Of a stretch of DNA of 64,000 bases, positions 1 through 64,000 are shown in pieces. This DNA comes from an uncultured Candidatus Saccharibacteria bacterium (GTDB taxonomy: Bacteria > Patescibacteriota > Minisyncoccia > Phycocordibacterales > DSPV01), in the NCBI GenBank assembly GCA_964574355.1, contig CAZNMD010000003.1:5316-69315 (forward strand), written 5' to 3'. Below the pieces are notes generated by a model. That model did no database searches. It was not told the DNA's origin and worked only from the letters and a program-made list of their open reading frames with translations. How positions within the stretch are numbered: position 1 is the stretch's first letter; every line of letters starts with the position of its first letter. Both the position numbers and the translations under genes were made by a program.

Positions 1-3000
1 TGTGGGCAAAGCCAACAAGTCTTGTCGCGGGCGCACCGTTTATTTCAAAAGCAACAAATTCTGGTGGGGGGCAGGGGTGGTCGTTCGGTTTGCATAACGG
101 TACAGTGAGTAGTCTTAATTTTACGGTGTATGGATTTACGGTAAGTGATCTAACGGTAACAACAGTATCTGGAACTGTTGTTGTAGATGAGTGGGCTCAT
201 TATGTTGTGACGTGGGATGGGACAAATCAGTCGAGCGGTGTGAAGGTTTATAAAAATGGAGCCCTTCTTTCGACTGTTATTTCTCAAAATGGTGGTTCTT
301 CTAGTGCTCAGAGTGATGTTTCGAGAGATTTAAAATTTGCTCGAGAGAGTGGGTATGGCTCGAATTATTTCAATGGAGCCCTTGACGATGTTCGAATTTA
401 TAATCGGGTACTCGCAGAAAGTGATGTTCAAGGATTGTATGGAATGATTCATACTCCAAGTGGTCCACCCTCCGGTGATACGAGCGCACCTTCTGTTCCT
501 TTTAGTGTTTCTGCTCTTCTTGGTTCTCCTTCGGAAGCGACTATTGCATGGAGTGCTTCATCTGACGACGTTGGAGTAGTGGGGTATCGTGTCTATCGAA
601 ATGCAACATTACTTACGAGTGTAACAGGAACTACTTTTTTTGATACGGCCCTCTCTTCCAATACAACGTATACATATACGGTTTCTGCGTATGATGCGGC
701 GGGTAATGTATCTTTGCCTTCAGTTGCGGCAGTGGTGACGACACCGCTTCCGGTTACTCCGACCTATAGTCTTACTGTTTCAAGATCTGGTACAGGAACA
801 GGATCGGTGATTGGTAGTGGCATTACTTGTGGTACAGATTGTAGCGAGTCTCTCGTTGGTGGGAGCAGCGTGTTGTTACAAGCAAATCCGGGATCAGGTT
901 CATCTTTTGGGGGATGGAGTGGGGCGTGTACAGGTACAGGTTCATGTAGCTTTTTGATGAATAGTAATACTACGGTCCAAGCACTTTTTTCTGGAAGCGT
1001 ATCTTCGTCTCTTACTGCTCCTGTGAATCTTCGTGCTCACGAGACACATCAGGACGCTTCGTTGTATGGATTTGAGTTTCGGTGGGATGATCCTTCAAAA
1101 GGATTAATGGATGGATTTTTAGTTGAAAAATCTACGGATGGAGTAATGTACGAATTTGTGGCTACTACTCCCTATAACGATACGCATTACACAATAACGG
1201 TACCGAATGGTACGACTAATTGGCTTCGAATAAAAGCTTTCAAAGGAGGTGTCTATTCGGAACCAACGGCGGCAATGAAATTTACAACCATTATTGCTCC
1301 GTTGTACTACAAGGTCGCAGCAACCGAAAGTGGTAAGGTGCTGCTCACCTGGCGAGACATTTCAACTGATGAAACTGGTTTTATGATTGAGCGCAGTACA
1401 AATGGAAAAGATTTTCAAGTTATTGCCAAAAAACCAACTGCAGATTTTTTAACTCAGTCGTATTATCCAGACAAAATCTTTACTGATGATAATGCAGGAG
1501 CTGGTCTTTTGTTGGGTACAACGTATCACTATCGATTGACTGCCTACAATGCACTTGGTGTGTCTCCCTATCCTGAAGTTTTTGCCGTTGCTCCGGGTAT
1601 GGTTCCTGCGGCACCTTTGGCTACCCTTACTCTTACAAAAGATACAACGAATGGTGTAACTCCAAATACCGTACTTATTCAGGTGACCGATAATTCAAAT
1701 AATGAACAAGGCTTTGTTGCTGAACGGTCAACTGACGGGGTGACATGGACGCTCGCGGGGACCGTGTCTGCTGCGGCGGGCGAAAAGTGGATGTATGATC
1801 GAGGAATTACCCCCGGTGTTACATACCAGTACCGAATCGCTGCCTACAATCAGACGGGACGTTCGTCGTATGTAATGAAAACTATCTCTATACCCGCAGT
1901 TCCTCCTGTTGGAACGCGTTTGTGGTATGTGTCAAAAGGAGCTTTGGGGAGTCCAACGGGTGCGTCTTGGACAAATGCATGGAGAAGTTTAAATGAAATT
2001 AACTGGGTAGCTATAAAGCCAGGAGATACGTTGTATCTTGATGGTGGAACATACAATGAAGTTTTGTATGTATATAGTTCCGGTACAGTTTCTCAGCCGG
2101 TCACGATTCGTCCTGGTTCGGCATCGCCTTCTCCTTCCGGTCATAGTAGTCGTGTTGTTGTAAATGGTATACAAATTCGAGCGAAGAATGTGGTTGTTGA
2201 TGGCGGTTTGCAGCCGTCATTTGTTCCGGTACGAGCCTATGACATCGTTCCAAATATCAATATGGAAGTCACTAATTGTCCAAATTCGTGCGTATTTTCT
2301 TCAGACGCTGAGGGAATTACGGTGCGGTTTCTTAATGTGCATCATCCTGCTGTGTTGGGGGCCAATGGTATTTCTTTGGTAGGGAACAATGCTGATCGCT
2401 TAACTATTTACGGTAATCATATTCACGATATAACTCAAGATGGTATTGGATATCAAACTGGAGTTGGTGCAGGATTTGATTCTATTAAAGTTTCTTTCAA
2501 TCTCATTGAAAGAACAAACGATGATGGTATTGAGGCTGGCGGACATGCAACAATTAACAATAATGTTATTTCGGGAAATGGTGTTGCTGGAATTGGTCAT
2601 CCTGACGGTATGCAGCTGAAGGGTGACTATATAAAAATTTATAATAATTCAATTTATAATCGTTCTCGTTCGTCGTATGTTATTTCGATTGAAACCTATG
2701 GTCCAACATCCGGTCACTGGCATATTTTTAATAACCAACTTTATTTTTCAACATTAGCGGGAGGCAAAGCGGCTACCGCCTCAGAAGGTATTTTCTTGGG
2801 AGCACGTTCCCAGAAAGGGAATATTGTTTCGTTTCAAACAGAACAGGTATGGGACGATATTATTATTGCAAATAATACATTCGTTAATTTGCAAAATAGT
2901 AGTGTTATTGTTTTTGGCACTCGTGTTGAAGAGGTGGCGAAGGTTAGAATTTTACAACTTCTTATTGCTAATAATCTTTCATATAACAATACGGGTACAA

Positions 3001-5345
3001 GTGGTAGTACGATCAGTTTGAAAGGAGACGCAGCTTCTTCTGTGGTTTATGATAATCCGTCCAGTCTTGTTTTTAAGAATAATGTTGTTGCTGGTTCAAA
3101 CACCAACGTGACCTATAAAGGGGTGACGTACCCTACAGTTGAAGCGCTCGATGCGGCTGTTGGTTTTCAAAATAATTCAAGCAACCCTCCTATCTTTGTA
3201 AGTTATGAAGGTGCAGATTTCAGGCCAGCAAATAGTGATACTGTGGTAAAAAATCGTGGTGCAGATTTGTCATCTTTTTTTGCTTTTGATTATGCGAACA
3301 CTCCTCGTCCGGTTGGAACTTCTTGGGATATAGGAGCTTTTGAATCGGTAGGAGATGATGGTGCACCACCTATTCTTGCACCTGTAACTGCCGTTCTTAC
3401 TGTTCAAAAAGGGGGAACAGGAGTGGGTATTGTTACAGGGGTTGGTATTTCTTGCGGAAGTGATTGCTCGCATGTTGCTTCTGTTGGTGCATCAATAACG
3501 CTCACTGCAACACCTCAGGCGGGATCGGTTTTTTCTGGTTGGTCTGGTGGGGGTTGTTCAGGAACGGGGACGTGTAGCGTTTCACTTACAAGTGCACTTT
3601 CTGTTGTTGCTCTGTTTAGTTTACAAGGGGCGTCACCAATTTCGAGTGATTTACTCTTAAAAATTGATTTTGATACAGATACATTTGGCAATAGTTTTGC
3701 CGATCGATCTGGTCGTGGACAGATTGCAACTTGCCAACCCGCGTATTCACTTAATGGACTGATGCATAATCAGTGTCCAGCAAGCTCAATTGGGCCAGAT
3801 GGAAGTAAAGCCGCTCAATTTATAGGTAAAACATGTGTTGTCGATAGTGATTATATTGGTGTGGTGGACAATGCTTTTTTGAAAAATATGCAAAAAGGCA
3901 CAATTTCTGTTTGGGGATATTACGACCCAACCGCTTATGTTGGAGCTCAGCTTCTTGACTCGTGGTCATATGTGCCGGGAACATGGGGACTTGGACGTAA
4001 TTGGAATGCTTCAGGTGATGCCTGGATGCGAACTCGATTTGCTGTTGCCGATACATCAGTTACGACAAGTGGTTTTGGGCCGTATCTATTCTTGTTTCCT
4101 GATAAAGGCCAATCTCGTTGGAGTTTATATACAATTACCTGGGATGGTTCGCGGGTGAAGGGTTACTTTGATGGTGTCCAAATCGCTGATGTTCCCCAGA
4201 TTCTTAATGTAAGTACGAATAGTTTTTATTTGGCATTAGGGGCATTTACTCATTACGAACCAAGAAATGCTTTGGATGAAAGTTGTTCAACTTATTATGG
4301 TGTACCAAAAACTGAACAGCGTATTATGCCTAACAACGGCTTTCTTACGGGCAAGTTGGATGATGTTCGTATTTATAATCGACCACTTTCAGATGAGGAA
4401 GTTGTTCAATTGTATAAAGCGGCAGGAATGTCTCCGGTCTCTTCTAAGTTCGCACCTGGTTCACGAGTTCAAGTTTTGCAAACATTGAATACCCGAAGCG
4501 TTCCAACGACAGCTGGTTTTGCTTCAGGTACACACGGAAAAGGAGCTCTTGGAGTAATTGTTGCTGGTCCGATCGCGGCAGATGGTTATATTTGGTGGCG
4601 TGTTGATTATGATTCGGGTCAAGACGGTTGGTCTGTTGAAGATTTTCTTGGAAGTTCTAGTTCGCCGATACCTCCTAATCTTCCCTTACCTACAACACCA
4701 TCAGTTCCTGAATCACCGGTCCCACCAACACCATCAGTTCCATCGACTCCTCCTTCTGGAGGAGGGGGTGGCGGGGTTACTCCCGCTAGTCCTCAACCTG
4801 AAAAACCTCGTTTGACTACGTCAGTTAGTTCTGGAGGTGGCGGTGGGGCTTCGGTGTCTCCTTCAGGAACAGTTGTGCCGCCAAATACGATTCCTTCGGT
4901 TGCCTCAGAAGCTCGTTCCTCAGATGCTCCGGTGTTTCGCTTTACGCTGCCTCTTTATCGGGGGGCAACAGGCCCAGAGGTAGTTTCTTTGCAAAAAATT
5001 CTTATCTCTGAAAAACTTCTTTCTTCTGATGCGGCTACAGGTCTTTATGGATTACAGACGATGCGAGCGGTTGAATCTTATCAATTACGATATGGTATTG
5101 TTGCCGGCGGTGACGCTGCAACGACCGGATTTGGTTTGGTTGGTAAACAAACACGTACGCACCTTAATACTCAAATAGAGCAGAGAAAGTATGATTCAGT
5201 TTTTGGAGCAAAAACATCTTCAGCTGGTTCGTTAGGAGAGGCGGATCGTATTGCCTCTCTACAAAGACAAATTATCGAATTGCAAAAGATCGTTCAACTT
5301 CTTGTGTTGCAGTTGGCTCAAATGAAATTACCAAAGTCCCAGTAA
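1..5345 (+). CDS. Giant multidomain cell-surface protein, 5'-partial: the reading frame is open from nt 3, so the gene continues upstream of the window. Domain order read from the translation: LamG/concanavalin-like jellyroll (…FNGALDDVRIYNRVL…), FN3 repeats, InlB-type B-repeat (…TCGTDCS…GWSGACTGTGSCS…), more FN3 repeats, right-handed parallel beta-helix (NosD/pectate-lyase-like: …GNHIHDITQDGIGYQTG…INNNVISGNG…), a second InlB B-repeat, a second LamG (…GKLDDVRIYNRPL…), an SH3-like segment, a Pro/Gly-rich linker, a PG_binding_1-like peptidoglycan-binding domain (…LYRGATGPEVVSLQKIL…) and a C-terminal coiled coil.
   Basis: Six-frame ORF 90..5345 (TTG at 90), with no in-frame stop back to nt 3. 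Domain motifs were recognised directly in the translation. Confidence 0.8.
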   Translation, partial: WAKPTSLVAGAPFISKATNSGGGQGWSFGLHNGTVSSLNFTVYGFTVSDLTVTTVSGTVVVDEWAHYVVTWDGTNQSSGVKVYKNGALLSTVISQNGGSSSAQSDVSRDLKFARESGYGSNYFNGALDDVRIYNRVLAESDVQGLYGMIHTPSGPPSGDTSAPSVPFSVSALLGSPSEATIAWSASSDDVGVVGYRVYRNATLLTSVTGTTFFDTALSSNTTYTYTVSAYDAAGNVSLPSVAAVVTTPLPVTPTYSLTVSRSGTGTGSVIGSGITCGTDCSESLVGGSSVLLQANPGSGSSFGGWSGACTGTGSCSFLMNSNTTVQALFSGSVSSSLTAPVNLRAHETHQDASLYGFEFRWDDPSKGLMDGFLVEKSTDGVMYEFVATTPYNDTHYTITVPNGTTNWLRIKAFKGGVYSEPTAAMKFTTIIAPLYYKVAATESGKVLLTWRDISTDETGFMIERSTNGKDFQVIAKKPTADFLTQSYYPDKIFTDDNAGAGLLLGTTYHYRLTAYNALGVSPYPEVFAVAPGMVPAAPLATLTLTKDTTNGVTPNTVLIQVTDNSNNEQGFVAERSTDGVTWTLAGTVSAAAGEKWMYDRGITPGVTYQYRIAAYNQTGRSSYVMKTISIPAVPPVGTRLWYVSKGALGSPTGASWTNAWRSLNEINWVAIKPGDTLYLDGGTYNEVLYVYSSGTVSQPVTIRPGSASPSPSGHSSRVVVNGIQIRAKNVVVDGGLQPSFVPVRAYDIVPNINMEVTNCPNSCVFSSDAEGITVRFLNVHHPAVLGANGISLVGNNADRLTIYGNHIHDITQDGIGYQTGVGAGFDSIKVSFNLIERTNDDGIEAGGHATINNNVISGNGVAGIGHPDGMQLKGDYIKIYNNSIYNRSRSSYVISIETYGPTSGHWHIFNNQLYFSTLAGGKAATASEGIFLGARSQKGNIVSFQTEQVWDDIIIANNTFVNLQNSSVIVFGTRVEEVAKVRILQLLIANNLSYNNTGTSGSTISLKGDAASSVVYDNPSSLVFKNNVVAGSNTNVTYKGVTYPTVEALDAAVGFQNNSSNPPIFVSYEGADFRPANSDTVVKNRGADLSSFFAFDYANTPRPVGTSWDIGAFESVGDDGAPPILAPVTAVLTVQKGGTGVGIVTGVGISCGSDCSHVASVGASITLTATPQAGSVFSGWSGGGCSGTGTCSVSLTSALSVVALFSLQGASPISSDLLLKIDFDTDTFGNSFADRSGRGQIATCQPAYSLNGLMHNQCPASSIGPDGSKAAQFIGKTCVVDSDYIGVVDNAFLKNMQKGTISVWGYYDPTAYVGAQLLDSWSYVPGTWGLGRNWNASGDAWMRTRFAVADTSVTTSGFGPYLFLFPDKGQSRWSLYTITWDGSRVKGYFDGVQIADVPQILNVSTNSFYLALGAFTHYEPRNALDESCSTYYGVPKTEQRIMPNNGFLTGKLDDVRIYNRPLSDEEVVQLYKAAGMSPVSSKFAPGSRVQVLQTLNTRSVPTTAGFASGTHGKGALGVIVAGPIAADGYIWWRVDYDSGQDGWSVEDFLGSSSSPIPPNLPLPTTPSVPESPVPPTPSVPSTPPSGGGGGGVTPASPQPEKPRLTTSVSSGGGGGASVSPSGTVVPPNTIPSVASEARSSDAPVFRFTLPLYRGATGPEVVSLQKILISEKLLSSDAATGLYGLQTMRAVESYQLRYGIVAGGDAATTGFGLVGKQTRTHLNTQIEQRKYDSVFGAKTSSAGSLGEADRIASLQRQIIELQKIVQLLVLQLAQMKLPKSQ

Positions 5346-5437
5346 GTGTCCGGTCGTTAAGAGATCTTTACAGTTCTTGTGTATAAACAGAGATTGTTTG
5401 TCACCTATACACGGTATACTGAGAATACTTTCATCTT

Positions 5438-7867
5438 ATGAATAAAGAAGACGCGTTCATTCTTTGGTATAAAGATCTTTCAATTGCCGATGTTGCTTTT
5501 GCGGGCGGTAAAAATGCTGCCCTAGGAGAAATGGTAAGTAATCTTGGAGCAATGGGTATTTCTGTGCCGAACGGATACGCAGTCACCGCAAAAGCCTATC
5601 GTTACTTTCTTGAAGCAACAGGGCTAAAAGATAAAATTGCTCATATTCTTTCTGATTTAAATACAAGTGATATCCAAAACCTCCAAGCAAAAGGGAGAGA
5701 GGTAAGAGAAACTATCTTAGCGGCAACTATCCCGAAAGATCTCGATGATGCGATTCGGGTGGCGTACGCTGAAATGGAAAAGATGTATGGGGTCAATACT
5801 GACGTTGCTGTTCGTTCGTCAGCTACAGCAGAAGATTTGCCCGGAGCATCATTTGCTGGTCAGCAAGAGACTTATTTGAATGTTGTAGGAGCTGACGCTG
5901 TTATGGTTGCAACAAAAAAATGTATTGCGTCTCTGTTTACCGATCGTGCTATTTCTTATCGTGTTGATAAGGGATTTTCGCATACAGATTCAGCGCTTTC
6001 GGTAGGTGTTCAAAAAATGGTTCGTTCAGATATGGGGGCTTCAGGAGTTGCTTTTTCAATTGATACAGAAACAGGTTTTGATAAGGTGGTGGTCATTAAT
6101 GCGTCTTATGGTCTTGGAGAAATGGTGGTGCAAGGGAAAGTAACACCGGATGAATTTACTGTTTTTAAACCAACGCTTCAAGAAGGGTATCGTTCGATTA
6201 TTGCTCGCGATTTGGGGCCAAAAGAAGTAAAGATGATATATGATGGCTCGTCGACGAAAATTATTGATACACCAGACGAAGATCGAAAGCGTTTTAGTTT
6301 AACTGACGATGAGATTTTAAAACTTGCCGATTGGGTAACAAAAATCGAAACCTATTTTTCCAATAAGCATGGACATTATCAACCGATGGATACTGAGTGG
6401 GCAAAAGATGGTATTACCGGAGAGTTGTTTATTGTTCAGGCGCGCCCAGAAACAGTGCACGCGATGAAGGATAAGAACATAATGAAAACGTATCGGTTGA
6501 AAGAGAAAGGGAAAGTTTTGGTCACGGGAACCGCCGTTGGAAGCAAGATCGCAAGTGGTAAGGTCCGCGTTATTAAAGATGCGTCAAAGATAGGTGAGTT
6601 CCAAAAAGGAGAAGTGTTGGTCACAGAAATTACTGATCCTGATTGGGAGCCAATTATGAAAATTGCTTCAGCGATTGTGACTGATAAGGGTGGTCGTACA
6701 TCGCATGCCGCAATTGTGTCACGCGAACTTGGAATTACCTGCGTTGTTGGTACTGAAAAAGCAACTACTGTTCTTCAGACGGGTCAGGATGTTACCGTCG
6801 ATTCTTCGAGTGGTAAAACAGGTTTCATTTATGAGGGGGTTGTGCCATTTGATGTTGTTGAAGAGCGTCTCGATACGATTCCAACAACACGGACAAAAAT
6901 CATGTTGAATATCGGTTCACCAGAAGAAGCGTTTGAAAAATATCAGCTTCCGGTTCAAGGTGTTGGATTAGGACGACTTGAATTTATTATCATGGGCCAT
7001 ATTCAGATTCACCCAAACGCGCTCATTGATTATGAAAAAATAAAGGCTGAAATGGGGAATGATGAGTATAAACAGAAAGTCATTCGAAAGATTGATGAAA
7101 TGGCACCAAATTATCCTGACAAGAGAGACTTTTATGTTGATGAATTAGCCGAAGGAATTGGAAAAATTGCAGCTGCATTTTACCCACATGAAGTAATCAT
7201 TCGTTTTTCTGACTTTAAAACAAATGAGTATAGGACGCTTGTTGGAGGAGAGTTGTATGAACCTCATGAGGAAAATCCAATGATTGGGTGGCGTGGTTCG
7301 TCGCGTTATTACGATCCAAAATTTAAGGAAGCGTTCGGTCTTGAAGTGAAGGCCATGAAGAAGGTTCGCGAGGGTATGGGTCTTAAAAATGTTGTTGGGC
7401 TTATTCCTTTTTGTCGCACGGTAGAGGAGGGACAAAAGGTTGTTGAAACAATTAAAGAATTTGGCCTTGATCGAGCCTCTGATCCTTCATTTAAGTTGTA
7501 CCTTATGTGTGAGATACCTTCGAATGTTATTTTGATTGAGCAATTTTTGGAAATTTTTGATGGTATGTCAATTGGATCAAATGATCTTACCCAGTTAACG
7601 CTTGGTATGGATCGTGATTCTGGTATTGTGTCGCATATTGGTAATGAGCAAAATCCGGCAGTTAAAAAATTAATTCAAGATACAATTTGGAAATGCAAAG
7701 AGCGTGGCAAGTATATTGGGTTATGTGGTCAAGGGCCATCAGATTTTCCTGAGTTTGCGCAATTTCTGGTGGAAAGCGGTATCCAAAGTATGTCACTAAA
7801 TCCAGATACGATTTTGAAAACACTTATTGCGACCGCTGAGACTGAAAAGAGAGTAGGGTTTAGATAG
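5438..7867 (+). CDS. ppsA: Phosphoenolpyruvate synthase (pyruvate, water dikinase).
   Basis: 809 aa. N-terminus MNKEDAFILWY…VAFAGGKNAALGEM. The PEP-utilising mobile domain with its catalytic His is present (GGRTSHAAIVSRELGITCVVG). The C-terminal PEP/pyruvate-binding TIM-barrel region is present. Confidence 0.9.
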   Translation: MNKEDAFILWYKDLSIADVAFAGGKNAALGEMVSNLGAMGISVPNGYAVTAKAYRYFLEATGLKDKIAHILSDLNTSDIQNLQAKGREVRETILAATIPKDLDDAIRVAYAEMEKMYGVNTDVAVRSSATAEDLPGASFAGQQETYLNVVGADAVMVATKKCIASLFTDRAISYRVDKGFSHTDSALSVGVQKMVRSDMGASGVAFSIDTETGFDKVVVINASYGLGEMVVQGKVTPDEFTVFKPTLQEGYRSIIARDLGPKEVKMIYDGSSTKIIDTPDEDRKRFSLTDDEILKLADWVTKIETYFSNKHGHYQPMDTEWAKDGITGELFIVQARPETVHAMKDKNIMKTYRLKEKGKVLVTGTAVGSKIASGKVRVIKDASKIGEFQKGEVLVTEITDPDWEPIMKIASAIVTDKGGRTSHAAIVSRELGITCVVGTEKATTVLQTGQDVTVDSSSGKTGFIYEGVVPFDVVEERLDTIPTTRTKIMLNIGSPEEAFEKYQLPVQGVGLGRLEFIIMGHIQIHPNALIDYEKIKAEMGNDEYKQKVIRKIDEMAPNYPDKRDFYVDELAEGIGKIAAAFYPHEVIIRFSDFKTNEYRTLVGGELYEPHEENPMIGWRGSSRYYDPKFKEAFGLEVKAMKKVREGMGLKNVVGLIPFCRTVEEGQKVVETIKEFGLDRASDPSFKLYLMCEIPSNVILIEQFLEIFDGMSIGSNDLTQLTLGMDRDSGIVSHIGNEQNPAVKKLIQDTIWKCKERGKYIGLCGQGPSDFPEFAQFLVESGIQSMSLNPDTILKTLIATAETEKRVGFR

Positions 7868-7887
7868 TTTATTTTGTTCAAAAACAT

Positions 7888-7920
7888 AAAAACAAGGCCG
7901 TACAAAGGCCTTGTTTTTAT
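7888..7920 (+). terminator. Rho-independent terminator of ppsA.
   Basis: AAAAACAAGGCC-gtacaaa-GGCCTTGTTTTT: a 12-bp perfect stem followed by a T-run. Confidence 0.8.
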
Positions 7921-7948
7921 TGACGTAAGTATATAAATATGTTAATAT
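7920..7948 (+). promoter_or_regulatory. Near-consensus sigma-70 promoter, TTGACG-N17-TAATAT, driving the G+C-rich gene 8042..9409.
   Basis: Hexamers at 7920-7925 and 7943-7948 with a 17-nt spacer, read directly. Confidence 0.55.
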
Positions 7949-8007
7949 AGTCGAAGGTAGTACTCGATGGCACTATTGTGTTGTTCGAGGGGTGGTACAT
8001 CGAAAAC

Positions 8008-8021
8008 GGGGATATATCCCC
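8008..8021. promoter_or_regulatory. Perfect 14-bp palindrome GGGGATATATCCCC between the promoter and the RBS of the 8042 gene. It is a candidate operator.
   Basis: Read directly. It lies 20 nt upstream of a GAAAGG RBS and the GTG start. Confidence 0.4.
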
Positions 8022-8041
8022 ATCGGTAGAAAGGTTACACA

Positions 8042-9409
8042 GTGCACCATTCGAAAATTAAAATTATTGTTCATGAACGTCCTCATTGGGATGAAATCGT
8101 CGGAGTTTGGTTGGCACAAACGTATGGTGGTGGGAAGTATGTCGGCCTCGACAAGGCTGCAATTCGTTTTGTCGAAGAAGATCCTCTCGGTGGGGACAAT
8201 CGGTTTGACTCCGAAGGGTTGTATCCGATCGGTACCGGCAAGGGTCGGTGCGACGATAAGGGTCCGGATGGTAAGCGCAAGGCGGGAAAGTGTTCTGCTT
8301 TGCTTGTTGCCGAAGATCTTGGTGTCGAAAAAAACCAAGAACTCATTCTCCTTCTTGAGGAAACGCTTCATTGCGATACCCAAAAGGGGGTTCGTCTCAC
8401 ACAGCTCGCCGAAGCTTTGAAGTTGATAATGCTCAAGTTCGGTACGGCTGGTCAGGAGTTTTTTTTACAGCACTCGTTGACAGTTGTTGGTGCCATTGTG
8501 GCTCAGTGCGCGAATCGCTACACCGCCGGTCGTGGCGAGAAGGGAGCCCTCGACTTCTTTGAGGGTTTCGTCCGGAACGGAAGGTTTACCGACCAACGAA
8601 TTATCGGGTTTATGCGTAAGCAGCTCCAAATCGGAGCAGCTCATACAGAGTCGGTCACGGAGATCGACTTTGTTCTTCGGGCGATGCAGCGAAATGGTAC
8701 GTCTCTCAAAGATACCACCGAGTTTGCTCGCTTCATTCTCCAACACGTCTATCAGGTGCAGGAACACATTCGTGACCTTTCTCAGGTTATCAAGCCTGAC
8801 AACAAAACTCATCGAGGTCAAAACTCGAGGGAGTTTGTCACTACCGGCTTGTTTGATGATTGTGAGAGGCCGGTTCGTTTCATCATCGTTGATAGCGACG
8901 ATCCGTTTGCTCACCGTGCAACATCGTACCTTCGGTATGATGTTCATGTCATCAGGCAGTCAACGGGCAATGTTCAGGTCTTTGCCAACACATCGAAGGG
9001 TGTCAAACTTCATGTGGTGGCGGCGATGATTCGGTGGCTCGAGCTGCCGAGTGATCAAAAGACTGGATTCCTCGATGAGCTCGAGGACGCCGGAATAATT
9101 GAAGGTGTGTCACACTGGTACTACTTCGTGGAGGCACAGATGCTGTTTAATGGTTCGCAAACTCACACAGGTGTGCGACCGACAGAACTTGCTGGTCAGG
9201 CGATCGTTGATGTTCTTCGCCACGCGTTTCACCCACGTGAAATTGGGAAGTGGAAGGCGTTGCATGGAAAGGGTCGCTTTTCGCGTCAGGTTCGGTGTCC
9301 GGAAAGGTCGGTCAAGTCCAATGTCTCGGTCCAGTCTGCCGGGAAGGATTGGCCGACGGATATCGCCGCTGATCTCGAAAGGATTTGCAGTGGTCTCAAC
9401 GGAGAGTAA
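8042..9409 (+). CDS. Hypothetical 455-aa protein with no recognisable family. It is the G+C-rich 'island A'.
   Basis: Long uninterrupted ORF with a GTG start 7 nt after a GAAAGG RBS. It is visibly richer in GC codons than its neighbours. Several long overlapping ORFs on both strands were judged to be by-products of the GC richness. Confidence 0.6.
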   Translation: MHHSKIKIIVHERPHWDEIVGVWLAQTYGGGKYVGLDKAAIRFVEEDPLGGDNRFDSEGLYPIGTGKGRCDDKGPDGKRKAGKCSALLVAEDLGVEKNQELILLLEETLHCDTQKGVRLTQLAEALKLIMLKFGTAGQEFFLQHSLTVVGAIVAQCANRYTAGRGEKGALDFFEGFVRNGRFTDQRIIGFMRKQLQIGAAHTESVTEIDFVLRAMQRNGTSLKDTTEFARFILQHVYQVQEHIRDLSQVIKPDNKTHRGQNSREFVTTGLFDDCERPVRFIIVDSDDPFAHRATSYLRYDVHVIRQSTGNVQVFANTSKGVKLHVVAAMIRWLELPSDQKTGFLDELEDAGIIEGVSHWYYFVEAQMLFNGSQTHTGVRPTELAGQAIVDVLRHAFHPREIGKWKALHGKGRFSRQVRCPERSVKSNVSVQSAGKDWPTDIAADLERICSGLNGE

Positions 9410-9433
9410 TCTCCACACGTCTTTATGACGATC

Positions 9434-9471
9434 GAGGAGCGTACAGCGATAAGCTGGCGCTCCTTTTTTTA
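9434..9471 (+). terminator. Rho-independent terminator of the 8042..9409 gene.
   Basis: GAGGAGCG…(inner CAGC-gataa-GCTG)…CGCTCCTT followed by TTTTTTT. Confidence 0.7.
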
Positions 9472-9495
9472 TTCAATCAATGATACGATTCGGTT

Positions 9496-10836
9496 ATGGA
9501 ACAGGGAGGGTGGAAAGATTTTTTTAAAGGAAAACGAGTCACCCAGCTAGGGCTCGGTCTTTTGGGGCGAGGTGTGAATGATGCGCTTTTTTTAGCAAAG
9601 CACGGAGCGATTTTGACTGTCACTGATAAAAAAACAGCAAAAGAATTAGAGGTCTCGATTGAGAAATTAGCCGAGTATAAAGATGCTATAACATTTGTGT
9701 TGGGCGAGCACCGACTCGAAAATTTTCGTGAGTGTGATTTTGTTTTAAAAGCTGCAGGTGTGCCCCTTGATTCACCAGAAATTGCCGAAGCTCGAAAATA
9801 TGCTATCCCTGTTGAGATGGACGCTTCGCTTTTTGCCAAGCTTGCACCAAAGGGGGTGACGATAGTTGGAATTACAGGTACGCGTGGAAAATCAACGACG
9901 ACACATTTGATTTTTCATATCTTGAAAGAAGGCGGAAAGAGAGCATTTCTTGGTGGTAATGTGCGGGATATTGCAACTCTGCCACTTCTGGAAGAAGTTC
10001 AATCGGGTGATTATGTTGTGTTGGAGTTGGATAGTTGGCAATTACAAGGTTTCGGTGAAGCTAATATTTCTCCTCATGTTTCGGTGTTTACGACGTTTAT
10101 GGATGATCATCTTTTGTATTACAAAAATGATAGAGATTTATATTTCGCCGATAAAGCAAATATTTTTAAAAATCAAAAGAAGGGTGATGTGCTGATTGTG
10201 GGAGAGCAGGTTGCAGAAAAGATAAATGGAACGAAGCCTCCAGTTTCGCCGATAATTGCCCATGTTACTGACGTTGCCTCGTGGAAAACAAATTTAATTG
10301 GCGAGCATAATCAACTAAATATCGCATGTGCAGTTCTCGCAGCGCGGGCATTGAAAATTGATGAGGCTCTTATAAAAGAAGCAGTCGAAACATTCAAAGG
10401 TGTACCAGGCCGTCTTGAATTCATTCGCGAAATTAATGGTGTGAAAATCTATAACGATACAACCGCAACGACGCCGGCTGCCGTTTCGGTTGGTCTTACT
10501 GCGCTTGACCCTGAAGCGAAGAAAAATATTGTTTTAATTTGTGGTGGTTTCGATAAAGGGATTGACGCGGGTGAGCTTGTTGAAGTCATCTCGAAGCACA
10601 CCAAAGAAATCATTCTTCTTCCTGGTTCTGGTTCCGAAAAACTTTTGTCTCTTATTTCTCATCTCTCATCTCAAATATCCAGAGTTTCCACGATGTCCGA
10701 AGCTGTTGCGAAAGCCGTTAAATGTGCGAAACAAAACGATATCATCCTTCTTTCTCCTGGATTTGCGTCATTTGGTCTTTTTAAAAACGAATATGATCGA
10801 GGTGAGCAGTTTGATAGGGAAGTAAAAAATCTATAG
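9496..10836 (+). CDS. murD: UDP-N-acetylmuramoyl-L-alanine--D-glutamate ligase.
   Basis: 446 aa. Mur-ligase P-loop GITGTRGKSTTTHLIFHIL. Rossmann-like N-domain. C-terminal domain present. Confidence 0.85.
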   Translation: MEQGGWKDFFKGKRVTQLGLGLLGRGVNDALFLAKHGAILTVTDKKTAKELEVSIEKLAEYKDAITFVLGEHRLENFRECDFVLKAAGVPLDSPEIAEARKYAIPVEMDASLFAKLAPKGVTIVGITGTRGKSTTTHLIFHILKEGGKRAFLGGNVRDIATLPLLEEVQSGDYVVLELDSWQLQGFGEANISPHVSVFTTFMDDHLLYYKNDRDLYFADKANIFKNQKKGDVLIVGEQVAEKINGTKPPVSPIIAHVTDVASWKTNLIGEHNQLNIACAVLAARALKIDEALIKEAVETFKGVPGRLEFIREINGVKIYNDTTATTPAAVSVGLTALDPEAKKNIVLICGGFDKGIDAGELVEVISKHTKEIILLPGSGSEKLLSLISHLSSQISRVSTMSEAVAKAVKCAKQNDIILLSPGFASFGLFKNEYDRGEQFDREVKNL

Positions 10837-10843
10837 CAAACTA

Positions 10844-10877
10844 CTACTTGACATACATCAAGTAGTATGATAAATTG
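10844..10877 (+). promoter_or_regulatory. Perfect 9-bp inverted repeat ACTACTTGA-cataca-TCAAGTAGT with an embedded TTGACA, and a putative -10 (TAAATT) 17 nt downstream. It is a candidate promoter/operator for the sigma-factor gene.
   Basis: Read directly between the murD stop and the sigma gene. Confidence 0.4.
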
Positions 10878-10889
10878 AGTTAGGTTCTG

Positions 10890-10914
10890 TATACCAGAAG
10901 GTATACGGTTTTTC
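10890..10914 (+). terminator. Small hairpin GTATACC-agaa-GGTATAC followed by GGTTTTT. It could be a weak terminator or an attenuator-like element.
   Basis: 7-bp AT-rich stem plus a T-run. Confidence 0.3.
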
Positions 10915-10942
10915 TAAGAACTTTGTAACAAAGGAGAATAGA

Positions 10943-11710
10943 GTGAATACAACGCCTGCCAAGGACGTACCGGTTGAAGGTGAAGAACAGCAATTCTTGA
11001 ACTATCTACGGTTTACGGTTCAGATAGTTCAAACAATACTGAGTCGTCTACCTCCGCATGTCGAAAAAGATGATTTGCTATCAGTAGGACAGCTTGGTTT
11101 GCTGAAGGCGATTCGGACGTTTGATCCAAGCAAAGGTTCTACCTTCGGTGCGTATGCTCGTCATCGTATTCGCGGGGTAGTCCTCGATGAATTGCGAAAG
11201 ATGGATATCTTTCCTCGTTCGGTTCGCGAGAGAGCTCGAATGGTCGCCGAGGTGGAAGATTGTTTGGTGAATAGGTTGGGTCGGGAACCAACAGAGATGG
11301 AAATGGCGTCAGAGATGGGGCTCGGTCTTGCGGCCTATCGTAAACTGAGATCTGAGATCCAACCTGTAGACTTTTTGTGTCTTGACGATCTACCATCTTG
11401 GTTGAAAAACAACCACTATGATCATGGGCGTCATGATTGTTATGACGCTATTGCCGACCAAAGTCTTCCGCTCGGTGAGGAACTCGAGCGTCGGGATATG
11501 TTGGCGGTGGTTTATCACTCGATCAAGAGTCTTCCTCCAAGACAGCAACAAGTGCTCGCGCTGTATTACGTTGAAGGGTGGACTTTTCGAGAAATTGGAG
11601 AAGCTCTTGGTTTTACTGAGAGCTATGCTTGTATGGTTCACAAAGAGGCAATTGTGACGCTTCGTGAACATTTCCAAAAAGAAGATCGACGCTGTACATT
11701 GGCTGGGTAG
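10943..11710 (+). CDS. RNA polymerase sigma factor of the FliA/WhiG (sigma-28) family.
   Basis: 255 aa. GTG start 6 nt after AAAGGAG. Region 2 …FGAYARHRIRGVVLDELRKMD…. Region 4 …VLALYYVEGWTFREIGEALGFTESYACMVHKEAIVTLR. Confidence 0.8.
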   Translation: MNTTPAKDVPVEGEEQQFLNYLRFTVQIVQTILSRLPPHVEKDDLLSVGQLGLLKAIRTFDPSKGSTFGAYARHRIRGVVLDELRKMDIFPRSVRERARMVAEVEDCLVNRLGREPTEMEMASEMGLGLAAYRKLRSEIQPVDFLCLDDLPSWLKNNHYDHGRHDCYDAIADQSLPLGEELERRDMLAVVYHSIKSLPPRQQQVLALYYVEGWTFREIGEALGFTESYACMVHKEAIVTLREHFQKEDRRCTLAG

Positions 11711-11721
11711 GGAAATTCAAG

Positions 11722-11773
11722 CTCCGTTCGTTCAGGTAGCCGTTTAGGGCCATTTGAACGAACGGAGTTTTTC
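11722..11773 (+). terminator. Strong rho-independent terminator of the sigma-factor gene.
   Basis: CTCCGTTCGTTCA…TGAACGAACGGAG: 13-bp perfect stem followed by TTTTT. Confidence 0.8.
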
Positions 11774-11817
11774 TATTGTTCCTATTAGGCGAGAGGTTGG
11801 TTTTTTGAAATAAAAAA

Positions 11818-11840
11818 TCACCCGACAAAAAGTCGGGTGA
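11818..11840 (-). terminator. Terminator of the minus-strand gene 11853..12794.
   Basis: TCACCCGAC-aaaaa-GTCGGGTGA 9-bp stem. The T-run lies on the minus strand (plus-strand AAATAAAAAA at 11808-11817). Confidence 0.65.
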
Positions 11841-11852
11841 TGGTGTGGCTAT

Positions 11853-12794
11853 CTACGAGCCGCGATTGTAAATGACGACGAGATTTCTCATGGCTTTTTC
11901 TGCGGGTGTTTTACCACGAGCACTTGAGTGCCACATAGCTTCGCCGGTATCTGCGTAGGTGTCACCAAAAGTATCGATTTCATCATTAGCAATCTGACCT
12001 TCAGGGACGCCATGGTTGGCAAATTGCGTCCGAATGATTGCCGGTAGGCAGATTCCCCCGAATGCATTTGGGGCAAGTACACAGTAGTCGCCCAGTCGCT
12101 GGAAGTGCGCAATCAATTTCCGATTGGTGACTCCGTACTTTTGGTCAGTGGGTCGGTGGAAAAAATGTTCTCCACCGATACCGCACGTGATGAACACCTC
12201 AAGGTCTTGTGCGTGTTCGTTCCACTCAAAGAATTTGCACATAATTCCGTCGACAACGCTTTCGTGTGGTCGACTTGGCGTACCTGTTTCCAGGCGTGTT
12301 CGATCAACCAAACAATCTCGTCCAGCGTGTGCGGCGATAACTTTGCCACTAACACGAGATCGAGCAATGATGGTCGGACAATCTGCCGATGCGAGCATCA
12401 TATATTTTCCTCGCGGAATTTCACAACCATCAGCGCTTACGCCGCGGTAGATTTTTACTCCTTTACGTGGAGGCAGAGTAATTTTTTCGTGTGATAGGTC
12501 AATCTGGCCTTGATACACTTCAGTCAGTTCGTTGGGTGTGCAGATACGCGCGTTGAAGTCTGAAGGGCGGGGTGCATAGATCGAAGTTCGATCGCCGCCG
12601 CCAAATAAGGCGTTGATCAAGGAGTACGCCGAGCATTTCGCAACACCCGCGTTGTTTTTGAGTTCGGCAATGCTCCAGTCAGTTTGTCCGTCATTTCGCC
12701 CGCACAAAGTGACTTCAACGGGGCTCGTTCGGGTTCCATCACCAAACAGAGTGAAAACCCGAGTCGGTCTTGCTAATTCGATGTCCGTGTTCAT
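11853..12794 (-). CDS. YfiH/PgeF-like (Cu-oxidase_4 / DUF152) purine-nucleoside-phosphorylase / peptidoglycan-editing-factor family protein. It is the G+C-rich 'island B'.
   Basis: 313 aa. …SADC-PTIIARSRVSGKVIA-AHAGRD… matches the family signature ADC-x15-AHAGWRG with identical spacing. GC-rich codons. Confidence 0.5.
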   Translation of the reverse strand: MNTDIELARPTRVFTLFGDGTRTSPVEVTLCGRNDGQTDWSIAELKNNAGVAKCSAYSLINALFGGGDRTSIYAPRPSDFNARICTPNELTEVYQGQIDLSHEKITLPPRKGVKIYRGVSADGCEIPRGKYMMLASADCPTIIARSRVSGKVIAAHAGRDCLVDRTRLETGTPSRPHESVVDGIMCKFFEWNEHAQDLEVFITCGIGGEHFFHRPTDQKYGVTNRKLIAHFQRLGDYCVLAPNAFGGICLPAIIRTQFANHGVPEGQIANDEIDTFGDTYADTGEAMWHSSARGKTPAEKAMRNLVVIYNRGS

Positions 12795-12843
12795 TCAAGG
12801 TTCTTTCTTTTTGTTGTGGTTTACTGAAATTTTCCTGAGAGAC

Positions 12844-12870
12844 AGTATACTATTATTGACGATTTGTCAA
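12844..12870. promoter_or_regulatory. Divergent promoter region containing the palindrome TTGACGATTTGTCAA. It supplies a -35 on both strands: the minus-strand reading is TTGACA-N15/16-TATACT for 11853..12794, and the plus-strand -35 TTGACG serves murC.
   Basis: Read directly. Confidence 0.35.
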
Positions 12871-12900
12871 TAAAGCAGTTTTCTGTTACACTCGTTTTTA

Positions 12901-14243
12901 TGAAAGTTCTAAGGGCAAAAAAACCTTCAAAACAGTCGCTTAAAGTAAAAAGTTTCATTGAGCATCAACATGTCCACTTTGTGGGTATTGGTGGTTCTGG
13001 CATGTCTTCTTTGGCTCAACTTTTACATACTGATGGGCGGGTGATTACAGGGTCTGATTTAAAACCCTCAAAGGTAGCGGAGACTTTAGCGATTGCCGGA
13101 ATAAAAATTCTAATTGGTCAAGATGAGCATGCTATACCTCGGGGTGTCGAAGCTATTATTTATAGCGCCGCGATTCCCGAACTTGATCCAAAATTTTTTA
13201 AACAGCTTAAAAAAATTGGCGTTCCTTTGTATGAATATCATGAAGCTGTAGGTGAGTATGCAAATCAAAAACACACGGTTGCTATTGCTGGTACTCATGG
13301 AAAAACGACAACAACGGCAATGATCGCTTCAATTTTAAAAGCGGCGGATATTGGCGCGAGCGCTCTTGTTGGTGGCGTAATGAATGATACGGGTAGTGGC
13401 GTCTATGCGGGAACAGGAGATACGTTTGTGGTTGAAGCTGATGAGTATAAAAATGGCTTTTTGCATTTATCGCCATCAGTGTTGGTTATTACCAACATTG
13501 ATCATGATCACGTAAATTTTTTTACTGATTTGTCAGCTGTTCAAAACTCATTTAAGCAACTAATACGAAAAGTTCCTGTTGATGGAGTTATTATTTGTAA
13601 TCCGGAGGATCCTCATGTGGCTCCGGTCATTGCAAAAACAAAACATCCGGTTATTGATTACACATCGGTTTCGCTCGATGGAGTTGATCTTAAGGTTCCA
13701 GGTGAACATAATCGTAATAATGCGAAAGCGGCACTTGCGGCGGTTGGTATTCTTGGTATTTCTCCAGAAATTGCAACAAAAACACTTTCACATTTTTCAG
13801 GTACAGGTCGACGATTTGAATATAAAGGAAAAATGAAAAACGGTGCGCTTGTATACGATGATTATGCCCATAATTCTCAAAAGGTTTCTGCTGCGATTGC
13901 AGGTGCGCGCGAAGCATTTCCAGATAAAAAAGTAACAGTTGTTTTTCAGCCACACCTCTTTAGCCGAACACGCGCTTTCTTGGGAGATTTTGCGAAAGCG
14001 TTATCTTTGGCAGATTCCATTATTGTCACTGATATTTATGCAGCTCGTGAGAAATTAGATTTATCAGTTACCGCGAAAGATCTTGTTAGAGAGATACATA
14101 AACTTAATAAAAACGTTTCGCATAGTTCCGTTTTTGGGGAAGTGGTGAGTGAATTATGTATGAATGCGAGTGAAAAAGATTTGATTATGACGATGGGGGC
14201 CGGAGATATTACAAAGGTGTCAGATTTGTTGGTAGCTGCTTAG
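12901..14243 (+). CDS. murC: UDP-N-acetylmuramate--L-alanine ligase.
   Basis: …HFVGIGGSGMSSLAQLL…, …AIAGTHGKTTTTAMIASIL…. The ORF track extends to TTG 12864, but that codon sits inside the promoter palindrome, so ATG 12901 is preferred. Confidence 0.85.
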
Positions 14244-14244
14244 C

Positions 14245-14925
14245 ATGAGTACTCTCTACGTCGTCGCTACGCCTATAGGAAATCTTGAGGATATATCACC
14301 TCGAGCGCTTCGGATTTTGTCTGAAGTCGATGTCATTCTTTGTGAGGATACGCGAGTTACTAGAAAACTGTTATCGCATTTTGGAATTTCTACCAAAACA
14401 ATTTCATACCACGCAAGAACGGAAGTTTTGAAACTTGACTACGTTCTTTCTTTTTTTGAAGAAGGGAAAAATGTTGCACTTGTATCAGATGCCGGTACCC
14501 CAGCAATATCAGATCCGGGGGCAATTTTGGTTAAGGAAGTTCGAAAAAAGTTTCCAGAGGTGAATATTGTGGCTATTCCAGGGCCATCAGCGCTTACCGC
14601 AGCAGTATCAATTGCTGGTCTTTTGGTTTCAGATTTTACATTTCTTGGATTTTTGCCTCATAAAAAGGGTAGAGAGACGTTATTTAAAGAGATTAGAGAG
14701 TCTTCACGAACGATGGTGTTTTACGAGTCTCCCCATCGAATTGAAAAAACGCTTGAATCATTATCGATATATCTCGCTCCTGATCGTACTGTTAGTATTT
14801 GTCGAGAACTGACAAAAATGTATGAAAGTGTTATTTCTGGTAATCCTGATTTTGTAAAAAATCATTTTGCGACACATACAGATCAGGTGAGGGGAGAATT
14901 TGTTGTTATTGTTTCTCCAAAATAA
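14245..14925 (+). CDS. rsmI: 16S rRNA (cytidine1402-2'-O)-methyltransferase, tetrapyrrole-methylase family.
   Basis: MSTLYVVATPIGNLEDISPRALRIL…VILCEDTRVTRKLL. It starts 1 nt after the murC stop. Confidence 0.85.
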   Translation: MSTLYVVATPIGNLEDISPRALRILSEVDVILCEDTRVTRKLLSHFGISTKTISYHARTEVLKLDYVLSFFEEGKNVALVSDAGTPAISDPGAILVKEVRKKFPEVNIVAIPGPSALTAAVSIAGLLVSDFTFLGFLPHKKGRETLFKEIRESSRTMVFYESPHRIEKTLESLSIYLAPDRTVSICRELTKMYESVISGNPDFVKNHFATHTDQVRGEFVVIVSPK

Positions 14926-14928
14926 AAC

Positions 14929-14957
14929 CCCCTGTTCGTCTCGTAAAAACAGAGGGT
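14929..14957 (-). terminator. Terminator of the minus-strand gene 14965..15342. Convergent with the rsmI end.
   Basis: CCCCCTGTT…AACAGAGGG stem with one mismatch. The T-run is on the minus strand. Confidence 0.45.
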
Positions 14958-14964
14958 TGGTCAC

Positions 14965-15342
14965 CTAAGATACTAGGTGAGTTTGTAGGATTTCTTCGTA
15001 GTTTAGTAGTTGATGGTGTCCTGGCGGAAATAAAGTAAGATTTTCGCTGTTTGAAAAAAGAACAACTGTACCGTCTTTGGGTTGGGTTTGTTGAAGCTTG
15101 AGGTCTTCAAATTTTTGCATGACAGTAGAGGTTTCTCCTGATGGTGCCCAGCCTCGGCACTCTTTTGAAGCCGCGGTTGGATTACGCAGCTCAAGTAAGG
15201 GGCAAATTTCTACCCAAATCCGATAGGTTCGCCCTTCTTTGTGTGCGAGAACATCTACAATTCTGCCTCGATAGGTGCAATCTCTTGTTTGGCTTTGAAT
15301 ATCTCCACCGATAAAATTTCGGAAATTGATCGGTTCTTTCAC
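14965..15342 (-). CDS. Hypothetical protein, 125 aa.
   Basis: ORF only. No recognisable motif. Confidence 0.4.
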   Translation of the reverse strand: MKEPINFRNFIGGDIQSQTRDCTYRGRIVDVLAHKEGRTYRIWVEICPLLELRNPTAASKECRGWAPSGETSTVMQKFEDLKLQQTQPKDGTVVLFSNSENLTLFPPGHHQLLNYEEILQTHLVS

Positions 15343-15406
15343 GTTACCCTCTCTTTCTAACTACTAGTGTACAACCAAAGGAGATAAGGAGCATGTATGG
15401 TACAAT

Positions 15407-15643
15407 GTGGCCGTATTCATCATTTTTTACGCTATGCGCAGAAAATTAGAACTAATAATCGGTACGCTGTTGCTACTTGTGTTACTGGCAGGAGTTCCTA
15501 CTTCATGGAAGCTTTCGGTTTCCCTTGTTTCGGCTATTATCCTTATTATTTTTGGATTAATTAATCCCAGAAAACATTCAACTGAAACAAAAGATGCAGC
15601 TTTCGTTGAGCATGGACCACTATCAGACGAGACACCAAAGTAA
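15407..15643 (+). CDS. Small membrane protein, 78 aa, with two predicted TM helices.
   Basis: Hydrophobic segments LIIGTLLLLVLLAGV and LVSAIILIIFGLI. Confidence 0.4.
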   Translation: MAVFIIFYAMRRKLELIIGTLLLLVLLAGVPTSWKLSVSLVSAIILIIFGLINPRKHSTETKDAAFVEHGPLSDETPK

Positions 15644-15655
15644 AAAAGAGAAGAG

Positions 15656-16855
15656 ATGCCGTTTTTGGTGATCCATTTTTTGTTTTCTGTTTTTGTTCTT
15701 GCATTTGGGGGAGCTTTTGCGTATGGTTCCTATTTTTATATTCCAGAGCATTATCCAGTGCGCGTTTCTACCCCTGTTGTTTCTGAGATCGTGAAAGAAG
15801 AAAAAGCGAGTGATCATTTGAAAACACCTGTTCCGCTTCGGGCTATTTATATGACAGCCTGTGTTGCTGCAACAAAAGATTGGCGTGCTCGGATTTTGAA
15901 ATTTATTAATGAAACAGAAATTAATGCCATTGTTATAGATGTGAAGGACTATACGGGAACTATTTCTATTCCTGGAGATGAGACAAAACTTCCAGGTATT
16001 GCCGGGAAGGGGTGCAAGGTTCCTGATATGGCGGCGTTTATTGATGAACTCCATGCTCATAATATATATACGATTGCTCGCATTGCTGTGTTTCAAGATA
16101 AATTTTATGCGACAAAGTATCCAGAATTAGCGGTAAAGAAAAAGACTGATACTGCTGTGGTATGGAAGGATAGAAAAGGTTTGCCGTTTATTGATGCTGG
16201 CGCACAACCGTATTGGGATTACATTGTTGCTATCGGAGAAGCTTCGTACGATGCTGGTTTTGATGAACTTAATTTTGATTACATACGATTCCCGACTGAT
16301 GGAAATATGAGTGATATTTATTATCCTTGGAGTAACGCGACAGTAACGGCTGACCGTGCTTTAGGTAAGGCAAAAGTGGTCACCTCCTTTTTTGAACATT
16401 TGCGTGCGTCGTTTGCAACAACAGGACCAAAACTCTCAGCTGATTTATTTGGTATGACAACCACAAATCCAGACGATTTAGGTATTGGTCAGCTGTTAGA
16501 ATCTGCTGCACCAAATTTTGATTACATTGCGCCAATGGTGTATCCATCTCATTACCCGAAAGGATTTGAAGGGTACGAAGATGTAAATAAGCATCCGTAC
16601 GAGATTGTAAAGATTTCTATGGATAAGGCTGTTTCAAGATTAATTTTAGCGTCAACTACTCCGTCAAAGCTTCGGCCATGGCTTCAGGATAATGATTATC
16701 CGGTGCCCTATAGTGCTGATATGGTTCGTGCCCAGATTCAAGCAACATATGATGCGGGGCTCGATTCATGGATGCTTTGGGATCCTTCAAATGGATATAC
16801 CCGAGAAGCTCTTTTTGGACCAGAGGCAGAATTGAGAAATAAAATAGTGGAGTAA
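15656..16855 (+). CDS. Membrane-anchored putative TIM-barrel glycoside-hydrolase-like protein (GHL / DUF4015-like).
   Basis: N-terminal TM helix. …INAIVIDVKDYTGTISIPG… and …FDELNFDYIRFPTDGN…. Family assignment is from memory. Confidence 0.45.
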   Translation: MPFLVIHFLFSVFVLAFGGAFAYGSYFYIPEHYPVRVSTPVVSEIVKEEKASDHLKTPVPLRAIYMTACVAATKDWRARILKFINETEINAIVIDVKDYTGTISIPGDETKLPGIAGKGCKVPDMAAFIDELHAHNIYTIARIAVFQDKFYATKYPELAVKKKTDTAVVWKDRKGLPFIDAGAQPYWDYIVAIGEASYDAGFDELNFDYIRFPTDGNMSDIYYPWSNATVTADRALGKAKVVTSFFEHLRASFATTGPKLSADLFGMTTTNPDDLGIGQLLESAAPNFDYIAPMVYPSHYPKGFEGYEDVNKHPYEIVKISMDKAVSRLILASTTPSKLRPWLQDNDYPVPYSADMVRAQIQATYDAGLDSWMLWDPSNGYTREALFGPEAELRNKIVE

Positions 16856-16890
16856 CTCCTTCATGAGTTTTTAATTTTCCACTTTCTCTA

Positions 16891-16919
16891 TAGACAAGTC
16901 TGTATGGTAGGTATACACT
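16891..16919 (+). promoter_or_regulatory. Promoter-like TAGACA-N17-TACACT.
   Basis: Read directly upstream of the GC-rich island at 16.9–17.3 kb. Confidence 0.35.
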
Positions 16920-16925
16920 TATCTA

Positions 16926-17233
16926 CCGGGTAACGGGCTTTATCGGACGTTAGCTTACTGGCTAGCGGAGCCTGTGTTTCAATACAATCAGTGATGGAAA
17001 GATAGTTGCTATGAGTGAATCCAAGAAGGATGGTCCTAAACAGGTCGGAAAAGCGACAGCTGCTCAAATTCTCGGTGATTACGGTAGGGCAGCGGGCCCT
17101 CCTCGCCAAATCGTTTCTGAACCGGGACAGCCGATTAGGGAAGAGAGGCGCTGTATTACACCTCTGAACGCTCATCTGTTCGGCTGTTCCAGTGTCATCC
17201 ATCGGACCTAGAGTAAGGTCTTTCGTGTCGTTT
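16926..17233 (+). other. G+C-rich, apparently structured transcribed island. It is either a structured ncRNA or the leader plus coding region of a 66-aa GC-rich small protein (ORF 17011..17211, preceded by a GGAAAG RBS).
   Basis: Its composition differs from the flanks. It lies between a promoter-like element and a strong terminator. No tmRNA, RNase P P4 or SRP domain-IV signature could be confirmed by eye. Confidence 0.3.
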
Positions 17234-17274
17234 ACCCCCGAATCCAGTAGCAGGATTCGGGGGTGAATTTTTTT
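17234..17274 (+). terminator. Rho-independent terminator.
   Basis: CCCCCGAATCC-agtagca-GGATTCGGGGG 11-bp perfect stem, then TGAA and TTTTTTTT. Confidence 0.75.
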
Positions 17275-17304
17275 TGTGCATGAATAAGGTACTTCCCTTC
17301 GGGA

Positions 17305-19287
17305 ATGTCGGCTATAATAGAGATGAATATGGATGGGAACCCTATTTGTTATTTTGCTGAAACAGATGCGCGTAATAAGCGTGTAAAGTTTGGCATAAAA
17401 GAAAGAGATCGTACACGCCATATGTACGTCATTGGAAAGACGGGTATGGGTAAATCAACCTTGCTTGAAAATATGGCAATTCAAGATATGCAGCGAGGTG
17501 ATGGTATTGCGTTTATTGATCCTCACGGAAAAACAGCAGACCTTCTTTTAGAGTATGTTCCTGAATCGCGCATTAAAGATGTTTTGTATTTTGCACCGTT
17601 TGATCTTGAGTACCCCATTTCTTTTAATGTGATGGAAGATGTCGGTATGGATAAGCGGCACTTGGTGGTTTCTGGTCTCATGAGTGCGTTTAAGAAAATT
17701 TGGCTCGATGCGTGGTCTGCCCGTATGGAGTACATATTGAGTAATATTCTTTTGGCACTTCTTGAATATCCTGGTTCAACAATTCTTGGAGTGAATCGTA
17801 TGCTTGCTGATAAGGATTATCGCAAGAAGGTTGTTGAAAACGTGAAGGATGTATCAGTTCGAGCATTTTGGCTTGATGAGTTTGCAAAGTATGGTGATCG
17901 ATATATGCAAGAGGCGGGAGCAGCAATTCAAAATAAAGTTGGTCAATTTGTAAGTAATCCGCTGATTCGTAATATTATCGGTCAGCCACAATCAACATTT
18001 GATTTACGAGCAATGATGGATCAGAGAAAGATTATCATTGTGAATCTTTCAAAAGGTCGGGTTGGTGAACAGAACGCAAATCTTTTGGGTAGTATGTTTG
18101 TGACCAAGTTGTATCTTGCGGCAATGTCTCGTGCTGATTTAAGTGATGCTGCACTTGCTCGTTCGCCAAATTTTAATTTGTATGTGGATGAGTTTCAATC
18201 GTTTGCTAATGAGTCCTTTGCAAACATTCTTTCTGAGGCTCGCAAATATCGTCTTTCTTTAACGATTGCCCATCAATACATTGAACAAATGTCGGAAGAA
18301 GTTCGAGCGGCGGTATTTGGAAACGTGGGGACGATGGTTGTGTTTCGTGTGGGTGCATATGATGCTGAAATTCTTGAGAAGGAATATGCTCCACGATTTA
18401 CTGCTGAAGATATTGTAAATCTTGGTTTCGCTCAGATTTATTTGAAACTCATGATTGATGGTGTTACTTCGCCGCCATTTTCTGCAACAACATTGCCGCC
18501 ACTTGAAAAGGCGCCGGTTTCTTTTCGCGATGATGTTATTGAATGGACAAGACGAACCTATGCAAGAAATCGTGCAGAGGTTGAAGTTGATATTCGTACC
18601 TGGAGTGAAAATGAGCGACCAGCTGAAGGATCGCATGACGCGAAGCGAAAACCTCAACCGTCCCGTGGAGTTTCTGATAGAGCGCCAGATGCCCGTGTAC
18701 GAACCGCAGAAGTTCGAAGACAGCCTATCCCTCCTCGTGAATATCGTTCGGTTCAAGTCCCTGAACTTTCTGGGAGCGCGGTTTCAAAAGCTACTCCTCC
18801 TGTTGTTGAGAGCCCGGTTGTGGCACCAAATGTGTCATTAACACCTTTACCAAAAATAGAAGGTGGGGAAGGAGGTTTTGTTTCTCTTAAAGATCTTAAG
18901 TCTGGGGCGGTAGTTTCTACATCCGTCTCTCCTCGTGCTCCTAAAATAATTTCAAGAGAAAAACCTGTTATATCTCAACAGCCCTCTGTTCGTGTTGATC
19001 AAGGTTCAAAAAAGGAAACGTTGGTTGGTGCTCAAGATCAAAAATCGGTTCTTCGAGACGCTCTTGCATCAGTATTGAAGAATAACGCTCCAATAGATCA
19101 TCAGCATCAACCATCAGGACATGTTCAAAAAAATCAATCTGTACATTCAACAACCTCGGGTCATCATCGGCCACATCCTCCCCAGGTTAGTTCTTCTGGA
19201 GAAGTGCATGAAACTAAGTCAAAGGCAGGAGAAGTTTCTGTTGATGAAGTAAGGCGTATTTTAGATATTCCTCGACCAAAAGAATGA
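17305..19287 (+). CDS. Soluble FtsK/TraD/VirD4-like (type-IV-coupling-protein-like) P-loop ATPase with a C-terminal low-complexity tail of about 250 aa.
   Basis: Walker A VIGKTGMGKST. Walker B NLYVDEFQSF. …RKYRLSLTIAHQYIEQM… resembles the TrwB_AAD_bind / TraG-D_C family. There are no N-terminal TM segments. The tail is P/S/V/K/R-rich. Confidence 0.6.
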   Translation: MSAIIEMNMDGNPICYFAETDARNKRVKFGIKERDRTRHMYVIGKTGMGKSTLLENMAIQDMQRGDGIAFIDPHGKTADLLLEYVPESRIKDVLYFAPFDLEYPISFNVMEDVGMDKRHLVVSGLMSAFKKIWLDAWSARMEYILSNILLALLEYPGSTILGVNRMLADKDYRKKVVENVKDVSVRAFWLDEFAKYGDRYMQEAGAAIQNKVGQFVSNPLIRNIIGQPQSTFDLRAMMDQRKIIIVNLSKGRVGEQNANLLGSMFVTKLYLAAMSRADLSDAALARSPNFNLYVDEFQSFANESFANILSEARKYRLSLTIAHQYIEQMSEEVRAAVFGNVGTMVVFRVGAYDAEILEKEYAPRFTAEDIVNLGFAQIYLKLMIDGVTSPPFSATTLPPLEKAPVSFRDDVIEWTRRTYARNRAEVEVDIRTWSENERPAEGSHDAKRKPQPSRGVSDRAPDARVRTAEVRRQPIPPREYRSVQVPELSGSAVSKATPPVVESPVVAPNVSLTPLPKIEGGEGGFVSLKDLKSGAVVSTSVSPRAPKIISREKPVISQQPSVRVDQGSKKETLVGAQDQKSVLRDALASVLKNNAPIDHQHQPSGHVQKNQSVHSTTSGHHRPHPPQVSSSGEVHETKSKAGEVSVDEVRRILDIPRPKE

Positions 19288-20738
19288 TAAAAATTTTGTT
19301 TATAACTACATTCGTTATATATGCGTTTACGCAAAACGCATATGCCCAGGTAGTGATAAACGAGATTATGTATGATGTTGCGGGAGGTGACGATGGCCAC
19401 GAATGGATTGAGGTAAAAAATACAGGTACTACGGCTATCGATCTTTCCTTGTATCGCTTTTTTGAGGCGGGAGTACATCATAAACTTAGTGCTGTTTTAG
19501 GTACGACTCTTTCTTCTGGCGGGTATGCAGTTATTGCTGATGATGCAGTAAAATTTCAAATTGATTTTCCTTCTTTTTCCGGAGTTCTTTATGACAGTTC
19601 ATTTTCTCTTTCAAATGTGGGGGAAACACTTTCTATAAAGCTTGACGATAGTGTTATTGATTCTGTGAGTTATGTTCCGAGTGAGTTAGCTAATGGTACT
19701 GGTGCCACACTTCAGAAGGTTGGATCGTCTTTTGTTTCGCTTGCTGCTACTCCTGGAGCTTCATCTGATGCAGGGAATCCTGTTGTGAATGAACCACCTG
19801 GGACCGAAGATCCAAATACTCCAAGTAATCAATCTTCACAAAATTCATCGAGTGGAAGTGGAGGAACAGTAGCTGATCCTGATCCGACTCGAATTGTTCC
19901 AGATGCGGGGGCGGATCAAACTGTGATTGCGGGCGCGCCTGTCCTTATGTCTGGTAAAGCCAGTATTGGAGGAAAACCAGTTTCTGATACAGCACGCTTT
20001 TTGTGGAATTTCGGAGACGGCGCCACGTTTATTGGCCGTACCACAAATCATGTGTATCGATCGCCTGGACGATATGTGGTCTCGCTTTCTGTGTCTTCTG
20101 GTGAAACGAGTGCTACCGATATGCTTACCATCACTGTTGTTGAATCGCCAATATCGATTGCGTCAACGGTTCCTGGTCCGGAGGGGTATGTCTCCTTATT
20201 CAATGCCTCGAAAGGTGTTGTTGATATTTCAACATGGTATCTTCAGGTTAAAGAACAGATATTTGTTTTTCCTCCCGGTACGTTTATTGCTGGTTCATCG
20301 GTTGTGCGTTTTGATGCGGCTATAACCAGGCTTTCTTTCGCTTCACCTCAAGAAGTGTTTTTGCGTTTTCCAAATGGAAAAGAGGCTTCTGTTGGTATAC
20401 AGGATGTTGTTACCCCAAAAGCTGCTGTTTCTGTTCAGGCGACCCCAAAACCTCACGTTGATCAATCAAAAATGACAACAGCTCCTGAAAAGGGTCTTTC
20501 AAAGAGCCTTGTTGTGGAAGCTGTTCCAGAAACACGCAAAGAAGAGGATGTTACAGATAAACTTTTACAAGGGGCATTAGTGGAAGAAACGATTGATCAG
20601 GGTCAAACACAAAAGAGTGGGATGTTTTGGTGGTATGGTGCACTTGTACTGGTTTTGGCTCTTGGCACGGTCGGAGTGATTTTGATTGAGAAAAAGAAGC
20701 CAGTGGACGAGTTTGAGATAATTGAGGCAGACGAGTAG
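19284..20738 (+). CDS. Secreted lamin-tail-domain (LTD)–PKD–LTD-like protein with a C-terminal TM anchor.
   Basis: Signal peptide MIKILFITTFVIYAFTQNAYA. LTD motif VVINEIMYDVAGGDDGHEWIEVKNTGTTAIDLS. PKD motif FLWNFGDGATF…HVYRSPGRY. C-terminal TM WWYGALVLVLALGTVGVILI. Its start overlaps the upstream stop (ATGA). Confidence 0.65.
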   Translation: MIKILFITTFVIYAFTQNAYAQVVINEIMYDVAGGDDGHEWIEVKNTGTTAIDLSLYRFFEAGVHHKLSAVLGTTLSSGGYAVIADDAVKFQIDFPSFSGVLYDSSFSLSNVGETLSIKLDDSVIDSVSYVPSELANGTGATLQKVGSSFVSLAATPGASSDAGNPVVNEPPGTEDPNTPSNQSSQNSSSGSGGTVADPDPTRIVPDAGADQTVIAGAPVLMSGKASIGGKPVSDTARFLWNFGDGATFIGRTTNHVYRSPGRYVVSLSVSSGETSATDMLTITVVESPISIASTVPGPEGYVSLFNASKGVVDISTWYLQVKEQIFVFPPGTFIAGSSVVRFDAAITRLSFASPQEVFLRFPNGKEASVGIQDVVTPKAAVSVQATPKPHVDQSKMTTAPEKGLSKSLVVEAVPETRKEEDVTDKLLQGALVEETIDQGQTQKSGMFWWYGALVLVLALGTVGVILIEKKKPVDEFEIIEADE

Positions 20739-20747
20739 TATAAGGGG

Positions 20748-21887
20748 ATGGTACCAAAACGCATTCTTATATTTTCATATGCATACGCACCTCTTGTTGG
20801 AGGGGCAGAAGTTGCAGTTCGTGAAATTACTGATCGTATTTCATCAAGCGAAATTGAATTCGATATGGTCACTGCGCGACCAAAAAATACAGTACCTGTT
20901 GAGAAAATAGGTAACGTCACCGTATATCGTGTTGGTGGTATTGGCGGGTTATGGAAATTTTTATTTCCGTATATTGCTTTTAGGAAAGCAAAAAAACTTC
21001 ATCAGAAGAAACCGTATCAAGGGGTGTGGTCTATTATGGCAGCCTATGCTGGTTTTGCTACAAGTTTTTTCAAAAAAAGATTCCCAGATGTTCCTTTTAT
21101 ATTAACGCTTCAAGAGGGGGATCCTCCAGAATACATTAGGCGAAAGGTTCGATTTGTTCGTCCGTTGTTTCGTACTATTTTTAAACGAGCTGACAAAATT
21201 CAGGCTATTTCTTCGTATCTTGGAATATTTGCAAAAGAAGAAGGTGCTAAAGTTGTACCTAGTGTGATTGGTAATGGTGTTGATGTTTCTTTATTTTCTA
21301 AAAAAATTACAGTGAGTGAGCGTCAGGCACTTCGTCGACCGTATGGTATTGATGATAACGATATTGTGCTTTTTACGGCATCTCGGCTAGTTACCAAAAA
21401 TGCGGTTGATGTGATTATGAGATCTCTCGTTTTACTTTCGCCTACCGTGAAGCTTGTTATCGCTGGTGATGGTCCCGAACGTCTGCGGCTTGAATCTTTG
21501 GCAAAAGAGCAGGGAGTTGCTAATCGAGTTTGTTTTTTGGGAACAGTTTCTTATGCCGAGTTGCCTCGATGGTATCAGGCAGCTGATATCGTTACTCGTC
21601 CGAGCCGATCTGAAGGATTTGGAAATGTTTTTGCAGAAGCGATGGCGGCAGGTGTTCCAGTGATTGCCACGTCAGTTGGAGGAATTCCCGATATTGTTAT
21701 AGATGGAAATACAGGCCTTGTTTGTCAGGTTGATGATCCAAAAGATTTGGCTCACAAGATTGAGACGCTCATCGCGGATCAATCCTTAAGACAACGTCTC
21801 GTTCAAAACGGTCTTATCCTTGTTGGAGAAAAATATGATTGGGAGGTCATTGCCCAAAGGATGAAAAAAGAAGTCTTCGGGGTGTAG
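20748..21887 (+). CDS. Glycosyltransferase family 4 (GT-B).
   Basis: …SRSEGFGNVFAEAMAAGVPVIATSVGGIPDIV…. Confidence 0.8.
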   Translation: MVPKRILIFSYAYAPLVGGAEVAVREITDRISSSEIEFDMVTARPKNTVPVEKIGNVTVYRVGGIGGLWKFLFPYIAFRKAKKLHQKKPYQGVWSIMAAYAGFATSFFKKRFPDVPFILTLQEGDPPEYIRRKVRFVRPLFRTIFKRADKIQAISSYLGIFAKEEGAKVVPSVIGNGVDVSLFSKKITVSERQALRRPYGIDDNDIVLFTASRLVTKNAVDVIMRSLVLLSPTVKLVIAGDGPERLRLESLAKEQGVANRVCFLGTVSYAELPRWYQAADIVTRPSRSEGFGNVFAEAMAAGVPVIATSVGGIPDIVIDGNTGLVCQVDDPKDLAHKIETLIADQSLRQRLVQNGLILVGEKYDWEVIAQRMKKEVFGV

Positions 21888-21906
21888 TAGTGGTGACAAT
21901 GAGTTA

Positions 21907-21935
21907 TTGACATAGCATTTTTTACATGCTATTAT
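21907..21935 (+). promoter_or_regulatory. Near-consensus sigma-70 promoter TTGACA-N17-TATTAT for the GC-rich 'island C'.
   Basis: Read directly. Confidence 0.5.
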
Positions 21936-22025
21936 TCAAACCAGATAGTTTTCGTTTTGCTGTTTGAAACCTCAACAAAGTCACGTCCTAAAAGGTTGTG
22001 GCGCAATGAAGAAAGGTCGGTAATC

Positions 22026-22664
22026 ATGAGTGAGACAATGACAGAGGCTGAAATTCGGGCGATGTTGCAGACCGAGTTCGATCAGGTCTTTGTAAGGCCA
22101 CCGAGTAGTTTGCCGTTTTTCCCGCATGTGGTCGTGTTTTTGTCGGCGCCTCAGGATGTTACTCGCCCTACAGAAGACGACGCTCACGAAATGAGTGCCG
22201 AGAATCTTGTCCGGGCCATGTACTCGGTGTTGCTGCTCGAATCCGAAGGTGGCAGTAACTCCACCATCCTTTTGAATGGTGAGACTGAGCAGTTGCCGGC
22301 AATGAAGCGTCTCGTTGAAGGTTTCGGTTGCAGACAGTACTTGCCTATCAATTCCGGCGATCGTGGTAAGAGCCACACGGGAACTCAGTTCGTTCAGTTG
22401 GCCAACTGGCTTCGAGAGCAACCTTTCAATTCCACGGTTGGAATTGTTTTGGTGACCAGTCAGTACCACGTGCCTCGGGTCCGCCGGTATGCTGCCAAGC
22501 ATATCTCTCGTGGGGATTACAAATGGCAGGTTGTCGGCGTGCCGAACGATGTCGGTCTCTATGATCGAGAGAAAAAGGTTGCCGGCGAAATCGACCGGAT
22601 CATCAAGTACTCGAAGGATGGAACTTTCGACCTCTTCCCGGACCTCGGTGAAGGGAATTCGTAA
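22026..22664 (+). CDS. DUF218 / YdcF-ElyC-SanA-like protein. It is the G+C-rich 'island C'.
   Basis: …LLNGETEQLPAMKRLVEGFG…INSGDRGKSHTGTQFVQLANWL…VGIVLVTSQYHVPRVRRY… matches the DUF218 pattern (E…S.nT.eNA…VTS.yHm.RA). The ORF extends to 21957, but the ATG at 22026 (MSETM…) is preferred. Confidence 0.45.
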   Translation: MSETMTEAEIRAMLQTEFDQVFVRPPSSLPFFPHVVVFLSAPQDVTRPTEDDAHEMSAENLVRAMYSVLLLESEGGSNSTILLNGETEQLPAMKRLVEGFGCRQYLPINSGDRGKSHTGTQFVQLANWLREQPFNSTVGIVLVTSQYHVPRVRRYAAKHISRGDYKWQVVGVPNDVGLYDREKKVAGEIDRIIKYSKDGTFDLFPDLGEGNS

Positions 22665-22687
22665 CGTGTCCTTCAATTAGAAATCGA

Positions 22688-22734
22688 ACAGCTCGCGTGT
22701 ATGCCAAATGTGGTGTACCGCGAGCTGTTTTTTT
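22688..22734 (+). terminator. Terminator located between convergent genes.
   Basis: ACAGCTCGCG…CGCGAGCTGT 10-bp stem followed by TTTTTTTATTTTTTT. Confidence 0.6.
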
Positions 22735-23782
22735 ATTTTTTTAAATATCGAAGTGTGCGGGCGATTGTATCGCGTATGCCACTTACTATTATTTTGAACC
22801 GATACAGCTCATTCGCTCCGTCTATAGTATAGCGAGGTAAACAAAAAAGATTTTTCGTATGCTCTGCTGTTCCGGGGATGGTTGTTAACGCAGCCTCATA
22901 TGTATTTTCTTTGAGAATGCGATAGGTGGTTGGGGTGAAATCATTACTTCCGCCGTTTGGATAGGCAAAAATACGTAAAGGGTTTTTTGTGTTTCGTTTT
23001 ACCGTTGCTGTTGAGTTTTGTATTTCCTTTCTAGCTTCTTCTTCTGATAGGTTTGATAGCACAGGATGAGAAACTGTGTGCGCCGCAAAAGTCATGCCGT
23101 TTGTCTCCATTTCTTGTATGTCTGGCCAGCTCATCGGTTCGTAGCCACTTCCTATAAGATTATCTGCCAGATTTTTTCCTGTTTTTCTAATCAGTTCATC
23201 AATAATCATGTCGACTTGTTGTGGAGGTAGCCTTTTAATTTTTGAACGTATTGTTTTATCTGCCTCTAGACGATTTTTTATTGTGTCGAGGGTAAAATGT
23301 TCTTTTCCTCCTTTTTGTTCCAAGGTGATATTTTTTTGTTCGGTTGTATTGATGGCATACTCGATTTGATCAACAGGAAGGGGAATATTCTTTTCAATAA
23401 AGTTAGTTGTTATAAAAAAAGTCGCAGGAACATTTTCTTTTTTAAGAATGGGGTAAGCTTCAGTAAAGTTGTTTTTATATCCGTCATCAAAGGTAATTGC
23501 GACCAAAGATCGAGAGAAAGGTTTTTTTGTGGCAACTGTTTCTACGAGTTCAGTAAGAGAAACAACGTCAAAGTTTTTTTTGAGATATATGAGGTGTTGC
23601 TCAAAAGCGCTTGGTGAAATGAATTTTTTTCTATAGTTAAAAATGCCACTTCCTTTTTGTGAGCTGACCCCGTGATATAAAAGAATAATCGCTTGTGGTT
23701 TTTTGAGTGATAGAATAAGGCGTGGGAGCCCTATAAAATCAATTATTCTCATGGCGATTGATATAAGTAATTTTGTGGACAT
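22733..23782 (-). CDS. Polysaccharide deacetylase (NodB homology / CE4) with an N-terminal TM helix.
   Basis: …LVAITFDDGYKNNFTEAYPILKKENVPATFFITTNFIE…. Confidence 0.8.
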   Translation of the reverse strand: MSTKLLISIAMRIIDFIGLPRLILSLKKPQAIILLYHGVSSQKGSGIFNYRKKFISPSAFEQHLIYLKKNFDVVSLTELVETVATKKPFSRSLVAITFDDGYKNNFTEAYPILKKENVPATFFITTNFIEKNIPLPVDQIEYAINTTEQKNITLEQKGGKEHFTLDTIKNRLEADKTIRSKIKRLPPQQVDMIIDELIRKTGKNLADNLIGSGYEPMSWPDIQEMETNGMTFAAHTVSHPVLSNLSEEEARKEIQNSTATVKRNTKNPLRIFAYPNGGSNDFTPTTYRILKENTYEAALTTIPGTAEHTKNLFCLPRYTIDGANELYRFKIIVSGIRDTIARTLRYLKK

Positions 23783-23873
23783 GAGTTAGTGGGTGAGTCC
23801 TTCTCTCTCGGTGGGTTCTATTATAGGATGAGAATTCTTAAAAAAGAATTGTTTGATGGTTCGTGGTTAACGT

Positions 23874-25610
23874 ATGCAACAGAATATACAAAAACGTGCA
23901 CCGGTGTTGGTTCTGGGAGATAGTATGCGAAGTACGCTCGCGGTTGTTCGATCGTTGGGGCGACGGGGTATTTCTGTGCATCTTGGTGTGTCTTACGTAA
24001 CCCTTTCTGTTACACGTTCCAAGTATGTGAGGCGTGTCATTGTATTACCCTCGGAGAAACACCACCGTTCTGCCTGGCTTCAGACGCTCCTTAAGATTGT
24101 CGAGGAGACGTCATACTCGCTCTTGATTCCGACGACTGAAGGGGTTGCGCTTCCGGTGATTGAAGACCAAAAAGTCATTGAGCCTTTTGTTCGCCTTGCC
24201 GTCCCTTCCTTTTCTTTGTTTGAAGAGACGTTTGATAAAAGAAAAACGGTCGAACTTGCAAAGGCTTCTAATGTCCCTTTTCCAAAAACAGCAATCATAG
24301 AAACAGAACAGATGTTGGAAGAAATTCTAGGAAAGGCAACATTTCCCCTTGTTATTAAACCAGCATTTTCAAAGAAAACGACCAAAGAAAACCAGGTTGG
24401 GCTGAGTGTGAGCGTTGCGAAAACGAAAGAGGAGGCTCGTGAACTGGCTTTGGTTCGATTACGTCAGGTGCCGGTTCTTTTTCAGGAGTATGTTGCAGGG
24501 GTTGGTGTTGGGCAAGAATTTTTGTGTGACAATGGAAAAATTCTTCTTTCATTTCAACATGAGCGAGTCCGAGAACAGTCAGGAAGTGGGGGAAGTACAT
24601 ATCGGGTGAGTGCTTCACTTCATCCAGGCATGCTAGAAGCGTCAAAGAAAATGCTTGAAAAGATTAACTGGACGGGGGTTGTTATGGTTGAGTATCGTTG
24701 GAATAAAGATACTGATTCTTTTTTTCTTATAGAGATTAATGGGAGGTTGTGGGGTTCGTTGCCGCTTCCAGTCGCTCTTTCGGTTGATTTTCCGTATGCC
24801 ATGTATTCTTTTTTTGTCGAAGGGAAAAAAGATTTTTCGGGAACGTATAAAACAGGAGTGTATGGGCGTGATGTTTTTTCCGATGTTCGTCTTTTGTTAA
24901 GGTTGTCACGTTCTTTGGGAGTCATGTTTTTGATGAAGGAATTTTTTGTTGCTTTTAGTCGGATTATGATGGGGCGCGAACGGTGGGATATGGTTGCTTT
25001 TGACGATATGTATCCTGCACTTAAAGAGACTATGCGAGTTGCTAAAAAAGAGTTTGAACAATTGAGTCGTGCTGTAGGTGTTGTGGTACGAAACAAGGTA
25101 CGTCGTTTATCGGTTACCAAGCGATTAAAAACCGAGTGTATTAATTCTCTTGCTGAGGCAAAAAATATTTTGTTTGTGTGTTATGGGAACGTTAACCGTA
25201 GTGTTTTCGCTGAGCAGTATACCCGAAGTATTCTTTCCGAAAAACAAAAAGAATTTTTTACAGTACGGTCGGCAGGAACAATTTCAAAAGAGGGCAGAGA
25301 GGCCTCTTTTGAGGCACAAGAAATCGCGAAAAAATATGGTGTGTCGCTCGATACACACCGTTCTGTTTCGGTTTCCCCAAAGATTATTGATGAAGCTGAT
25401 CTTATTTTTTATGTTGATACGAAAACTCGTAATGAATTGTTGAGTCGTTTTTCTGGAGCGGCAAAAAAAATGTATCCATTAAGTTTTCTTGCCAGTGACG
25501 TGCCGGAAGAAATTGATGATCCTTATGGTAAGGATAGTGATTACTTTAGAAGGGTATTTGATTATATAAAGAAGAGCGTTGATGCTTTGTATGTACATAT
25601 GAAGCCGTGA
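23874..25610 (+). CDS. Fusion protein: an N-terminal ATP-grasp ligase domain (about 420 aa) joined to a C-terminal low-molecular-weight protein-tyrosine-phosphatase domain.
   Basis: ATP-grasp end motif …FLIEINGRLWGS…. LMW-PTP P-loop ILFVCYGNVNRSVFAEQY (C-x5-R-S) and a DPYG general-acid motif. Confidence 0.7.
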   Translation: MQQNIQKRAPVLVLGDSMRSTLAVVRSLGRRGISVHLGVSYVTLSVTRSKYVRRVIVLPSEKHHRSAWLQTLLKIVEETSYSLLIPTTEGVALPVIEDQKVIEPFVRLAVPSFSLFEETFDKRKTVELAKASNVPFPKTAIIETEQMLEEILGKATFPLVIKPAFSKKTTKENQVGLSVSVAKTKEEARELALVRLRQVPVLFQEYVAGVGVGQEFLCDNGKILLSFQHERVREQSGSGGSTYRVSASLHPGMLEASKKMLEKINWTGVVMVEYRWNKDTDSFFLIEINGRLWGSLPLPVALSVDFPYAMYSFFVEGKKDFSGTYKTGVYGRDVFSDVRLLLRLSRSLGVMFLMKEFFVAFSRIMMGRERWDMVAFDDMYPALKETMRVAKKEFEQLSRAVGVVVRNKVRRLSVTKRLKTECINSLAEAKNILFVCYGNVNRSVFAEQYTRSILSEKQKEFFTVRSAGTISKEGREASFEAQEIAKKYGVSLDTHRSVSVSPKIIDEADLIFYVDTKTRNELLSRFSGAAKKMYPLSFLASDVPEEIDDPYGKDSDYFRRVFDYIKKSVDALYVHMKP

Positions 25611-25675
25611 TTTATTGAGGCGCAGTAAGAAGTTTTTTCTTTAATACATAACCTCTGATTTTTAGTATGATGGGT

Positions 25676-25711
25676 ATATGCGAATTTTGATTGCTACAGG
25701 GATTTATCCGC
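25676..25711 (+). repeat. Direct repeat, copy 1 (36 bp: atATGCGAATTTTGATTGCTACAGGGATTTATCCGC). It duplicates the start of the GT gene at 26816.
   Basis: Perfect 36/36 identity with 26814..26849. Confidence 0.9.
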
Positions 25712-25731
25712 TGGGTCATTTGGTTGCGTAA
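25678..25731 (+). pseudogene. Remnant 5' fragment of the glycosyltransferase gene (MRILIATGIYPLGHLVA*).
   Basis: The first 11 codons are identical to the GT gene at 26816. A stop follows after 17 codons. Confidence 0.45.
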
Positions 25732-25765
25732 ACTAATCAATACTTTCGTAACACTTCTTCCGGTG

Positions 25766-25795
25766 ATTGACATTTATATACATTTTATGCTATAA
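25766..25795 (+). promoter_or_regulatory. Consensus sigma-70 promoter TTGACA-N18-TATAAT for the GC-rich 'island D'.
   Basis: Both hexamers are perfect consensus. Confidence 0.55.
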
Positions 25796-25902
25796 TTAGC
25801 ATAGATTTTGGATAGGTCTAAAGGTCGATTATTTTGCCAAAGGCGAGATAAGGAAACAGACAGAGGATATGTCCGAAACAAAGAAAGGATAGGTTCATTG
25901 AT

Positions 25903-26619
25903 ATGAACGCGTCTGAATTCGGTTGTGGTCACGCTCATCAAGTTGCGATTACAGCAGCGAAAGCTGGCTGGGAGATCGCTGATTTCACAGCTCTTCAACA
26001 AAGTGAAGAACTTTGTCGAGTTGTCCTTGGAGTCATTCGAAACGGTGGTTTACCGACTGGACTCGGTTCTACTGAGGAGCAACTCGTTTCATGGAGAAAC
26101 TTCTACACGAAGTATTTCGGCATCGAATGTGGAGACATTAAAATCCCAACTCGCACTATCGGTTTCGACCGACTCATTGTTGTTCCGCAAGGGATCACAA
26201 TGAACCGGATCGTTGAGGTGGCGCGAAAGCAGATTGAGATTTCTCTCTATGTCGAAGATCTTGATGCAAACGTTCCGACCAACGACCGGGATCCGAAGAG
26301 TGGTGGCTATGCCATTTGGGTTCGCGAACGACAAGAAGCCGATGAGGAACTCAAAAACCTCTCAGCGATCGCACTCGCAGAGAAAAGTGTAAAAGGAATC
26401 ACACTTCTCGAACGCCTCCTTTACGGTTTCAAGTATTTTCTCGAGACCGAAAAGTGTCTCGACGAGACGAACTGGACACTGTGTTCAGGTTCCCGCGGTT
26501 TGGATGGCGATGTGCCGCGCGTGCGTTGGAATCCCGATGCTCGTTGCGTGGGGGTCTATTGGTCGTATCTGCGGGGTGCGCGTGTGTTCCTCCGTTCCCG
26601 TGCAGTTGTTACCTTGTAA
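25903..26619 (+). CDS. Hypothetical 238-aa protein with no recognisable family. It is the G+C-rich 'island D'.
   Basis: GGATAGG RBS 9 nt upstream of the ATG. GC-rich codons. Confidence 0.55.
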   Translation: MNASEFGCGHAHQVAITAAKAGWEIADFTALQQSEELCRVVLGVIRNGGLPTGLGSTEEQLVSWRNFYTKYFGIECGDIKIPTRTIGFDRLIVVPQGITMNRIVEVARKQIEISLYVEDLDANVPTNDRDPKSGGYAIWVRERQEADEELKNLSAIALAEKSVKGITLLERLLYGFKYFLETEKCLDETNWTLCSGSRGLDGDVPRVRWNPDARCVGVYWSYLRGARVFLRSRAVVTL

Positions 26620-26641
26620 CTTCTGCCTTGTTCTCTTCAAA

Positions 26642-26671
26642 CCCCTCGCGATCTGATCGCGAGGGGTTTTT
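26642..26671 (+). terminator. Strong terminator of island D.
   Basis: CCCCTCGCGA-tctga-TCGCGAGGGG followed by TTTTT. Confidence 0.8.
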
Positions 26672-26813
26672 CATGTAAAATAATATCGGTTGTGAAATTG
26701 GTCCATTATAGCGGAATAGTGATTCCTATCGGGGTATACTTATCTATCTTATTTAAGGAAAAAAGTTAGAAAAAGTATTTCGTGAAGCAGCTAGTTTCAT
26801 TGTATAGTAACTG

Positions 26814-26849
26814 ATATGCGAATTTTGATTGCTACAGGGATTTATCCGC
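26814..26849 (+). repeat. Direct repeat, copy 2. It lies at the true start of the GT gene.
   Basis: Identical to 25676..25711. Confidence 0.9.
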
Positions 26850-27826
26850 CAGAGGTTGGTGGGCCGGCACGATATGCGGCCGAACTTCAAAGGATATGGA
26901 AAAAAGAAGGTGATGTTGTTTTTGTTGCGGTGGCGAGCCGATTTAAGTGGCTGCCCTTTATTGTGCGACAGGTCGCCTTTTTTAAGTGGTGCATAGTAAA
27001 AGCAGTTCGGGCGAATGTTATTTTTGCTCTCGATACTTTTTCTGCCGCAGTACCGGCATTTTATGCCGCACGAATTTTAAGAAAACCCTTTGTTGTTCGT
27101 GTTGGGGGAGATTTTTTATGGGAAATGTATACTGAACGTACAAAAAAAGACATAACACTTAAAACATTTTGTGAAAATATTCCACATGATCTATCAATAA
27201 AAGAAAAAATTGTTTTTTATTTTATACGAAATATGCTTCGTGGCGCCTCTCGGGTGATATTTTCTGTTCCTTGGTATGAGACACTTGCAAAAAAAGCATA
27301 TGGGCCATTGAGAACCAGTAGTATTGTTGAAAATCCAAATGGTCCACGAGAACGTTCTTACGAACCGCAGAAAAAAGTGTTTCTTTTGGCTGGCAGAAAA
27401 ATGTTTTTAAAAAATGCTGATCGTTTTAGAAAAGCATTTGTGGAAGCGCAAAAACATAGTGATATTAGTTTTGTTGAGGATAGGGTTTCTCGAGAAAAAT
27501 ATATTGAACTATTAAAAACATGTTATGTGGTTGCGATTCCATCACTTTCTGAGGTGAGTCCAAATACCGCCCTTGATGCTATTCGTTTTGGTAAGCCAAT
27601 TATTTTAACAAAAGAGTGTGGATATGCTGAACGTTTTGGTGCGGCGGCAGTGTTGGTTGATCCATTAAGTGAGGTCTCAATTCGGTCTGCTATCGAGTTA
27701 TTGAGTTCATCTGTTGCGTATGCTGAGGCGGCGCGCGCCGCAGAAGCAATTTCTTGTACAAGAAATTTTGAAGAAGTGGCGTTAGAAATTCGCGGTATCA
27801 TAAAGGATATATGCGCGTTATCGTAA
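26816..27826 (+). CDS. Glycosyltransferase (GT-B, GT4-like).
   Basis: MRILIATGIYPPEVGGPARYAAEL…. Confidence 0.65.
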   Translation: MRILIATGIYPPEVGGPARYAAELQRIWKKEGDVVFVAVASRFKWLPFIVRQVAFFKWCIVKAVRANVIFALDTFSAAVPAFYAARILRKPFVVRVGGDFLWEMYTERTKKDITLKTFCENIPHDLSIKEKIVFYFIRNMLRGASRVIFSVPWYETLAKKAYGPLRTSSIVENPNGPRERSYEPQKKVFLLAGRKMFLKNADRFRKAFVEAQKHSDISFVEDRVSREKYIELLKTCYVVAIPSLSEVSPNTALDAIRFGKPIILTKECGYAERFGAAAVLVDPLSEVSIRSAIELLSSSVAYAEAARAAEAISCTRNFEEVALEIRGIIKDICALS

Positions 27827-28977
27827 TTGGTTCAGAGAGAAATTTGTTTAAAGAGGGAAGTGCTGCCCGAGAACGTATCGCGGGATACGGGGCGCTTTTT
27901 GAGGAACTTCACCTTATTGTTTTTACTGGGCGAGGATCTGAATTTAGAGAACAAAAAATTGCTGATAATGTATTTGTGTATCCGACACGATCATGGTCAC
28001 GCTTTTTTTATGTTTTTGACGCAAAGAACATTGCTCGTCGACTACGGCGTTCTTTTTCGACTCATCCGTTGAGCGACTCACGGGTTGTTGTTTCTGCACA
28101 GGATCCTTTTGAAGCTGGTCTTGTTGCAAGGCAAGTGGCATCTTTGTTTCCTGCCAAACTTCATCTCCAGATTCATACGGATTTTTTGTCACCCTATTTT
28201 GGTTCCTCTGTTCTTAATCGGACGCGAGTTGCTATTGCAAAGAGAATTTTACCGTTCGCCGATTCTGTGCGGGTAGTCTCGAAGACGATAGAACAAGGGC
28301 TTGTTGAGTCCGGTCTGGTTGATAAAGAGAAAATAAGAGTACTCCCAATTTATGTTGATGGTTCGACTTTTGATGAACATGTCGTTATTGATTCTGATAC
28401 TGATTTACGAAAAAAATTTCCTGAATATAAATTTATTGCCCTTATGGCTTCGCGTTTAGCTCCTGAAAAAGATATGGGGCTTGCGATTCGAGCTATTGGA
28501 AAATTAGCAAAAGAAAATCAACATATTGGTCTTGTTTTAGTGGGTGAGGGGCCAGAAAAGCACCGTCTCATGAAACTCGCTGGTACCTGCGGAGCGGGAA
28601 AAAATGTTCGATTTCTTCCTTGGCAAAGACATTTAGGGAGTCTCTATAAGACGGCTAATGTATTTATCCTTACTTCTTCATTCGAGGGCTATGGAATGGC
28701 GCTGGTTGAAGCTGCTCTTTCGGGAACTCCTATTATTTCAACAAAGGTTGGTATCGCCGTTGAATTAAAAGATGGTAAGGAGGCTCTTTTGTGTGATGTT
28801 GGAGACGAAGAGTGTTTTCTTAAAAAAATGCGTCTTTTAGTGCATGATCATTCCCTGCGACAACTTCTTAAAGCAAATGCTCGTTTGTGGATGCTTTCTC
28901 ATTTGCCAGATAAAGAGACGTATCTCAGGCAGTATAAAGAATCATTTGAGCTTGCCTTTACTATAGGGGCCAGGTGA
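27811..28977 (+). CDS. Glycosyltransferase family 4.
   Basis: …SSFEGYGMALVEAALSGTPIISTKVG…. It overlaps the upstream gene by 16 nt. Confidence 0.75.
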   Translation: MRVIVIGSERNLFKEGSAARERIAGYGALFEELHLIVFTGRGSEFREQKIADNVFVYPTRSWSRFFYVFDAKNIARRLRRSFSTHPLSDSRVVVSAQDPFEAGLVARQVASLFPAKLHLQIHTDFLSPYFGSSVLNRTRVAIAKRILPFADSVRVVSKTIEQGLVESGLVDKEKIRVLPIYVDGSTFDEHVVIDSDTDLRKKFPEYKFIALMASRLAPEKDMGLAIRAIGKLAKENQHIGLVLVGEGPEKHRLMKLAGTCGAGKNVRFLPWQRHLGSLYKTANVFILTSSFEGYGMALVEAALSGTPIISTKVGIAVELKDGKEALLCDVGDEECFLKKMRLLVHDHSLRQLLKANARLWMLSHLPDKETYLRQYKESFELAFTIGAR

Positions 28978-29117
28978 TAATGCCCCGCGTGTCAGTTTCA
29001 ATGAAAAACAGTTTGGAAAAGACAAAGAGGGCGTTATGCTGTTGAGAGCCCTTGAAAAGAAAAATATAGAGTTGCTGGTTGATTCTCAAAAAGATCCTGA
29101 CCTTCTTCAAGGAGTAT

Positions 29118-30176
29118 ATGGTAAAAAAATTACTCATCGTCACACAAAAAGTAGATAAGAACGATCCCGTTCTTGGTTTTTTTCATACGTGGCTTTTGGA
29201 GTTTGCTAAACAAGTTGAACAGGTGATTGTAATCGGACTTTCGGTTGGGGAACATAATTTGCCGAAGAATGTTCGTGTGATTTCGCTTGAAAAAGAAAAG
29301 GGAAAAGGAAGAATTGCTCGAACAATAACTTTTTTACAAACCATTATTGCACTGAAAAGAGAGTATGATTCTGTGTTTGTTCATATGAACCCGGAATACG
29401 TCGCTCTTGCGGGACTTATATGGCAAGGAATGAGAAAAAAGGTTTCTTTGTGGTATACCCATCGAAATGTTGATCTCAAGTTAAAACTTGCTGTTACATT
29501 TTCTGACGTTGTTTTTACTGCGTCACCCGAAAGTTGTCGTATTAAAAGTAAAAAAATTAAAATTATTGGGCACGGAGTTGATGTTGATCTTTTTAATGCG
29601 GTTGTTCACGACAAATCAGTTGATGTAAATCGTACTATTCGCATTGCTCACATTGGTCGTATTACGCCGATAAAAAATTGCGAAACACTTATCGAAGCGA
29701 TTTCGTTGATAAATCGTGAGCGGCCCGTTAGTCTTACTTTTGTGGGAGGAGGGGTAATGGCAGGTGATACGTCGTACGAGGCCAATCTTTCTCGATTGAT
29801 TAAAGAGCGAGGTCTTGAAGATCAAGTGATTTTTAAGGGCAGTATTGTTCATGCGGCATTACCGGCATTTTTAAGTTCAGTTGATGTGACCATCAATGGT
29901 ACGCCAACGGGAGGCCTTGATAAGGTTGTGCTTGAATCAATGGCGGCCGGGGTACCTGTTTTGACTAGTAATACCTCTTTTTCGCCATTCTTTGGAGATA
30001 ATGCTTCACGACTTATCTTTAAAGAGCGTGATGCAAAAGATCTTGCTTTTAAAATAGTCGCACTGTGTTCAAGCCAAGATTTTTTATCCTTAGGCGAATT
30101 TCTTAAAAAAAGTGCTTCACGTTTCGGTATTCCACGTCTTATTGGTCAAATAATTACAGAACTTAAGACGGAATAA
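29118..30176 (+). CDS. Glycosyltransferase family 4.
   Basis: MVKKLLIVTQK…; …GGLDKVVLESMAAGVPVLTSN…. The ORF track starts at 29079 (TTG), but the ATG at 29118 is preferred. Confidence 0.75.
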   Translation: MVKKLLIVTQKVDKNDPVLGFFHTWLLEFAKQVEQVIVIGLSVGEHNLPKNVRVISLEKEKGKGRIARTITFLQTIIALKREYDSVFVHMNPEYVALAGLIWQGMRKKVSLWYTHRNVDLKLKLAVTFSDVVFTASPESCRIKSKKIKIIGHGVDVDLFNAVVHDKSVDVNRTIRIAHIGRITPIKNCETLIEAISLINRERPVSLTFVGGGVMAGDTSYEANLSRLIKERGLEDQVIFKGSIVHAALPAFLSSVDVTINGTPTGGLDKVVLESMAAGVPVLTSNTSFSPFFGDNASRLIFKERDAKDLAFKIVALCSSQDFLSLGEFLKKSASRFGIPRLIGQIITELKTE

Positions 30177-30220
30177 ATACAGTATTATTTCGGGACTTTT
30201 TATGATATCCTCAACCCACT

Positions 30221-31288
30221 ATGAGAGTATGCTATTTTGGCATCTTTGATCCGGCCTATTGTCGTAATAAAAACATCATTAAGGGCTTACGAAAAGCCGG
30301 AGTGGGTGTCATTGAGGTTATTGATACCACTCGGGGACCTATTAAATTTTGGCGGCTTTTGAAGAAGTACTGGCCGATTCGAAAAGATTATGATGCTATG
30401 ATTGTCGGTTTTCCGGGGCAAATTATTGTTCCGTTTGCAAAGCTTTTAACTCGCCGGCCAGTTATTTTTGATCTGCATGTTTCTTACTACGACAGTATCA
30501 TCAAAGAGAGAAAGCAATTTGGAGATAAAACTTGGGCTGCTCTTAAATTTTATCTCATGGATTGGGTCGCTTGTCGGATGGCTGATCTTGTACTACTTGA
30601 TACCGAAGAACATGTTCGTTATGTCGCCGAGCTTTTACACATTTCGCCGAAAAAATTTGGAGTGGTTCGACATGGTATAGATAATGAGCTTTTTGCTCCG
30701 CCGGCTGCTCGGGTGCAAAAAAATCCCGGCGATCCAATGATAGTTTCGTTCCATGGGTATATCCAACTTTTAAATGGAATGGATTTGGTTGTTCGGGCAA
30801 TGGATCAGCTTAAAAATGAACCCATAAAGCTTTGGATTATTGGTGGTGGTAGCGAGTATCCAAAAATGCAGACATTGGCCCGAGAATTGAATCTTTCTAA
30901 TGTAGAATTTTTCCCGCCGATGGCACCACCAGATTTGGCTAAAAAAATTGCTAATGCTGATGTTGGTTTAGGATTTTTCTCAAAGAGTTTAAAAATTGAT
31001 CGTGTGATTGCGAATAAGGTTGTTGAACTTATGGCTTTAAAGGTTCCGGTTCTGACAGGAGATTCTGTTGCGATGCGAGAGTGTTTTACTCAAAAGGAAG
31101 AAGTTTTTTATTGTGAACGAGGGAGTGTTGAATCTATTGTGGCGGCATTAAGGGAGTTGGCTCTAAAACCAGATATGCGCTCAAAAATTGCTGAAGGTGG
31201 GTATAAGAGGGTGACGGGTGGCATGACGTATGTTGATGCGGGTAAACAAACAGTTGCTCTTGTTGAGCGTTTTGTGAAATCAAAATAA
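30221..31288 (+). CDS. Glycosyltransferase family 4.
   Basis: …ELMALKVPVLTGDSVAMRECF…. Confidence 0.7.
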   Translation: MRVCYFGIFDPAYCRNKNIIKGLRKAGVGVIEVIDTTRGPIKFWRLLKKYWPIRKDYDAMIVGFPGQIIVPFAKLLTRRPVIFDLHVSYYDSIIKERKQFGDKTWAALKFYLMDWVACRMADLVLLDTEEHVRYVAELLHISPKKFGVVRHGIDNELFAPPAARVQKNPGDPMIVSFHGYIQLLNGMDLVVRAMDQLKNEPIKLWIIGGGSEYPKMQTLARELNLSNVEFFPPMAPPDLAKKIANADVGLGFFSKSLKIDRVIANKVVELMALKVPVLTGDSVAMRECFTQKEEVFYCERGSVESIVAALRELALKPDMRSKIAEGGYKRVTGGMTYVDAGKQTVALVERFVKSK

Positions 31289-31290
31289 AT

Positions 31291-32283
31291 ATGGCAAACG
31301 TTAAGCATAAAAAACGAGAGGATTCGAGAATTCGAGTTTTAGTTACCGGTGGGGCCGGGTACGTTGGTGGTGCAGTTACTGATATTTTGGCCTCAATGCC
31401 GGAGAGATATGAATTTCGAGTGTATGACACTTTGTTATATGAGGAGTCGTATAGGAAACCGGTACCGTTTGTGTATGGTGATATTTTAGATATTCCTCGC
31501 CTTAAAGAACAATTAGAATGGGCAGATGCTGTTATTTGGCTCGCTGCAATTGTTGGTGATGGTGCATGTAAGTGGGACGAAGTTTTGACTACAAAAACTA
31601 ACCAAGAATCATTAGGGTGGCTCGCAGAAAATTTTTCAGGACGAATTATTTTTGCTTCCACGTGTTCGGTGTATGGGGCACAAGAGACGGCTTTATTAAC
31701 AGAATCTTCTCCTTTAAATCCCCTCTCTTTGTATGCGTACACAAAAATTGAGGCAGAAAAATTGCTTGCTAAAAAGGATGCGGTGATATTTCGATTAGGC
31801 ACACTTTTTGGTGTATCTGATATTTTTTCTCGTGTCCGTATGGATTTGGTTGCCAATTTATTAACCGCGAGGGCGCTTATGACCGGTACAATTGATGTGT
31901 TTGGGGGTGAGCAGTATCGTCCGCTTCTTCATGTGAAAGATGCTGCGGTCGCGTTTGTTTCAGCTCTTGAGGTTTCTTCGCTCAAGCAGGCCGAGATTTA
32001 TAATATTTCTTACAAAAATATACGAATGCTTGAGTTGGCAAATCTTGTTGTTAAGCATTTTCCAAAAGTTAAGGTAAAAGTTACGGATATGCCGTTTGAG
32101 GATTTACGTAATTACTCAGTTTCGCCAGAGAAAGCAAAAAAAGAACTTGGGTTTAATCCAACCCATACGATTGATGAAGGTATTACTGAAGTTGCCGCCC
32201 TCTTGACTGATAAGCGGGTTAAGGATTTTAATAATCCTCGTTATAGTAACCAATCGTTCTTAAAAGATATGTTAAAGCGATAA
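31291..32283 (+). CDS. NAD-dependent nucleotide-sugar epimerase/dehydratase (SDR).
   Basis: RVLVTGGAGYVGGAVTDIL…. Confidence 0.75.
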   Translation: MANVKHKKREDSRIRVLVTGGAGYVGGAVTDILASMPERYEFRVYDTLLYEESYRKPVPFVYGDILDIPRLKEQLEWADAVIWLAAIVGDGACKWDEVLTTKTNQESLGWLAENFSGRIIFASTCSVYGAQETALLTESSPLNPLSLYAYTKIEAEKLLAKKDAVIFRLGTLFGVSDIFSRVRMDLVANLLTARALMTGTIDVFGGEQYRPLLHVKDAAVAFVSALEVSSLKQAEIYNISYKNIRMLELANLVVKHFPKVKVKVTDMPFEDLRNYSVSPEKAKKELGFNPTHTIDEGITEVAALLTDKRVKDFNNPRYSNQSFLKDMLKR

Positions 32284-32302
32284 ATGGTAGGTATGTAATT
32301 TT

Positions 32303-32752
32303 ATGAAAGATACACCGACACTTATTGAGGGGGGGCTTGCGGTTGATGATCGCGGGTATGTGGCGTTTTCAAATGGCTTTGCGTTTGAAGGAGTAAAGCG
32401 TTTTTATGCAGTAGAAAATTTTAATAAAGATACTATTCGAGCGTGGCACGGGCACGAGAAGGAAGGGAAATACGTTTTTGTTTCGAGTGGCACTGCGATA
32501 GTGGCAGCGGTGAAGATGACTGATACAAAAAAACCGAGTAAGAAAGAAAAAATTGAGAGATATGTGCTCTCGTCTCGAAAACCTTCGATTCTTTGGATTC
32601 CCTCGGGATATGCAAATGGTTTTAAGTCACTTGAATCGGGTACGAAGTTGTTTTTCTTTTCAACTTCAACACTTGAAGAGTCAAAGGGTGATGATTATCG
32701 ATTTCCGGTCGATTATTGGGGAGACACTATATGGCAGGTAGAAAACAGGTAA
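32303..32752 (+). CDS. Cupin-fold sugar 3,5-epimerase / 3,4-ketoisomerase-like protein (RmlC / FdtA-WxcM-like).
   Basis: 149 aa. …RAWHGHEKEGKYVFV…. Confidence 0.45.
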   Translation: MKDTPTLIEGGLAVDDRGYVAFSNGFAFEGVKRFYAVENFNKDTIRAWHGHEKEGKYVFVSSGTAIVAAVKMTDTKKPSKKEKIERYVLSSRKPSILWIPSGYANGFKSLESGTKLFFFSTSTLEESKGDDYRFPVDYWGDTIWQVENR

Positions 32753-33678
32753 AGAGAAAAACTCCCGTTGCGGTGAAAAAAGATGCTCGACCTCGAGTGT
32801 TGGTTCTTGGTATTACGGGAATGTTAGGTTCAATGATGTTTCGTTACCTAAACAAACAAGGTTTTTTGGTTGCTGGTACAGTTCGGAATAAAAAATTTAT
32901 ACCGAAAAAAAGCACTACTCCTATTTTTGATTTTGATGCTGAAAAAGCAGTTCTCGATGAGCGAGTTTTCAAAAAATGGAAGCCAACATATGTTATTAAT
33001 TGTATTGGTATTATTAAGCCCTATTGTAAGGATGATGATCCTCTTGGTGTTTTGCGCGCTATTCGAGTAAATGCATTGTTTCCCCATCTTCTCGCTCAGC
33101 TTGGTGAGCGATACGGTTTTCGAACAATTCAAATTGCGACAGATTGTGTGTATAGTGGGACTAAGGGTGGGTATGTTGAGACTGATTTGCATGACGCTCT
33201 TGATGTGTACGGTAAAACAAAAAGTCTTGGCGAGGTTCATCGTGGAAAATTTTTAAATATCCGAACTTCAATTATTGGTCCAGAAGAGAAGGGCAAGCTT
33301 TCACTTTTGGAATGGTTTTTATCTCAACCAAAGGGTTCGTCTATTAAAGGTTTTGCACATCATCGCTGGAATGGGGTGACGGTTTTACAGTTTGCCGAGC
33401 TTGTTGCGGGTATCATTAATCGTGGCGCGCAACATTTTGATACGTTAGTGGCAACTTCTTTTGTTCATCATTTTGTTCCCAATAAACCGGTTGATAAATA
33501 TGAATTGATGCATATTTTTAACGAGGTGTTTAAGCGTGATCTTGTTATTGATCGGGTTGATACGATTGGGCCACCGGTTGATCGGACTCTTCATACTCGT
33601 TTTGCTTTGGTGCAAGGAGGTGTTGAGTTGCCAATGAAAGAAGCGATTGAAGCTTTGGTAGCATATATCAATAAGTAA
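32716..33678 (+). CDS. RmlD-like NAD(P)-dependent sugar-nucleotide reductase (SDR).
   Basis: RVLVLGITGMLGSMMF…. RmlD-like substrate-binding region. Confidence 0.55.
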   Translation: MGRHYMAGRKQVKRKTPVAVKKDARPRVLVLGITGMLGSMMFRYLNKQGFLVAGTVRNKKFIPKKSTTPIFDFDAEKAVLDERVFKKWKPTYVINCIGIIKPYCKDDDPLGVLRAIRVNALFPHLLAQLGERYGFRTIQIATDCVYSGTKGGYVETDLHDALDVYGKTKSLGEVHRGKFLNIRTSIIGPEEKGKLSLLEWFLSQPKGSSIKGFAHHRWNGVTVLQFAELVAGIINRGAQHFDTLVATSFVHHFVPNKPVDKYELMHIFNEVFKRDLVIDRVDTIGPPVDRTLHTRFALVQGGVELPMKEAIEALVAYINK

Positions 33679-33708
33679 TAATAGTGAGTGTAGTACACTG
33701 ATATTTCT

Positions 33709-34365
33709 ATGAGCGAAGTCATAAAAGATTTTTATAACAATCATAAGGCGTTTGGCATTAATTCTTTGCGTCGTCGCAAAATTCACGCACTTGCCAATAA
33801 AGCATTTGCTGGAGAAAAAAAACGTGTTTTGGATGTTGGGTGTACAAGCGGCTACGTGTCAGCTCCTCTTAAAGAGGCTGGGCATTATGTTGTTGGGATT
33901 GATATCGCGGATAAGCCGATTGCTGAAGCGAAAAAAGTTCTTAATGAAGCCTACGTTGTAGATATCGAGCGTTATCCGTGGCCCAAGGAGGTAGAAGGGA
34001 AAAAATTTGATCTTATTATTCTAGGTGAAGTTATTGAACACCTTTTTGATCAGTCAGCAATTCTTCAGCAATTGAAGAAATTGCTTTCGCCAGGGGGGTA
34101 TATTTTAGTAACGACGCCAAATCTTTTAATTTGGAGTGAGCGTGTTCGGATGCTTTTGGGTACGTACGAAAATAAGGATGCGGGACATATTCGAATGCTT
34201 TCATTTAGAACGTTTAGGATGTTATGTGATAAAGAGGGTTTGTTGATTGTTGCCGAGGATCATGTTTGGAAACCAAACTGGTTAGAACGTTTTCAAGCGT
34301 TTCTTCCGGCAAATATGTTTGCGTATCAGATTGTTACGTTGCTTCAAGATAATCATTCGTCATGA
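33709..34365 (+). CDS. Class I SAM-dependent methyltransferase.
   Basis: VLDVGCTSGYVSAPLKEAGHYVVGIDIA…. Confidence 0.7.
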   Translation: MSEVIKDFYNNHKAFGINSLRRRKIHALANKAFAGEKKRVLDVGCTSGYVSAPLKEAGHYVVGIDIADKPIAEAKKVLNEAYVVDIERYPWPKEVEGKKFDLIILGEVIEHLFDQSAILQQLKKLLSPGGYILVTTPNLLIWSERVRMLLGTYENKDAGHIRMLSFRTFRMLCDKEGLLIVAEDHVWKPNWLERFQAFLPANMFAYQIVTLLQDNHSS

Positions 34366-35357
34366 TGAGTGCGAGTGAAAAACGAGCCGTTGCGGTTATT
34401 AACCCACGGGAGGCGGATGGTTTAGCTAGAACATTGCTTGATGGATTTTCTTTGTTGGCCGAGCGAGGAGATATTGAACTAAAATTGTCGTCCTCTTTTG
34501 AATATGATGTACCGCTCTCTGATAAGATTTTATCCCGACCCGATTTTATTTCTTTTGCTCGAAAAGCTGATGCGGTCGTTCTTATAAACGGAAAATATGG
34601 TACCGATGTGCGACTTGCTGAAGATGTTGATTCTTTTGAAAAAACAGCTTTTATTGATGGTTCAGAGTTGGGTGGTAATAATCGTTTAGATGTTGAAGTG
34701 TTGCGTCGTGTACTTGATGGCACATACAAAGGAAAAGGTGCTATCGATAAGGATATGCTTGCTCGATGTCTTCTCTATATGCGTCGAGAAAAGCCATATG
34801 TAAAAGGGGTAGTACCCCTTCCTTTTGGAATAGAGAGTTTGTATACAAGGGCGTGGACTGCTCGTCCACCAAAAGACATTGATTTTGTCTGTATATTTGG
34901 TCAAGAAGAGTATCCGCCGTTTAGGCGTTATGTAAGAGAGGAATTAGAACGGTTTTGTAAAAAGGAAGGCTTTGTTTGTGTTACAGATAAAATGCCTCGT
35001 TCGGAATTTTATCGAACATTGGCCCGTGCGAAGGTAGGGGTTTCTGTTGGTGGCGGAGGGTTTGACACGTTACGTTTTTGGGAAATTTTAGGAGCAAATG
35101 CTGTTTTGATGACTGAGACAATTGATATTTTTCCAAAATATGACACATCTCTTGATTTTGAGCGGATTTGGCAATTTAATAATCTGTTCGATTTTTCTTA
35201 TGAATTAGAAAGAGTAGGGGCATTTCTTAAGGAGGAGTATACAAAAGTTTTTCAAACGAAAGCTTGGCAGGATGAATATGATACTATTCTCGCAACACAT
35301 GGTTCAATTGCTCGTGCGCAGACTGTGTTGAATGAAATTGCAAAAAGACGACCATGA
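34362..35357 (+). CDS. Putative glycosyltransferase (CgeB / Glyco_trans_1_2-like).
   Basis: …RSEFYRTLARAKVGVSVGGGGFDTLRFWEILGANAVLMTE…. Weak resemblance only. Confidence 0.3.
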   Translation: MMSASEKRAVAVINPREADGLARTLLDGFSLLAERGDIELKLSSSFEYDVPLSDKILSRPDFISFARKADAVVLINGKYGTDVRLAEDVDSFEKTAFIDGSELGGNNRLDVEVLRRVLDGTYKGKGAIDKDMLARCLLYMRREKPYVKGVVPLPFGIESLYTRAWTARPPKDIDFVCIFGQEEYPPFRRYVREELERFCKKEGFVCVTDKMPRSEFYRTLARAKVGVSVGGGGFDTLRFWEILGANAVLMTETIDIFPKYDTSLDFERIWQFNNLFDFSYELERVGAFLKEEYTKVFQTKAWQDEYDTILATHGSIARAQTVLNEIAKRRP

Positions 35358-36163
35358 ACAACGTATCTTCTTTAGAAAAAAAAGAAACATGTGCGATTCT
35401 TATCGCTTCGTGTAAGGCCTATAGTGATTCATGGAAGCCATTTTTTACTCAGTTTTTTAAATATTGGACTGATTGTCCGTTTCCAATATATTTAGTGACT
35501 GAGGGGGGAGAGTCACCAGATCCACGTGTGAATATGATTATGCTTCAAAAAGATTTGGGTTGGTCTGATAATGTACGCGAGGCTTTACGAATCATTAATT
35601 TGCCGTATGTGATTTATATTCTTGATGATGTGCCATTAATGAGTAAGGTTGATACGCAAAGAATCCTTTCTCTTCTTTCTCTTATGAAAAAAGAAAAGGC
35701 AGGATATTTACGTTTGTATCCGGCGCCAGGTCCACAGCATTCATATAAAAATTATGGTGAAGTGGGTGAAATTGCTAAAGATGCATTGTATCGAACCTCA
35801 ACGATGGCGGCTCTTTGGGACGTGAACACTTTTCGATCTTTATTGGTGCCCGGTGAAAATGCGTGGCAGTTTGAAATTATTGGCACTGAGCGATCTCGAG
35901 TACTTTCGGAGCCTTTTTTGTCGGTGTGGCCAAAAGATGGTGCTGCAATAAATCATTTTGCAACTGCTATAAAAAAAGGTAAGTGGCAGTGGGACGCTGC
36001 ACGATTTTTGCGTCGAGAAGGAGTTGAAATAGATCGTGCCCGACGTGCAGTTGAGTCGTTTCCAAAATATATTGTTCGAACCATGGGAGGCATGCCGGTG
36101 ATCGGCCGTGTTGTTGGTGTTATTAATCATCGTATAAAAAAAGTATTAAAAAAGCGGGGATAG
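35354..36163 (+). CDS. Hypothetical protein, 269 aa.
   Basis: ORF in operon context. No recognisable motif. Confidence 0.4.
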   Translation: MNNVSSLEKKETCAILIASCKAYSDSWKPFFTQFFKYWTDCPFPIYLVTEGGESPDPRVNMIMLQKDLGWSDNVREALRIINLPYVIYILDDVPLMSKVDTQRILSLLSLMKKEKAGYLRLYPAPGPQHSYKNYGEVGEIAKDALYRTSTMAALWDVNTFRSLLVPGENAWQFEIIGTERSRVLSEPFLSVWPKDGAAINHFATAIKKGKWQWDAARFLRREGVEIDRARRAVESFPKYIVRTMGGMPVIGRVVGVINHRIKKVLKKRG

Positions 36164-36220
36164 AATTTTTGTCCAAGACTATTTTCCCTTCTTGTATCCT
36201 TGTGATAGCATTCGCCCACA

Positions 36221-37282
36221 ATGCTTTGGACAAAAAAGGATAAAGTCGCTCTTATAACGGGTATTACTGGCCAAGACGGGAGCTATTTGGCTGAATTTTT
36301 GCTGAAGAAAGGCTATATGGTTCATGGTATTATTCGCCGGGCAAGTACGTTTAATACATCGCGAATCAATCATATTTTTGAAGATCCTCATACTCCGGGT
36401 AAGAGACTTATTTTGCACTACGGTGATTTAACGGATAGTACTAATATTGCAAAACTGATTAGAAATATTAGGCCAGATGAAATTTATCATTTGGGTGCCC
36501 AAAGTCATGTTCGGGTTAGTTTTGATATTCCAGAATATACGGCAGACGCAACAGGTGTTTCGACTGTACGACTTCTTGAAGCAATTCGTGAATCGGGTGT
36601 GGATACAAAGTTCTATCAAGCGTCATCTTCTGAGATGTTTGGTAAGGTGCTTGAAGTTCCCCAAAAAGAAACAACACCATTTTATCCTCGATCACCATAT
36701 GGTGCCGCAAAAGTATTTGCGTATTGGCTGACCGTTAATTATCGTGAGAGCTATAACATGTTTGCTGTGAATGGGATTCTTTTTAATCACGAATCTCCGC
36801 GCCGAGGTGAAACATTTGTTACTCGAAAAATTACTCGTGGTTTAGCGCGTATTAAGCTTGAGCTGGAGACAACTCTCTTTTTGGGAAATTTGCACGCAAA
36901 GCGTGATTGGGGCTATGCGCCTGATTATGTTGAAGCCATGTGGTTAATGCTTCAGCATGATACACCGGAAGATTTTGTTATTGCCACAGGAGAAACTCAT
37001 ACAGTGCGAGAATTTGTTGAAGAGGCTTCACGGGCGATTGGTTTTGATCTTGTATGGAAAGGTGAGGGAGTAGACGAGGTTGGGGTTGATAAGAAAACAG
37101 GTAAGGTTATTCTTCGAATTGATAAGAATTATTTTCGTCCAACTGAAGTTGATTTATTAATTGGCGATGCGTCGAAAGCAAAAAGGCTTCTTGGGTGGGA
37201 GCCATCAGTGCGATTTCATGAGCTTGTCGATATAATGGCTAAAGCAGATTATGAACGCGAAAAAAGATTGGCCGGTAAATAA
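36221..37282 (+). CDS. gmd: GDP-mannose 4,6-dehydratase.
   Basis: [35 protein letters not shown]…. Confidence 0.9.
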
Positions 37283-37288
37283 AATCTA

Positions 37289-38458
37289 ATGTTTATAAAA
37301 CTTATCAAATCGACATTTCATAACGAGAAAGAAACAAAGCGCCGATTAGTTAAGTTTATTGAAGGTGCACGATCTCTTTCTATGGGTGAACAGTGCCGGA
37401 ATTTTGAGGAACAGTTTGCCAAAAAACAGGGAAGAAAATATGCAGTTTTTGTAAACAGTGGTTCCTCTGCAAATCTTGTTTTGATCCAAGCTCTTTTGAA
37501 TCTTGGGCGCTTGAAGCAGGGTGATAGGGTTGGTGTATCGGCGATTACCTGGGCAACAAACGTTATGCCAATTCTTCAAATGGGTTTACAACCTGTCGCT
37601 ATTGATTGCGAGCTTTCAACTCTTAATATTTCTTCAAAAACTCTCGCTCCACATCTTAAGGGTTTGAAGGCTTTATTTTTAACCAATGTTCTTGGATTTT
37701 CATCCGATATTAGCGCAATCAAAAACGCCTGTGCTAAGGCTAAAGTAATGCTTCTGGAAGATAATTGTGAATCTTTAGGTTCAAAGGTTGATGGTAAACT
37801 ACTTGGCAATTTTGGTCTCGCAGCCACATTTTCTTTTTTTGTTGGACACCATCTTTCAACAATTGAAGGTGGGATGGTTGTGACCGATGACGAAAAATTG
37901 CACGATATGTTGGTGATGGTTCGCGCTCATGGGTGGGATCGGCACTTACCTTTACATAAACAGAAAAAACTAAGGACACGTCACGAGATTGATGAACACT
38001 ATGGTAAGTATACATTTTATGAGCTCGCATATAATGTTCGGCCAACTGAAATTCAAGGATTTTTAGGACTTGAATCTTTGCGTTACTGGGATGAAATTGT
38101 CGGTGCTCGTGAGCAAAATTTTCATAAAATTTTTTCAGCAGTTCTTGATCATAAAGATTTTCATAATCTTGATGTTTCCCATATGGATATTGTTTCCAAT
38201 TTTGCCTTTCCTGTTATTGCCAAAAGTGAACGTCTTGCAAAAGAGTATCGAAAGCGTTTTGAAAATGCTGGTGTTGAAGTTCGGCCGATTATTTCTGGCG
38301 ATATTACTCTCCATCCATTTTGGAAAAAGTATGTGGGCACAGCCCCTATCTTAAAAAATAGTCGTACGGTTCACTATCAAGGTTTCTATTTTGGCAATAA
38401 TCCCGATCTCACGAAAAAAGAAATTGATTTTTTATGCTCACTATTTTCCGTTAAATAA
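37289..38458 (+). CDS. DegT/DnrJ/EryC1/StrS-family PLP-dependent sugar aminotransferase/dehydratase (perosamine-synthase-like).
   Basis: …FEEQFAKKQGRKYAVFVNSGSSANLVLIQAL…. Confidence 0.75.
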   Translation: MFIKLIKSTFHNEKETKRRLVKFIEGARSLSMGEQCRNFEEQFAKKQGRKYAVFVNSGSSANLVLIQALLNLGRLKQGDRVGVSAITWATNVMPILQMGLQPVAIDCELSTLNISSKTLAPHLKGLKALFLTNVLGFSSDISAIKNACAKAKVMLLEDNCESLGSKVDGKLLGNFGLAATFSFFVGHHLSTIEGGMVVTDDEKLHDMLVMVRAHGWDRHLPLHKQKKLRTRHEIDEHYGKYTFYELAYNVRPTEIQGFLGLESLRYWDEIVGAREQNFHKIFSAVLDHKDFHNLDVSHMDIVSNFAFPVIAKSERLAKEYRKRFENAGVEVRPIISGDITLHPFWKKYVGTAPILKNSRTVHYQGFYFGNNPDLTKKEIDFLCSLFSVK

Positions 38459-38462
38459 AAAA

Positions 38463-38487
38463 CTACCCTAGTTTGTGGCTAGGGTAG
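38463..38487 (-). terminator. Terminator of the minus-strand gene 38504..39244.
   Basis: CTACCCTAG-tttgtgg-CTAGGGTAG 9-bp perfect stem. The T-run is on the minus strand. Confidence 0.65.
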
Positions 38488-38503
38488 AGTAGAGTTGGTG
38501 TGA

Positions 38504-39244
38504 CTATTGTGCCCACACCAGGCTCGGTTTCAGACCAGTAAAATCAGCTTCAGTTTGCATTGCGCGAATGAGATCAATACGTTGCTTGTCTCGTTTTGCC
38601 CGCATTGTCTCGTCGTCTTCAACCATTTGTTCAATCGGGTGAATGTAATCAACGGTAACAGAACCGATCGTCCAGCCCCTTTGAATCATATCGATCATCG
38701 GCACAAAAAGAATCTCCCAATTATCGCCGTGGCGACCGTTGTATCCTGCCATCAATTCCGCTGCTTTGCGGGTCATGATGCGAGGTCCCACCCACAGATC
38801 TAGGTCAGGTCGACCGGTAATGTTGGCTGCTTCCCAGTTTGCCCACACTTCACAGTAGTGCTGATATTGGGGGTAGTTCGTGAAGGTTTTTCGTCGTGGA
38901 ATAACGATCTCACACCCTTGGTTTACGAGGTGATTGATACAGGGTTGAAAGAGTGGCACCATCGGATGTTTTTCCGGTTCAAGCCAAATGATAGTGTCAG
39001 CTTCAGTTGAGAGGCCAAGATTTAGGCACTGGCGCCGCGAGTTTCCCATTCCTGGCTCTTTTTGACGATGAACAGTTGCGCCTCGAGCTGAAAGTTCATT
39101 CTCGATTTTCGGATCGGGTGATCCGTCTACCACAATGAGTGGATAGTTGGCTTTTCTCGCCTCTTCTGCGGTTTTGAGTGCCAATGTGGCACGCATGTCG
39201 TCGACGTTTGGTGAGAAAGTTGTTGTAACAAGGCAGACGCTCAC
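38504..39244 (-). CDS. GT-A-fold glycosyltransferase-like protein. It is the G+C-rich 'island E' and is the only minus-strand gene in this part of the cluster.
   Basis: …YPLIVVDGSPDP… (GT2-like DxD region). GTG start 6 nt after AAGGA. GC-rich codons. Confidence 0.4.
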   Translation of the reverse strand: MSVCLVTTTFSPNVDDMRATLALKTAEEARKANYPLIVVDGSPDPKIENELSARGATVHRQKEPGMGNSRRQCLNLGLSTEADTIIWLEPEKHPMVPLFQPCINHLVNQGCEIVIPRRKTFTNYPQYQHYCEVWANWEAANITGRPDLDLWVGPRIMTRKAAELMAGYNGRHGDNWEILFVPMIDMIQRGWTIGSVTVDYIHPIEQMVEDDETMRAKRDKQRIDLIRAMQTEADFTGLKPSLVWAQ

Positions 39245-39356
39245 GCGTGTTCCTTTTTGTTGAGGTTTTGGTTCTCCGAATCCAGAAGCAAGCTAACACA
39301 AAAATTAATATTAGGCAAGAGAGCTTAAAATCTTTCTAAAATGTTACAATGCCGCT

Positions 39357-40295
39357 ATGGATAAGAGTAAAAAGCTTTATTTGGCCGGCCATCGTGGGCT
39401 TGTGGGATCCGCAATTCATCGTCGGCTTCAAAAAAGTGGTCATGATAGTCTTTTGACACGAACACATAAAGAACTTGATCTTTTAGATCAAAAGAAGGTT
39501 CGCAGTTTTTTTGAAAAAGAAAAGCCGGCCTATGTTATTTTGGCTGCTGCGAAAGTTGGTGGTATTAAAGCTAATATGGGTGCACCGGCAGATTTTTTGT
39601 ATCAAAATCTTCAAATTCAAAATAATGTTATTTGGGCAGCACATGAATGTGGTGTTGAAAAATTACTTTTTCTGGGTTCAAGTTGTGTCTATCCACGCGA
39701 ATCACCACAACCAATGAAAGAAGAATACTTATTAGAGGGTAGACCTGAGCCAACCAACGAAGGCTATGCGCTTGCCAAGATTGCTGGGCTTAAGTTGTGC
39801 GAAACGATATATACCCAATATGGAAAGAAATTTATTTCTTGTATGCCGCCGAATATCTATGGGGAAGGGGATCATTTTGATCTTGAGTCATCACACGTTA
39901 TTTCAGCTTTGATTCGTCGTATGCACGAAGCAAAAGAGATAAAAGCTCCAGACGTTTCAATTTGGGGCGATGGTACTGCGCGTCGCGAATTTTTATATGT
40001 CGAAGATTTAGCAGATGCTGCACTTTTTCTTATGGAAAATTACGATAAAAAAGAATTTATCAATGTGGGTGTTGGTGTTGATGTTTCTATTAAAGAGCTT
40101 GCGGAAATGATTAAAAAAGTTGTTGGCTACGAAGGCACGCTTTCCTTTGACTCATCAAAACCAAATGGTATGCCACAAAAATTGTTGGATGTTTCAAGGG
40201 TTACTAGTTTGGGGTGGAAATATTCAACATCACTTTCCGAGGGACTGCGAAGAACGTACGAATATTACAAGCATCACGTTTTGAAAACGTTATAA
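39357..40295 (+). CDS. fcl: GDP-L-fucose synthase (GDP-4-keto-6-deoxy-D-mannose 3,5-epimerase/4-reductase).
   Basis: KLYLAGHRGLVGSAIHRRL…. Confidence 0.85.
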   Translation: MDKSKKLYLAGHRGLVGSAIHRRLQKSGHDSLLTRTHKELDLLDQKKVRSFFEKEKPAYVILAAAKVGGIKANMGAPADFLYQNLQIQNNVIWAAHECGVEKLLFLGSSCVYPRESPQPMKEEYLLEGRPEPTNEGYALAKIAGLKLCETIYTQYGKKFISCMPPNIYGEGDHFDLESSHVISALIRRMHEAKEIKAPDVSIWGDGTARREFLYVEDLADAALFLMENYDKKEFINVGVGVDVSIKELAEMIKKVVGYEGTLSFDSSKPNGMPQKLLDVSRVTSLGWKYSTSLSEGLRRTYEYYKHHVLKTL

Positions 40296-40305
40296 TTTTT
40301 TATCC

Positions 40306-41352
40306 ATGCTTTCAGTGTATGTTGGTAAATTATTACCCCCACGATTTCACCATCTAGAGTTTTTGTATCCAAATCTTGGTTTTTCAGCCGAAACAAATGA
40401 TTTTGGAGAACCGAATCCCTTTTTGCACACAAATTCTATTGTTAAAACGGTTAGTTCGCCCTATGAGGCTGATGCGTATCTTTTACCGTATGGGGTTCGG
40501 TTGGCAGAAAAGGAGGGCTCATATTTGTCTGAGTTTTTAAGAATGATAGAAGAGGTTCCAAAACCGCTTATTGTGTGTGCCTATGGTGATTCTCCGGAAC
40601 CATCGCCTGTACCCGCGGCTATTGTTCTTCGAACCTCAGCCTATCGTTCTACCCTTCAAAAAAATGAGCTTCTTGTTCCTCCGCATATTCCTGATGTGGG
40701 AAAGCTGTATGGGGTATTACCAAAACAAAAAGAAGACGCTCCAACGGTAGCGTTTTGTGGATATGCGGCGTTTCCTTCAATGAAAGCGCGTCTTACATTT
40801 TTCTATAAAAATACTTTAGCTGGCATAGGTGCTGTTTTTTCTGATTCGATCGCGGTTCGCCGTCAGGGTATATATTTTCGAAAAAAAGCAATGCGAGCTC
40901 TTTCGGGGACTTCTCGGATACAGACAAAATTTATTACCCGTTCATTTTATTCCGGCAGTCGTAAGACGATTGGTATGGATGCTAAAGTTGCACGTAGAGA
41001 ATACGTTGAAAATATGCAAAGTGCTGATTTAGCTCTTGCACCAAAAGGTGATGGAAATTATTCATTGCGTTTTTATGAAGCGCTTTCTCTTGGGCGAATT
41101 CCTATTCTTATTGATACGGATACACCACTTCCTGGTAATGAGGAATGGTATAAAGATGCGGTTGTTCGCGTGTCTTGGAAAGATATTGAAACGTTGCCAG
41201 AAATTGTTACAGAATGGTTTGCCTCGATTTCGAACGATGAATTTATCCTCATGCAGGAACGAGCTCGTACTCTTTTTACTGATCATTTGTTTGCACCACA
41301 ATTTTATACTGAGCTTTTTATTGATATTGAAAAAAGAATTAAGACAATGTAA
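40306..41352 (+). CDS. Exostosin (GT47)-like glycosyltransferase.
   Basis: …LALAPKGDGNYSLRFYEALSLGRIPILID…. Confidence 0.45.
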   Translation: MLSVYVGKLLPPRFHHLEFLYPNLGFSAETNDFGEPNPFLHTNSIVKTVSSPYEADAYLLPYGVRLAEKEGSYLSEFLRMIEEVPKPLIVCAYGDSPEPSPVPAAIVLRTSAYRSTLQKNELLVPPHIPDVGKLYGVLPKQKEDAPTVAFCGYAAFPSMKARLTFFYKNTLAGIGAVFSDSIAVRRQGIYFRKKAMRALSGTSRIQTKFITRSFYSGSRKTIGMDAKVARREYVENMQSADLALAPKGDGNYSLRFYEALSLGRIPILIDTDTPLPGNEEWYKDAVVRVSWKDIETLPEIVTEWFASISNDEFILMQERARTLFTDHLFAPQFYTELFIDIEKRIKTM

Positions 41353-41409
41353 AAATAACTTTGTGGGTATAGCATGTTGCTAGTAGAGAATTAATCTCGG
41401 ATATATTTT

Positions 41410-42060
41410 TTATGAAGTGTAGTTGGTTGTTTCGGGTATTGATTTTACAAGTTGTTGTTTAAATACAAAAAACCGAAAGGCTATAAAGTTCCACGTCATG
41501 GATATGACAGCGGTCAGTAGTTTTACGATGTTAATCCAGAGGGCTTCAGCCGTGCCATTTGGTGCGCCGGTTATTGTGGTGAGAATGTAAAGAATAATGA
41601 TATTAATGAGGAAGCTACCGAGTGATACAAGGGTGAAATTACTGAATTCTTTTAAACTTGCTACCTCTTTGGTTCCAAATGACCACGAGCGATTAATAAA
41701 ATATGAAAAGACAAGAATTATGAAAAAAGAAAGTGTGGAAATTGCAATGAGTGGCCAACCTGCATAGGCAAAAAACAAGAAAGAGAGTAGGTTAACGATG
41801 CTGATGTCGAATGTAGTATTAAAGACACCAGTAATGAAAAATTTGGTGAAAGTAAAAAGAATTGGCCAACGCGCATCGAGTGCGCGGGTTATTAAAATAA
41901 CTACATTGCAAAGAATGATCGCTCCGATAACAACAAGGGCTCCTAATGTTACACCAATGTGAAGAGCTCGTTCGTGCAGGTGCACCAAAGGTGGTATTAA
42001 AAAGATACCAATAGCAAAAGCGAGTAGTGTGGCAAGTCTAAAATCTTGATTAGTTAACAT
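41410..42060 (-). CDS. Polytopic membrane protein with about 6 TM helices.
   Basis: Hydrophobicity pattern only. Confidence 0.45.
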   Translation of the reverse strand: MLTNQDFRLATLLAFAIGIFLIPPLVHLHERALHIGVTLGALVVIGAIILCNVVILITRALDARWPILFTFTKFFITGVFNTTFDISIVNLLSFLFFAYAGWPLIAISTLSFFIILVFSYFINRSWSFGTKEVASLKEFSNFTLVSLGSFLINIIILYILTTITGAPNGTAEALWINIVKLLTAVISMTWNFIAFRFFVFKQQLVKSIPETTNYTS

Positions 42061-42065
42061 GCTTT

Positions 42066-43160
42066 TTATGTCGTCGTGTGTTTTGGTTCTTTAACATGTT
42101 GTTTCCCAGCTTTTACGGTCATGAAAAGGAAGGGAGAAATCCATTTTCGAACAAAAGGGTAATTGGTGGCATTGTGATCGTGGTGAAGATGCAACTGTGT
42201 TTCTTTGAGCCATTCGTATACTTCATCATATGTATGGTGGGTCGCTATAGGTGCAGTGTACCAGTCAAAAATATAGTGAGGGTGTGCTTCCCATCGAACA
42301 AATGCATTGATTATTTTATGGAGGAAGGTGTGAGGAATGAGAGATGCAATAAATGCTCCTATTTTTGAAAGTTGGTACATTAAAGAAAGGGGAAGGTGGG
42401 TTGTGATTGCTCGCGTTGTTGCATCCACGATTTCGTATATAAAATTTCCCTTATGATACAGGTGGATAGTGATTTTTCCTTGTTCTGTAAGTAAAGGAAC
42501 AAGCGAGAGAAAAGCTCCTTTTGCGTTTCCGGTGTGCATAAGGACACCGTTTGAGAAAATAAAGTCGAAAGAGCTGTTTTTAAAGGGAAGTTTAAAAAGG
42601 TCCGCCTGAACAATATGAGCTTTTGGATTTTCGTGAAGATTATTTTCGGCAGCATCCACTGCGTGTGAAAGGTCGACGCTCACAACTTCCGCGCCATAGT
42701 CGAGTGCGATTTTTGAATAGCGGCCATTACCACAGCCGGCATCAAGGACCAGCTTGCCTTTAATTTCTTCAGGTGTAAAAAGCACTTTGTAATCAAAGTG
42801 ACGCTTCGCCCCTTCTGGGGTTTGTCCTTCTCCCCAACCAAATTTGTTCCATGTTTCCCATTCGCTCCCGAAGTTTTTTATGGTTTCTTTTTTTAGTTTG
42901 GAAATATGTTGAGCATTTATTGTTGCTCCGCTTTTTCTAATTTCGTTTTCATATTGTTCAGTAAATTTTTCGTGTCGAGAAAAAGCGTCAGGTAAAAAAC
43001 GTGGAACGTATGAGACGAGCGGATATGTTGTTTGGCAATGTGTGCATATAAAAATTCCATCAGCAATATTTCCAGAAGTATCTGGTTTTGAAAAAGAGGT
43101 AAAAGAGATTTCTCCCTTACATGAGGGACAACAGAGAAGAGGAAGAAGGGTGGTGCGCAT
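42066..43160 (-). CDS. Class I SAM-dependent methyltransferase with an N-terminal Trm112-like zinc ribbon.
   Basis: CCPSCKG…CTHCQTTYPLVSYVPRFL; …VLDAGCGNGRYS…. The ORF extends to 43247, but the ATG at 43160 is preferred because it avoids overlap with the downstream GT and has an AGGA RBS. Confidence 0.65.
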   Translation of the reverse strand: MRTTLLPLLCCPSCKGEISFTSFSKPDTSGNIADGIFICTHCQTTYPLVSYVPRFLPDAFSRHEKFTEQYENEIRKSGATINAQHISKLKKETIKNFGSEWETWNKFGWGEGQTPEGAKRHFDYKVLFTPEEIKGKLVLDAGCGNGRYSKIALDYGAEVVSVDLSHAVDAAENNLHENPKAHIVQADLFKLPFKNSSFDFIFSNGVLMHTGNAKGAFLSLVPLLTEQGKITIHLYHKGNFIYEIVDATTRAITTHLPLSLMYQLSKIGAFIASLIPHTFLHKIINAFVRWEAHPHYIFDWYTAPIATHHTYDEVYEWLKETQLHLHHDHNATNYPFVRKWISPFLFMTVKAGKQHVKEPKHTTT

Positions 43161-43203
43161 GGAGACAATCCTAACAGTTTTTTTGAACTTGGTCAGGTGG
43201 GAT

Positions 43204-44355
43204 TTAGAGTGTTCTATCAAGGCGACGAATAAAAGCGAGAATGTCATTGGCCCGTTTCTCCCAAGTGTAGTTTTGAGCTCGGTCGTGAGCTGTTGCGCCT
43301 AATTTTGCCGCTCGTTGTTTATCATGAAGTGCTGATGAGAATACTTGCGCAAGTGATTCAGGGTTATCTGCGGTGAAAAAGAGTGCGCAGGTTTCATCGA
43401 GAATTTCTCGTAATGAGGGCAGATTTGAAGCGATAATTGCTTTTCCCATAGCCATTGCTTCAAATAATTTGAGGGGTGAAGTGTGATGACTTCCTAAGCG
43501 TTCCTTGCCCGATGTGGGGATAATGACGTAGTCCGCTGCCTGAAGGTAGTCCGGAATTTTTGTGTGTGGCTGTTGACCTTCAAAACGGACCCGAGCTTTA
43601 ATTTTTCTTGCTTTTTCCTTTAACTCAGTTTCATATCCCGCACCTCCTCCCACGATGATAACTTCCTGATTTTCTTTGAGGTGTACTGAAGCTTCAACAA
43701 GCGTATCGACACCCTTCCATTTAAAAAGTTGTCCGGTATAGACCACAATTTGTTTTTTTTGGTCAATGCCGAGTATTTTTCGGGCGTCTTCTTTGGTTTT
43801 GTTTGAAGAAAAACGAGTAAGATCAACGGCGTCGGGGGCAACAAACAGTTTGTGGGCAGGTGCTCCGACGGCGATTAATTCGTTGCGTAAGTTTTGAGTA
43901 ATACAAATAATGGCGATACAACGTTCAAAAGCTTCTTTGAATCTTTCTGGGCGATTTGGGACCGTGTGTGTTTCGTATACGGTCGGTAAACCGCTTTCTG
44001 CGAGACGAATGAAGGTTTGATCATCGCGTATGTAGTAAATGTCAGCGGTATTTTTTTGAGCATCTTTGTGTGCATTTTTTGCAAAAGAACGATACAGCAA
44101 GGCATATGGTATTTTTCCCAAAAGAGGCGCTAAAGGGGTCAGGTTTAGAATCGGTAGTGTTCGTAAAGAAAAAGTAGGAGGAATAGTATAGTAGGCAAAG
44201 AGTTCAGTTTCTGATTTTTTTTGGGTATATCTTCTGGGGATGACAAGTTCTACCTCTGCACCTGCCGCCGCAAAGGCCTGACACATGGAGACGATTTGAA
44301 TGCCGTGAGCTTTTTCTGTTGGTAGCCGGGCACTAGTAAGGTAGCGTAGTTTCAT
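43204..44355 (-). CDS. Glycosyltransferase family 4.
   Basis: …GKERLGSHHTSPLKLFEAMAMGKAIIASNLPSLREIL…. Confidence 0.75.
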   Translation of the reverse strand: MKLRYLTSARLPTEKAHGIQIVSMCQAFAAAGAEVELVIPRRYTQKKSETELFAYYTIPPTFSLRTLPILNLTPLAPLLGKIPYALLYRSFAKNAHKDAQKNTADIYYIRDDQTFIRLAESGLPTVYETHTVPNRPERFKEAFERCIAIICITQNLRNELIAVGAPAHKLFVAPDAVDLTRFSSNKTKEDARKILGIDQKKQIVVYTGQLFKWKGVDTLVEASVHLKENQEVIIVGGGAGYETELKEKARKIKARVRFEGQQPHTKIPDYLQAADYVIIPTSGKERLGSHHTSPLKLFEAMAMGKAIIASNLPSLREILDETCALFFTADNPESLAQVFSSALHDKQRAAKLGATAHDRAQNYTWEKRANDILAFIRRLDRTL

Positions 44356-44363
44356 TGATGATA

Positions 44364-46190
44364 TTAGACAGTGAGTTTATAGCGTTCAAAAAAATCTGCA
44401 AGAACAAAGATTGCATAATAACTATGCCCTAGAATAGGGAGCATTTCTTTCAGCCCGTTTCTGGTTTGCGTTTTATGTATACCAATATCAATCGTTGGTA
44501 TAAGGCCAGGGAAGGTTTTTTTGTACCATTCGAGGGCAGACAGGAGTTTTTCTGTCTGATGTTCGGCTAGTAGTTGCGAAATGGGAACACTGAAACCCTC
44601 TTTTTTTCGTTCAATAAGATTTTCTTTCAGTGTTGTTTTTAAGAATCGGCGAAGGGGTATTTTTCCGGTCTTACCTTCTCGTTTCCAGGTTGCTGGAGCG
44701 CCACCAACCAGGCGGAATAATTTTCGGTCAAGTAACGGGACTCGTCCCTCGATTCCATGGGCCATAGTTGTGGTATCGATTTTTAACAAGAGCTTATCAG
44801 GGAGAGCAATAAGTCGGTCAAATGCTAAACCTCGATCGGGGGTTTCTCGTTCTTTAATTCGTCCGCGAATACGTTCTTTAATTGAAGCATCTTGAACTAA
44901 ACCGGCGGAGGTGGCTGTTTCGGTTAAAAACAAACCAAGCGCGTCGCCGCGAATTGTTTTTATTCGACGAGTAATACCCCGGGCTATACGTAGGGGAAAA
45001 TGGGCAGGAGATAGAGGGAAGCCGAGACGTATGAGCGCATCAAGGGTTTTTCCTGTTCGTCCTGATTGAATGTCTGCAGAAAGGCCGGCAAGACGTTTTG
45101 CTCGTGGGTATCCGCCAAAAAGTTCGTCTCCCCCCTCTCCGGAGAGAACAACTTTTACTTCTTCTTTGGCTAATTTTGAAACGGTGTAGGTTGGCATTAG
45201 TGATGAGTCTCCAAGGGGTTCGTCCATGTGTGCGAGAGCTTCTTCGAGGAGTGTATTTGCGTGTGTTTCTGAAAGAGTGAATGTGTTTAATTTTATACCG
45301 CAATGCTCAGTAATCTTTCTTGCAAATTCAATATCCTTTTTCCCAGGAACTTCTACATGAAAGGCGGTTAGATGAACCCCTAGTTCTTTTAATGTGAGAG
45401 CAAGAACAGAAGAATCGATTCCACCTGAAAAGAAGAGACCTACAGGCACATCGGCAATGAGATGATGTTTTACAGAGTCAAAGAGGGTGGTTTTGAGCTC
45501 GTCGTCAGTTGGGGGTTCTTTGGTGGGTGCTTCAAGGCGAGATATATAAGATTTTTCTGTTGTATCAATAACATTAATGAGGATACTTTCTCCAGGGAGA
45601 AGGGAACGAGCATTTTTTAGTATTGTTTTTGGGGCAACGATGTAGCCCAAGAAAACAAGATCGCGCACGGCCTCGTGATCAATAGTCTTATTAATTTCTG
45701 GTAGAGCGAGTAATCCTCGAATTTCTGAGGATAATGCTATTGTTTTTTCATCTCGGTATAGGTATAAGGGTTTAATTCCAAAATGATCTCGTGAAAGAAA
45801 GAGTGTTTTGTTGTCACGATCATAAATTGCAAAAGCCCACATACCACGAAAGAGATCGACGCATGAAGGACCCCATTTTTCGTAGGCATATAAAATTACT
45901 TCAGTATCTGATCCTCCGCGGAAAGTTACACCAAGATGTTCAAGTTCATTTCTAAGGGTTGCGGCGTTATATACTTCACCATTGTAGACAATTGTGTAGC
46001 GACCATTTTGTGTGGTCATTGGTTGCGCCCCTGTTTCAGTAAGATCAACTATGGAAAGTCGATTATGACCAAGTGTGCATTGTGGAAACAGGGCGATGTT
46101 TGTCTGGTCTGGCCCACGATGAGCCGTGGCTTGATTCATGGCTTTAATCGCCTTTTCGTTGTTACCAAGGATACCATTGATGCCACACAT
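44364..46190 (-). CDS. asnB: Asparagine synthetase (glutamine-hydrolysing).
   Basis: MCGINGILG… N-terminal nucleophile. …LSGGIDSS… PP-loop. Confidence 0.85.
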   Translation of the reverse strand: MCGINGILGNNEKAIKAMNQATAHRGPDQTNIALFPQCTLGHNRLSIVDLTETGAQPMTTQNGRYTIVYNGEVYNAATLRNELEHLGVTFRGGSDTEVILYAYEKWGPSCVDLFRGMWAFAIYDRDNKTLFLSRDHFGIKPLYLYRDEKTIALSSEIRGLLALPEINKTIDHEAVRDLVFLGYIVAPKTILKNARSLLPGESILINVIDTTEKSYISRLEAPTKEPPTDDELKTTLFDSVKHHLIADVPVGLFFSGGIDSSVLALTLKELGVHLTAFHVEVPGKKDIEFARKITEHCGIKLNTFTLSETHANTLLEEALAHMDEPLGDSSLMPTYTVSKLAKEEVKVVLSGEGGDELFGGYPRAKRLAGLSADIQSGRTGKTLDALIRLGFPLSPAHFPLRIARGITRRIKTIRGDALGLFLTETATSAGLVQDASIKERIRGRIKERETPDRGLAFDRLIALPDKLLLKIDTTTMAHGIEGRVPLLDRKLFRLVGGAPATWKREGKTGKIPLRRFLKTTLKENLIERKKEGFSVPISQLLAEHQTEKLLSALEWYKKTFPGLIPTIDIGIHKTQTRNGLKEMLPILGHSYYAIFVLADFFERYKLTV

Positions 46191-46256
46191 ACCCTCTAGT
46201 ATAGCCGAATTTTTGGTTTAGAGAGATCGTTATAAATAATCTCTTTGTGTTAAAGT

Positions 46257-47615
46257 ATGTTGGTGCAAAAGACACTTACACGAACTATTGGAGAGGGGAC
46301 GGCATGGACCACGGCAAGTACGCTGATTGTAAAGGTTGTTAGTTTAGCAACAATTTTTATTACATTGCGTACTCTTTCTGTATACGAATATGGTGTTGCT
46401 GAGCTTGCAATTGCTGCAGTTGGATTTTTTAGTATTTTTCAACTGCCCGGTCTGACCTCCGTTGTTGTTGCCGATATGGGGGTTTTGAAGGGTAAAGGAA
46501 GTATAGCTGAAGCAAAAGGGATTTATTGGAGTTTCCTTAAGCTTTCAGGGGGGATGGCTTTACTTGCTACGATCGTTCTTTTTTTTGGAGCTGAAGTTAT
46601 TGGGTCTTTTTATCCTGAACATATTGCCAGTTATTTTCGTATTTTAGCTTTTACGTTTCCTCTTTCGGTTATAGGGACGGCATATGGTGCACTTTTTTCT
46701 GTCACGTTTCGTTATTTTGAACAGTCAGTTTCCTCTTTTCTCCAAGAGTTTTTTAAACTTGTTATTCTTGCTGTGTGTGTTTTTGTTTTTGGTCTTAAGG
46801 TTGAGGCAATTCTCTTCGGTATGATTGGCGGTCAGGCGTTTACATTCATTGTTCAGTTTCCTGCGGCCTTGCGCGCATATCGATCTCTCGGAAATGTCAG
46901 ACCAGCTTCTTTTTCAATGTGGAGAACAATATACGAACACGGTAAGTGGAGTGTTTTTTCTACGTACTTAGGTTCATTTGGAAATAATATTCGTACATAT
47001 ATCGTTAAGTTATTTTTAGGAACGGAAGCGGTAGCCCTTTTTGCCGTTGCGGTAGGTGTGATTGGTCATACTTCAGCACTTGTGCCTATTGGTAGCGTTG
47101 TGACACCTATTATTCCTCAATATCTTTCTGACAAGGAGCGGTTTCTTCGAATTATTGGTAAAGCAATTAAATATCAAGTTGTTGGCTATCTTTTAGTTGG
47201 TGTCGTTGCGGCCATTATTTTTCCTCCTATCATTGTTTTTCTGTTTCCAAAGTATGAGGCAGCGATGTCTCTATACAGGATAATGTTACCAGCCTTGATT
47301 CCTCTTGGAATTATGTCCGTTTTTACGACAATATTTTTTGCTTACAAAGCTCAAAAGAACCTCTTTTTTGCTGTTATGGTAAAGACGGTATATTTTACTT
47401 TTTTCACCGCTTTATTTGCTTGGCTATTTGGCATTGTTGGTGTCGCGTGCGCATACGTAGTCACTGTCTTTTTATATACATTAGAAAGATACAGACAGGT
47501 TCGAAAATTAGTACCCAATTACAAGTTTCGCTTTAGTGAGATGTTTTCATTTGATGAACTTGATCGTGTTATTTTAGAAAAATTTCGTGGCGCCCTAAGA
47601 AGGGTGTTTATATAA
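46257..47615 (+). CDS. Polysaccharide-unit flippase (Wzx-like, MOP superfamily).
   Basis: 452 aa with about 12 TM segments. Confidence 0.6.
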   Translation: MLVQKTLTRTIGEGTAWTTASTLIVKVVSLATIFITLRTLSVYEYGVAELAIAAVGFFSIFQLPGLTSVVVADMGVLKGKGSIAEAKGIYWSFLKLSGGMALLATIVLFFGAEVIGSFYPEHIASYFRILAFTFPLSVIGTAYGALFSVTFRYFEQSVSSFLQEFFKLVILAVCVFVFGLKVEAILFGMIGGQAFTFIVQFPAALRAYRSLGNVRPASFSMWRTIYEHGKWSVFSTYLGSFGNNIRTYIVKLFLGTEAVALFAVAVGVIGHTSALVPIGSVVTPIIPQYLSDKERFLRIIGKAIKYQVVGYLLVGVVAAIIFPPIIVFLFPKYEAAMSLYRIMLPALIPLGIMSVFTTIFFAYKAQKNLFFAVMVKTVYFTFFTALFAWLFGIVGVACAYVVTVFLYTLERYRQVRKLVPNYKFRFSEMFSFDELDRVILEKFRGALRRVFI

Positions 47616-47625
47616 TTTTTTTTCA

Positions 47626-48288
47626 ATGAAATCTTTTATAAAAAAAATAGTAAAAAAGGCAGGTTTTTCTTTTTTTAGGGGTAATGTGATTCCTTTCGAT
47701 ACGCGTCAGATGAGGAATGTTCTTTTGTACGCTGCTATTTGGGAAAAAATAACAGACCTATCAGGATCGATTGTTGAGTGTGGGGTTGGAAAAGGTAGGT
47801 CAATTCTTATTTTAACTTTTCTTGCCGCGCGTGAAAAAAATAATCGTCATGTGTGGGGGTTTGATTCTTTTTGTGGTTTTCCGGAAATTTCTTCTGAAGA
47901 TGATAGTGTTCGTCATCCCAAAAAAGGAGATTGGTCAGGTACGAGTATGTCTGATATTCAATCAATCCTTGATAGGGCAGGTCTTTCAGAATATAGACTG
48001 AAGGGAAATAGTATTTTGGTACCAGGTTTTTTTGAGGATAGTTTAAATAAATATACCGGTGGGCCAATAGCTTTTTTACACGTTGACTGTGATTTGTATC
48101 AGTCTTATAAATTTGTCCTTGAGCATATGGTTCCGCTCGTTGTTCCTGGAGGTGTGGTTTTATTTGATGAATACAATGAAGAAAAATGGCCGGGTGCAAA
48201 AAAGGCAGTCGATGAATTTCTCAAAAAAAATGCGTATGTACTTGAACAAGAACTAATAGGGGGTAAGTACTTTTTTATAAAAAAATGA
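47626..48288 (+). CDS. TylF/MycF-family O-methyltransferase.
   Basis: …HVDCDLYQSYKFVLEHMVPLVVPGGVVLFDEY…. Confidence 0.55.
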   Translation: MKSFIKKIVKKAGFSFFRGNVIPFDTRQMRNVLLYAAIWEKITDLSGSIVECGVGKGRSILILTFLAAREKNNRHVWGFDSFCGFPEISSEDDSVRHPKKGDWSGTSMSDIQSILDRAGLSEYRLKGNSILVPGFFEDSLNKYTGGPIAFLHVDCDLYQSYKFVLEHMVPLVVPGGVVLFDEYNEEKWPGAKKAVDEFLKKNAYVLEQELIGGKYFFIKK

Positions 48289-49001
48289 AACTAATTCAGA
48301 AAATTCGTTCAATTATTGGTCCTTATGTAGATAAGGTTTTAAATAAGCGAGCTTTATCAAAAATACAAAAAAGAGAAGAGCTATGGGGGATATTACAAAC
48401 GGTGATTTCTCCTTCAACGGGATGCTCTTTTTCTGATTACTGGGCTTTATATAGCTATATAAAAAAACAAAAACCACTGGAGGTTTTGGAGTTAGGGTCT
48501 GGTATTTCAACCCTTGTTATTGCTCAAGCGCTTTTAGAAAATGGTATAGGCCGGGTAACTTCCATGGAAGAATCTTGGAAGTATCGTGATGCGACTGATA
48601 AAACAATTCCAAATTCCCTCAGGTCGTTTGTTGATCTTTGTGTCAGTCCAGCTGTTGAGTATCGTTGGGGTCCGTTTGTGGGGACCGTATACAAGGAAAT
48701 ACCAGAAAGAGAATATGATTTTGTTTTTGTTGATGGTCCTCAGTATGATGCAACGAATTCATTTGATGCTGATCTTTTGAGGTTAATTAGTCGGTCTGAA
48801 AGGCCGGTATCCGCGTTGATTGATATGAGAACAGGTACATCCTTGATGTACTATTTTTTGTTAGGTAATAAATTTTCATATAACTATATTGAGAATCGTG
48901 GTTTCGTAAAAGGCGCCACAAAAAAAGATGTTTCAACGTATTCTAAATTGGTCGCTCGATATATGAAGAAGCACGCATTTCGAAGGTCTTTTTTTGTCTA
49001 A
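48285..49001 (+). CDS. Putative class I SAM-dependent methyltransferase.
   Basis: …LELGSGISTLVIAQALL…FVFVDGP…. Confidence 0.4.
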   Translation: MKLIQKIRSIIGPYVDKVLNKRALSKIQKREELWGILQTVISPSTGCSFSDYWALYSYIKKQKPLEVLELGSGISTLVIAQALLENGIGRVTSMEESWKYRDATDKTIPNSLRSFVDLCVSPAVEYRWGPFVGTVYKEIPEREYDFVFVDGPQYDATNSFDADLLRLISRSERPVSALIDMRTGTSLMYYFLLGNKFSYNYIENRGFVKGATKKDVSTYSKLVARYMKKHAFRRSFFV

Positions 49002-49047
49002 TACTGTAAGATGTGGCAGTAAAGTATGAAATGCTATAAGAGATAAT

Positions 49048-50421
49048 GTGTGTTGTTTAGGTAAAATGAAAACAGTTATTATTCCTCTTTTTGACGGTAT
49101 GATTGCTCGGAATATTTTGCATACGGACGTTGCGAGTATTTTACGTGATCAGGGAATTAGAATCGTAATTATTCCCCCTGAAGGAAAGAGTGATTTGTAT
49201 GTAAAAAAATTTTCTGACGGAAAAACAACTTTTGTTGAGTCCTCTGATGATGCGTGGAAGAATTCTAGACTCGATTCCATTCTTCTTAATCTTTTTCTCC
49301 AATCAATCCCGACCCGTTTTATGCGTATTCGGCAAGTGGATTGGTATTTACATAATAAAAAATATATTCACTATGTTGTGGTTACTGTGCTCCGATTTTT
49401 GGGACGTTTCAAATTGTACAGAGCTCTTATAAGGAAGGTTGCTCTTTTTCAACCTATTAAACCACGCGCCAGAGAAATTTTTGAAAAATGGAAACCTGAT
49501 GCAGTTTTTGCCCCCACAATGATTTCTGGAATTGAAGTAGCTCTTCTTCGTCTAGCAAAAGAAAAAGGGAAAATTACGATTGGTATGGCAAAATCGTGGG
49601 ATAACTTTACGAGTAAGGCGTTTATTCGGGTTTTTCCTGACTGGATTATTGTGCACAACGAGTTGCAAATTGAAGAAGCTGCGACCCTCTTTGATTATCC
49701 TCGTGACAAAGTTAAAGTGACTGGAATTCCGCAAATGGATCATTATCGAGACGATTCTTTTGTTGAGACAAGGATTGAATTTTGTAAAAAACTTGGTTTA
49801 GATCCAGAGAAGAAAATTATTTTGTATGCGCCGGCTGGTGATTGGATGAATCCAAATGACAAGGAAACGCTAGAAATTATTCTTGATTGGATTAACGATG
49901 GAACGTTGTCAAATTGCCAAGTGTTATTACGACTCCATCCTGGGTATCATTCACGAACTGAAGAGTTAAAGGGTAGGGCGAATCTTATTGTTGAACGTCC
50001 CGGTAAACATTTCGGAGTCCGTTTGAAGTCTGTTGAATTTGAAGAAGATGATATGCGGCATCTTGCCTCTTCTTTGAAACACAGTGCTGTCGTTTTGCAC
50101 ACGGCGTCTACTATTGGTATGGAGGCGGCGTATCTTGACCGTCCGGTTATTCATATTGGGTTTGATGGAAAGCAAAAATTGTCTTACTGGAAATCTGTTG
50201 TTCGCTACTACGACCGTGAACATTGCGTGCCACTTGTTGCGTCGGGGGGAGGGCGGTTAGTAAAAGATAGTAGAGAGCTTAAGCAGGCTCTTTTAGCCTA
50301 TCTCACTACCCCTTCCTTGGATCATGAGGGGCGTGAGCGGTTGGTTTCAATGCTATGCTACAAGCCTGATGGTCATGCTGGTAGGAGGTTGGGGGAATTT
50401 CTTGTTCAAAAAATAAAATGA
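49048..50421 (+). CDS. CDP-glycerol glycerophosphotransferase (TagB/TagF)-like protein.
   Basis: …HTASTIGMEAAYLDRPVIHIGFD…. Confidence 0.45.
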   Translation: MCCLGKMKTVIIPLFDGMIARNILHTDVASILRDQGIRIVIIPPEGKSDLYVKKFSDGKTTFVESSDDAWKNSRLDSILLNLFLQSIPTRFMRIRQVDWYLHNKKYIHYVVVTVLRFLGRFKLYRALIRKVALFQPIKPRAREIFEKWKPDAVFAPTMISGIEVALLRLAKEKGKITIGMAKSWDNFTSKAFIRVFPDWIIVHNELQIEEAATLFDYPRDKVKVTGIPQMDHYRDDSFVETRIEFCKKLGLDPEKKIILYAPAGDWMNPNDKETLEIILDWINDGTLSNCQVLLRLHPGYHSRTEELKGRANLIVERPGKHFGVRLKSVEFEEDDMRHLASSLKHSAVVLHTASTIGMEAAYLDRPVIHIGFDGKQKLSYWKSVVRYYDREHCVPLVASGGGRLVKDSRELKQALLAYLTTPSLDHEGRERLVSMLCYKPDGHAGRRLGEFLVQKIK

Positions 50422-51833
50422 TGTTTTATCAAAACGTGAATGAACAGAAAATAGTAACGCCACTTAGAAGGTTGTGGTATTTTGCCCTGATACTCTTTTT
50501 TGTTGCTCTTTTTGCTCGACTTTTAGTGTTTGGGGGATTAATTGCGTATGACGGACCAGTTAAAGGGTTTGTGTTTGGTGATGGAACTCGTTATTTTGGT
50601 CTTGCTGAAAGTGTTGTAGAGGGTCGGGGGTATGTGTATGAAGACGGCATTGAGTCATATCGACCTCCTGGTTACCCGGCCTATCTTATGCCATTTATTT
50701 TTCTCGGGCTTCCTGTTTGGTTTGCTGTGTTCGTTCAGCTTCTTATTGCTTCCTGTATACCAGTTGCAGTTTTGTTTGTGGCGACGCGTTCTTTTCATTT
50801 ACCATTGTGGGTTGGTATGGTCGCGGGTCTTTTTGCTGCTCTTGAGCCTGTTCAAGTTTTTTACAGCGTAACTCTCACTCCCGACGTTTTTTTTACCGTA
50901 GGTCTTTTTCTTTCTCTTTATTTTCTTGTTCGGTATGTTGAGACAGGGTGGTGGATGAATATGGTGTTTGCCGGGTTAGCCCTTGGGTGTGCAAATTATA
51001 TGAGGCCTGCCGGTATATATGCCGCGTTTGTTTTGATCGCTAGTCTGTGGGTATTTTTGTTTATAAAAAATCTTTTTTCTAAAAAAAGTATTATTCACGG
51101 AATGCTTTTTGTTGCGGTTTCTGTTCTTACGATTGTTCCGTGGTGTATTCGAAATTATTATACGTTCGATTCATTTTCGTTCGTTTCTTCCAGCGCCTAT
51201 ACTTTTTTTGCATATGGTGGAGTTGCAACACAAGCGGTTGCTGATAATCGAGATTATAACGTTGTTAAAAAAGAATTTCTTAATGAGCTTGCTCAAAAGG
51301 CTCCGGATCCATTACGTCCGACGAGTCTTCGAAATAAATCGTATTTAGTCGATAAGACAATTAACGTTATTAAGCAACATCCAGTTGCCTACATAAAAAC
51401 CTACCTTCTTGGCGTTAATACTCTCTTTTTTTCAGGTAACTATCATTACCTCCTTTCTCGATACAAGTTGATTGATCGCCCTGACGGACTCGTTTCTTTT
51501 TCTCTCGTTTTTGCTTCTGAAGGTTTTTTTGGTTTATTAAAGGCTATTTCTCGGCTTATTTTTGAACCATATGTTTTGTTGGCTGTAGCCGGAAAAATCA
51601 TGTGGATGGGACTTGTTTTGTGTTCAGTTGTGGGGGCGATTGTTATGCGTCGTCACCCGTTAGCAATACTTTTTTTGGCAAGCATGTTTTATTTTGCGGT
51701 AACAATTTTAGCGACAACAATTGGGGTGGAAGCGAGACATCGTTATGCTTTGAATCCTCTCATTTTCCTCTTTGTCTCGGTTGTGTTTTACTTACTCTAT
51801 GAAAAAGGTATCCGTCGTCGCGCCGGTCTTTAA
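50418..51833 (+). CDS. GT-C-fold glycosyltransferase (ArnT / PMT family 39/83-like).
   Basis: Polytopic protein of about 11 TM helices. …YRPPGYPAYLMPF…. Confidence 0.6.
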   Translation: MMFYQNVNEQKIVTPLRRLWYFALILFFVALFARLLVFGGLIAYDGPVKGFVFGDGTRYFGLAESVVEGRGYVYEDGIESYRPPGYPAYLMPFIFLGLPVWFAVFVQLLIASCIPVAVLFVATRSFHLPLWVGMVAGLFAALEPVQVFYSVTLTPDVFFTVGLFLSLYFLVRYVETGWWMNMVFAGLALGCANYMRPAGIYAAFVLIASLWVFLFIKNLFSKKSIIHGMLFVAVSVLTIVPWCIRNYYTFDSFSFVSSSAYTFFAYGGVATQAVADNRDYNVVKKEFLNELAQKAPDPLRPTSLRNKSYLVDKTINVIKQHPVAYIKTYLLGVNTLFFSGNYHYLLSRYKLIDRPDGLVSFSLVFASEGFFGLLKAISRLIFEPYVLLAVAGKIMWMGLVLCSVVGAIVMRRHPLAILFLASMFYFAVTILATTIGVEARHRYALNPLIFLFVSVVFYLLYEKGIRRRAGL

Positions 51834-52740
51834 TGAAGAGGAGACTGTTGTAGAGCTTGTCTCTCGAATTTCAAACGCTCTGAAGGCTCTGAAGGGTTGG
51901 GAGGGCGATATTGTGATTGTGGACGATGGCTCTCGTGATGGGACACTTGCCCATCTGACGCAACTTTCCCTAGAGAATCCAAAGCTTTCGGTTGTTTCAT
52001 TTTCAAGAAATTTTGGACATCAAGCTGCTGTGACTGCGGGGATAGATTATGCAGAGGGTGACGCTATTGTTGTTATGGATGGAGACTTGCAAGATCCGCC
52101 AGAACTTATTCCCGAGTTGCTTCAAAAACACGAAGAAGGATTTGATGTTGTGTATGCGGTTCGAGCAAAACGCAAAGAAGGGTTTTTAAAGAGAGGCGCC
52201 TATTCAATTTTTTATAGGATTTTTCGACTTTTTTCAAATCATGTTTTGATGCCGCGCGATGCTGGTGATTTTTCACTTATTTCAAGACGTGTGGCTGAGG
52301 TGATGAAGCGTATGCCAGAAAGAAATCGTTTTGTTCGTGGGTTACGAGCGTGGGCAGGATTTTCTCAGGTTGGTATTTCATATCAACGCGATCATCGGTA
52401 TGCAGGTAAACCAAAATATTCATTTTTGAAATTGTTACGTTTAGCGTACGATGGTATTTTTTCATTCTCGTACGTACCTATCACGCTCGTAACGGTAGCT
52501 GGTTTTGTCTCAGCAATTCTTTCGTTCATTGGGATTGTGTATGTTCTCTATTTTCGAATTACTGAAGGACGAGAAGTTCCAGGGTTTGCAACCTTGGCAA
52601 TTTTTATTCTTTTCCTTGGTGGGTTACAGCTTATGGCGCTAGGTGTTTTGGGTGAATATATTCGTCGGATGTATGACGAGGTTAAACAGCGACCTCACTA
52701 TGTTGTTCGGACGATTCTTGGAAGTGTTTCTAAAAAATAA
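51799..52740 (+). CDS. Polyprenyl-phosphate sugar glycosyltransferase, GT2 (ArnC/DPM1-like), with C-terminal TM helices.
   Basis: MKKVSVVAPVFNEEE…IVIVDDGSRDGT…VMDGDLQDPPE…. Confidence 0.8.
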   Translation: MKKVSVVAPVFNEEETVVELVSRISNALKALKGWEGDIVIVDDGSRDGTLAHLTQLSLENPKLSVVSFSRNFGHQAAVTAGIDYAEGDAIVVMDGDLQDPPELIPELLQKHEEGFDVVYAVRAKRKEGFLKRGAYSIFYRIFRLFSNHVLMPRDAGDFSLISRRVAEVMKRMPERNRFVRGLRAWAGFSQVGISYQRDHRYAGKPKYSFLKLLRLAYDGIFSFSYVPITLVTVAGFVSAILSFIGIVYVLYFRITEGREVPGFATLAIFILFLGGLQLMALGVLGEYIRRMYDEVKQRPHYVVRTILGSVSKK

Positions 52741-52748
52741 ACGGGTCT

Positions 52749-53459
52749 ATGAAAAAAGAAGCGTTTGATCTTATGAAAAGTGGTGAGGATTCGTGGTGGT
52801 ATGTTGGACGTCAGCGTGTTGTTGGTGTACTCCTCAATCGTTTTTTATCAGAGAAAAAAGGTGATCAACAGCTTTTGGATGTTGGTGCAGGCTTCGGTTC
52901 GATGTTTCAAGCTCTCACTTCGTTTGGTTTTGTTGATGCCTTTGAGCCAGAGGAACGGCTTCATGAGGTTTTACAACAGCGGGGATACCGTTCTTTATTT
53001 CTTACCTGGAAGGATGTATTTCGTTCCAATGAAACATATGATGTTGTTGGCGCGTTTGATGTTGTTGAACATTCTAAAGATGAAGATTATATTCTTTCAA
53101 ACATGTATCAAGTGCTTCGACCGGGTGGAAAAGTTATTATTTCTGTTCCAGCGTATCAATGGTTATGGTCAAAGCATGATGAGATAAATAATCATTATCG
53201 TCGGTATACAAAAAAGATGCTTTCCAATTCGTTGAAGCGTGTAGGGTTTACAGTGGAGTATGTTGGTTACTGGAATACATTCTTGTTTCCGCTTGCTCTT
53301 GTTGCTCGTCTGTTAAATCGTTCAGGTGGTGCAGCGTTTACTAACCGTGGTTTTATAAACAGTTTGTTCGTTGCTGTTGTGTCTCTGGAGGCCCATCTCA
53401 TGCGTTTTGTGTCATTACCCTTTGGTTTATCTGTCTTTGTTGTTGCAAAGAAAGTTTAA
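52749..53459 (+). CDS. Class I SAM-dependent methyltransferase.
   Basis: LLDVGAGFGSMFQAL…. Confidence 0.7.
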   Translation: MKKEAFDLMKSGEDSWWYVGRQRVVGVLLNRFLSEKKGDQQLLDVGAGFGSMFQALTSFGFVDAFEPEERLHEVLQQRGYRSLFLTWKDVFRSNETYDVVGAFDVVEHSKDEDYILSNMYQVLRPGGKVIISVPAYQWLWSKHDEINNHYRRYTKKMLSNSLKRVGFTVEYVGYWNTFLFPLALVARLLNRSGGAAFTNRGFINSLFVAVVSLEAHLMRFVSLPFGLSVFVVAKKV

Positions 53460-53464
53460 AAAAT

Positions 53465-54178
53465 ATGGCGTCAGCCTCGTTTCACTTAATTGTCCCGGCC
53501 TACAATGAAGCGGCAGTGATTGCCGAAACAGTTCGCGAGCTTGATCGAGTTCTTTCGAAAGTTCCAAAATTGACGTATGAAATTATTGTTGCCGATAATG
53601 GTTCAACTGATGGAACGGCCGAGATTGCGCAGGGTGTTAATCTTCCACACCTCAAAGTCTTGTCGGTACCCCAAAGGGGTAAAGGTTTTGCCATAACTCA
53701 TGCAGCAAAATTTTCTGATGCGGATGTTTTTGGTTTTTGCGACGCAGATTTGTCAGCCGATCCTTCTTCGCTACCCGATATGCTTTTTCATATAGAAAAC
53801 GGCGCGCATGTGGTTGTTGGTTCGCGCCTGTTGGACGAACACCTTGTTAGGCGGGCATTTTGGCGCACATTTTCTTCAAAGGTTTTTAACGTTGCTCGCC
53901 GAATGATTCTTGGTATTCGTGTTGCTGATAGTCAATGTGGTCTGAAATTATTTAAAGGAACACATATTCATCTTGTCAGAGACTCGGTTGAAACAGGTTG
54001 GTTTTTGGATATGGAAATTCTTGCCCGCGCCGAACGCGAAAAATTAACAATTGTTGAGGTTCCCGTCTCGTGGACCGAGTTTCGCTACGCAGATCGTAAA
54101 AGTAAGTTGAGAGTTTTACGTGATGGCTTTGGAGCTTTGGTGGCGATGGTGCGTATTCGGTATCGTTTAATGATGTAG
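53465..54178 (+). CDS. Glycosyltransferase family 2 (DPM1-like).
   Basis: LIVPAYNEAAVIAETVREL…IIVADNGSTDGT…. Confidence 0.75.
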   Translation: MASASFHLIVPAYNEAAVIAETVRELDRVLSKVPKLTYEIIVADNGSTDGTAEIAQGVNLPHLKVLSVPQRGKGFAITHAAKFSDADVFGFCDADLSADPSSLPDMLFHIENGAHVVVGSRLLDEHLVRRAFWRTFSSKVFNVARRMILGIRVADSQCGLKLFKGTHIHLVRDSVETGWFLDMEILARAEREKLTIVEVPVSWTEFRYADRKSKLRVLRDGFGALVAMVRIRYRLMM

Positions 54179-54219
54179 AGTTTCCTTTTTTATTACTAGG
54201 CGTATATAATCGCTTCACA

Positions 54220-54936
54220 ATGAATATTATCGCTATTATTCCGGCACGGGGCGGTTCCAAGGGAGTATTAGGGAAAAACGTAAAGTTATTGGAGGGAAAG
54301 CCTCTGATTGCGTGGACCATAGAAGCGGCAAAGGCGGTGCCGTTAATCAGTCGCGTTATTGTGAATACTGATGATGCGGAAATAGCAAAGGTATCAAAAA
54401 AATATGGTGCTGAAATTTTTGACCGACCGAAAGAATTAGCCGAAGATTTAACGCTTGATTTTCCTGTCTTTGAGCATCATTTGCATGATCTTGAAAAAAA
54501 AGGTGAGTTGCCCGATATGGTTGTTGATTTACGTGCGACAGCGCCGCTTCGACAATCACATCGAATCGCTGAGGGTATCGAGTTGCTTATTAAGGCAGGA
54601 CAAAAGAAAGCTGATTCGGTTCGTGCAGTTTCTAAAGCTGCTAAGCATCCGTACAAAATGTGGAAACTTCAAAATGGATTTATCCAACCATTTCTTCCGG
54701 AATCATTTACGGGGATGAAAGAGCCGTATAATGCTGCCCGCCAAATGCTTCCACCGGTATTTCAAAATAATGGCAGTATGAATGCGTTTTGGCCAGAAGT
54801 TGTTTTAAAGAAAAAAAGCATGACAGGTGAGAAAATTTTGGGCTATAGTATGGAAGATTGGGAGTCGGTAAATATTGATAGTGAGATTGATTTTTTACTC
54901 GCTGAAGAGTTAATGAAAAAACATCTTAAGAAATAA
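54220..54936 (+). CDS. neuA: CMP-nonulosonic-acid (N-acylneuraminate) cytidylyltransferase.
   Basis: MNIIAIIPARGGSKGVLGKNVKLLEGKPLIAWTI…. Confidence 0.8.
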   Translation: MNIIAIIPARGGSKGVLGKNVKLLEGKPLIAWTIEAAKAVPLISRVIVNTDDAEIAKVSKKYGAEIFDRPKELAEDLTLDFPVFEHHLHDLEKKGELPDMVVDLRATAPLRQSHRIAEGIELLIKAGQKKADSVRAVSKAAKHPYKMWKLQNGFIQPFLPESFTGMKEPYNAARQMLPPVFQNNGSMNAFWPEVVLKKKSMTGEKILGYSMEDWESVNIDSEIDFLLAEELMKKHLKK

Positions 54937-54946
54937 CCGTACTGAT

Positions 54947-56023
54947 ATGGCATATAAAGCAAAAATTTTTGGAGCGGGTTCAATCGGTAATCATTTGGCG
55001 CAAGCGTGTCGTCGGGCAGGGTGGGATGTGGTGGTTGTTGATCGGGACCCAAAAGCGTTGAAACGGATGAAAGAGGAAATTTATCCAACACGTTATGGTG
55101 CATGGGATGACGCCATCCAACTTTTTGAATCTGGCAAGGACCCGAAAGGTAGCTTCGATGCTATTTTTATCGGAACGCCGCCCCATGTGCGTATGCCGAT
55201 TGCCATGGAAGCACTTGCAGAAAAACCAAAAGTGCTTCAGTTGGAAAAACCCCTTGGTATGCCATCTTTGGAGGGTATTGCACCGTTTGTTGCGAAGGTA
55301 AAAAAAGGAAAAACTGCGGTGATTGTGGGCTATGATCATTCTGTTTCGGATGCGGCAGAGTTTATTGTTTCACTTCTCAGATCAAATACGATTGGTGGCA
55401 TTGAAACACTTGATGTTGAATTTCGTGAACATTGGGGAGGAATATTTAAGGCCCACCCATGGCTTTCTGGGCCAGCTGATACATACTTGGGTTTTACAGA
55501 AAAAGGTGGTGGCGCATCAGGTGAGCATTCACACGCGATGCACTTGTGGATTTATTTGGCTAAAATTGCAGGCTTTGGTTCACCGAAAGGGGTTTCAGCA
55601 ATGTATGAATGGCGAAAAGAAGGAAAAGCGGTTTATGATGCGATTGCAACATTTTCACTTTTAACGGATAAAAAGAAAGTTGGTCGCGTTGTTCAAGATG
55701 TGGTGACATCACCAACTCGAAAGTGGATCCGCGTGCAAGGAAAAAATGGTTTTATTGAGTGGTACTGCAATGGTAAGCCAGAGGGTGACCATGTTATTTG
55801 GAAGGTTGGTGATCAGCCGATTAGCGAAAAAGTTTTTCCCAAAAAACGTCCCGATGATTTTTTCCGTGAAGTACAGCATATAGAGGCGATTCTTTCAGGT
55901 AAGGTGAAAGCAAAAGATTCTCCGATGTCGCTTCAGAATGCTCTTGATGTTATGAGTGTTCTTTCGGCTGCAAGGAAAAAGAAAGGGGTTGTTTCGACGC
56001 CTGTAAAATTAATAAAGGCCTAG
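54947..56023 (+). CDS. Gfo/Idh/MocA-family oxidoreductase.
   Basis: KIFGAGSIGNHLAQACRRAGWDVVVVDRD…. Confidence 0.6.
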   Translation: MAYKAKIFGAGSIGNHLAQACRRAGWDVVVVDRDPKALKRMKEEIYPTRYGAWDDAIQLFESGKDPKGSFDAIFIGTPPHVRMPIAMEALAEKPKVLQLEKPLGMPSLEGIAPFVAKVKKGKTAVIVGYDHSVSDAAEFIVSLLRSNTIGGIETLDVEFREHWGGIFKAHPWLSGPADTYLGFTEKGGGASGEHSHAMHLWIYLAKIAGFGSPKGVSAMYEWRKEGKAVYDAIATFSLLTDKKKVGRVVQDVVTSPTRKWIRVQGKNGFIEWYCNGKPEGDHVIWKVGDQPISEKVFPKKRPDDFFREVQHIEAILSGKVKAKDSPMSLQNALDVMSVLSAARKKKGVVSTPVKLIKA

Positions 56024-56031
56024 TGTGCTTG

Positions 56032-56059
56032 TTGACTTTTTTGTGAAGCATAGTATTTT
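56032..56059 (+). promoter_or_regulatory. Promoter-like TTGACT-N16-TATTTT. Its -10 lies only about 8 nt before the ATG, so the mRNA may be leaderless.
   Basis: Read directly. Confidence 0.35.
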
Positions 56060-56067
56060 GCGTTTGT

Positions 56068-56739
56068 ATGTCGCACTTAGTTCTTTCATTTGATGTTGAT
56101 GGGACACTCACAAGGCGTGGTGAGCCGCTTAAACAAGAAGCGTGGGATCTACTTCTACGTGGTCGACCAATGGATGTATGGGAAGCGCTGCTCAAGGCTC
56201 GGGATAAGTATTCTGGAGGCAAGGGTTCTCGGTACGATATTATTCGAGAAATGCTCCAAGAAATTGGTGTTACAGGCGGAGAGCTTGAGATGAAAACAGA
56301 AGAGTGGGCAGAAGCATATCAGGTGGCGGTCATGTCGCTGATCCGTGCTGATTTTCGGCCAGAAGCGAGATCGGTCTTGGAGACTCTCAAAGAGCGATAT
56401 AGGCTCTATGTGAATTCCGCGACAGAAGAGGAAGGCCTGAAGAGGTGTTTAGCGGAAGTTGATTTCTCACAATTCTTCGAAGAGATATTTGGCTACCCCA
56501 AAGATGGTAGTCGAAAGAAAACTGACAACCTCCGGTTGATTCTTCAGGTTGAAGGCGTGGACCCAGAACGTTTGATTCACGTCGGTGATTCAAAATCTGA
56601 TGTCGACGCGGCTCACGCGGTCGGGTGTATCTTTATTGGTGTTGCAAATGATGACAATAGGTGGGTTCCAGAGCGAGAACCCTTTGTCGTAGTTCATTCG
56701 CTTTCTGACCTCGAAGAGGCTATCGACACTGTTTTATAG
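56068..56739 (+). CDS. HAD-superfamily phosphatase. It is the G+C-rich 'island F'.
   Basis: Motif I FDVDGTL. Motif IV …GDSKSDVDAA…. GC-rich codons. Confidence 0.65.
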   Translation: MSHLVLSFDVDGTLTRRGEPLKQEAWDLLLRGRPMDVWEALLKARDKYSGGKGSRYDIIREMLQEIGVTGGELEMKTEEWAEAYQVAVMSLIRADFRPEARSVLETLKERYRLYVNSATEEEGLKRCLAEVDFSQFFEEIFGYPKDGSRKKTDNLRLILQVEGVDPERLIHVGDSKSDVDAAHAVGCIFIGVANDDNRWVPEREPFVVVHSLSDLEEAIDTVL

Positions 56740-56756
56740 GAGAACACAAAAAAGTA

Positions 56757-56786
56757 AACGCTACCCCTTGCACGGGTGGCGTTTTT
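56757..56786 (+). terminator. Terminator of the HAD gene.
   Basis: AACGCTACCCC-ttgcac-GGGTGGCGTT followed by TTTT. Confidence 0.7.
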
Positions 56787-56804
56787 CACTATAGTGTACC
56801 CACG

Positions 56805-58352
56805 ATGCTAGAACGCAAGAAAAAGCCGTGGGAGAGAGAAAAACTTGATTTTACGGGTCTCTTTACCTTTGAATTGGCTAATAATCATGGTGGTTCGGTT
56901 GAACATGGCCGACGAATAATCAGGGAAGTTGGTACGGTGGCAAAAAAGGCAGGTATTAAGGCGGCGTTTAAATTTCAGTTTCGTGACTTAGATACCTTTA
57001 TTCATCCTGATTACCGAAACGATAGAAACAACAAACACATAGCTCGTTTCCTTGGTACAGCATTATCAAAGAAGCAATTTAAAGAACTTGTGGAAGAGGT
57101 TCGTGCGAATGGTTTTTATACGATGGCAACGCCGTTTGACGAGAAATCGGTTGAACTGATTGAAGAGCTTGATATTGATATTGCAAAAGTGGCTTCTTGT
57201 TCGGCGAAGGATTGGCCTCTCTTAGAACGTATTATTGAGGCCGGTAAACCAATCATTGCCTCAACTGGCGGGCTGACCCTTGAGGAAATTGATAATCTTG
57301 TTTCATTTCTTGATCATAAATATGCACATTTTGCGATTATGCACTGTGTTTCTATTTATCCAACTCCTGTTGAAAAACTTGAATTAAATCAGATACAGTT
57401 GCTGTGTCGACGTTACCCAGGAGTTGCGATTGGTTTTTCAACCCATGAGAGTCCTGATAACTACGAGGCAATTCAAGTTGCGTATACAAAAGGAGCTACT
57501 ATTTTTGAAAGACATGTTGGTATTCCAACAGAAACAGTCCCTCTAAATAAATATTCTTCAACTCCTGATCAGGTGGGGAAATGGATTGATTCATATAAAC
57601 GAGCAGTTGCTTCAGTTGGCAGTAGTGAACGGGGTGAGCCTGATCCAGATGAGGTTCGTGATTTAAAATCGTTGATGCGGGGCGTCTTTGCAAAACGAGA
57701 TATTCGTCCCGGTGAAGAGATTCAAAAAGAAGATGTGTTTTTTGCAATTCCTCTTATGCCTGGGCAAATGACTTCTGGTGAATGGAAGCCGGGATTTATT
57801 GCTTCGAGCGCTCTTACTCGAGGTGCGCCATTACCAGCATCAATGTCTGTTGGTAGAAAAGAAAAAGGGCAGTATGTCTATCGTATCGTACATGAAGTAA
57901 AAGGATTTCTTCGTGAGGCCGGTATACCAGTTGTTCCAAGTATGGACGTAGAACTTTCTCATCATTACGGTATCGAACATTTTAGAGAGGTTGGTGCAAC
58001 GATTATTGATTGTATTAATCGTGATTATTGCAAAAAAATTATTGTTGTGTTGCCGGGCCAGAGGCATCCTTATCATCATCACAAAAAGAAAGAAGAAACT
58101 TTTCACGTGCTTTCAGGAGAGTTGATAATAGAAATAGAGGGTAGGGAAAAAATACTTGTTCCTGGTGATATTCAGGTGGTTGAACGAGGAATTCGACATT
58201 CTTTTTGGTCAAAGAAAGGTGTTGTGTTTGAAGAGGTTTCAACTACACACTTTAATAACGATTCAATTTATGAGGATCCAGCTATAAACAAGATGGCTCG
58301 GGAGGAGCGTAAGACAAAACTTGTTAATTGGGGAAGGCACCAATTTGAATAA
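56805..58352 (+). CDS. Sialic-acid-synthase-like protein (NeuB TIM barrel + SAF domain) fused to a C-terminal cupin domain.
   Basis: …ELANNHGGSVEHGRRII… NeuB. …PGEEIQKEDVFFAIP… SAF. …PYHHHKKKEETFHVLSGELIIEIEG… cupin. Confidence 0.75.
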   Translation: MLERKKKPWEREKLDFTGLFTFELANNHGGSVEHGRRIIREVGTVAKKAGIKAAFKFQFRDLDTFIHPDYRNDRNNKHIARFLGTALSKKQFKELVEEVRANGFYTMATPFDEKSVELIEELDIDIAKVASCSAKDWPLLERIIEAGKPIIASTGGLTLEEIDNLVSFLDHKYAHFAIMHCVSIYPTPVEKLELNQIQLLCRRYPGVAIGFSTHESPDNYEAIQVAYTKGATIFERHVGIPTETVPLNKYSSTPDQVGKWIDSYKRAVASVGSSERGEPDPDEVRDLKSLMRGVFAKRDIRPGEEIQKEDVFFAIPLMPGQMTSGEWKPGFIASSALTRGAPLPASMSVGRKEKGQYVYRIVHEVKGFLREAGIPVVPSMDVELSHHYGIEHFREVGATIIDCINRDYCKKIIVVLPGQRHPYHHHKKKEETFHVLSGELIIEIEGREKILVPGDIQVVERGIRHSFWSKKGVVFEEVSTTHFNNDSIYEDPAINKMAREERKTKLVNWGRHQFE

Positions 58353-58437
58353 AAACTGACTTTTGTTGAGTCATTGCTAGCGTTGGGTCCGTTGGTCTGT
58401 TACGATAAGAGGCGTTAATTCAATCGTAATAAAAGGG

Positions 58438-60879
58438 ATGAAAACTAATTTTTACTTAAAGACGGCTATTATCGGTGGGCTTTTTGCTGTTCCATTTGTT
58501 CCTCTCATTATTGCACCGTCACTTTTCTTTCCGTTTATTGCGGGTAAGGGCTTTGCTTTTCGTATTCTTGTTGAAATTATTTTTGCTCTCTGGCTCATTC
58601 TCGCACTTCGAGACCCTGAGTATCGTCCCCGCATGTCGCATCTTTTGACACTCACGTCTCTTTTTGTGGGCATTATTTTGCTCGCTGATATTTTTGGAGT
58701 TGCTCCGTATAAAAGTCTTTGGTCAAATTTTGAACGCATGGAAGGTTTTGTTTCTCTCCTCCATCACTTCTTGTATTTTATTGTTGCGGGTGCCATTCTC
58801 TCCACGGAACGTCTCTGGTCGCTATTCTTTCACACTTCAGTAGGGGTTTCGCTTTTTGTTGGTTTTTATTCAACGCTTCAATTGTTGGGTGAATTAGTTA
58901 TTAATCAGGGTGGTGTGCGTGTCGATGGGACATTTGGAAACGCTGCGTATCTTGCGGCATACTTGCTCATTCATATTTTTATTCTGTGCTTCTTTTTGTC
59001 GCGCGATCGTTTGTCTCGATCAGGTGATGTCCTTATCTCCGTTGCCCTTGGTTCTGTTTCGTTTTTAATTTATTACGGAATTCACATTGCGCGTTTGGGG
59101 ACTAGTGTTGTTCAAAATGCTGGAGCGTCGGTATTGGTTGTTGCTTTACTCCTTCTTACTGCATCTCTTTCAATTTATGCAACAAGCCGGCGGGCAATCT
59201 GGTATATTCGTTTTGGCGAGCCGATCGTCTATTCTCTGTCGATACTTTTTCTTGGTATTATTTTGGTGTATACCGCGACCCGCGGAGCAATTCTTGGACT
59301 TCTTGGGGGCGCCCTCTTGACCGCTCTTTTAGTTGTTTTGTTTGAGCGTGAGAACAAAACGGCGAGACGTGTTGGAATTGCCGCCCTTGTTGGTGTTGTT
59401 ATGGTTGTTGGAGCATTTTTTGTCCTTAAAGATTCGACCGTTGTTCGTGATCATCCAGTTTTGTCTCGTCTTGCTTCGATTAGTTTATCTGAAGGAACGC
59501 CACGTTTTACTATTTGGAATATCGGTTGGCAAGGTTTTCTAGAGAGACCGATTTTGGGATGGGGACAAGAAAATTTCAATTATTCTTTCAACACCCATTA
59601 CCATCCACGAATGTATGGCCAAGAGCAGTGGTTTGATCGGGCTCACAATATTTTCTTTGATTGGTTAACTGCGGGGGGTGTTTTGGGAATTCTCTCGTAC
59701 TTATCTTTATATGGTGCAGCCCTCTGGCTTATTTGGAAGCGAGATTTTAAAAAAGGTTGGCTCTCTCGGTTGATGGGGAAGATTCATTCTGTTCCTGATA
59801 ATAGTTTTTCAGTCACTGAACGGGCATTGTTAACGGGACTCCTGGCCGCGTATTTGTTTCAAAACATGTTTGTGTTCGATAACATCGTAACGTATATTTT
59901 GTTCTTTACGATTCTTGCATATATTCACGCTACACACAGTTCTCCTCTTTCTGATGTGTGGCAGAAAAGAATTTCTTTTGATCTTGGTTTTGTGAATAAA
60001 GTTCTTGCTCCGCTTATCGTCGTTATTCTTTTTGCGGGTATATACGTTATTAATATTAGACCCATTCAGGCCGGTTCAACCTTGATTCAAGGATTACGAA
60101 AGCAACAAGAGGGTGATCTTGATACTACCTATGCTAAATACCAAGAAGTTTTTGCCCTTAAGACGTTTGCTGATAGTGAGGCACGTGAACAGTTGATTCA
60201 AACAGCAATCAATGTTTCTAATAGTCCGAGTGTTGATGTAACGACCAAACAAAAGTTTTTAACTTTGGCAAAATCTGAACTTGAAAAACAGCTTGTTCGA
60301 ACTCCCAACGATGCTCGTTACGTCCTCTTTTTTGGATATCTTCTCAATAGGACAAATCAACCAAAAGAAGCACTTACGTATTTGAACAGGGCCGTTGATT
60401 TGTCTCCAAAAAAACAAACAATGTATTTCGAGCTCGGTAGTGCGTATCTTTCTGCAGGTTTGACGACGGAGGCGTATGAAACATTCAAGACTGCGTATGA
60501 ATTTGAGCCAAAATATAAAGATGCTGCTGTATTTTTTGCACTCGGTGCTATGTACAATGGGAAAAAGACTGAAGCGGTTACTGCGCTGAATCAAACGTAT
60601 GGAACCACAACGGTAAGCGATGATCGGTTGGTGAAAGCTTTTTTTGAGAAGCAAGAATGGGGCTTGTTGATGCCTATTCTTCTTTCAAGGGTTGCTTCAA
60701 GTCCAACAAATGATCAATACAGAATTAATTTAGCCGCAGCGTATCTTCAGATGAAACAGCCCCAAAAGGCAATTCAAGAACTTACCATTTTACGTGGTTT
60801 TGAAAGTGTGGATGCGGAAGGTAAGGCAATGATTGATCAATGGATTGCTGATATTAAGGCCGGACGAAACCCTCAGTAA
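58438..60879 (+). CDS. O-antigen-ligase (Wzy_C)-like polytopic membrane protein with a C-terminal TPR-repeat domain.
   Basis: About 12 TM helices in the first ~500 aa. TPR-like repeats occupy the last ~250 aa. Confidence 0.55.
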   Translation: MKTNFYLKTAIIGGLFAVPFVPLIIAPSLFFPFIAGKGFAFRILVEIIFALWLILALRDPEYRPRMSHLLTLTSLFVGIILLADIFGVAPYKSLWSNFERMEGFVSLLHHFLYFIVAGAILSTERLWSLFFHTSVGVSLFVGFYSTLQLLGELVINQGGVRVDGTFGNAAYLAAYLLIHIFILCFFLSRDRLSRSGDVLISVALGSVSFLIYYGIHIARLGTSVVQNAGASVLVVALLLLTASLSIYATSRRAIWYIRFGEPIVYSLSILFLGIILVYTATRGAILGLLGGALLTALLVVLFERENKTARRVGIAALVGVVMVVGAFFVLKDSTVVRDHPVLSRLASISLSEGTPRFTIWNIGWQGFLERPILGWGQENFNYSFNTHYHPRMYGQEQWFDRAHNIFFDWLTAGGVLGILSYLSLYGAALWLIWKRDFKKGWLSRLMGKIHSVPDNSFSVTERALLTGLLAAYLFQNMFVFDNIVTYILFFTILAYIHATHSSPLSDVWQKRISFDLGFVNKVLAPLIVVILFAGIYVINIRPIQAGSTLIQGLRKQQEGDLDTTYAKYQEVFALKTFADSEAREQLIQTAINVSNSPSVDVTTKQKFLTLAKSELEKQLVRTPNDARYVLFFGYLLNRTNQPKEALTYLNRAVDLSPKKQTMYFELGSAYLSAGLTTEAYETFKTAYEFEPKYKDAAVFFALGAMYNGKKTEAVTALNQTYGTTTVSDDRLVKAFFEKQEWGLLMPILLSRVASSPTNDQYRINLAAAYLQMKQPQKAIQELTILRGFESVDAEGKAMIDQWIADIKAGRNPQ

Positions 60880-60905
60880 GGCATAGTTGGTTTAGTTCGT
60901 TCTAT

Positions 60906-60940
60906 ACACATCCCACTATGTTCTGGTGGGATGTGTTTTA
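60906..60940 (+). terminator. Rho-independent terminator.
   Basis: ACACATCCCAC-tatgttctg-GTGGGATGTGT followed by TTTA. Confidence 0.7.
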
Positions 60941-61025
60941 TAACAAGTTGCCTCTTTTTTCTGCAGAGGTAGTATGAGGTGATATGTTGTTCAAATAATG
61001 TGTGGTTGCTCTAAAACATAAGGGT

Positions 61026-62054
61026 ATGCTTTCAATCCAAGAAAACAATTTACTTTCGACATATACCACATTTAAAACAGGGGGGCCGGCTCGTTTTTTC
61101 GCGGAAGTATCAAATGATACGGAAATGGTCTCTGCGATTTCCTTTGCTCGTAAACGAGACCTTCCTGTTTTCTTTTTGGGTAGTGGTAGTAATAGCTTGG
61201 TGAGCGATCGAGGTTTTTTGGGGTTGGTTATAAAAGTGATGTATCGAGGTGTGTCATGTGAACCAATTTCTGATTCCCGTATAAGGCTTTTGGTTGGAGC
61301 CGGAGAAGTATGGGATGATGTCGTTTCTTTTTCTGTGAAAAAAGGATTATGGGGAATTGAAAATTTGTCTGGTATTCCTGGTACTGTGGGCGGGGCAGTT
61401 GTTGGGAATATTGGTGCATATGGAGAAGAGGTTAAAGATACGCTCGATTTTGTTACAACATATGATTGTCTAACGGGAGAAGAAAAGATTTTTTCTGCTA
61501 ATGAGATTTCACTTTCCTACCGTTCAAGTTTTTTTAAATCAAAAGAAGGTAGACGGTATGTTGTTGTTTCGGCCGCGTTTCAGTTATCTACAAAAGGTAA
61601 ACCATCTATTGAATATAAAGATCTCGCACTCTATTTTAGAGAGAAAACTCCTTCCTCTATAGAGGAAGTACGTGAGGCTGTTCTTTCGATACGAGCGGCA
61701 AAATTACCTGATTGGCGCCAGGTTCCAACAGTTGGTTCTTATTTTAAGAATCCTCGCGTCACGAGTAGTGTGTACGAAACATTAAAAGTACGTTTTCCTG
61801 AGATTCCACCGGCTCGAAATGAAGAGGGTGTGGTAAAAATTTCCGCAGCATGGCTTTTAGATAAAGTTTGCGGGTTAAAAGGTTTTACTCTTGGAAATGT
61901 TTCTACACATGATCGCCAGGCTTTAGTTGTGATTACAAACGGAAAAGCAACGTCGAAAGAAATTTTTATGTTTGGGGAAATGATATCAAAAAAAGTTTTT
62001 GATGCGACTGGTATTATTCTCGAAAGAGAAGTTGAATTGATTGGAGATTTTTAA
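61026..62054 (+). CDS. murB: UDP-N-acetylenolpyruvoylglucosamine reductase.
   Basis: …FKTGGPARFFAEV…PVFFLGSGSNSLVSD… FAD-binding region. The ORF track starts at 61002; MLSIQ… at 61026 is also possible. Confidence 0.85.
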   Translation: MLSIQENNLLSTYTTFKTGGPARFFAEVSNDTEMVSAISFARKRDLPVFFLGSGSNSLVSDRGFLGLVIKVMYRGVSCEPISDSRIRLLVGAGEVWDDVVSFSVKKGLWGIENLSGIPGTVGGAVVGNIGAYGEEVKDTLDFVTTYDCLTGEEKIFSANEISLSYRSSFFKSKEGRRYVVVSAAFQLSTKGKPSIEYKDLALYFREKTPSSIEEVREAVLSIRAAKLPDWRQVPTVGSYFKNPRVTSSVYETLKVRFPEIPPARNEEGVVKISAAWLLDKVCGLKGFTLGNVSTHDRQALVVITNGKATSKEIFMFGEMISKKVFDATGIILEREVELIGDF

Positions 62055-62230
62055 AAAAATAATTTTTTTAAAAGTTTTCCACATTTTAAAATAAAAAATG
62101 TAGTATTACGTTTGAATTGGGCGCATACTAATAACAGTGAATGTTACTTCGCTTCGCTTTGTGCGAATTGGTCGAGAAGTCATTCTCCTATTGTTAGATT
62201 AATTTGTGCATGCTCTTGATGCACCAATCT

Positions 62231-62308
62231 TATGGCAAAAAAGAAAGCTCGAAAGGCAAAGAAAACAACGAAGGCTTCAAAAAAGCGAAAGACAAAGAAG
62301 CGCCGATA
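62231..62308 (+). CDS. Possible tiny, extremely basic peptide (MAKKKARKAKKTTKASKKRKTKKRR, 25 aa).
   Basis: ATG-initiated ORF followed at 62319..62354 by a hairpin and T-run. It is too short for the ORF track. Coding status is uncertain. Confidence 0.25.
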
Positions 62309-62318
62309 ATGTATTTCA

Positions 62319-62354
62319 AAAAAGTGGTTCATCGTGAGCCACTTTTTTGTTTTT
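62319..62354 (+). terminator. Terminator-like hairpin.
   Basis: AAAAGTGG-ttcatcgtgag-CCACTTTT followed by TTGTTTT. Confidence 0.5.
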
Positions 62355-62445
62355 AAGACTGTGTATGCCCTTGTTAGCTCACTAAAAAAAGATCATATTG
62401 TCTCCTGGTGTTGGCTGCTTATAAAATGGTATGATAGTCCAACTT

Positions 62446-64000
62446 ATGCTAGCCCTGTTTGAAAAATTGTTTGGCAATGATGCAGCAAAACGGATTAAGG
62501 AAATAGAGCCGATTGTTCAACGTATTAATGCTCTTGAGCCAGAAATGCAGGGTATGTCTGATACCGATTTTTTCTCTAAAACTGCTCAATTGAAAGAGCG
62601 TCTCACTCAAGGAGAAACACTTGATGATATTTTACCCGAAGCATTTGCGTTGGTTCGAGAAGCTGCAAAAAGAGAGCTTGGTGAGCGTCATTACGATGTT
62701 CAGCTTATTGGAGGAGTAGTACTCCATCGTCGTGGTATCGCTGAGATGCGTACAGGTGAAGGTAAAACTCTTGTTGGAACGTTACCGGTTTATTTAAACG
62801 CACTTACGGGGCGGGGTGTTCATGTTGTTACTGTAAATGATTATCTTTCTCGACGTGATGCTGTGTGGATGGGTCAGGTGTATGCAAAGCTCGGTTTATC
62901 GGTTGGAGTTGTTAATCACGAGGCATCGTTTTTGTATGATCGTACGCATAGTGAAAAAGATAAAGAACGTGATGAGAAGGGTTCGTTCCATGTCGTGCAT
63001 GAGTTTTTGAGACCAGTGACGCGACGAGAGGCGTACGAAGCAGATATTACTTATGGGACGAACAATGAATTTGGTTTTGACTATCTTCGCGACAATCTTG
63101 AACGTGAAGCAAAAAATCTTCGTCAGCGTCCATTTTATTTTGCGATCGTTGATGAGGTCGACAGTATTTTGATTGATGAGGCTCGTACACCATTGATTAT
63201 TTCTGGTCCTACGGCAGAATCAGAAAGTTTATATAAAAAATTTGCAGGTATTGCGGCCGGTCTTACGGAAGAAGTTGATTACACTGTTGATTTAAAACAG
63301 CAAGCTATTTCACTTACTGAGGCGGGTATTGATAAAGTTGAAAAAGAATTACAGATAGAAAATTTGTATACAGAAGGTGGTGTAAAATCTGTGCACCATT
63401 TAGAAACAGCTGTTCGGGCCAAGGCGTTGTTCCATAAAGATAAAGAATATGTTGTACGTGATGGAAAAGTAATTATTGTTGATCAGTTCACTGGGCGTAT
63501 GCAACCTGGACGACGTTGGTCTGAAGGGCTCCATCAAGCAATTGAAGCTAAAGAGGGTGTTGAACTAGAACGAGAGAGTAGGACGTATGCATCAGTCACG
63601 TACCAAAATTATTTTAAATTGTATGAAAAATTAGCTGGCATGACTGGTACGGCATATACTAGTCGCGAAGAGTTTGCAAAGGTATATGGGCTTGATGTAG
63701 TTCCAATTCCGACAAATAAAAAGATTTCTCGTATTGATCACGAAGATTTAATTTTTCAAACTGAACACGGAAAGTTTTTAGCTACAGCGAAGCGAGTTAA
63801 AGAGTTGCATGAAAAGGGTCAACCGGTCTTGATCGGTACAGTTTCAATTGAAAAAAACGAGCTTTTATCAAAATATCTTGAAGCTGATGGTATCCCTCAT
63901 CAGGTATTGAATGCAAAAAACCACGAACGTGAAGGAGAAATTATTGCTCAGGCTGGCAAGAAAGGTGCTGTGACTATTGCAACCAATATGGCTGGTCGTG
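62446..64000 (+). CDS. secA: Preprotein translocase ATPase SecA, 3'-partial (it runs off the window end).
   Basis: [19 protein letters not shown]…[24 protein letters not shown]…. DEAD-motor motifs. The reading frame is open to nt 64000. Confidence 0.9.

Follow-up and report, generated by a model that had tools for sequence, protein, structure and literature searches.

Single genes of conspicuously high G+C content are scattered through a 64-kb stretch of DNA (the window) from a CPR bacterium of Paceibacteria type, whose genome is AT-rich for its order. Where do these islands come from, and why do they differ from their neighbors? The initial annotation read them as foreign single-gene cassettes acquired repeatedly from a GC-richer donor, conceivably the host of an episymbiont. 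Our analysis retains the separate imports from GC-richer donors but not the host. We consider it probable that the islands were imported at different times from GC-richer Patescibacteria, as self-sufficient units.

Table 1. Islands and associated features of the window
Feature	Position	Strand	Details
Island 1 transcription unit	7920..9470	+	Promoter-like site 7920-7948; CDS 8042-9409 (GC3 0.531, z 6.6); terminator ~9434-9470
Variable murD/murC slot	10837..12838	.	Convergent sigma factor gene and island 2
FliA/WhiG-like sigma factor gene	10943-11710	+	GC3 0.42, z 3.2; terminator ~11721-11773
Island 2	11853-12794	-	GC3 0.474, z 4.9; terminator 11817-11841
Leader region	16856..17304	+	Conserved non-coding leader ~16856-17010; small ORF 17011-17211 (66 aa); terminator 17230-17268 (16-bp stem)
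Island 3 transcription unit	21907..22735	+	Promoter TTGACA-N17-TATTAT 21907-21935; CDS 22026-22664 (GC3 0.607, z 8.9)
Left 36-bp repeat copy	25676..25711	+	Original upstream context and first 34 nt of GT1b gene
Island 4 cassette	25712..26813	+	Promoter 25767-25796 (12/12 consensus); structured 5'UTR 25797-25902 with three GGATAnGTY boxes; CDS 25903-26619 (238 aa; GC3 0.481, z 5.1); A-poor VR-like 3' end ~26497-26616; hairpin/terminator 26639-26669 (15-bp arms)
Right 36-bp repeat copy	26814..26849	+	Functional start of GT1b gene (26816-27826)
Island 5	38463..39244	-	CDS 38504-39244 (246 aa, VVDGSPD motif; GC3 0.478, z 5.0); terminator 38463-38487
Island 6	56032..56788	+	Promoter-like site 56032-56059; CDS 56068-56739 (GC3 0.432 (0.43-0.44), z 3.7); terminator ~56756-56788

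Composition and architecture of the islands

Per-ORF composition confirmed that the islands are GC-richer than the backbone, whose GC3 is 0.310 +/- 0.033 (range 0.25-0.37; 43 ORFs). The six island ORFs reach 0.43-0.61 (z 3.7-8.9 against backbone), and each forms a peak of 0.49-0.52 in a sliding GC profile that runs at ~0.40 in the rest of the window. Codon-usage distance, computed as Karlin B with same-strand backbone as reference, is 0.24 +/- 0.06 for the backbone; islands 3, 4 and 1 hold the top three values (0.68, 0.49 and 0.49) and island 6 ranks fifth (0.42). Island 3 is the window maximum by both measures. After control for strand, the minus-strand islands 2 and 5 are milder (0.35-0.38). 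A further, seventh GC-rich gene, absent from the earlier list, encodes a FliA/WhiG-like sigma factor.

A different seventh candidate, a shorter gene at 16926-17233, is not an ORF, its frame holding 8 stops. The surrounding leader region is 93% identical to the sister L081 over ~170 nt, and its 66-aa ORF is conserved there with an in-frame 3-nt indel. The region folds with a z of -3.5 and gave no match in Rfam.

Most islands do carry a near-consensus promoter, as first described: all four TTGAC-type sites were recovered, namely TTGACA-N18-TATAAT (12/12), TTGACA-N17-TATTAT (11/12), TTGACG-N17-TAATAT and TTGACT-N16-TATTTT. Likewise, a strong hairpin with a T-run lies 3' of every island. The two minus-strand islands had been taken for the only reverse genes, but the minus strand carries 14965-15342, 22733-23782 and 41410-46190 too. 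Neither mobility genes nor tRNA targets were found in the 64-kb window. A search of the flanks for an insertion signature common to the islands recovered no common end motif, and repeats at island 4 only.

Junctions and insertion histories

The conserved synteny murD-murC-rsmI-DUF4015-virD4-like-LTD-GT1 supplied flanking homology. No close relatives were found among the genome-collection species representatives scanned, where murD identity reaches 57% at most.

Island 4 has the clearest history. Its two flanking copies are a perfect direct repeat and the unique 36-bp pair; the left one is now a 17-codon stub of the GT1b start, and the sequence upstream of it matches L082, a relative with an empty site. 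The spacing between GT1a and GT1b is 17-43 bp (adjacent) in 6/10 relatives and 4.9 kb in the window. Judged from these junctions, recent insertion of island 4 can be regarded as proven, and it is probably very recent because the duplication is still perfect.

Island 4 also has kin among the variable proteins of diversity-generating retroelements (DGRs). Its homologues in L083, L084, L087 and L088 are DGR variable proteins, in which 75/77 TR/VR mismatches fall at TR adenines and which are adjoined by RVT_1 and bAvd genes; L084 and L087 carry complete DGRs, both on Patescibacteria-like contigs. As in DGR variable proteins, including those that are remote targets (PMC8144416), the 3' end of island 4 aligns to the homologues' VRs, is A-depleted there (8.9% A) and is followed by a hairpin 3' of the VR. 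Unlike these, island 4 stands alone as a promoter-ORF-terminator cassette whose insertion, at the start of a glycosyltransferase gene, came with a 36-bp duplication; no TR, Avd or RT occurs within the 64-kb window. It appears to be a DGR-type variable-protein gene now separated from any local template repeat or RT. A cellular clade of DGRs confined to Patescibacteria, to which the L084 and L087 RTs might belong, has been described by Roux et al. (PMC8144416).

The sigma factor gene and island 2 form a single inserted segment. The interval 10837-12838 has no counterpart in L081, where a NUDIX gene sits instead. Across 57 relatives' loci, the murD/murC gap spans 2 to 3612 bp and holds ~35 unrelated gene families. 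By this comparison the gap behaves as a hypervariable slot, and the exchange of sigma gene plus island 2 against NUDIX is a slot replacement; the pair would have arrived after the split from L081. In L008, L019 and L033, homologues of island 2 occupy the same slot on the same strand. The YfiH/PgeF label given to island 2 holds as a weak likeness; its Pfam score falls just under the curated cut-off (Cu-oxidase_4, 22.2 versus 22.9 bits).

A glycan and nonulosonic-acid cluster of ~40 kb contains islands 3-6. Island 3 shares its terminator hairpin with a convergent deacetylase gene, and the corresponding junction, from the upstream GT1 to the deacetylase gene, is gene-free in L090, L091 and L092; by this comparison island 3 is lineage-specific, at a junction empty in relatives. 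Its 212-aa product is weakly DUF218-like, as proposed, at a score just below the curated Pfam cut-off (25.0 versus 27.6 bits). Island 5 has a GC3 of 0.48, against 0.31-0.36 in minus-strand backbone genes. Searches of Pfam, NCBIfam, PHROG and the PDB gave no match for it, leaving its GT-A-like label without database support, and its AF2 model is unusable (pLDDT 36.5). The HAD label of island 6 is upheld as a HAD phosphatase (E 6e-17). We infer that islands 5 and 6 were imported as well. Island 6 has an oxidoreductase gene on one side and, on the other, a NeuB-like gene of the nonulosonic-acid pathway; it functionally suits this context, an observation that we count against import.

Mosaic surface-polysaccharide clusters of the O-antigen or capsule type are hot spots of gene exchange, and the nested insertions between glycosyltransferase genes seen here resemble them. 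Enterobacterial clusters, however, are usually AT-richer than the genome over their full length, whereas this one matches the backbone in composition except at single genes.

Taken together, the empty site of island 4 in L082, the slot swap and the empty junction of island 3 bear out the claim of separate acquisitions rather than one integrated element.

Import weighed against other origins of the GC excess

Import from GC-richer relatives fits the composition of the clade. The median locus GC of relatives in the order is 0.51, and the four-fold sites of the islands, with C close to G and free of the strand skew of the window backbone, resemble those of core genes in mid-GC relatives, L008 among them. 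In 67 loci, outlier genes are GC3-high where the locus is AT-rich (median 0.32) and GC3-low where it is GC-rich (median 0.61; Mann-Whitney p = 7.5e-5, window excluded). Across the clade, outliers regress toward the clade mean, which is what gene exchange in a clade of mixed composition should produce.

The main alternative is that these accessory families pass on mostly by vertical descent, or are exchanged only among orthologous slots, and that a specific force keeps them GC-richer than the rest of each genome; synonymous-site selection and, at recombination hot spots, GC-biased gene conversion are candidates. The 455-aa product of island 1 belongs to an uncharacterized family of 767 representative clusters with motifs H-x3-H-x-DE and GGG[RK]FDEH and no match in Pfam or the PDB. 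The L081 orthologue (75% aa identity, GC3 0.52) lies in the same place and a homologue in L002 (GC3 0.62) also lies upstream of murD, so that the gene is GC-rich at one locus in three backbones of 0.22-0.33. Island 1 is not recent: it predates the split from L081 and is still GC-rich in both genomes, at GC3 ~0.52 without strand skew.

Window and L081 are separated by a synonymous distance of ~1.1-1.4 and a backbone four-fold distance of ~1.06 substitutions per site. Decay of island 1 at the backbone rate would need an ancestral GC4 of ~0.9 (CI 0.67 to above 1) and predicts a four-fold identity of 0.35, versus 0.54 observed; at its four-fold positions, 51-61% of G and C are retained, versus 21-27% in the backbone. 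Because the data fit only with a synonymous rate ~0.5x that of the backbone, they hint at constraint on island 1 rather than passive decay. Further in favor of a maintained GC excess, the YfiH-like homologue has the highest GC3 of any gene at its locus in 5/5 relatives, GC-rich hosts included, and island 4 relatives are GC-richer than their neighbors in most of six loci compared (L087 is a near-tie). In islands 1 and 3, C/T and G/A odds are shifted by an equal factor (~2.6-3.4), as a strand-symmetric GC-favoring force would give. However, a stationary model does no better than slow amelioration for island 1 (lnL -386.1 versus -384.3), and island 4 has demonstrably arrived only recently. The occupants of the murD/murC slot in other AT-rich relatives are mostly AT-rich and host-like, so being in this slot does not by itself make a gene GC-richer. 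Nor would a GC-favoring force predict GC-low outliers in GC-rich relatives. We judge such maintenance unlikely. The GC excess of YfiH-like and island 4 relatives nevertheless suggests a gene-family effect beyond import, an observation against import in its own right.

A GC-richer, non-CPR host of an episymbiont is a very improbable source. High GC and a surplus of Cys, Arg and Gln in the island proteins do indicate a different compositional background, and the closest homologues to islands 3, 5 and 6 lack taxonomic placement. Against this, every homologue with genomic context (islands 1, 2 and 4) lies on a Patescibacteria-like contig, including the complete DGRs of the island 4 target family; Ala (0.91x) and Pro (0.94x) show none of the enrichment that a high-GC donor should leave, GC2 is backbone-like, and synonymous-site composition matches the mid-GC relatives. 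Either protein search recovered the same metagenome-derived sequences (P0002, P0004) as the closest relatives of island 1, and 0/20 sampled family members match Pfam.

We give very little credence to translational selection, in which highly expressed islands would favor C-ending codons for efficient translation. The largest shifts are at NNY codons (TTC 0.49 in islands versus 0.12 in backbone, ATC 0.48 versus 0.13, AAC 0.58 versus 0.23), ATA, AGA, TTA and GGG are avoided, and islands 3 and 4 have near-consensus promoters. Yet much of the C excess disappears after strand control, C being already 0.21-0.29 in minus-strand backbone genes, and the rise of CCG, TCG, CGG, AAG and CAG with a fall of CGT points to general GC enrichment that is not tRNA-driven. 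The island proteins are poorly conserved accessory enzymes, and the 64-kb window holds no set of highly expressed genes, ribosomal-protein genes for instance, to serve as a reference.

Chimeric joins from a co-assembled, GC-richer organism are scarcely credible: the source is a metagenome-assembled genome and identical 36-mers bound island 4, but L081, an independent assembly of another sample, has island 1 in place with an alignable junction, flanking ORFs are intact with matching terminators, and a chimera could form only if both ends carried the same 36-mer, in itself a sign of a real duplication.

Probable gene turnover within the phylum

Import from within the phylum, our preferred reading, makes the donors probably other Patescibacteria, although the searches for a donor of any island recovered nothing closer than 35-49% identity. 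A published survey attributes 83% of transfers into Patescibacteria to other Patescibacteria (PMC12455944). We envisage unrelated accessory genes, each with promoter, ORF and terminator, entering or swapping into recombination-prone junctions (upstream of murD, murD/murC, GT1a/GT1b and inside the glycan cluster), possibly through natural transformation and subsequent recombination, homologous or illegitimate. Their ages would differ, from island 1 before the L081 split, through the sigma gene and island 2 after it, to the very recent island 4. Most relatives in the order are at ~50% GC; the recipient would have drifted to ~41% with strong strand skew, so that any import would look GC-rich and unskewed.

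In many bacteria, acquired genes are AT-richer than the recipient; the imports here are GC-richer. Horizontally acquired genomic islets are recognized by atypical composition, with amelioration, in the framework of Lawrence and Ochman. The islands share with such islets and with Patescibacteria transfers (PMC12455944) atypical GC3 and codon usage, patchy presence, conserved-gene junctions and mostly within-phylum donors. They differ from islets in being single genes that lack integrases, tRNA targets and insertion sequences, and island 1 has ameliorated less than the backbone rate predicts. Integron cassettes, too, are recurrent single-gene units, serially inserted into one orientation-tolerant region. 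They are usually promoterless, end in attC sites and lie next to an intI gene, whereas the units here have their own promoter and terminator; attC-like sites, an integrase and a common end sequence were looked for in the window and none was found.

The cassette-like architecture probably reflects survivorship, because only imports with their own promoter would be expressed and only those bearing a terminator would spare the flanking operons. Overall, the islands most likely represent ordinary gene turnover within the phylum, with two interesting details.

Composition and predicted products of the islands

The window has a GC content of 41.7%. Within a set of 50 long ORFs, 43 were taken as backbone, with a GC3 of 0.310 ± 0.033 (range 0.25-0.37). 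The six ORFs singled out by the initial annotation as GC-rich islands (islands 1-6; table) are indeed richer in GC than their neighbors: their GC3 z-scores are 3.7-8.9, the peaks of the sliding GC profile (0.49-0.52) coincide with them, and codon-usage distance, computed against backbone genes on the same strand, sets them apart. Karlin B is 0.35-0.68 for the islands versus 0.24 ± 0.06 for the backbone. Islands 3, 4 and 1 head the window's ranking by codon-usage distance, with island 6 fifth, and the minus-strand islands 2 and 5 are milder outliers against same-strand backbone. One GC-rich gene had been overlooked, encoding a FliA/WhiG-like sigma factor. The promoter-like sites quoted initially were found, two of them near-perfect, and a strong hairpin with a T-run follows every island, as had been proposed for most of them. 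Islands 2 and 5 had also been described as the sole reverse-strand genes in otherwise co-directional operons, but the window holds further minus-strand genes.

Features of the window and of relatives' loci (window coordinates unless a relative's locus is named)
Feature	Position	Detail
Island 1	8042-9409 (+)	GC3 0.53
Island 2	11853-12794 (-)	GC3 0.47
Island 3	22026-22664 (+)	GC3 0.61
Island 4	25903-26619 (+)	GC3 0.48
Island 5	38504-39244 (-)	GC3 0.48
Island 6	56068-56739 (+)	GC3 0.43
FliA/WhiG-like sigma-factor gene	10943-11710	GC3 0.42
Hypervariable murD/murC slot	10837-12863	surveyed among L001-L080
Conserved small ORF	17011-17211	66 aa; 3' of a ~170-nt block, followed by a terminator with a 16-bp stem
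GT1a	20748-21887	glycosyltransferase gene
GT1b	26816-27826	glycosyltransferase gene
Promoter-like site	21907-21935	consensus 11/12
Promoter-like site	25767-25796	consensus 12/12
Perfect 36-bp direct repeat	25676-25711 and 26814-26849	overlap region as seen in the window
Island-4-type 5'UTR	25797-25902; L086 about 1290-1437; L087/L088 about 5850-6000	conserved across genomes
DGR loci	L084 329-2710; L087 6001-8563; L088 6001-7780; L083 3140-4285	TR/VR pairs, mismatches almost exclusively A-specific

The backbone encodes PPDK, MurD, MurC, RsmI, a DUF4015 protein, a VirD4-like ATPase and a lamin-tail/PKD protein, and one large glycan and nonulosonic-acid cluster occupies the stretch between about 20.7 and 62 kb. 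Exact-protein look-ups with the window's own genes returned no contigs. A MurD search recovered 80 loci of uncultured Patescibacteria (Taylorbacteria, Kaiserbacteria, Paceibacterota) at up to 57% identity, which have in common the gene order murD-murC-rsmI-DUF4015-virD4-like-LTD-GT1. Their GC content has a median of 0.51 (range 0.32-0.62), which marks the window's lineage as AT-rich within an order that is mostly of intermediate GC. Strand asymmetry is very strong: four-fold sites of plus-strand backbone genes carry 0.08-0.14 C and 0.17-0.24 G, those of minus-strand genes 0.21-0.29 C and 0.07-0.12 G. Since cumulative GC skew climbs monotonically, the entire window lies on one replichore. The ORF at 90-5345 (1751 aa) combines an unusually high GC2 (0.50) with a low GC3 (0.29) and is a candidate large surface protein.

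Among the product labels first assigned to the islands, HAD for island 6 stood (63.1 bits against PF00702, cut-off 26.4). Its N-terminus, ...SFDVDGT, matches the HAD DxD motif, and island 6 is predicted to encode a HAD phosphatase located inside a NeuA/NeuB-type pathway. YfiH-like for island 2 and DUF218-like for island 3 fell below threshold in Pfam: island 2 scored 22.2 bits against Cu-oxidase_4 (YfiH/PgeF; cut-off 22.9, E 1e-4, partial coverage), with no NCBIfam or PDB match, and island 3 scored 25.0 bits against the DUF218 (SanA/YdcF-like) profile (cut-off 27.6). GT-A-like for island 5 found no match in Pfam, NCBIfam or PDB, the only hints toward it being the motif VVDGSPD and a predicted alternation of strands and helices. 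Island 1 falls in a sizeable, uncharacterised family (767 representative clusters) that has conserved His/Asp motifs and whose profile matched nothing in Pfam or PDB; a likeness to MYG1/DHH is unsupported. AlphaFold models, built from a single sequence or a four-sequence alignment, reached pLDDT 42.7 for island 1 and 36.5 for island 5, too poor for use in both cases.

A seventh candidate gene, at 16926-17233, turned out not to be an ORF. Within 16856-17304, a stretch of ~170 nt shares 93% identity with the sister contig L081, far more than the 74-80% of coding DNA, and a conserved small ORF follows (table). No Rfam or other known RNA family matched the 16.9-17.3 kb region, which we regard as a candidate cis-regulatory leader or riboswitch with a small protein. 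In the relative L002 (contig GC 0.40), patches of 0.66 GC at 2300-2880 and 0.52 GC at about 14000-14400 contain no credible ORF. The latter sits in the gap from DUF4015 to the virD4-like gene, which is the slot of the window's own 16.9-17.3 kb element, and both patches may be non-coding RNAs.

Insertion sites in related genomes

At island 4, an empty site exists in the relative L082 (78% amino-acid identity at the ATP-grasp gene), where the ATP-grasp gene runs straight into the glycosyltransferase gene GT1b. The alignment of window and L082 extends on both sides of the island with a 34-bp overlap, which the window displays as a perfect 36-bp direct repeat, the sole long direct repeat within 64 kb. 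The left copy still has the upstream sequence of the ancestral site and survives as a non-functional stub; the intact GT1b ORF begins in the right copy. This duplication around island 4 shows a clean single insertion. Because the two copies have no differences, the left one being a non-functional stub, and the orthologous 34 nt of L082 differ at three positions, the insertion is very recent. No mobility gene, terminal inverted repeat or tRNA accompanies it. Short repeats shared among island flanks, for which a search had been suggested, did not materialize, as the direct repeat is found at island 4 alone and terminal inverted repeats are absent.

The slot between murD and murC holds both the sigma-factor gene and island 2. 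The segment 10837-12838 has no counterpart in L081, where a NUDIX gene occupies that place. Across 57 relatives the murD/murC gap is between 2 and 3612 bp long and contains 0-3 genes from ~35 unrelated families, among them glutamate-racemase-like genes in nine loci and NUDIX genes in six (five surveyed loci and L081). YfiH-like homologues of island 2 sit in the same slot and on the same strand in L008, L019 and L033. The sigma factor scored 183.3 bits against TIGR02479 (FliA/WhiG; cut-off 189.6), with regions 2, 3 and 4 present, and is a putative alternative sigma factor of FliA/WhiG type within a variable slot of a CPR genome. No sigma-28-type promoter, TAAA-N15-GCCGATAA, occurs in the window and its CCGATAA sites are unlinked to the islands; the idea of a sigma-28 regulon was dropped.

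Islands 3 and 4 are bracketed by GT1a and GT1b. In six of ten relatives only 17-43 bp separate these two genes, compared with 4.9 kb in the window. In more distant relatives the deacetylase/ATP-grasp module abuts a glycosyltransferase gene with no island-3 equivalent between them. Homology of island 3 to the slot genes of L002 and L008 was considered and dropped, as neither BLASTP nor Pfam supported it. At the GT1a/GT1b junction the AT-rich relative L029 carries an unrelated GC-rich single ORF (10411-10788) with no Pfam match.

Island 1 is present in the sister contig. L081, from an independent sample, has PPDK, an island-1 orthologue (75% amino-acid identity) and murD at a junction alignable to the window, and the orthologue's GC3 is 0.52 versus 0.22-0.32 in its neighbors. 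L002 has an island-1 homologue (32% identity) directly 5' of murD, with a GC3 of 0.62 versus 0.22-0.31. Island 1 is therefore old, or has been repeatedly replaced in situ. Upstream of murD in another AT-rich relative, L001 carries an unrelated GC-rich single ORF (4795-5364), again with no Pfam match.

Island 1 and its L081 orthologue differ by a dS of ~1.4 (backbone range 1.1-2.0). Under the backbone substitution process, an ancestral GC4 of ~0.9 would be required (bootstrap 0.67 to above 1), and four-fold identity is 0.54, against 0.35 (0.30-0.40) expected from that process. Four-fold G and C are retained at 51-61% between window and L081, versus 21-27% in the backbone. With gene-specific rates, slow amelioration (lnL -384.3) and a stationary composition of its own (lnL -386.1) fit equally well, and both need a synonymous rate about half that of the backbone, indicating some constraint, or later exchange. 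Compositional equilibrium of island 1 is not proven by the fact that C at NNY sites is nearly independent in window and L081, since amelioration predicts the same joint frequencies (hand calculation), and the likelihood comparison does not tell the two models apart. Island 1 is probably an old island that has withstood the genome's AT and strand-skew pressure.

Empty or differently filled sites were thus found for island 4 (L082), for the sigma gene with island 2 (L081) and, at greater distance only, for island 3, but not for island 1. From the site comparisons of islands 3, 4 and the sigma gene with island 2, the early proposal of repeated, separate acquisition was largely right.

Island 4 and diversity-generating retroelements

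In metagenomic relatives of island 4, both an N-terminal module of 46 aa and the 5'UTR are conserved, and their C-terminal parts are in some cases related to the window's and in others different. In four of their loci (L083, L084, L087 and L088), a second copy of the gene's final 121-126 nt occurs nearby at 81-89% identity, and 75 of 77 mismatches in these TR/VR pairs fall at adenines of that copy (TR). An RVT_1 reverse transcriptase adjoins in L084 and L087, the two loci covered by the Pfam scan, and a bAvd-like gene in L087; in L088 and L083 the neighboring genes are homologous to those of the confirmed loci. The loci with TR/VR pairs and a reverse transcriptase are complete diversity-generating retroelements (DGRs), and members of the island-4 family are their variable proteins.

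The C-terminal 187 aa of island 4 are 38-45% identical to the DGR variable proteins of these four loci. Its 3' end (about 26497-26616) can be aligned to the relatives' VRs and contains 8.9% A, versus 26.8% in the remainder of the gene. Neither A-tolerant nor BLAST searches of the window matched a template repeat for this VR, and RVT_1 had no match among the scanned window ORFs (a set leaving out 90-5345, 58438-60879 and 61002-62054). With a VR-like, A-poor end, no TR in the window and no reverse transcriptase among the scanned ORFs, island 4 is thus a DGR target, either solitary or remote. Such retroelements are common in CPR genomes, sometimes with remote targets (PMC8144416).

The island-4-family 5'UTR is conserved across genomes (table). 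In the window it contains three GGATAnGTY boxes, out of five such sites in all, and has a fold z of -4.7; in L086-L088 the leaders have an additional, apparently structured insert (GCTACAGCAG...CTGCTGTGGC). These leaders matched no Rfam or other known RNA family. GGATAnGTY as an upstream motif common to the islands was discarded, being specific to island 4.

Source of the islands

Three results favor the islands being imports out of a gene pool within the phylum that is for the most part GC-richer. In a set of 67 loci, ORFs with outlying high GC3 occur in AT-rich loci (median GC3 0.32) and those with outlying low GC3 in GC-rich ones (median 0.61; Mann-Whitney p = 7.5e-5, window excluded), as expected if imports regress toward the clade mean. 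At four-fold sites the islands have C ~ G, much as in the core genes of L008 and other relatives of intermediate GC, and the strand skew of the backbone against the unskewed islands accounts for the greater part of the apparent NNT-to-NNC shift. Homologues with genomic context all lie on Patescibacteria-like contigs, the protein searches returning no taxonomy and nearest homologues, the sister genome apart, being 32-49% identical. Codon-usage correlation with relatives is suggestive but weak, with a maximum r of 0.65 at loci with a GC3 of ~0.5. In a survey, 83% of transfers into Patescibacteria were attributed to other Patescibacteria (PMC12455944).

A GC-favoring force intrinsic to the island families is a live secondary explanation. 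In five of five loci, GC-rich hosts included, the highest GC3 belongs to the YfiH-like homologue, and island-4 relatives are GC-richer than their neighbors in most of six compared loci (L087 being a near-tie). We think it improbable that the GC excess, more than a fading trace of import, is actively maintained in Patescibacteria accessory families (for example by gBGC or synonymous-site selection at recombination hot spots) and that, at the same time, the 36-bp duplication reflects integrase-free planting of solitary DGR-target cassettes into CPR gene starts. A phage vector found no support: PHROGs matches were confined to generic sigma-factor (sigma gene) and HAD-hydrolase (island 6) families, and viral contigs yielded no relatives of islands 1, 3, 4, 5 or 6. 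The host, initially guessed as the donor, is disfavored by the Patescibacteria-like context of the homologues and by island proteins that are not enriched in Ala or Pro. A classical mobile genomic island was rejected, there being no integrase, transposase, phage or tRNA genes and a direct repeat only at island 4.

The islands are autonomous promoter-ORF-terminator units. Insertion or replacement has taken place between conserved genes, and the islands give no sign of a shared mobility mechanism. For imports from within the phylum, DNA of relatives would be taken up and slots replaced through homologous recombination in the conserved flanks, whereas island 4 may have entered by illegitimate or Campbell-type integration. 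Units with their own promoter and an insulating terminator would be preferentially retained.

The case is a further instance of known processes, gene turnover within the phylum and a DGR target. It gives a coordinate-level view of an ultra-small, host-dependent bacterium renewing its cell-envelope and glycan genes, in which single self-expressing genes of relatives are brought in at a small number of hot junctions such as murD/murC. Its noteworthy details are a fresh, solitary DGR-type gene with a 36-bp target duplication and the GC persistence of the old island 1. GC-rich islands in an episymbiont, then, need not be host genes; they can be within-phylum exchange seen from an AT-drifted lineage.

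Follow-up and report, generated by a model that had tools for sequence, protein, structure and literature searches.

DHH phosphoesterases such as RecJ, NrnA, GdpP/DhhP and the family II PPases have a two-lobe DHH plus DHHA fold in common, which the protein described here appears, from its predicted structure, to share. A more remote DHH relative is MYG1 (UPF0160), which, like the present family, carries a His in its C-terminal lobe: Myg1 is a DHH-motif enzyme modelled on RecJ that acts as a 3'-5' RNA exonuclease and requires its DHH triad for activity, and a His in the C-terminal lobe was proposed as the mark of RNA-acting DHH members (PMC6582341). The best structural match of both models presented below is PDB entry 6MTZ, an uncharacterized protein of Helicobacter pylori G27 for which a literature search returned no paper. 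On the side of gene control, phage coat-protein hairpins, the thrS operator and the leaders of ribosomal-protein genes are examples of autoregulatory translational operators. A considerable fraction of bacterial diversity belongs to the Patescibacteria (CPR), whose tiny genomes contain many unannotated genes and which depend on hosts for nucleotides; very few regulatory RNAs are known from them.

The window analysed here is a 64-kb stretch of DNA, numbered from its first letter, and all features given below between positions 7886 and 9472 lie on its + strand. The overall reading, which I consider likely, is that this part of the window holds a cassette for a divergent DHH phosphoesterase, and that a palindrome upstream of the gene acts in the mRNA leader.

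An earlier note on this DNA had listed a strong terminator closing ppsA, a promoter directly behind it, a perfect 14-bp palindrome, a ribosome binding site, a 455-aa ORF and a second terminator, and each of these elements was recovered. The ppsA gene (5438-7867; PPDK_N, PEP-utilizers and PEP-utilizers_C domains) is closed by an intrinsic terminator at 7886..7920 (AAAAACAAGGCC-gtacaaa-GGCCTTGTTTTT; -19.7 kcal/mol, z = -6.2), which has an equivalent hairpin at the related locus L001 and, being symmetric, could act bidirectionally. A promoter scan found a sigma-70-type promoter at 7920..7948, with the -35 element TTGACG at 7920-7925, a 17-nt spacer and a TG-extended -10 element TAATAT at 7943-7948; its L001 counterpart reads TTGACG-N17-TAAGAT. 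Transcription is predicted to start at around 7955, which would give a 5' UTR of ~90 nt. Within this leader, an upstream stem-loop (HP1, 7963..7989) is formed by an outer helix CUCGA (7963-7967) / UCGAG (7985-7989) that encloses an inner hairpin GCAC-uauu-GUGU (7970-7981). It is followed by a conserved, mostly unpaired, A/C-rich linker GGUACAUCGAAAAC (7994..8007), whose terminal C or CC abuts the palindrome GGGGATATATCCCC (8008..8021), drawn as the RNA hairpin GGGGA-uaua-UCCCC and called HP2 hereafter.

The Shine-Dalgarno (SD) sequence GAAAGG (8029..8034) lies 7 nt upstream of the start codon, within a box (A)CAGAAAGG that is conserved in long-form leaders. The gene (8042..9409) begins with GTG 8042, the earliest possible start downstream of an in-frame stop, and encodes the long form of a DHH-superfamily phosphoesterase-like protein of 455 aa. 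The model divides it into an N-terminal DHH-like domain (residues ~1-130, 8042-8431), a helical insertion (residues ~131-255, 8432-8806), a C-terminal DHHA-like domain (residues ~256-410, 8807-9271) and a low-confidence tail with a terminal helix (9272-9406). The terminator of the unit, at 9434..9472, reads GGAGCGuaCAGC-gauaa-GCUGgCGCUCC followed by UUUUUUU (stem 9434-9465; -26 kcal/mol, z = -4.9); it was missed by the consensus scanner because its stem is interrupted, and it is kept in L001 at -25.5 kcal/mol. Read from its sequence, the stretch 7920-9472 forms a self-contained monocistronic cassette for expression: promoter, RBS and terminator all belong to it, and all are kept in the ortholog.

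No sequence motif had been assigned to the protein before, and this was borne out by searches of Pfam (E <= 1), NCBIfam, PADLOC and PDB sequences (phmmer), none of which returned a match. Profile searches against the PDB gave spurious hits only, to designed helical repeats, which matched the helical insertion, and to EGFR. Word-indexed homolog searches found just 4-5 proteins, and an exhaustive search was needed to reveal at least 767 related clusters at 50% identity; those with organism titles were nearly all from Patescibacteria, and the named ones were "hypothetical". Fifty genome loci encoded a relative, nearly all of them in Patescibacteria MAGs, and the complete 602-kb Kazan genome was among the genomes with a family member. 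Viral contigs and phage genomes held no relatives, which rules out a mobile or phage gene. Short forms of the protein lack residues ~130-275 of the long form and carry an additional C-terminal Cys cluster.

Foldseek had been suggested in the earlier note as a check on the 455-aa protein, and its sole meaningful matches in the PDB were DHH-family proteins. The AlphaFold model of the window protein, a long form (pLDDT 91.9), matched 6MTZ with a probability of 0.93 and RecJ with 0.85. For the model of a short form (pLDDT 94.0), the top seven matches were all DHH-family proteins, including 6MTZ (0.99), three family II PPases (0.89-0.92), DhhP (0.80) and GdpP (0.51), after which probabilities fell to <=0.21. 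TM-scores of these matches were low (0.2-0.36), which fits a hinged two-lobe protein with an insertion and is no proof of one. At 344-347 aa, 6MTZ is near the short forms in length; its sequence identity is ~10% and it is undetectable by sequence profile. On the strength of the fold matches, the window protein is very probably a DHH-fold enzyme.

Conservation among 56 family members was concentrated on H11 (55/56), D17 (56/56), D112 (56/56), K127 (54/56), R331 (55/56), N370 (53/56) and G371 (54/56), with H15, E18, D71 and the second-lobe stretch N370-G371-S372-x-T374-H375 as further conserved residues. Position 15 is H or D, matching the pattern of DHH motif I; 43 of the 56 members have D-E-H as their triad-like motif, and the window protein and 12 others have D-D-K (D71-D72-K73). 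The N-terminal H-x3-[HD]-x-D cluster, the later acidic-His motif (DEH in most members), D112 and the Gly-rich NGSxTH of the second lobe may correspond to the DHH motifs and to the GGGH motif of DHHA1. The family differs from DHH proteins in several respects: its triad is DEH or DDK rather than DHH, the lobes of the long form are separated by a ~125-residue helical insertion, short forms end in the Cys cluster, and the restriction to Patescibacteria is near total. It also lacks significant Pfam DHH, DHHA1 or DHHA2 and NCBIfam matches, the Pfam DHH model (PF01368) reaching only 2 of the 56 members, below threshold (best E = 0.0046). The N-terminal family signature T-H-x-x-P-H-L-D-E-(I/V)-x-A-x-x-L-L appears to resemble the MYG1 motif H-x-G-x-F-H-x-D-E-A-L-A; the Pfam UPF0160 model matched none of the 56 members at E <= 1, and the window protein has D71-D72-K73 in contrast to the DHH triad that Myg1 needs.

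The His/Asp/Glu-rich N-terminus had earlier been read as a hint at a metal-dependent enzyme. This reading held for H11, H15, D17 and E18, which are invariant or nearly so and agree with a DHH-type metal site and with the fold match, and it failed for the leading MHH, which is not conserved. Judged by the structural models, the relatives form a large family without a name, made up of metal-dependent phosphoesterases of the DHH type and almost confined to Patescibacteria. As in other DHH enzymes, the two lobes would close over a divalent-metal site, here presumably made of H11, H15, D17, E18, D71, D72, K73 and D112 and facing the N-G-S-x-T-H of the second lobe. The enzyme may hydrolyse a phosphoester or phosphoanhydride of a nucleotide-derived substrate, with short RNAs, pAp, dinucleotides (linear or cyclic) and PPi as candidates.

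The gene has a 75%-identical ortholog in the same ppsA-X-murD slot of a relative, and murD has diverged to a similar degree (77%). That the ORF is GC-rich was correctly observed before: its GC content is 0.513 vs 0.415 in the flanks, and no other long ORF in the window is as GC-rich. The whole family shares the GC excess (52/56 loci), GC3 is also elevated, and together with the syntenic ortholog and the murD-like divergence this maintained excess speaks against a recent genomic island, the term under which the earlier note had filed the gene. As counter-evidence to its reading, that note had named full-length homologs of ordinary housekeeping function at the same locus in relatives; the location was found in relatives, an ordinary housekeeping function was not. 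The stretch GGTACnTCGAAAACGGGGATATATCCCCAT has changed at 1 of its 30 positions between the window and L001, although four-fold sites of the flanking genes are just 37-54% identical. The GC excess of the family outlasts synonymous turnover and is a clue to selection on the mRNA itself. A conserved operon partner or regulator is ruled out by the diversity of the neighbours, since 109 neighbouring ORFs were spread over 103 Pfam families and no regulator recurred among them.

The palindrome is the sole exact copy of its sequence in the 64 kb, where 0.13 matches would be expected by chance at <=2 mismatches, and it is thus above chance within the window. A single 2-mismatch copy at 14287-14300 lies inside coding sequence (..PIGNLEDISPRAL..) and is a coincidence; with no other near-copy in the window, the regulon envisaged earlier is rejected at this scale. 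HP2 is identical in L001, and its arms change together in more distant homologs (GGAGG/CCTCC, GGAGC/GCTCC, GGGGC/GCCCC, CGGAC/GTCCG) around a loop of 3-9 nt. All five pairs of the stem were changed on both sides, 95% of cells were paired, a value that is partly circular because the hairpins were chosen for pairing, and 0 of 500 shuffles equalled the result. The non-Watson-Crick positions comprised ~4 G-T on the sense strand vs one A-A and one C-A. From the -10 element of the promoter to HP2 the distance is 59 nt in the window and 46-90 nt in other long-form loci, and from HP2 to the start codon it is near-constant at 8-27 nt.

The element proved to be tied to this gene family. An HP2-type hairpin was present at 30/64 family gene starts vs 32/314 control starts, and the GGRGC arm occurred in none of the control hairpins. 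Twelve of 15 long-form leaders had such a hairpin, and a recognisable HP2 was missing from roughly half of all leaders in the family, chiefly from short-form ones. Family leaders, which make up 0.5% of the search space, received 24 of the 118 matches of a descriptor search vs 0.46 expected (~50-fold). All 12 matches of the covariance model R1 with E < 1e-3 were family leaders; R1 was seeded on nine GGAGC-type hairpins and is too sequence-specific to reach the GGGGA variant of the window. Unguided RNAalifold on a sequence-only alignment of the 15 long-form leaders returned 3 pairs at HP2 with negligible energy, which is weak because MAFFT leader alignments mis-register the arms. Rfam 15 gave no gathering-score match in the whole window and chance-level matches only (E 0.9-8.5) in 7800-9600, and no comparable RNA motif from CPR turned up in literature searches. 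HP2 is unlike tRNA arms or 16S helix 45, from which it differs in loop length and closing pairs. Nor did it look like a terminator or attenuator, as AUCGGUAG follows downstream without a U-run and HP2 was absent from the terminator scan.

The leader architecture as a whole is common to the window and to L001, L002 and L003, and compensated changes occur in both of its helices. The outer helix of HP1 is swapped for GGAUUC/GAAUCC in L003 and for GGAU/AUCC in L002, its inner hairpin for GCG/CGC in L001 and GACACU/AGUGUC in L002, and in total 7 of 13 predicted HP1 pairs were changed on both sides (four sequences from two clades). An upstream hairpin is also found in most of the remaining long-form leaders, and HP1 is not alignable across the family. 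The linker is changed at 1 of its 14 positions in L001 and is recognisable in L002 (GGGUACAUCGAAAAAAC) and L003 (GGGUUCAUCGACAAC); family-wide, an A/C-rich linker ending in ..ACC precedes the hairpin. Family leaders were enriched for TTGACA, TGCTAT and TATAAT, with strong promoters 46-90 nt before the hairpin, as well as for ACAGAA and GAAAGG. The SD had a predicted unpaired probability of 0.79 in the window, and the family median was 0.55 vs 0.37 in controls (p = 0.003). In short forms, merely 2 nt separate the 3' arm of HP2 from GGAG; with the arm too near the SD to pair and the SD predicted to be exposed, a switch that masks the SD is not supported. Folding z-scores of single leaders were unremarkable (-0.6 to -2.1).

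Given these data, it is likely that the palindrome exerts its effect in the RNA rather than as a DNA operator, and HP2 probably serves to control translation or mRNA stability beside an exposed SD. A translational or stability operator is the most likely role because HP2 lies in the 30S footprint, is gene-specific, and is conserved in sequence and pairing across distant CPR lineages. The proposed course would be as follows. The cassette's own strong promoter would produce an mRNA with a ~90-nt 5' UTR made of HP1, an A/C-rich single-stranded linker, HP2 and an exposed SD, and HP2 would fall inside the stretch covered by the initiating 30S subunit. A trans-acting factor may recognise HP2, the simplest candidate being the encoded enzyme, and when bound the enzyme would block ribosome loading. 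Recognition of HP2 by a protein, autoregulation included, is put forward tentatively. The data show the anatomy of the cassette, its conservation and specificity and the fold of the protein; what the enzyme acts on, what binds HP2 and in which direction regulation goes are inferred. Known autoregulatory operators are similar to HP2 in being short gene-specific hairpins by the SD, in the ribosome footprint, with an own promoter and no dedicated regulator gene. They differ from it in that the SD and start codon of the present gene lie outside the hairpin, that HP2 is not in Rfam, and that HP2 showed no likeness to any tRNA or rRNA substrate.

A different explanation, which I consider unlikely, is that HP2 and the leader are a constitutive device for high, unregulated expression and are neither sensor nor operator. 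The structured UTR would then protect against 5'-dependent decay, the A/C-rich linker would serve as a ribosome standby or enhancer site and the hairpin would insulate the SD, with the near-consensus promoter and elevated GC3 contributing to expression. This would agree with the enrichment of consensus promoters and SD boxes in family leaders, with an SD whose predicted exposure exceeds that of control genes, and with the lack of an evident SD-masking alternative pairing, the short 2-nt spacing in short forms included; the family-wide GC and GC3 excess could likewise reflect mRNA selection. However, a generic stabiliser needs no conserved GGRGC/GCYCC stem with ..ACC and ACAGAAAGG flanks over phylum-level distances. 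It would also be expected on other highly expressed genes, yet the element is essentially confined to the family in the descriptor search, in the R1 matches and in the absence of the GGRGC arm from control hairpins. A further point against this explanation is that HP2, at a distance of 50-70 nt from where the 5' end is predicted, is not a 5'-terminal protective hairpin.

It is improbable that the two-hairpin leader is a riboswitch that senses a nucleotide-derived metabolite (for example pAp or a dinucleotide, cyclic or not) and tunes translation of the phosphoesterase. Second-messenger phosphodiesterase genes are often controlled by riboswitches, and a gene-specific, conserved, structured 5' UTR at the SD of an enzyme gene that has its own promoter and no protein regulator nearby would suit such a role, as would a conserved single-stranded linker and loops that could form tertiary contacts. 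Against this, the conserved core is tiny, with 5 bp and a loop whose length varies between 3 and 9 nt; HP1 resists alignment across the family, neither a conserved internal loop or junction nor an alternative fold that sequesters the SD was evident, and Rfam gave no match even at permissive thresholds.

The explanation offered by the earlier note, that GGGGATATATCCCC is the DNA operator of a dimeric repressor between promoter and RBS, is very improbable. The palindrome is perfect, unique in the window and fully kept in the ortholog, the conserved sequence of its small 5-bp stem would fit a pair of conserved DNA half-sites as well, and inverted half-sites GGAGC..GCTCC recur at homologous positions, as the coevolving half-sites of a homodimer could. 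Nevertheless, half-sites spaced 3-9 bp apart are unfit for a fixed dimer geometry, the loops of L002, L003 and L009 are not palindromic, most mismatches are sense-strand G-T, which pair in RNA and not in DNA, the site neither overlaps nor abuts the promoter or the predicted transcription start, its position is variable relative to the -10 element and near-constant relative to SD and start, and there is neither a second site in the window nor a regulator gene conserved beside the family.

The locus bears on CPR biology in two ways. A "hypothetical protein" has become a defined, widespread family of at least 767 clusters, with no Pfam or NCBIfam model, a confident DHH fold assignment and a testable list of substrates. 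The further step, that the two-hairpin leader is a previously undescribed, Patescibacteria-specific class of cis-regulatory RNA, be it a riboswitch or the autoregulatory operator of an RNA-acting enzyme, and that it controls an undescribed, unusually GC-rich DHH-type phosphoesterase family kept even in a 602-kb genome, is rather doubtful. If true, the pair of leader and enzyme would point to a regulated and so far unrecognised step in signalling or in the turnover of nucleotides or RNA in CPR bacteria, and the leader, if confirmed, would be among the few CPR regulatory RNAs, compact, gene-specific and not in Rfam. No paradigm is overturned by this; the result is a new and solid lead in a group that has received little study.

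Two smaller elements of the transcript remain to be mentioned. A leader peptide was rejected, as the 20-codon uORF from ATG 7968 has no counterpart in L001. Immediately 3' of the stop codon, a small hairpin ACGUC-uuuau-GACGU (9418..9430) is present, and it is kept in L001.

The region reads exactly as the earlier note described it, and the interpretation given there held for a stand-alone cassette and a metal-dependent enzyme, but not for a genomic island or a DNA operator. The ppsA gene (5438-7867; PPDK_N, PEP-utilizers and PEP-utilizers_C domains) ends in a symmetric strong hairpin (7886-7920; -19.7 kcal/mol, z = -6.2), directly 3' of which lies a TG-extended promoter, TTGACG-N17-TAATAT (7920-7948). 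This is followed by the perfect palindrome GGGGATATATCCCC (8008-8021), by GAAAGG (8029-8034) and by a 455-aa ORF, here called X, which runs from a GTG at 8042 to 9409; 3' of it lies a terminator with an interrupted stem and a U-run (9434-9472; -26 kcal/mol, z = -4.9). X is best regarded as a stand-alone unit, and since its GTG is the earliest possible start downstream of an in-frame stop, the palindrome is non-coding in this frame. A uORF of 20 codons (7968-8029, + strand; ATG at 7968 to a TAG just 5' of the Shine-Dalgarno sequence, SD) was rejected as a leader peptide: it has no SD of its own, and its ATG is missing in L001, a related genome locus with an ortholog of X (CGATGGCAC versus CGGTAGCGC). 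A small hairpin between stop codon and terminator (9418-9430; ACGUC-uuuau-GACGU) is kept in L001.

Searches of Pfam, NCBIfam, PADLOC and PDB sequences with the product of X (the window protein) gave no matches, and a word-indexed search found only four proteins among 5.8 billion. Searched exhaustively with HMMER, 1.84 billion cluster representatives yielded 767 clusters at E <= 1e-3 and 351 at E <= 1e-10; the window protein is not an orphan. Its family comprises a long form (~420-530 aa, alignable across residues 8-410) and a short form (~300-370 aa), whose alignment is limited to residues ~8-130 and ~275-400, so that most of the central helical segment is missing. Relatives are encoded at 50 loci of a one-genome-per-species collection, nearly all in Patescibacteria MAGs (Parcubacteria/Paceibacterota, Taylorbacteria, Nomurabacteria, Nealsonbacteria, Saccharibacteria and others), the complete genome (602 kb) of a Kazan-group bacterium among them, and at 56 further loci from a metagenome scan; none was found in the viral contigs and phage genomes searched. 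Where public sources name members at all, they are 'hypothetical' or 'uncharacterized'. Together with its leader, the family offers something concrete to test in a little-understood part of the bacterial tree, if not a revolutionary find. In aligned short forms, four Cys cluster at the C-terminus (C-x4-C-x4-C ... C) and may form a zinc-binding module; the window protein lacks this cluster, and its tail has VRCPER, which is conserved, and a terminal helix instead.

The window protein was modelled confidently by AlphaFold2 with 56 family sequences as input (pLDDT 91.9, pTM 0.85): two alpha/beta domains, one N-terminal and one at ~256-410, are separated by a five-helix insertion (~131-255), and the tail is of low confidence. 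Only two Foldseek matches in the PDB were meaningful, the uncharacterized H. pylori protein 6mtz (probability 0.93) and S. aureus RecJ (0.85). The model of a short-form member (pLDDT 94.0) matched 6mtz (0.99), three family II inorganic pyrophosphatases (0.89-0.92), Borrelia DhhP (0.80) and GdpP (0.51): the top seven matches were DHH-superfamily phosphoesterases throughout, and all remaining probabilities were <= 0.21. TM-scores were low (0.2-0.36), which fits two hinged lobes plus an insertion, and the DHH assignment therefore rests on the exclusivity of the matches and on motifs.

The family consensus reads (T)H-x3-H-x-D-E ... G-x-G-x-G-R-F-D-E-H ... C-D ... N-G-S-x-T-H. Among 56 long-form members, D17 and D112 are invariant (56/56 each), and H11 and R331 (55/56 each), K127 and G371 (54/56 each), N370 (53/56), E18 (51/56) and H375 (45/56) are strongly conserved; position 15 is H in 49 and D in 5, position 71 is D in 40 and N in 12, and position 73 is H in 43 and K in 13, with a subclade carrying D-D-K in place of D-E-H. 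Judging from its residues, the window protein, which retains all conserved positions and falls in the D-D-K subclade, looks like a functional member and not a decayed copy. The DHH-type fold matches and the conserved motif residues support the hint of a metal-dependent enzyme in the earlier note, and the substrate could be a nucleotide, short oligonucleotide, dinucleotide or pyrophosphate. The window protein probably acts like DHH phosphoesterases and shares its predicted fold with them, but departs from them in sequence: the Pfam DHH model matched 2/56 members, below threshold (best E = 0.0046), the UPF0160/MYG1 model matched 0/56, and the window copy is without the literal DHH triad. On these grounds the family may be filed as new and divergent within the known DHH superfamily, outside every named subfamily. 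The N-terminal motif presumably resembles that of MYG1. Myg1 is a DHH-motif 3'-5' RNA exonuclease that has been modelled on RecJ (PMC6582341).

L001 carries the 75%-identical homolog P0002 in the same ppsA-X-murD slot, and the amino acid identity of X between the two genomes (75.2%) is near that of murD (77.3%), with murC at 83.4% and ppsA at 96.8%; X has therefore been resident since these genomes split. Its G+C content is 51% versus 41.5% in the flanks, the highest among 36 long ORFs in the window (GC3 0.53 versus 0.32 in ppsA and murD), and at 52/56 loci from many CPR lineages the family gene exceeds its flanks in GC, by 7.2 points on average. Only 54% of the four-fold degenerate sites of X are identical between window and L001, yet GC at these sites is 0.46 and 0.48, respectively (neighbours 0.24-0.37), so the bias has been maintained and is not a transfer relic; selection on the mRNA is one possibility. 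The shared slot and the family-wide, maintained GC excess speak against a recent 'island'. Family neighbourhoods are otherwise unconserved, with 109 flanking ORFs matching 103 different Pfam families. Upstream of ppsA, the window has a 1751-aa ORF (90-5345, +) with Laminin_G_3, fn3 and InlB B-repeat-like domains that probably encodes a large surface protein; L001 has genes for pyruvate kinase and a DUF4147/MOFRL (glycerate-kinase-like) protein there instead. Between murD and murC lie a sigma-70-family gene (10943-11710, +; GC 0.477) and a 313-aa ORF without a Pfam match (11853-12794, -; GC 0.505), replaced by a NUDIX gene in L001; this pair is a second GC-rich, lineage-specific insertion adjoining the X region. 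From cassette terminator to murD, L001 has ~430 bases beyond the window's (L001 8541-8932) with two small called ORFs (63 and 67 aa) and, at ~8908-8922, a palindrome near-copy, GGGGATTATATCCC.

The palindrome is most likely a conserved hairpin of the mRNA leader, HP2. The leader is kept between window and L001, with 1/30 positions different in the stretch GGTACnTCGAAAACGGGGATATATCCCCAT, and two loci with 48%-identical homologs, L002 and L003, have the same layout in a different sequence. From 5' to 3', a strong promoter is followed by GGGTAG, an outer helix (CUCGA/UCGAG in the window, GGAUUC/GAAUCC in L003) enclosing an inner hairpin (GCAC/GUGU in the window, GACACU/AGUGUC in L002), a linker GGGUACAUCGA(A/C)n, the hairpin in the palindrome's place (GGAGG-uauu-CCUCC or GGAGG-uuua-CCUCC in L002/L003), and (A)UUACAGAAAGG before the start codon. 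Across the wider family, in long and short forms, a GC-rich 5-bp hairpin occupies the equivalent place, flanked by an A/C-rich stretch ending ..ACC on its 5' side and by ACAGAAAGG or AAGGAG on its 3' side; examples are GGAGC-guuuu-GCUCC, GGGGC-uuacua-GCCCC, GAGGC-uuaucg-GCCUC, CGGAC-gaaa-GUCCG, AGAGC-gguua-GCUCU, GGACC-augg-GGUCC and GGGGG-uauu-CCCCC. The SD is predicted to be more exposed in the family than in control genes (median unpaired probability 0.55 versus 0.37, p = 0.003; 0.79 in the window). No alternative pairing that would mask it was evident, and in short forms the 3' arm and GGAG are only two nucleotides apart. Family genes have near-consensus promoters of their own, enriched in TTGACA, TGCTAT and TATAAT, and a predicted 5' UTR of ~77-130 nt with an upstream stem-loop (HP1; 7963-7989 in the window), the A/C-rich linker and HP2.

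Under a fixed rule (stem >=5 bp, >=4 G-C pairs, loop 3-9 nt, end 8-27 nt before the start), a hairpin preceded 30/64 non-redundant family starts versus 32/314 other SD-preceded ORF starts on the same contigs, and 0 of the 32 control hairpins had a GGRGC-type arm. Of the 15 non-redundant long-form leaders, 12 carry a hairpin of >=5 bp and one a 4-bp hairpin; the other two lack it or show a variant. Searching both strands of 540 kb with a descriptor (GGRGN-like arm, complementary arm, loop 3-9 nt, SD within 18 nt) gave 118 matches, 24 of them in the 60-nt leaders of family genes (0.5% of the space; 0.46 expected). A covariance model seeded with nine GGAGC-type hairpins gave 12 matches at E < 1e-3, all in family leaders, with noise from ~16 bits; it did not reach the window's GGGGA variant. 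Aligning 30 hairpins showed changes on both sides in 5/5 pairs and 95% of cells paired, a figure that is partly circular as these hairpins were selected for pairing; slid registers were 40-55% paired, and 0/500 shuffles equalled the observed value. Unguided RNAalifold, given the 15 long-form leaders aligned by sequence only, placed the helix rightly, but as MAFFT mis-registers the arms it recovered just 3 pairs of negligible energy; single-sequence folding z-scores were modest. The case for the hairpin, drawn from comparative sequence evidence, rests mainly on enrichment, specificity, positional conservation and orthologous replacements.

HP2 would lie within the mRNA segment covered by the initiating 30S subunit, appears conserved in sequence beyond its structure, and seems to accompany the family gene in any genomic context; for these reasons it is most likely the recognition site of a trans-acting factor, which would compete with the ribosome or control decay. 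The most economical candidate would be the encoded DHH-type enzyme, since DHH relatives act on RNA and nucleotides. A putative protein-bound operator, autoregulation included, is put forward tentatively. In position and size the leader is like known translational operators, but no described family matches it: Rfam has none that fits, and no account of such a CPR motif turned up in a literature search. That the leader is a constitutive stabiliser or enhancer is rather unlikely, and a small-molecule riboswitch is more doubtful still. It is very improbable that the palindrome is a dimeric-repressor operator on DNA, as first suggested. Half-sites that coevolve for a homodimer could look like covariation too, but RNA is favoured: arms 3-9 nt apart are incompatible with a fixed-geometry dimer, the loops are often non-palindromic (uauu, uuua, uau), the hairpin keeps its place 8-27 nt from the SD/start while its distance from the -10 varies over 46-90 nt (well downstream of usual operator positions), non-Watson-Crick positions in anchored stems are mostly G-T on the sense strand (~4; A-A one, C-A one), and the searches revealed neither a second palindrome copy in the window nor a conserved regulator gene next to the family gene.

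Copies elsewhere, which the earlier note took as the mark of a regulon, came down to one coding near-copy in the 64-kb window, where the palindrome itself is single-copy. This sole 2-mismatch match, GAGGATATATCACC at 14287-14300 (chance expectation at <=2 mismatches, 0.13 matches), lies in the N-terminal coding region (..PIGNLEDISPRAL..) of the gene after murC, whose L001 counterpart matches TP_methylase, and was rejected as a coincidence inside coding sequence. Family leaders are enriched in the hexamer GTTCTT (15/66 versus 8/312 control upstream regions, p = 1.6e-7). In the window there is only GTTCGAG (7983-7989); elsewhere the hexamer lies at -102 to -30 from start codons (e.g. L005 ~2888, L011 ~2945, L074, L021 and L047) and is often the 5' arm of an upstream hairpin (GUUCU..AGAAC).

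Follow-up and report, generated by a model that had tools for sequence, protein, structure and literature searches.

What occupies the gap between a DUF4015 gene and a gene for a VirD4/TraD-like ATPase in the window, by which we mean the whole stretch of 64,000 nucleotides that was analyzed? The original prediction described this gap as an unexplained, GC-rich, structured island and set out several readings of it: a structured noncoding RNA, a gene for a 66-aa protein, or a DNA-processing site. We conclude that the island is probably a self-contained gene for a small protein of 66 residues, basic and disordered, and not a structured noncoding RNA.

Architecture of the locus

To judge by the genes flanking the island, the window comes from a Paceibacteria (CPR) chromosome. 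The features on which the argument depends are listed below, where L001 denotes the closest syntenic relative (ATPase 64% and DUF4015 protein 71% identical).

15656 to 16855, + strand: DUF4015 (putative glycosyl hydrolase) gene, Pfam PF13200, E = 2e-88; context, outside the small-gene unit
16891 to 16919, + strand: promoter-like site P1, with TAGACA (16891 to 16896), a 17-nt spacer, and TACACT (16914 to 16919), matching the consensus at 9/12 positions
16933 to 16975, + strand: two-tier stem-loop from folding predictions, with an 8-bp outer stem, an asymmetric internal loop, and an 8-bp inner stem containing GCTAGC
16983 to 16988, + strand: alternative −10-like TACAAT (P2), 22 nt 5′ of the ATG, read from the sequence
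16996 to 17001, + strand: weak Shine-Dalgarno-like GGAAAG, 9 nt 5′ of the ATG
17011 to 17211, + strand: 66-codon ORF, product MSESKKDGPKQVGKATAAQILGDYGRAAGPPRQIVSEPGQPIREERRCITPLNAHLFGCSSVIHRT, based on the ORF list, the L001 homolog, the family, and codon evidence
17047 to 17076, + strand: family motif G-K-A-T-A-A-Q-I-L-G, residues 13 to 22, from family conservation
17167 to 17184, + strand: C-proximal motif N-A-H-L-F-G, residues 53 to 58, equivalent to N-S-H-L-F-G in L001
17230 to 17275, + strand: Rho-independent terminator of the small gene, with a 16-pair stem, a 7-nt loop, and T8, from its fold and U-tract
17305 to 19287, + strand: gene for the VirD4/TraD-like (T4CP-like) P-loop ATPase, the constant neighbor 3′ of the small ORF
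17313 to 17318, + strand: TATAAT, likely the −10 of the ATPase's own promoter, 3′ of the terminator, read from the sequence

The 66-codon ORF and its GGAAAG were found where the original prediction had placed them. The duplex of this element with the anti-Shine-Dalgarno sequence has an energy of −3.3 kcal/mol, compared with a median of +0.3 for the 37 long ORFs in the window. A weak Shine-Dalgarno is normal in this genome, where many genes have a −10-like TAnnnT near the start codon and no Shine-Dalgarno. The ORF ends 93 nt 5′ of the ATPase ORF. Its GC content at third codon positions (GC3) is 0.48, versus 0.28 to 0.30 in the flanking genes. This value is on par with the other high-GC3 genes of the window, the sigma factor included, and supports the GC-rich cassette proposed under the protein reading. 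A high GC3 in this ORF could also stem from RNA constraints.

The predicted product is basic (pI 9.6), hydrophilic (GRAVY −0.61), and mostly disordered. Its AlphaFold2 model, of low confidence (pLDDT 60), is mostly coil, with a single helix at residues 17 to 21 followed by Pro/Gly-rich coil. Predicted tryptic peptides are ATAAQILGDYGR, QIVSEPGQPIR, and CITPLNAHLFGCSSVIHR. A degenerate type IV pilin N-terminus, an idea prompted by pilin genes in the same slot of some relatives, was rejected by inspection: the protein lacks a hydrophobic helix, and its motif does not line up with the pilin signal. An excisionase- or MerR-like helix-turn-helix, suggested by A-A-Q-I-L-G, found no profile match, and the AlphaFold2 model shows one five-residue helix and no second one. 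On the minus strand, we rejected a 177-aa ORF (16888 to 17421) that overlaps the start of the ATPase gene and crosses the terminator in antisense. This ORF has no Pfam match, its L001 counterpart is only 60 aa, and it shows no similarity across loci.

The terminator, originally described as an 11-bp perfect GC-rich stem with T8, is real and strong, with a perfect core of 12 bp (ACCCCCGAATCC/GGATTCGGGGGT). Pairs span 17230 to 17268 and the T8 spans 17268 to 17275. The stem starts 18 nt past the stop codon of the small ORF, contains 8 G-C pairs among its 16, and folds at −28.1 kcal/mol (z = −6.0).

Two candidate promoters precede the ORF. P1, proposed originally, is present, but its 9/12 match is not significant alone: such matches arise by chance at about 0.27 per 220 nt in related DNA, and a promoter scan found fewer sites in the island than in shuffled sequences. 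A further caveat is that an 8-bp hairpin (16906 to 16927) holds its −10 hexamer in the loop. L001 carries TTGACG-N17-TAACAT, also 9/12, at the equivalent spot, and 5 of the 11 members of the family described below have an 11/12 promoter 95 to 146 nt 5′ of the ATG, where 0.011 per 220 nt are expected. At the relative position of P2, L001 has GATAAT, right behind a hairpin and U-run. This hairpin (3667 to 3704 in L001), followed by U6, has the same architecture as the two-tier stem-loop of the window, which either serves the small gene as a 5′ leader hairpin or terminates the DUF4015 gene. For covariation, the leader hairpins offered just two sequences, whose MAFFT alignment is shifted by one position along the 3′ strand.

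A protein family upstream of the ATPase

The comparison with L001 carries much of the coding evidence. The same slot in L001 holds a 61-aa ORF with a terminator, and the two ORF products are 40% identical over 60 residues (BLASTP, pairwise E = 1e-7). When the island was compared with 80 related loci, L001 included, neither sensitive blastn nor nhmmer found similarity at the DNA level; between the island and L001, the top tblastx segments lie in the two ORF frames. Among the 24 residues identical between the two proteins, 20 are encoded by different codons. Differences at codon positions 1, 2, and 3 number 31, 25, and 48, with pS = 0.96 and pN = 0.47. The C-proximal motif illustrates this turnover, with CAT/CAC, CTG/TTA, and TTC/TTT in the window and L001, respectively.

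We then asked how widely the ORF occurs. Across 160 related Paceibacteria loci, the plus-strand ORFs 5′ of the ATPase were searched with profiles, and the minus strand served as a control. A profile built from the window and L001 ORFs matched ORFs directly 5′ of the ATPase elsewhere at E = 0.003 to 0.055; the best match on the control strand had E = 0.93, and that strand yielded no members. The iterated search converged on 11 member loci besides the window, namely L001 (counted as one with its duplicate, L081) and ten further loci. Of the ATPase loci sampled, only some 7% have a recognized family member. Members are 53 to 98 aa long, are encoded on the same strand as the ATPase, and end 46 to 232 nt 5′ of it; in every one, an intrinsic terminator begins 7 to 18 nt past the stop codon and the ATPase follows. 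The window ORF agrees with the family in size, strand, and distance, in the N-proximal motif within a basic, hydrophilic protein, and in the terminator. It scores E = 1e-19 to 1e-23 against a profile that contains the window sequence itself, and its independent link to the family is L001. The DUF4015 gene lies 5′ of the ATPase in 95 of the 160 related loci, and several loci of the small family do not have it directly 5′. Of the two flanking genes, the ATPase is the invariant neighbor and DUF4015 is not.

All members share the motif G-x-(A/P)-T-x-x-x-I-L-G. L21 and G22 do not vary across the 11 members, and I20 and P31 hardly do. The codons for I-L-G vary at their third positions (CTC, CTG, TTG, or CTT for leucine; GGT, GGC, GGG, or GGA for glycine). 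Alignment of subfamilies with hhalign gave probabilities of 80% and 95%, and these links between subfamilies rest mainly on the 10-residue motif plus position. For the closer pairs, DNA alignments made blind to the protein showed an excess of third-position differences (18/22/30 and 19/20/29), with no periodicity in the leaders. The dN/dS is about 0.25, and pN/pS is about 0.25 to 0.5. Summed similarity in frame 0 is about twice that in the other frames, in a test that is partly circular, as members were partly chosen by a frame-specific profile. This frame-specific conservation of protein, with synonymous codon turnover, supports the original alternative of a gene for a 66-aa protein. Of the gene model, the observations themselves cover a conserved ORF with its coding signature, the terminator that follows it, and its fixed place beside the ATPase gene.

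Annotation resources contain little of this family. Pfam, NCBIfam, PHROG, PADLOC, and PDB sequence searches gave no match, and Pfam and NCBIfam searches of all members at E ≤ 10 returned nothing. The 66-aa protein as a single query found no candidates in a database of 5.8 billion clusters, from which the window ORF itself is absent. Profile searches of these clusters and of 1.84 billion representatives yielded about seven resembling hypothetical proteins, which were proteins already known from the loci, plus the TPR-repeat protein P0007. We rejected P0007 as a member, since the likeness between the motif and its “...RVLGTDHP...” repeats is due to chance. The others (P0001 to P0006 and P0008) are proteins of 53 to 98 aa from Paceibacteria metagenome bins, with no family name and no Pfam match. 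Like the window protein, they are small, basic, and hydrophilic, share G-x-(A/P)-T-x-x-x-I-L-G, and are encoded directly 5′ of the same VirD4-like ATPase with a terminator after the ORF (loci L030, L090, L013, L111, L098, and L116). They differ from it in being only 20% to 40% identical, and the C-terminal halves differ by subfamily, with P-x-C-R-V in the L030 group and N-x-H-L-F-G in the window and L001. On sequence evidence, this is a tiny, fast-evolving, largely unannotated family without a name.

Other readings of the island

The first alternative is that the island is a structured noncoding RNA, running from the promoter-like site to the terminator, in which the ORF is incidental. By appearance it is a discrete unit of about 350 nt from promoter to terminator, its GC is raised within an AT-rich genome, at third codon positions too, and the ORF is not called by gene callers in either the window or L001. 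In these outward features, namely length, raised GC, and a terminal intrinsic terminator, it is like tmRNA, RNase P RNA, and large SRP RNA (~350 nt). Closer comparison separates it from these housekeeping RNAs, as it lacks a covariance-model match at E ≤ 10, an ARAGORN match, excess folding energy, and conserved structure. The Rfam search proposed originally, in which a known family would have explained the island, found no match in the whole window at gathering thresholds (Rfam 15). A permissive scan of 16700 to 17450 gave best values of E = 4.7 and 5.2, for unrelated families, and scans of the equivalent gaps of 24 related loci found nothing. ARAGORN reported 0 tmRNA or tRNA genes in the window, in line with the earlier failure to find a tmRNA by eye, and the loose SRP-like AGGUC-GGAA-AAGC resemblance did not hold up, as SRP covariance models were silent even at E ≤ 10.

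The GC content is indeed raised (0.492, against a window mean of 0.417 with sd 0.039), but it stands at the 94th percentile and is unexceptional. The local hairpins named in the original prediction exist, but they are just 4 to 5 bp long, and one of them, GAACG...GTTC (17166 to 17181), is made of the codons for the conserved N-A-H-L-F. The 361-nt region that includes the terminator folds with z = −3.4, which would favor an RNA, but the opposite strand scores equally well (z = −3.6). Without the terminator, z for the leader and ORF drops to −1.44, and 8 of 100 shuffled sequences fold equally well or better. At −14 kcal/mol over 236 columns, the consensus structure with L001 is weak and unconvincing. 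A point in favor of an RNA function is that, within the L030 subfamily, conservation is higher in the 5′ leader than in the ORF; set against it, the island shows no nucleotide-level conservation, and what is conserved is protein, in one frame and with synonymous turnover. We regard a structured RNA with an incidental ORF as improbable, though the transcript may be dual-function, serving as both regulatory RNA and mRNA.

A second alternative is that the island controls the ATPase gene in cis, as a leader or attenuator. The ORF would then act as a regulatory leader or arrest peptide in the style of SecM, MifM, or TnaC, and transcription from the upstream promoter would read into the ATPase only when the terminator is bypassed. 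The unit always directly precedes the ATPase gene in the same orientation, its terminator lies 7 to 18 nt past the stop codon, and hairpins are conserved in the leaders. It resembles SecM-secA, MifM-yidC2, and TnaC in having a short, poorly conserved ORF directly 5′ of, and codirectional with, the gene that would be regulated. It differs from them in that a strong terminator and a separate −10 intervene between ORF and ATPase and the motif is N-proximal, away from the C-terminal stalling position, which speaks against the arrest or leader-peptide class. Its 16-pair stem and U8 make for a very strong terminator, no antiterminator pairing was evident, and, given the size of its footprint, a ribosome at the stop codon would probably not reach a stem 18 nt on. 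TATAAT (TTAAAAT in L111) lies 3′ of the terminator in most members with sequence visible, suggesting an independent promoter for the ATPase, and 53 to 98 aa is long for an attenuation leader peptide. An attenuator is, on balance, quite improbable.

Least probable of all, and to our minds highly unlikely, is that the island is functionless, an intergenic stretch in which a chance ORF accompanies the terminator or terminators of its neighbors, or that DNA is processed there, as at an oriT for the coupling-protein-like ATPase: the DUF4015-ATPase gap does vary from 0 to about 1,000 nt with differing content among relatives, and the L001 leader hairpin with U6 resembles a DUF4015 terminator, but loci that otherwise cannot be aligned as DNA have kept the ORF and its motifs, the scanned ORFs contain no relaxase domain or conjugation genes, the sole strong inverted repeat is a canonical terminator with its U-tract on the + strand only, and most Patescibacteria T4CP homologs lie away from virB4 and relaxase genes (PMC12102498). 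The earlier suggestion of a DNA-processing site also sits poorly with the surroundings, which are chromosomal cell-wall and glycosyltransferase genes, whereas the accompanying remark that no relaxase is present agrees with our scan of the neighboring ORFs.

The small gene and the orphan ATPase

Returning to the small-protein gene, from these observations we infer the promoter choice, the translation of the ORF, and a function, as follows. Transcription would start either from the weak sigma-70-like site P1, giving a leader of about 85 nt that contains the two-tier stem-loop, or from the −10-only element P2, giving a leader of about 17 nt. The 66-codon ORF would then be translated, and the strong intrinsic terminator would close a monocistronic transcript. 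The ATPase gene would be transcribed separately from its own TATAAT. The peptide so made would be basic and for the most part disordered, and K-A-T-A-A-Q-I-L-G would be its one short helical motif.

The ATPase probably starts at the ATG at 17323 or 17329 (M-N-M-D-G-N), and alignments with its homologs begin at residues 4 to 14. Its Pfam scores are 28.7 for T4SS-DNA_transf (cut-off 20.1), 23.3 for TrwB_AAD_bind (cut-off 20.5), and 22.6 for TraG-D_C, just over the cut-off of 22; matches to NCBIfam T4CP models were all far under their cut-offs. By inspection, Walker A lies near residue 44, and the N-terminus is not hydrophobic and has no obvious membrane anchor. Its stop codon overlaps the start of a gene for an LTD and PKD surface protein (19284). 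No VirB4 or relaxase was seen among the neighboring ORFs scanned. Patescibacteria encode thousands of T4CP homologs, most of them not near virB4 or relaxase genes, which may be exapted for other functions (PMC12102498), and the ATPase of the window fits this “orphan, possibly exapted” group.

The constant position of the small gene beside the ATPase, from which any functional link is drawn, suggests a partner or regulator. Our best guess for the small protein is a role as binding partner, adaptor, or regulator of its ATPase neighbor, or possibly as a substrate that the ATPase recognizes. A known small protein of this kind is TraM of the F plasmid, an accessory protein that binds the C-terminal tail of TraD, a type IV coupling protein. 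The two systems are alike in that a small protein is encoded beside a VirD4/TraD-family ATPase, and the TraG-D_C domain that the ATPase matches marginally is described as the “TraM recognition site of TraD and TraG.” They differ in that the window protein resembles neither TraM nor any Pfam family in sequence or fold; no relaxase, oriT, or mating-pore genes are nearby; and the ATPase, unlike TraD, has no obvious N-terminal membrane anchor.

The slot upstream of the ATPase is filled differently in other relatives, by real pilin genes in L061, L063, L064, and L077 and by other unrelated small ORFs elsewhere. That the small protein and these unrelated slot-mates are all dedicated partners of an orphan VirD4-like ATPase, as adaptor, regulator, or substrate, is a tentative idea that we hold to be rather doubtful. 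As the family is found in so few ATPase loci, a protein that is a partner here would have to be dispensable or replaced elsewhere.

If the gene model is right, an apparently unexplained structured island becomes an ordinary object, a small protein gene with its own terminator. Its family is nearly invisible to annotation: the window ORF and its closest homolog are uncalled, and about seven relatives appear among billions of proteins. Small CPR genes, here without Shine-Dalgarno signals, are systematically under-called. Position beside the orphan T4CP-like ATPase is the one clue to function, and a candidate partner is a modest, concrete lead. Thousands of Patescibacteria genomes have conserved the VirD4-like ATPase, and a partner, if true, would be the first experimental handle on it; the ATPase might then act with the LTD/PKD surface protein of its operon in the trafficking of DNA or protein.

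The intergenic island and its features

The island at 16891-17274 is flanked by a DUF4015 gene upstream and a VirD4/TraD-like ATPase gene downstream. The original prediction had read it as a GC-rich, hairpin-filled unit with a promoter-like site, a 66-codon ORF preceded by GGAAAG and a terminator. Each of these three elements was located, the terminator with a longer stem than described:

Features of the island and its flanks
15656-16855, + strand: DUF4015 gene, upstream flank
16891-16919, + strand: promoter-like site TAGACA-N17-TACACT
16983-16988, + strand: alternative -10-like TACAAT (GATAAT in the relative L001)
17011-17211, + strand: 66-codon ORF, preceded by GGAAAG
17230-17275, + strand: terminator, 16-pair stem with a perfect 12-bp core, then T8
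17305-19287, + strand: VirD4/TraD-like ATPase gene, downstream flank

GC content (0.492) is elevated, short of extreme, at the 94th percentile (window mean 0.417, sd 0.039); "GC-rich" holds as to direction, and the level is unexceptional. The earlier description was largely right, and its "structured" part overstated. An antisense ORF of 177 codons (16888-17421, - strand) covers the entire island together with the 5' end of the ATPase gene; its product had no match in a Pfam search, it is unconserved (only 60 aa in L001), and the elevated GC most likely accounts for it.

A conserved small ORF linked to the ATPase gene

Relatives of the ATPase number in the hundreds among metagenome bins of Paceibacteria/Parcubacteria (candidate phyla radiation), and 160 of the corresponding loci were used for comparison. 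In the closest, L001 (identical to L081), the ATPase and DUF4015 proteins are 64% and 71% identical to those of the window, and a 370-nt gap occupies the equivalent position. Neither nhmmer nor blastn found DNA similarity between this gap and the island. Its features are as follows:

Features of the L001 gap
Promoter-like site, 9/12 match
Two-tier hairpin followed by U6
61-aa ORF, ATG at 3733
Strong terminator
TATAAT directly before the ATPase start codon

The proteins encoded by the two ORFs are 40% identical over 60 residues (pairwise E = 1e-7) and share the motifs G-x-A-T-x-A-Q-I-L-G and N-x-H-L-F-G. Different codons are used at 20 of the 24 identical residues (e.g. CAA ATT CTC GGT in the window and CAG ATT CTG GGC in L001), differences at codon positions 1, 2, and 3 number 31, 25, and 48, and pN is 0.47 against a saturated pS of 0.96. 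The top tblastx segments between the two intergenic regions fall in both ORF frames, and when all small ORFs near the ATPase were searched with the island by blastx, only its ORF frame gave a non-self match.

A profile built from these two proteins was searched against plus-strand, stop-to-stop ORFs from the 700 nt preceding the ATPase in each of the 160 loci, 901 in all. It retrieved L111, L098, L013, L105, and L030 at E = 0.003-0.055; the best match in the equivalent minus-strand control (1165 ORFs) had E = 0.93. Iteration added L094, L090, L115, and L116 and then converged, and a six-frame search of every locus detected family members nowhere outside the slot preceding the ATPase. When the window/L001 pair was compared with two other subgroups, profile against profile, the probabilities were 80% and 95%. 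Members have 53-98 residues, are all hydrophilic, and mostly have a pI of 9.3-11.6; L21 and G22 (window protein numbering) show no variation and I20 and P31 almost none, while third positions of the I-L-G codons vary freely.

DNA alignments of L030/L094 and L105/L090, built without reference to protein, showed differences of 18/22/30 and 19/20/29 by codon position and dN/dS of ~0.25; the leaders of these pairs lacked codon-type periodicity. Summed over all member pairs, similarity in the ORF frame was about twice that in other frames, a partly circular test because members were found with a frame-specific profile.

In every member, the ORF has a higher GC content than its locus, lies 46-232 nt upstream of the ATPase, and is followed after 7-18 nt by a terminator that is GC-rich and has a T-run. 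Most members carry a TATAAT 3' of the terminator, and the ATG is preceded at ~20-35 nt by a GC-rich stem-loop. Farther upstream, at 88-146 nt from the ATG, nine of 11 members carry a promoter-like site, which in five of them matches consensus at 11/12 (0.011 expected per 220 nt). The constant neighbor is the ATPase; DUF4015 is not directly upstream in L030, L094, L090, and L116. The small ORF is conserved, terminator-bounded, under purifying selection, and locked in position to the ATPase gene.

In one subfamily (L030:3505-3608, L094:2095-2250, L105:555-694, L090:1945-2082), the near-consensus promoter TTGACA-N16-TATnAT and the first ~75 nt of leader (ATTATTnnAGAtGACTGAACnGnGAAnnGTTCtTTTTCTgTGGTTTaGTTG) show stronger conservation than the ORF does. 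These leaders, which had no match in Rfam, contain a GC-rich hairpin and a C/A-rich tract before the ATG and may be an undescribed regulatory leader.

No family member matched Pfam, NCBIfam, PHROGs, PADLOC, or PDB sequences. Across 5.8 billion clusters and 1.84 billion representatives, the only family matches were seven proteins (P0001-P0006 and P0008), all unnamed or "hypothetical" and most from loci already compared; the window and L001 ORFs are absent from the protein cluster collection. AlphaFold2 with the family alignment gave a pLDDT of 60 and one 5-residue helix at A-A-Q-I-L in otherwise coil. On this evidence, the most fitting description of the predicted product is a short, basic, intrinsically disordered peptide carrying a single short helical motif.

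Folding, transcription, and translation signals

The island could instead specify a noncoding RNA, as the original prediction had also proposed, and the 361-nt unit does fold better than shuffled sequence (z = -3.4; reverse strand, -3.6). This signal stems solely from the terminator, which alone gives z = -6.0; leader plus ORF without it gives z = -1.44, with 8 of 100 shuffles folding equally well or better. The local hairpins pointed out earlier exist, at 4-5 bp each, and GAACG...GTTC consists of the codons for N-A-H-L-F. Rfam 15 had no match in the entire window at gathering thresholds and only noise (E = 4.7-5.2) in a permissive scan of 16700-17450, and ARAGORN found neither tRNA nor tmRNA. 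With little structure and conservation seen at the protein level only, we consider a noncoding RNA improbable. A leader or attenuator of the ATPase is less probable again: the terminator is very strong, a TATAAT lies downstream of it, and the conserved part is N-proximal. Least probable is a nonfunctional spacer or an oriT-like DNA-processing site, given the conserved ORF and the absence of conjugation genes among the ORFs scanned.

For the small gene, the 16891-16919 site matches consensus at 9/12 and is not significant alone, because such matches occur ~0.27 times per 220 nt in related DNA; its -10 forms the loop of an 8-bp hairpin (16906-16927). Shine-Dalgarno sequences are used rarely, almost never, in this genome (median anti-SD duplex energy +0.3 kcal/mol over 37 long ORFs of the window). 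In many window genes the start codon is preceded at 7-13 nt by a -10-like gTATAcT or TATAAT, a pattern suggestive of widespread leaderless or very-short-leader mRNAs. TACAAT at 16983-16988 is for these reasons an equally plausible candidate promoter; the two-tier hairpin at 16933-16975, whose L001 counterpart precedes U6, would then be the DUF4015 terminator and not a leader element.

The ORF has a GC3 of 0.48, well above the 0.28-0.30 of the flanking genes, and matches a class of window genes at 0.42-0.59, the remainder having 0.26-0.36. These genes correspond to the "GC-rich cassettes" of the original prediction, and "seventh GC-rich cassette" was thus an apt name.

High-GC3 genes of the window
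8042-9409: no Pfam match
10943-11710: sigma-70 factor
11853-12794, - strand
21957-22664
25903-26619: no Pfam match
38504-39244, - strand: no Pfam match
56068-56739

Of the three genes listed without a label, two have weak matches (one YfiH/Cu-oxidase_4-like, the other to DUF218) and one encodes a HAD hydrolase. High GC3 in this subset could reflect high expression, recent acquisition, or another cause.

The ATPase and a possible role for the peptide

The ATPase matches T4SS-DNA_transf, TrwB_AAD_bind, and TraG-D_C above Pfam cut-offs, scores far below NCBIfam equivalog cut-offs, and is classed by sequence as a T4CP-like P-loop protein. An N-terminal membrane anchor is not evident, and the C-terminal tail is long and disordered. 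A TATAAT (17313-17318) falls inside the first codons of the listed ORF (ATG 17305), and homologues align only from residues 4-14 on; translation probably starts instead at ATG 17323 or 17329 (M-N-M-D-G-N), which would make the mRNA nearly leaderless. L001 has the same arrangement, TATAAT then ATGATGTCAACAATGG. The start of the gene at 19284-20738 overlaps the stop codon of the ATPase in an ATGA; its product has a signal peptide, lamin-tail (LTD) and PKD domains, and a C-terminal transmembrane anchor. At least 49 of the 160 loci have an LTD+PKD homologue downstream of the ATPase, which suggests that the ATPase and this surface protein form one operon.

The window is an unremarkable stretch of chromosome, with genes for Mur ligases, a sigma factor, PEP synthase-type proteins, and glycosyltransferases. 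The order DUF4015, gap, ATPase recurs in 95 of 160 loci, with gaps of 0 to ~1000 nt and diverse contents. Type IV pilin-like genes (KGFTLIELLVVIAIIGILSS...) occupy the slot in L061, L063, L064, and L077, and two other small-ORF types do so in L033/L059/L042 and L132/L058/L113, their forms being "P-D/E-W-M...Y-E-G-x-x-G-A-V-G" and "L-T-P-x-Q-L...P-N-x-W-E". This position appears to be a small-gene hotspot.

Protein conservation across loci supports the second reading in the original prediction, that of the island as a small protein gene. The gene would be transcribed alone and translated, and its peptide may act on or together with the ATPase. Coupling proteins of known systems have small accessory proteins as binding partners and recognize basic, disordered signals on substrates; a role of this kind would be plausible for the peptide. 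A survey of Patescibacteria counted 5,713 T4CP homologues, only 148 of them near virB4, and its authors considered them possibly exapted for other functions (PMC12102498). The family itself is new and unnamed; the kind of object, a small protein-coding gene, is familiar. Its significance is modest and lies mainly in how strictly it is linked to an ATPase that is both enigmatic and widespread in Patescibacteria.
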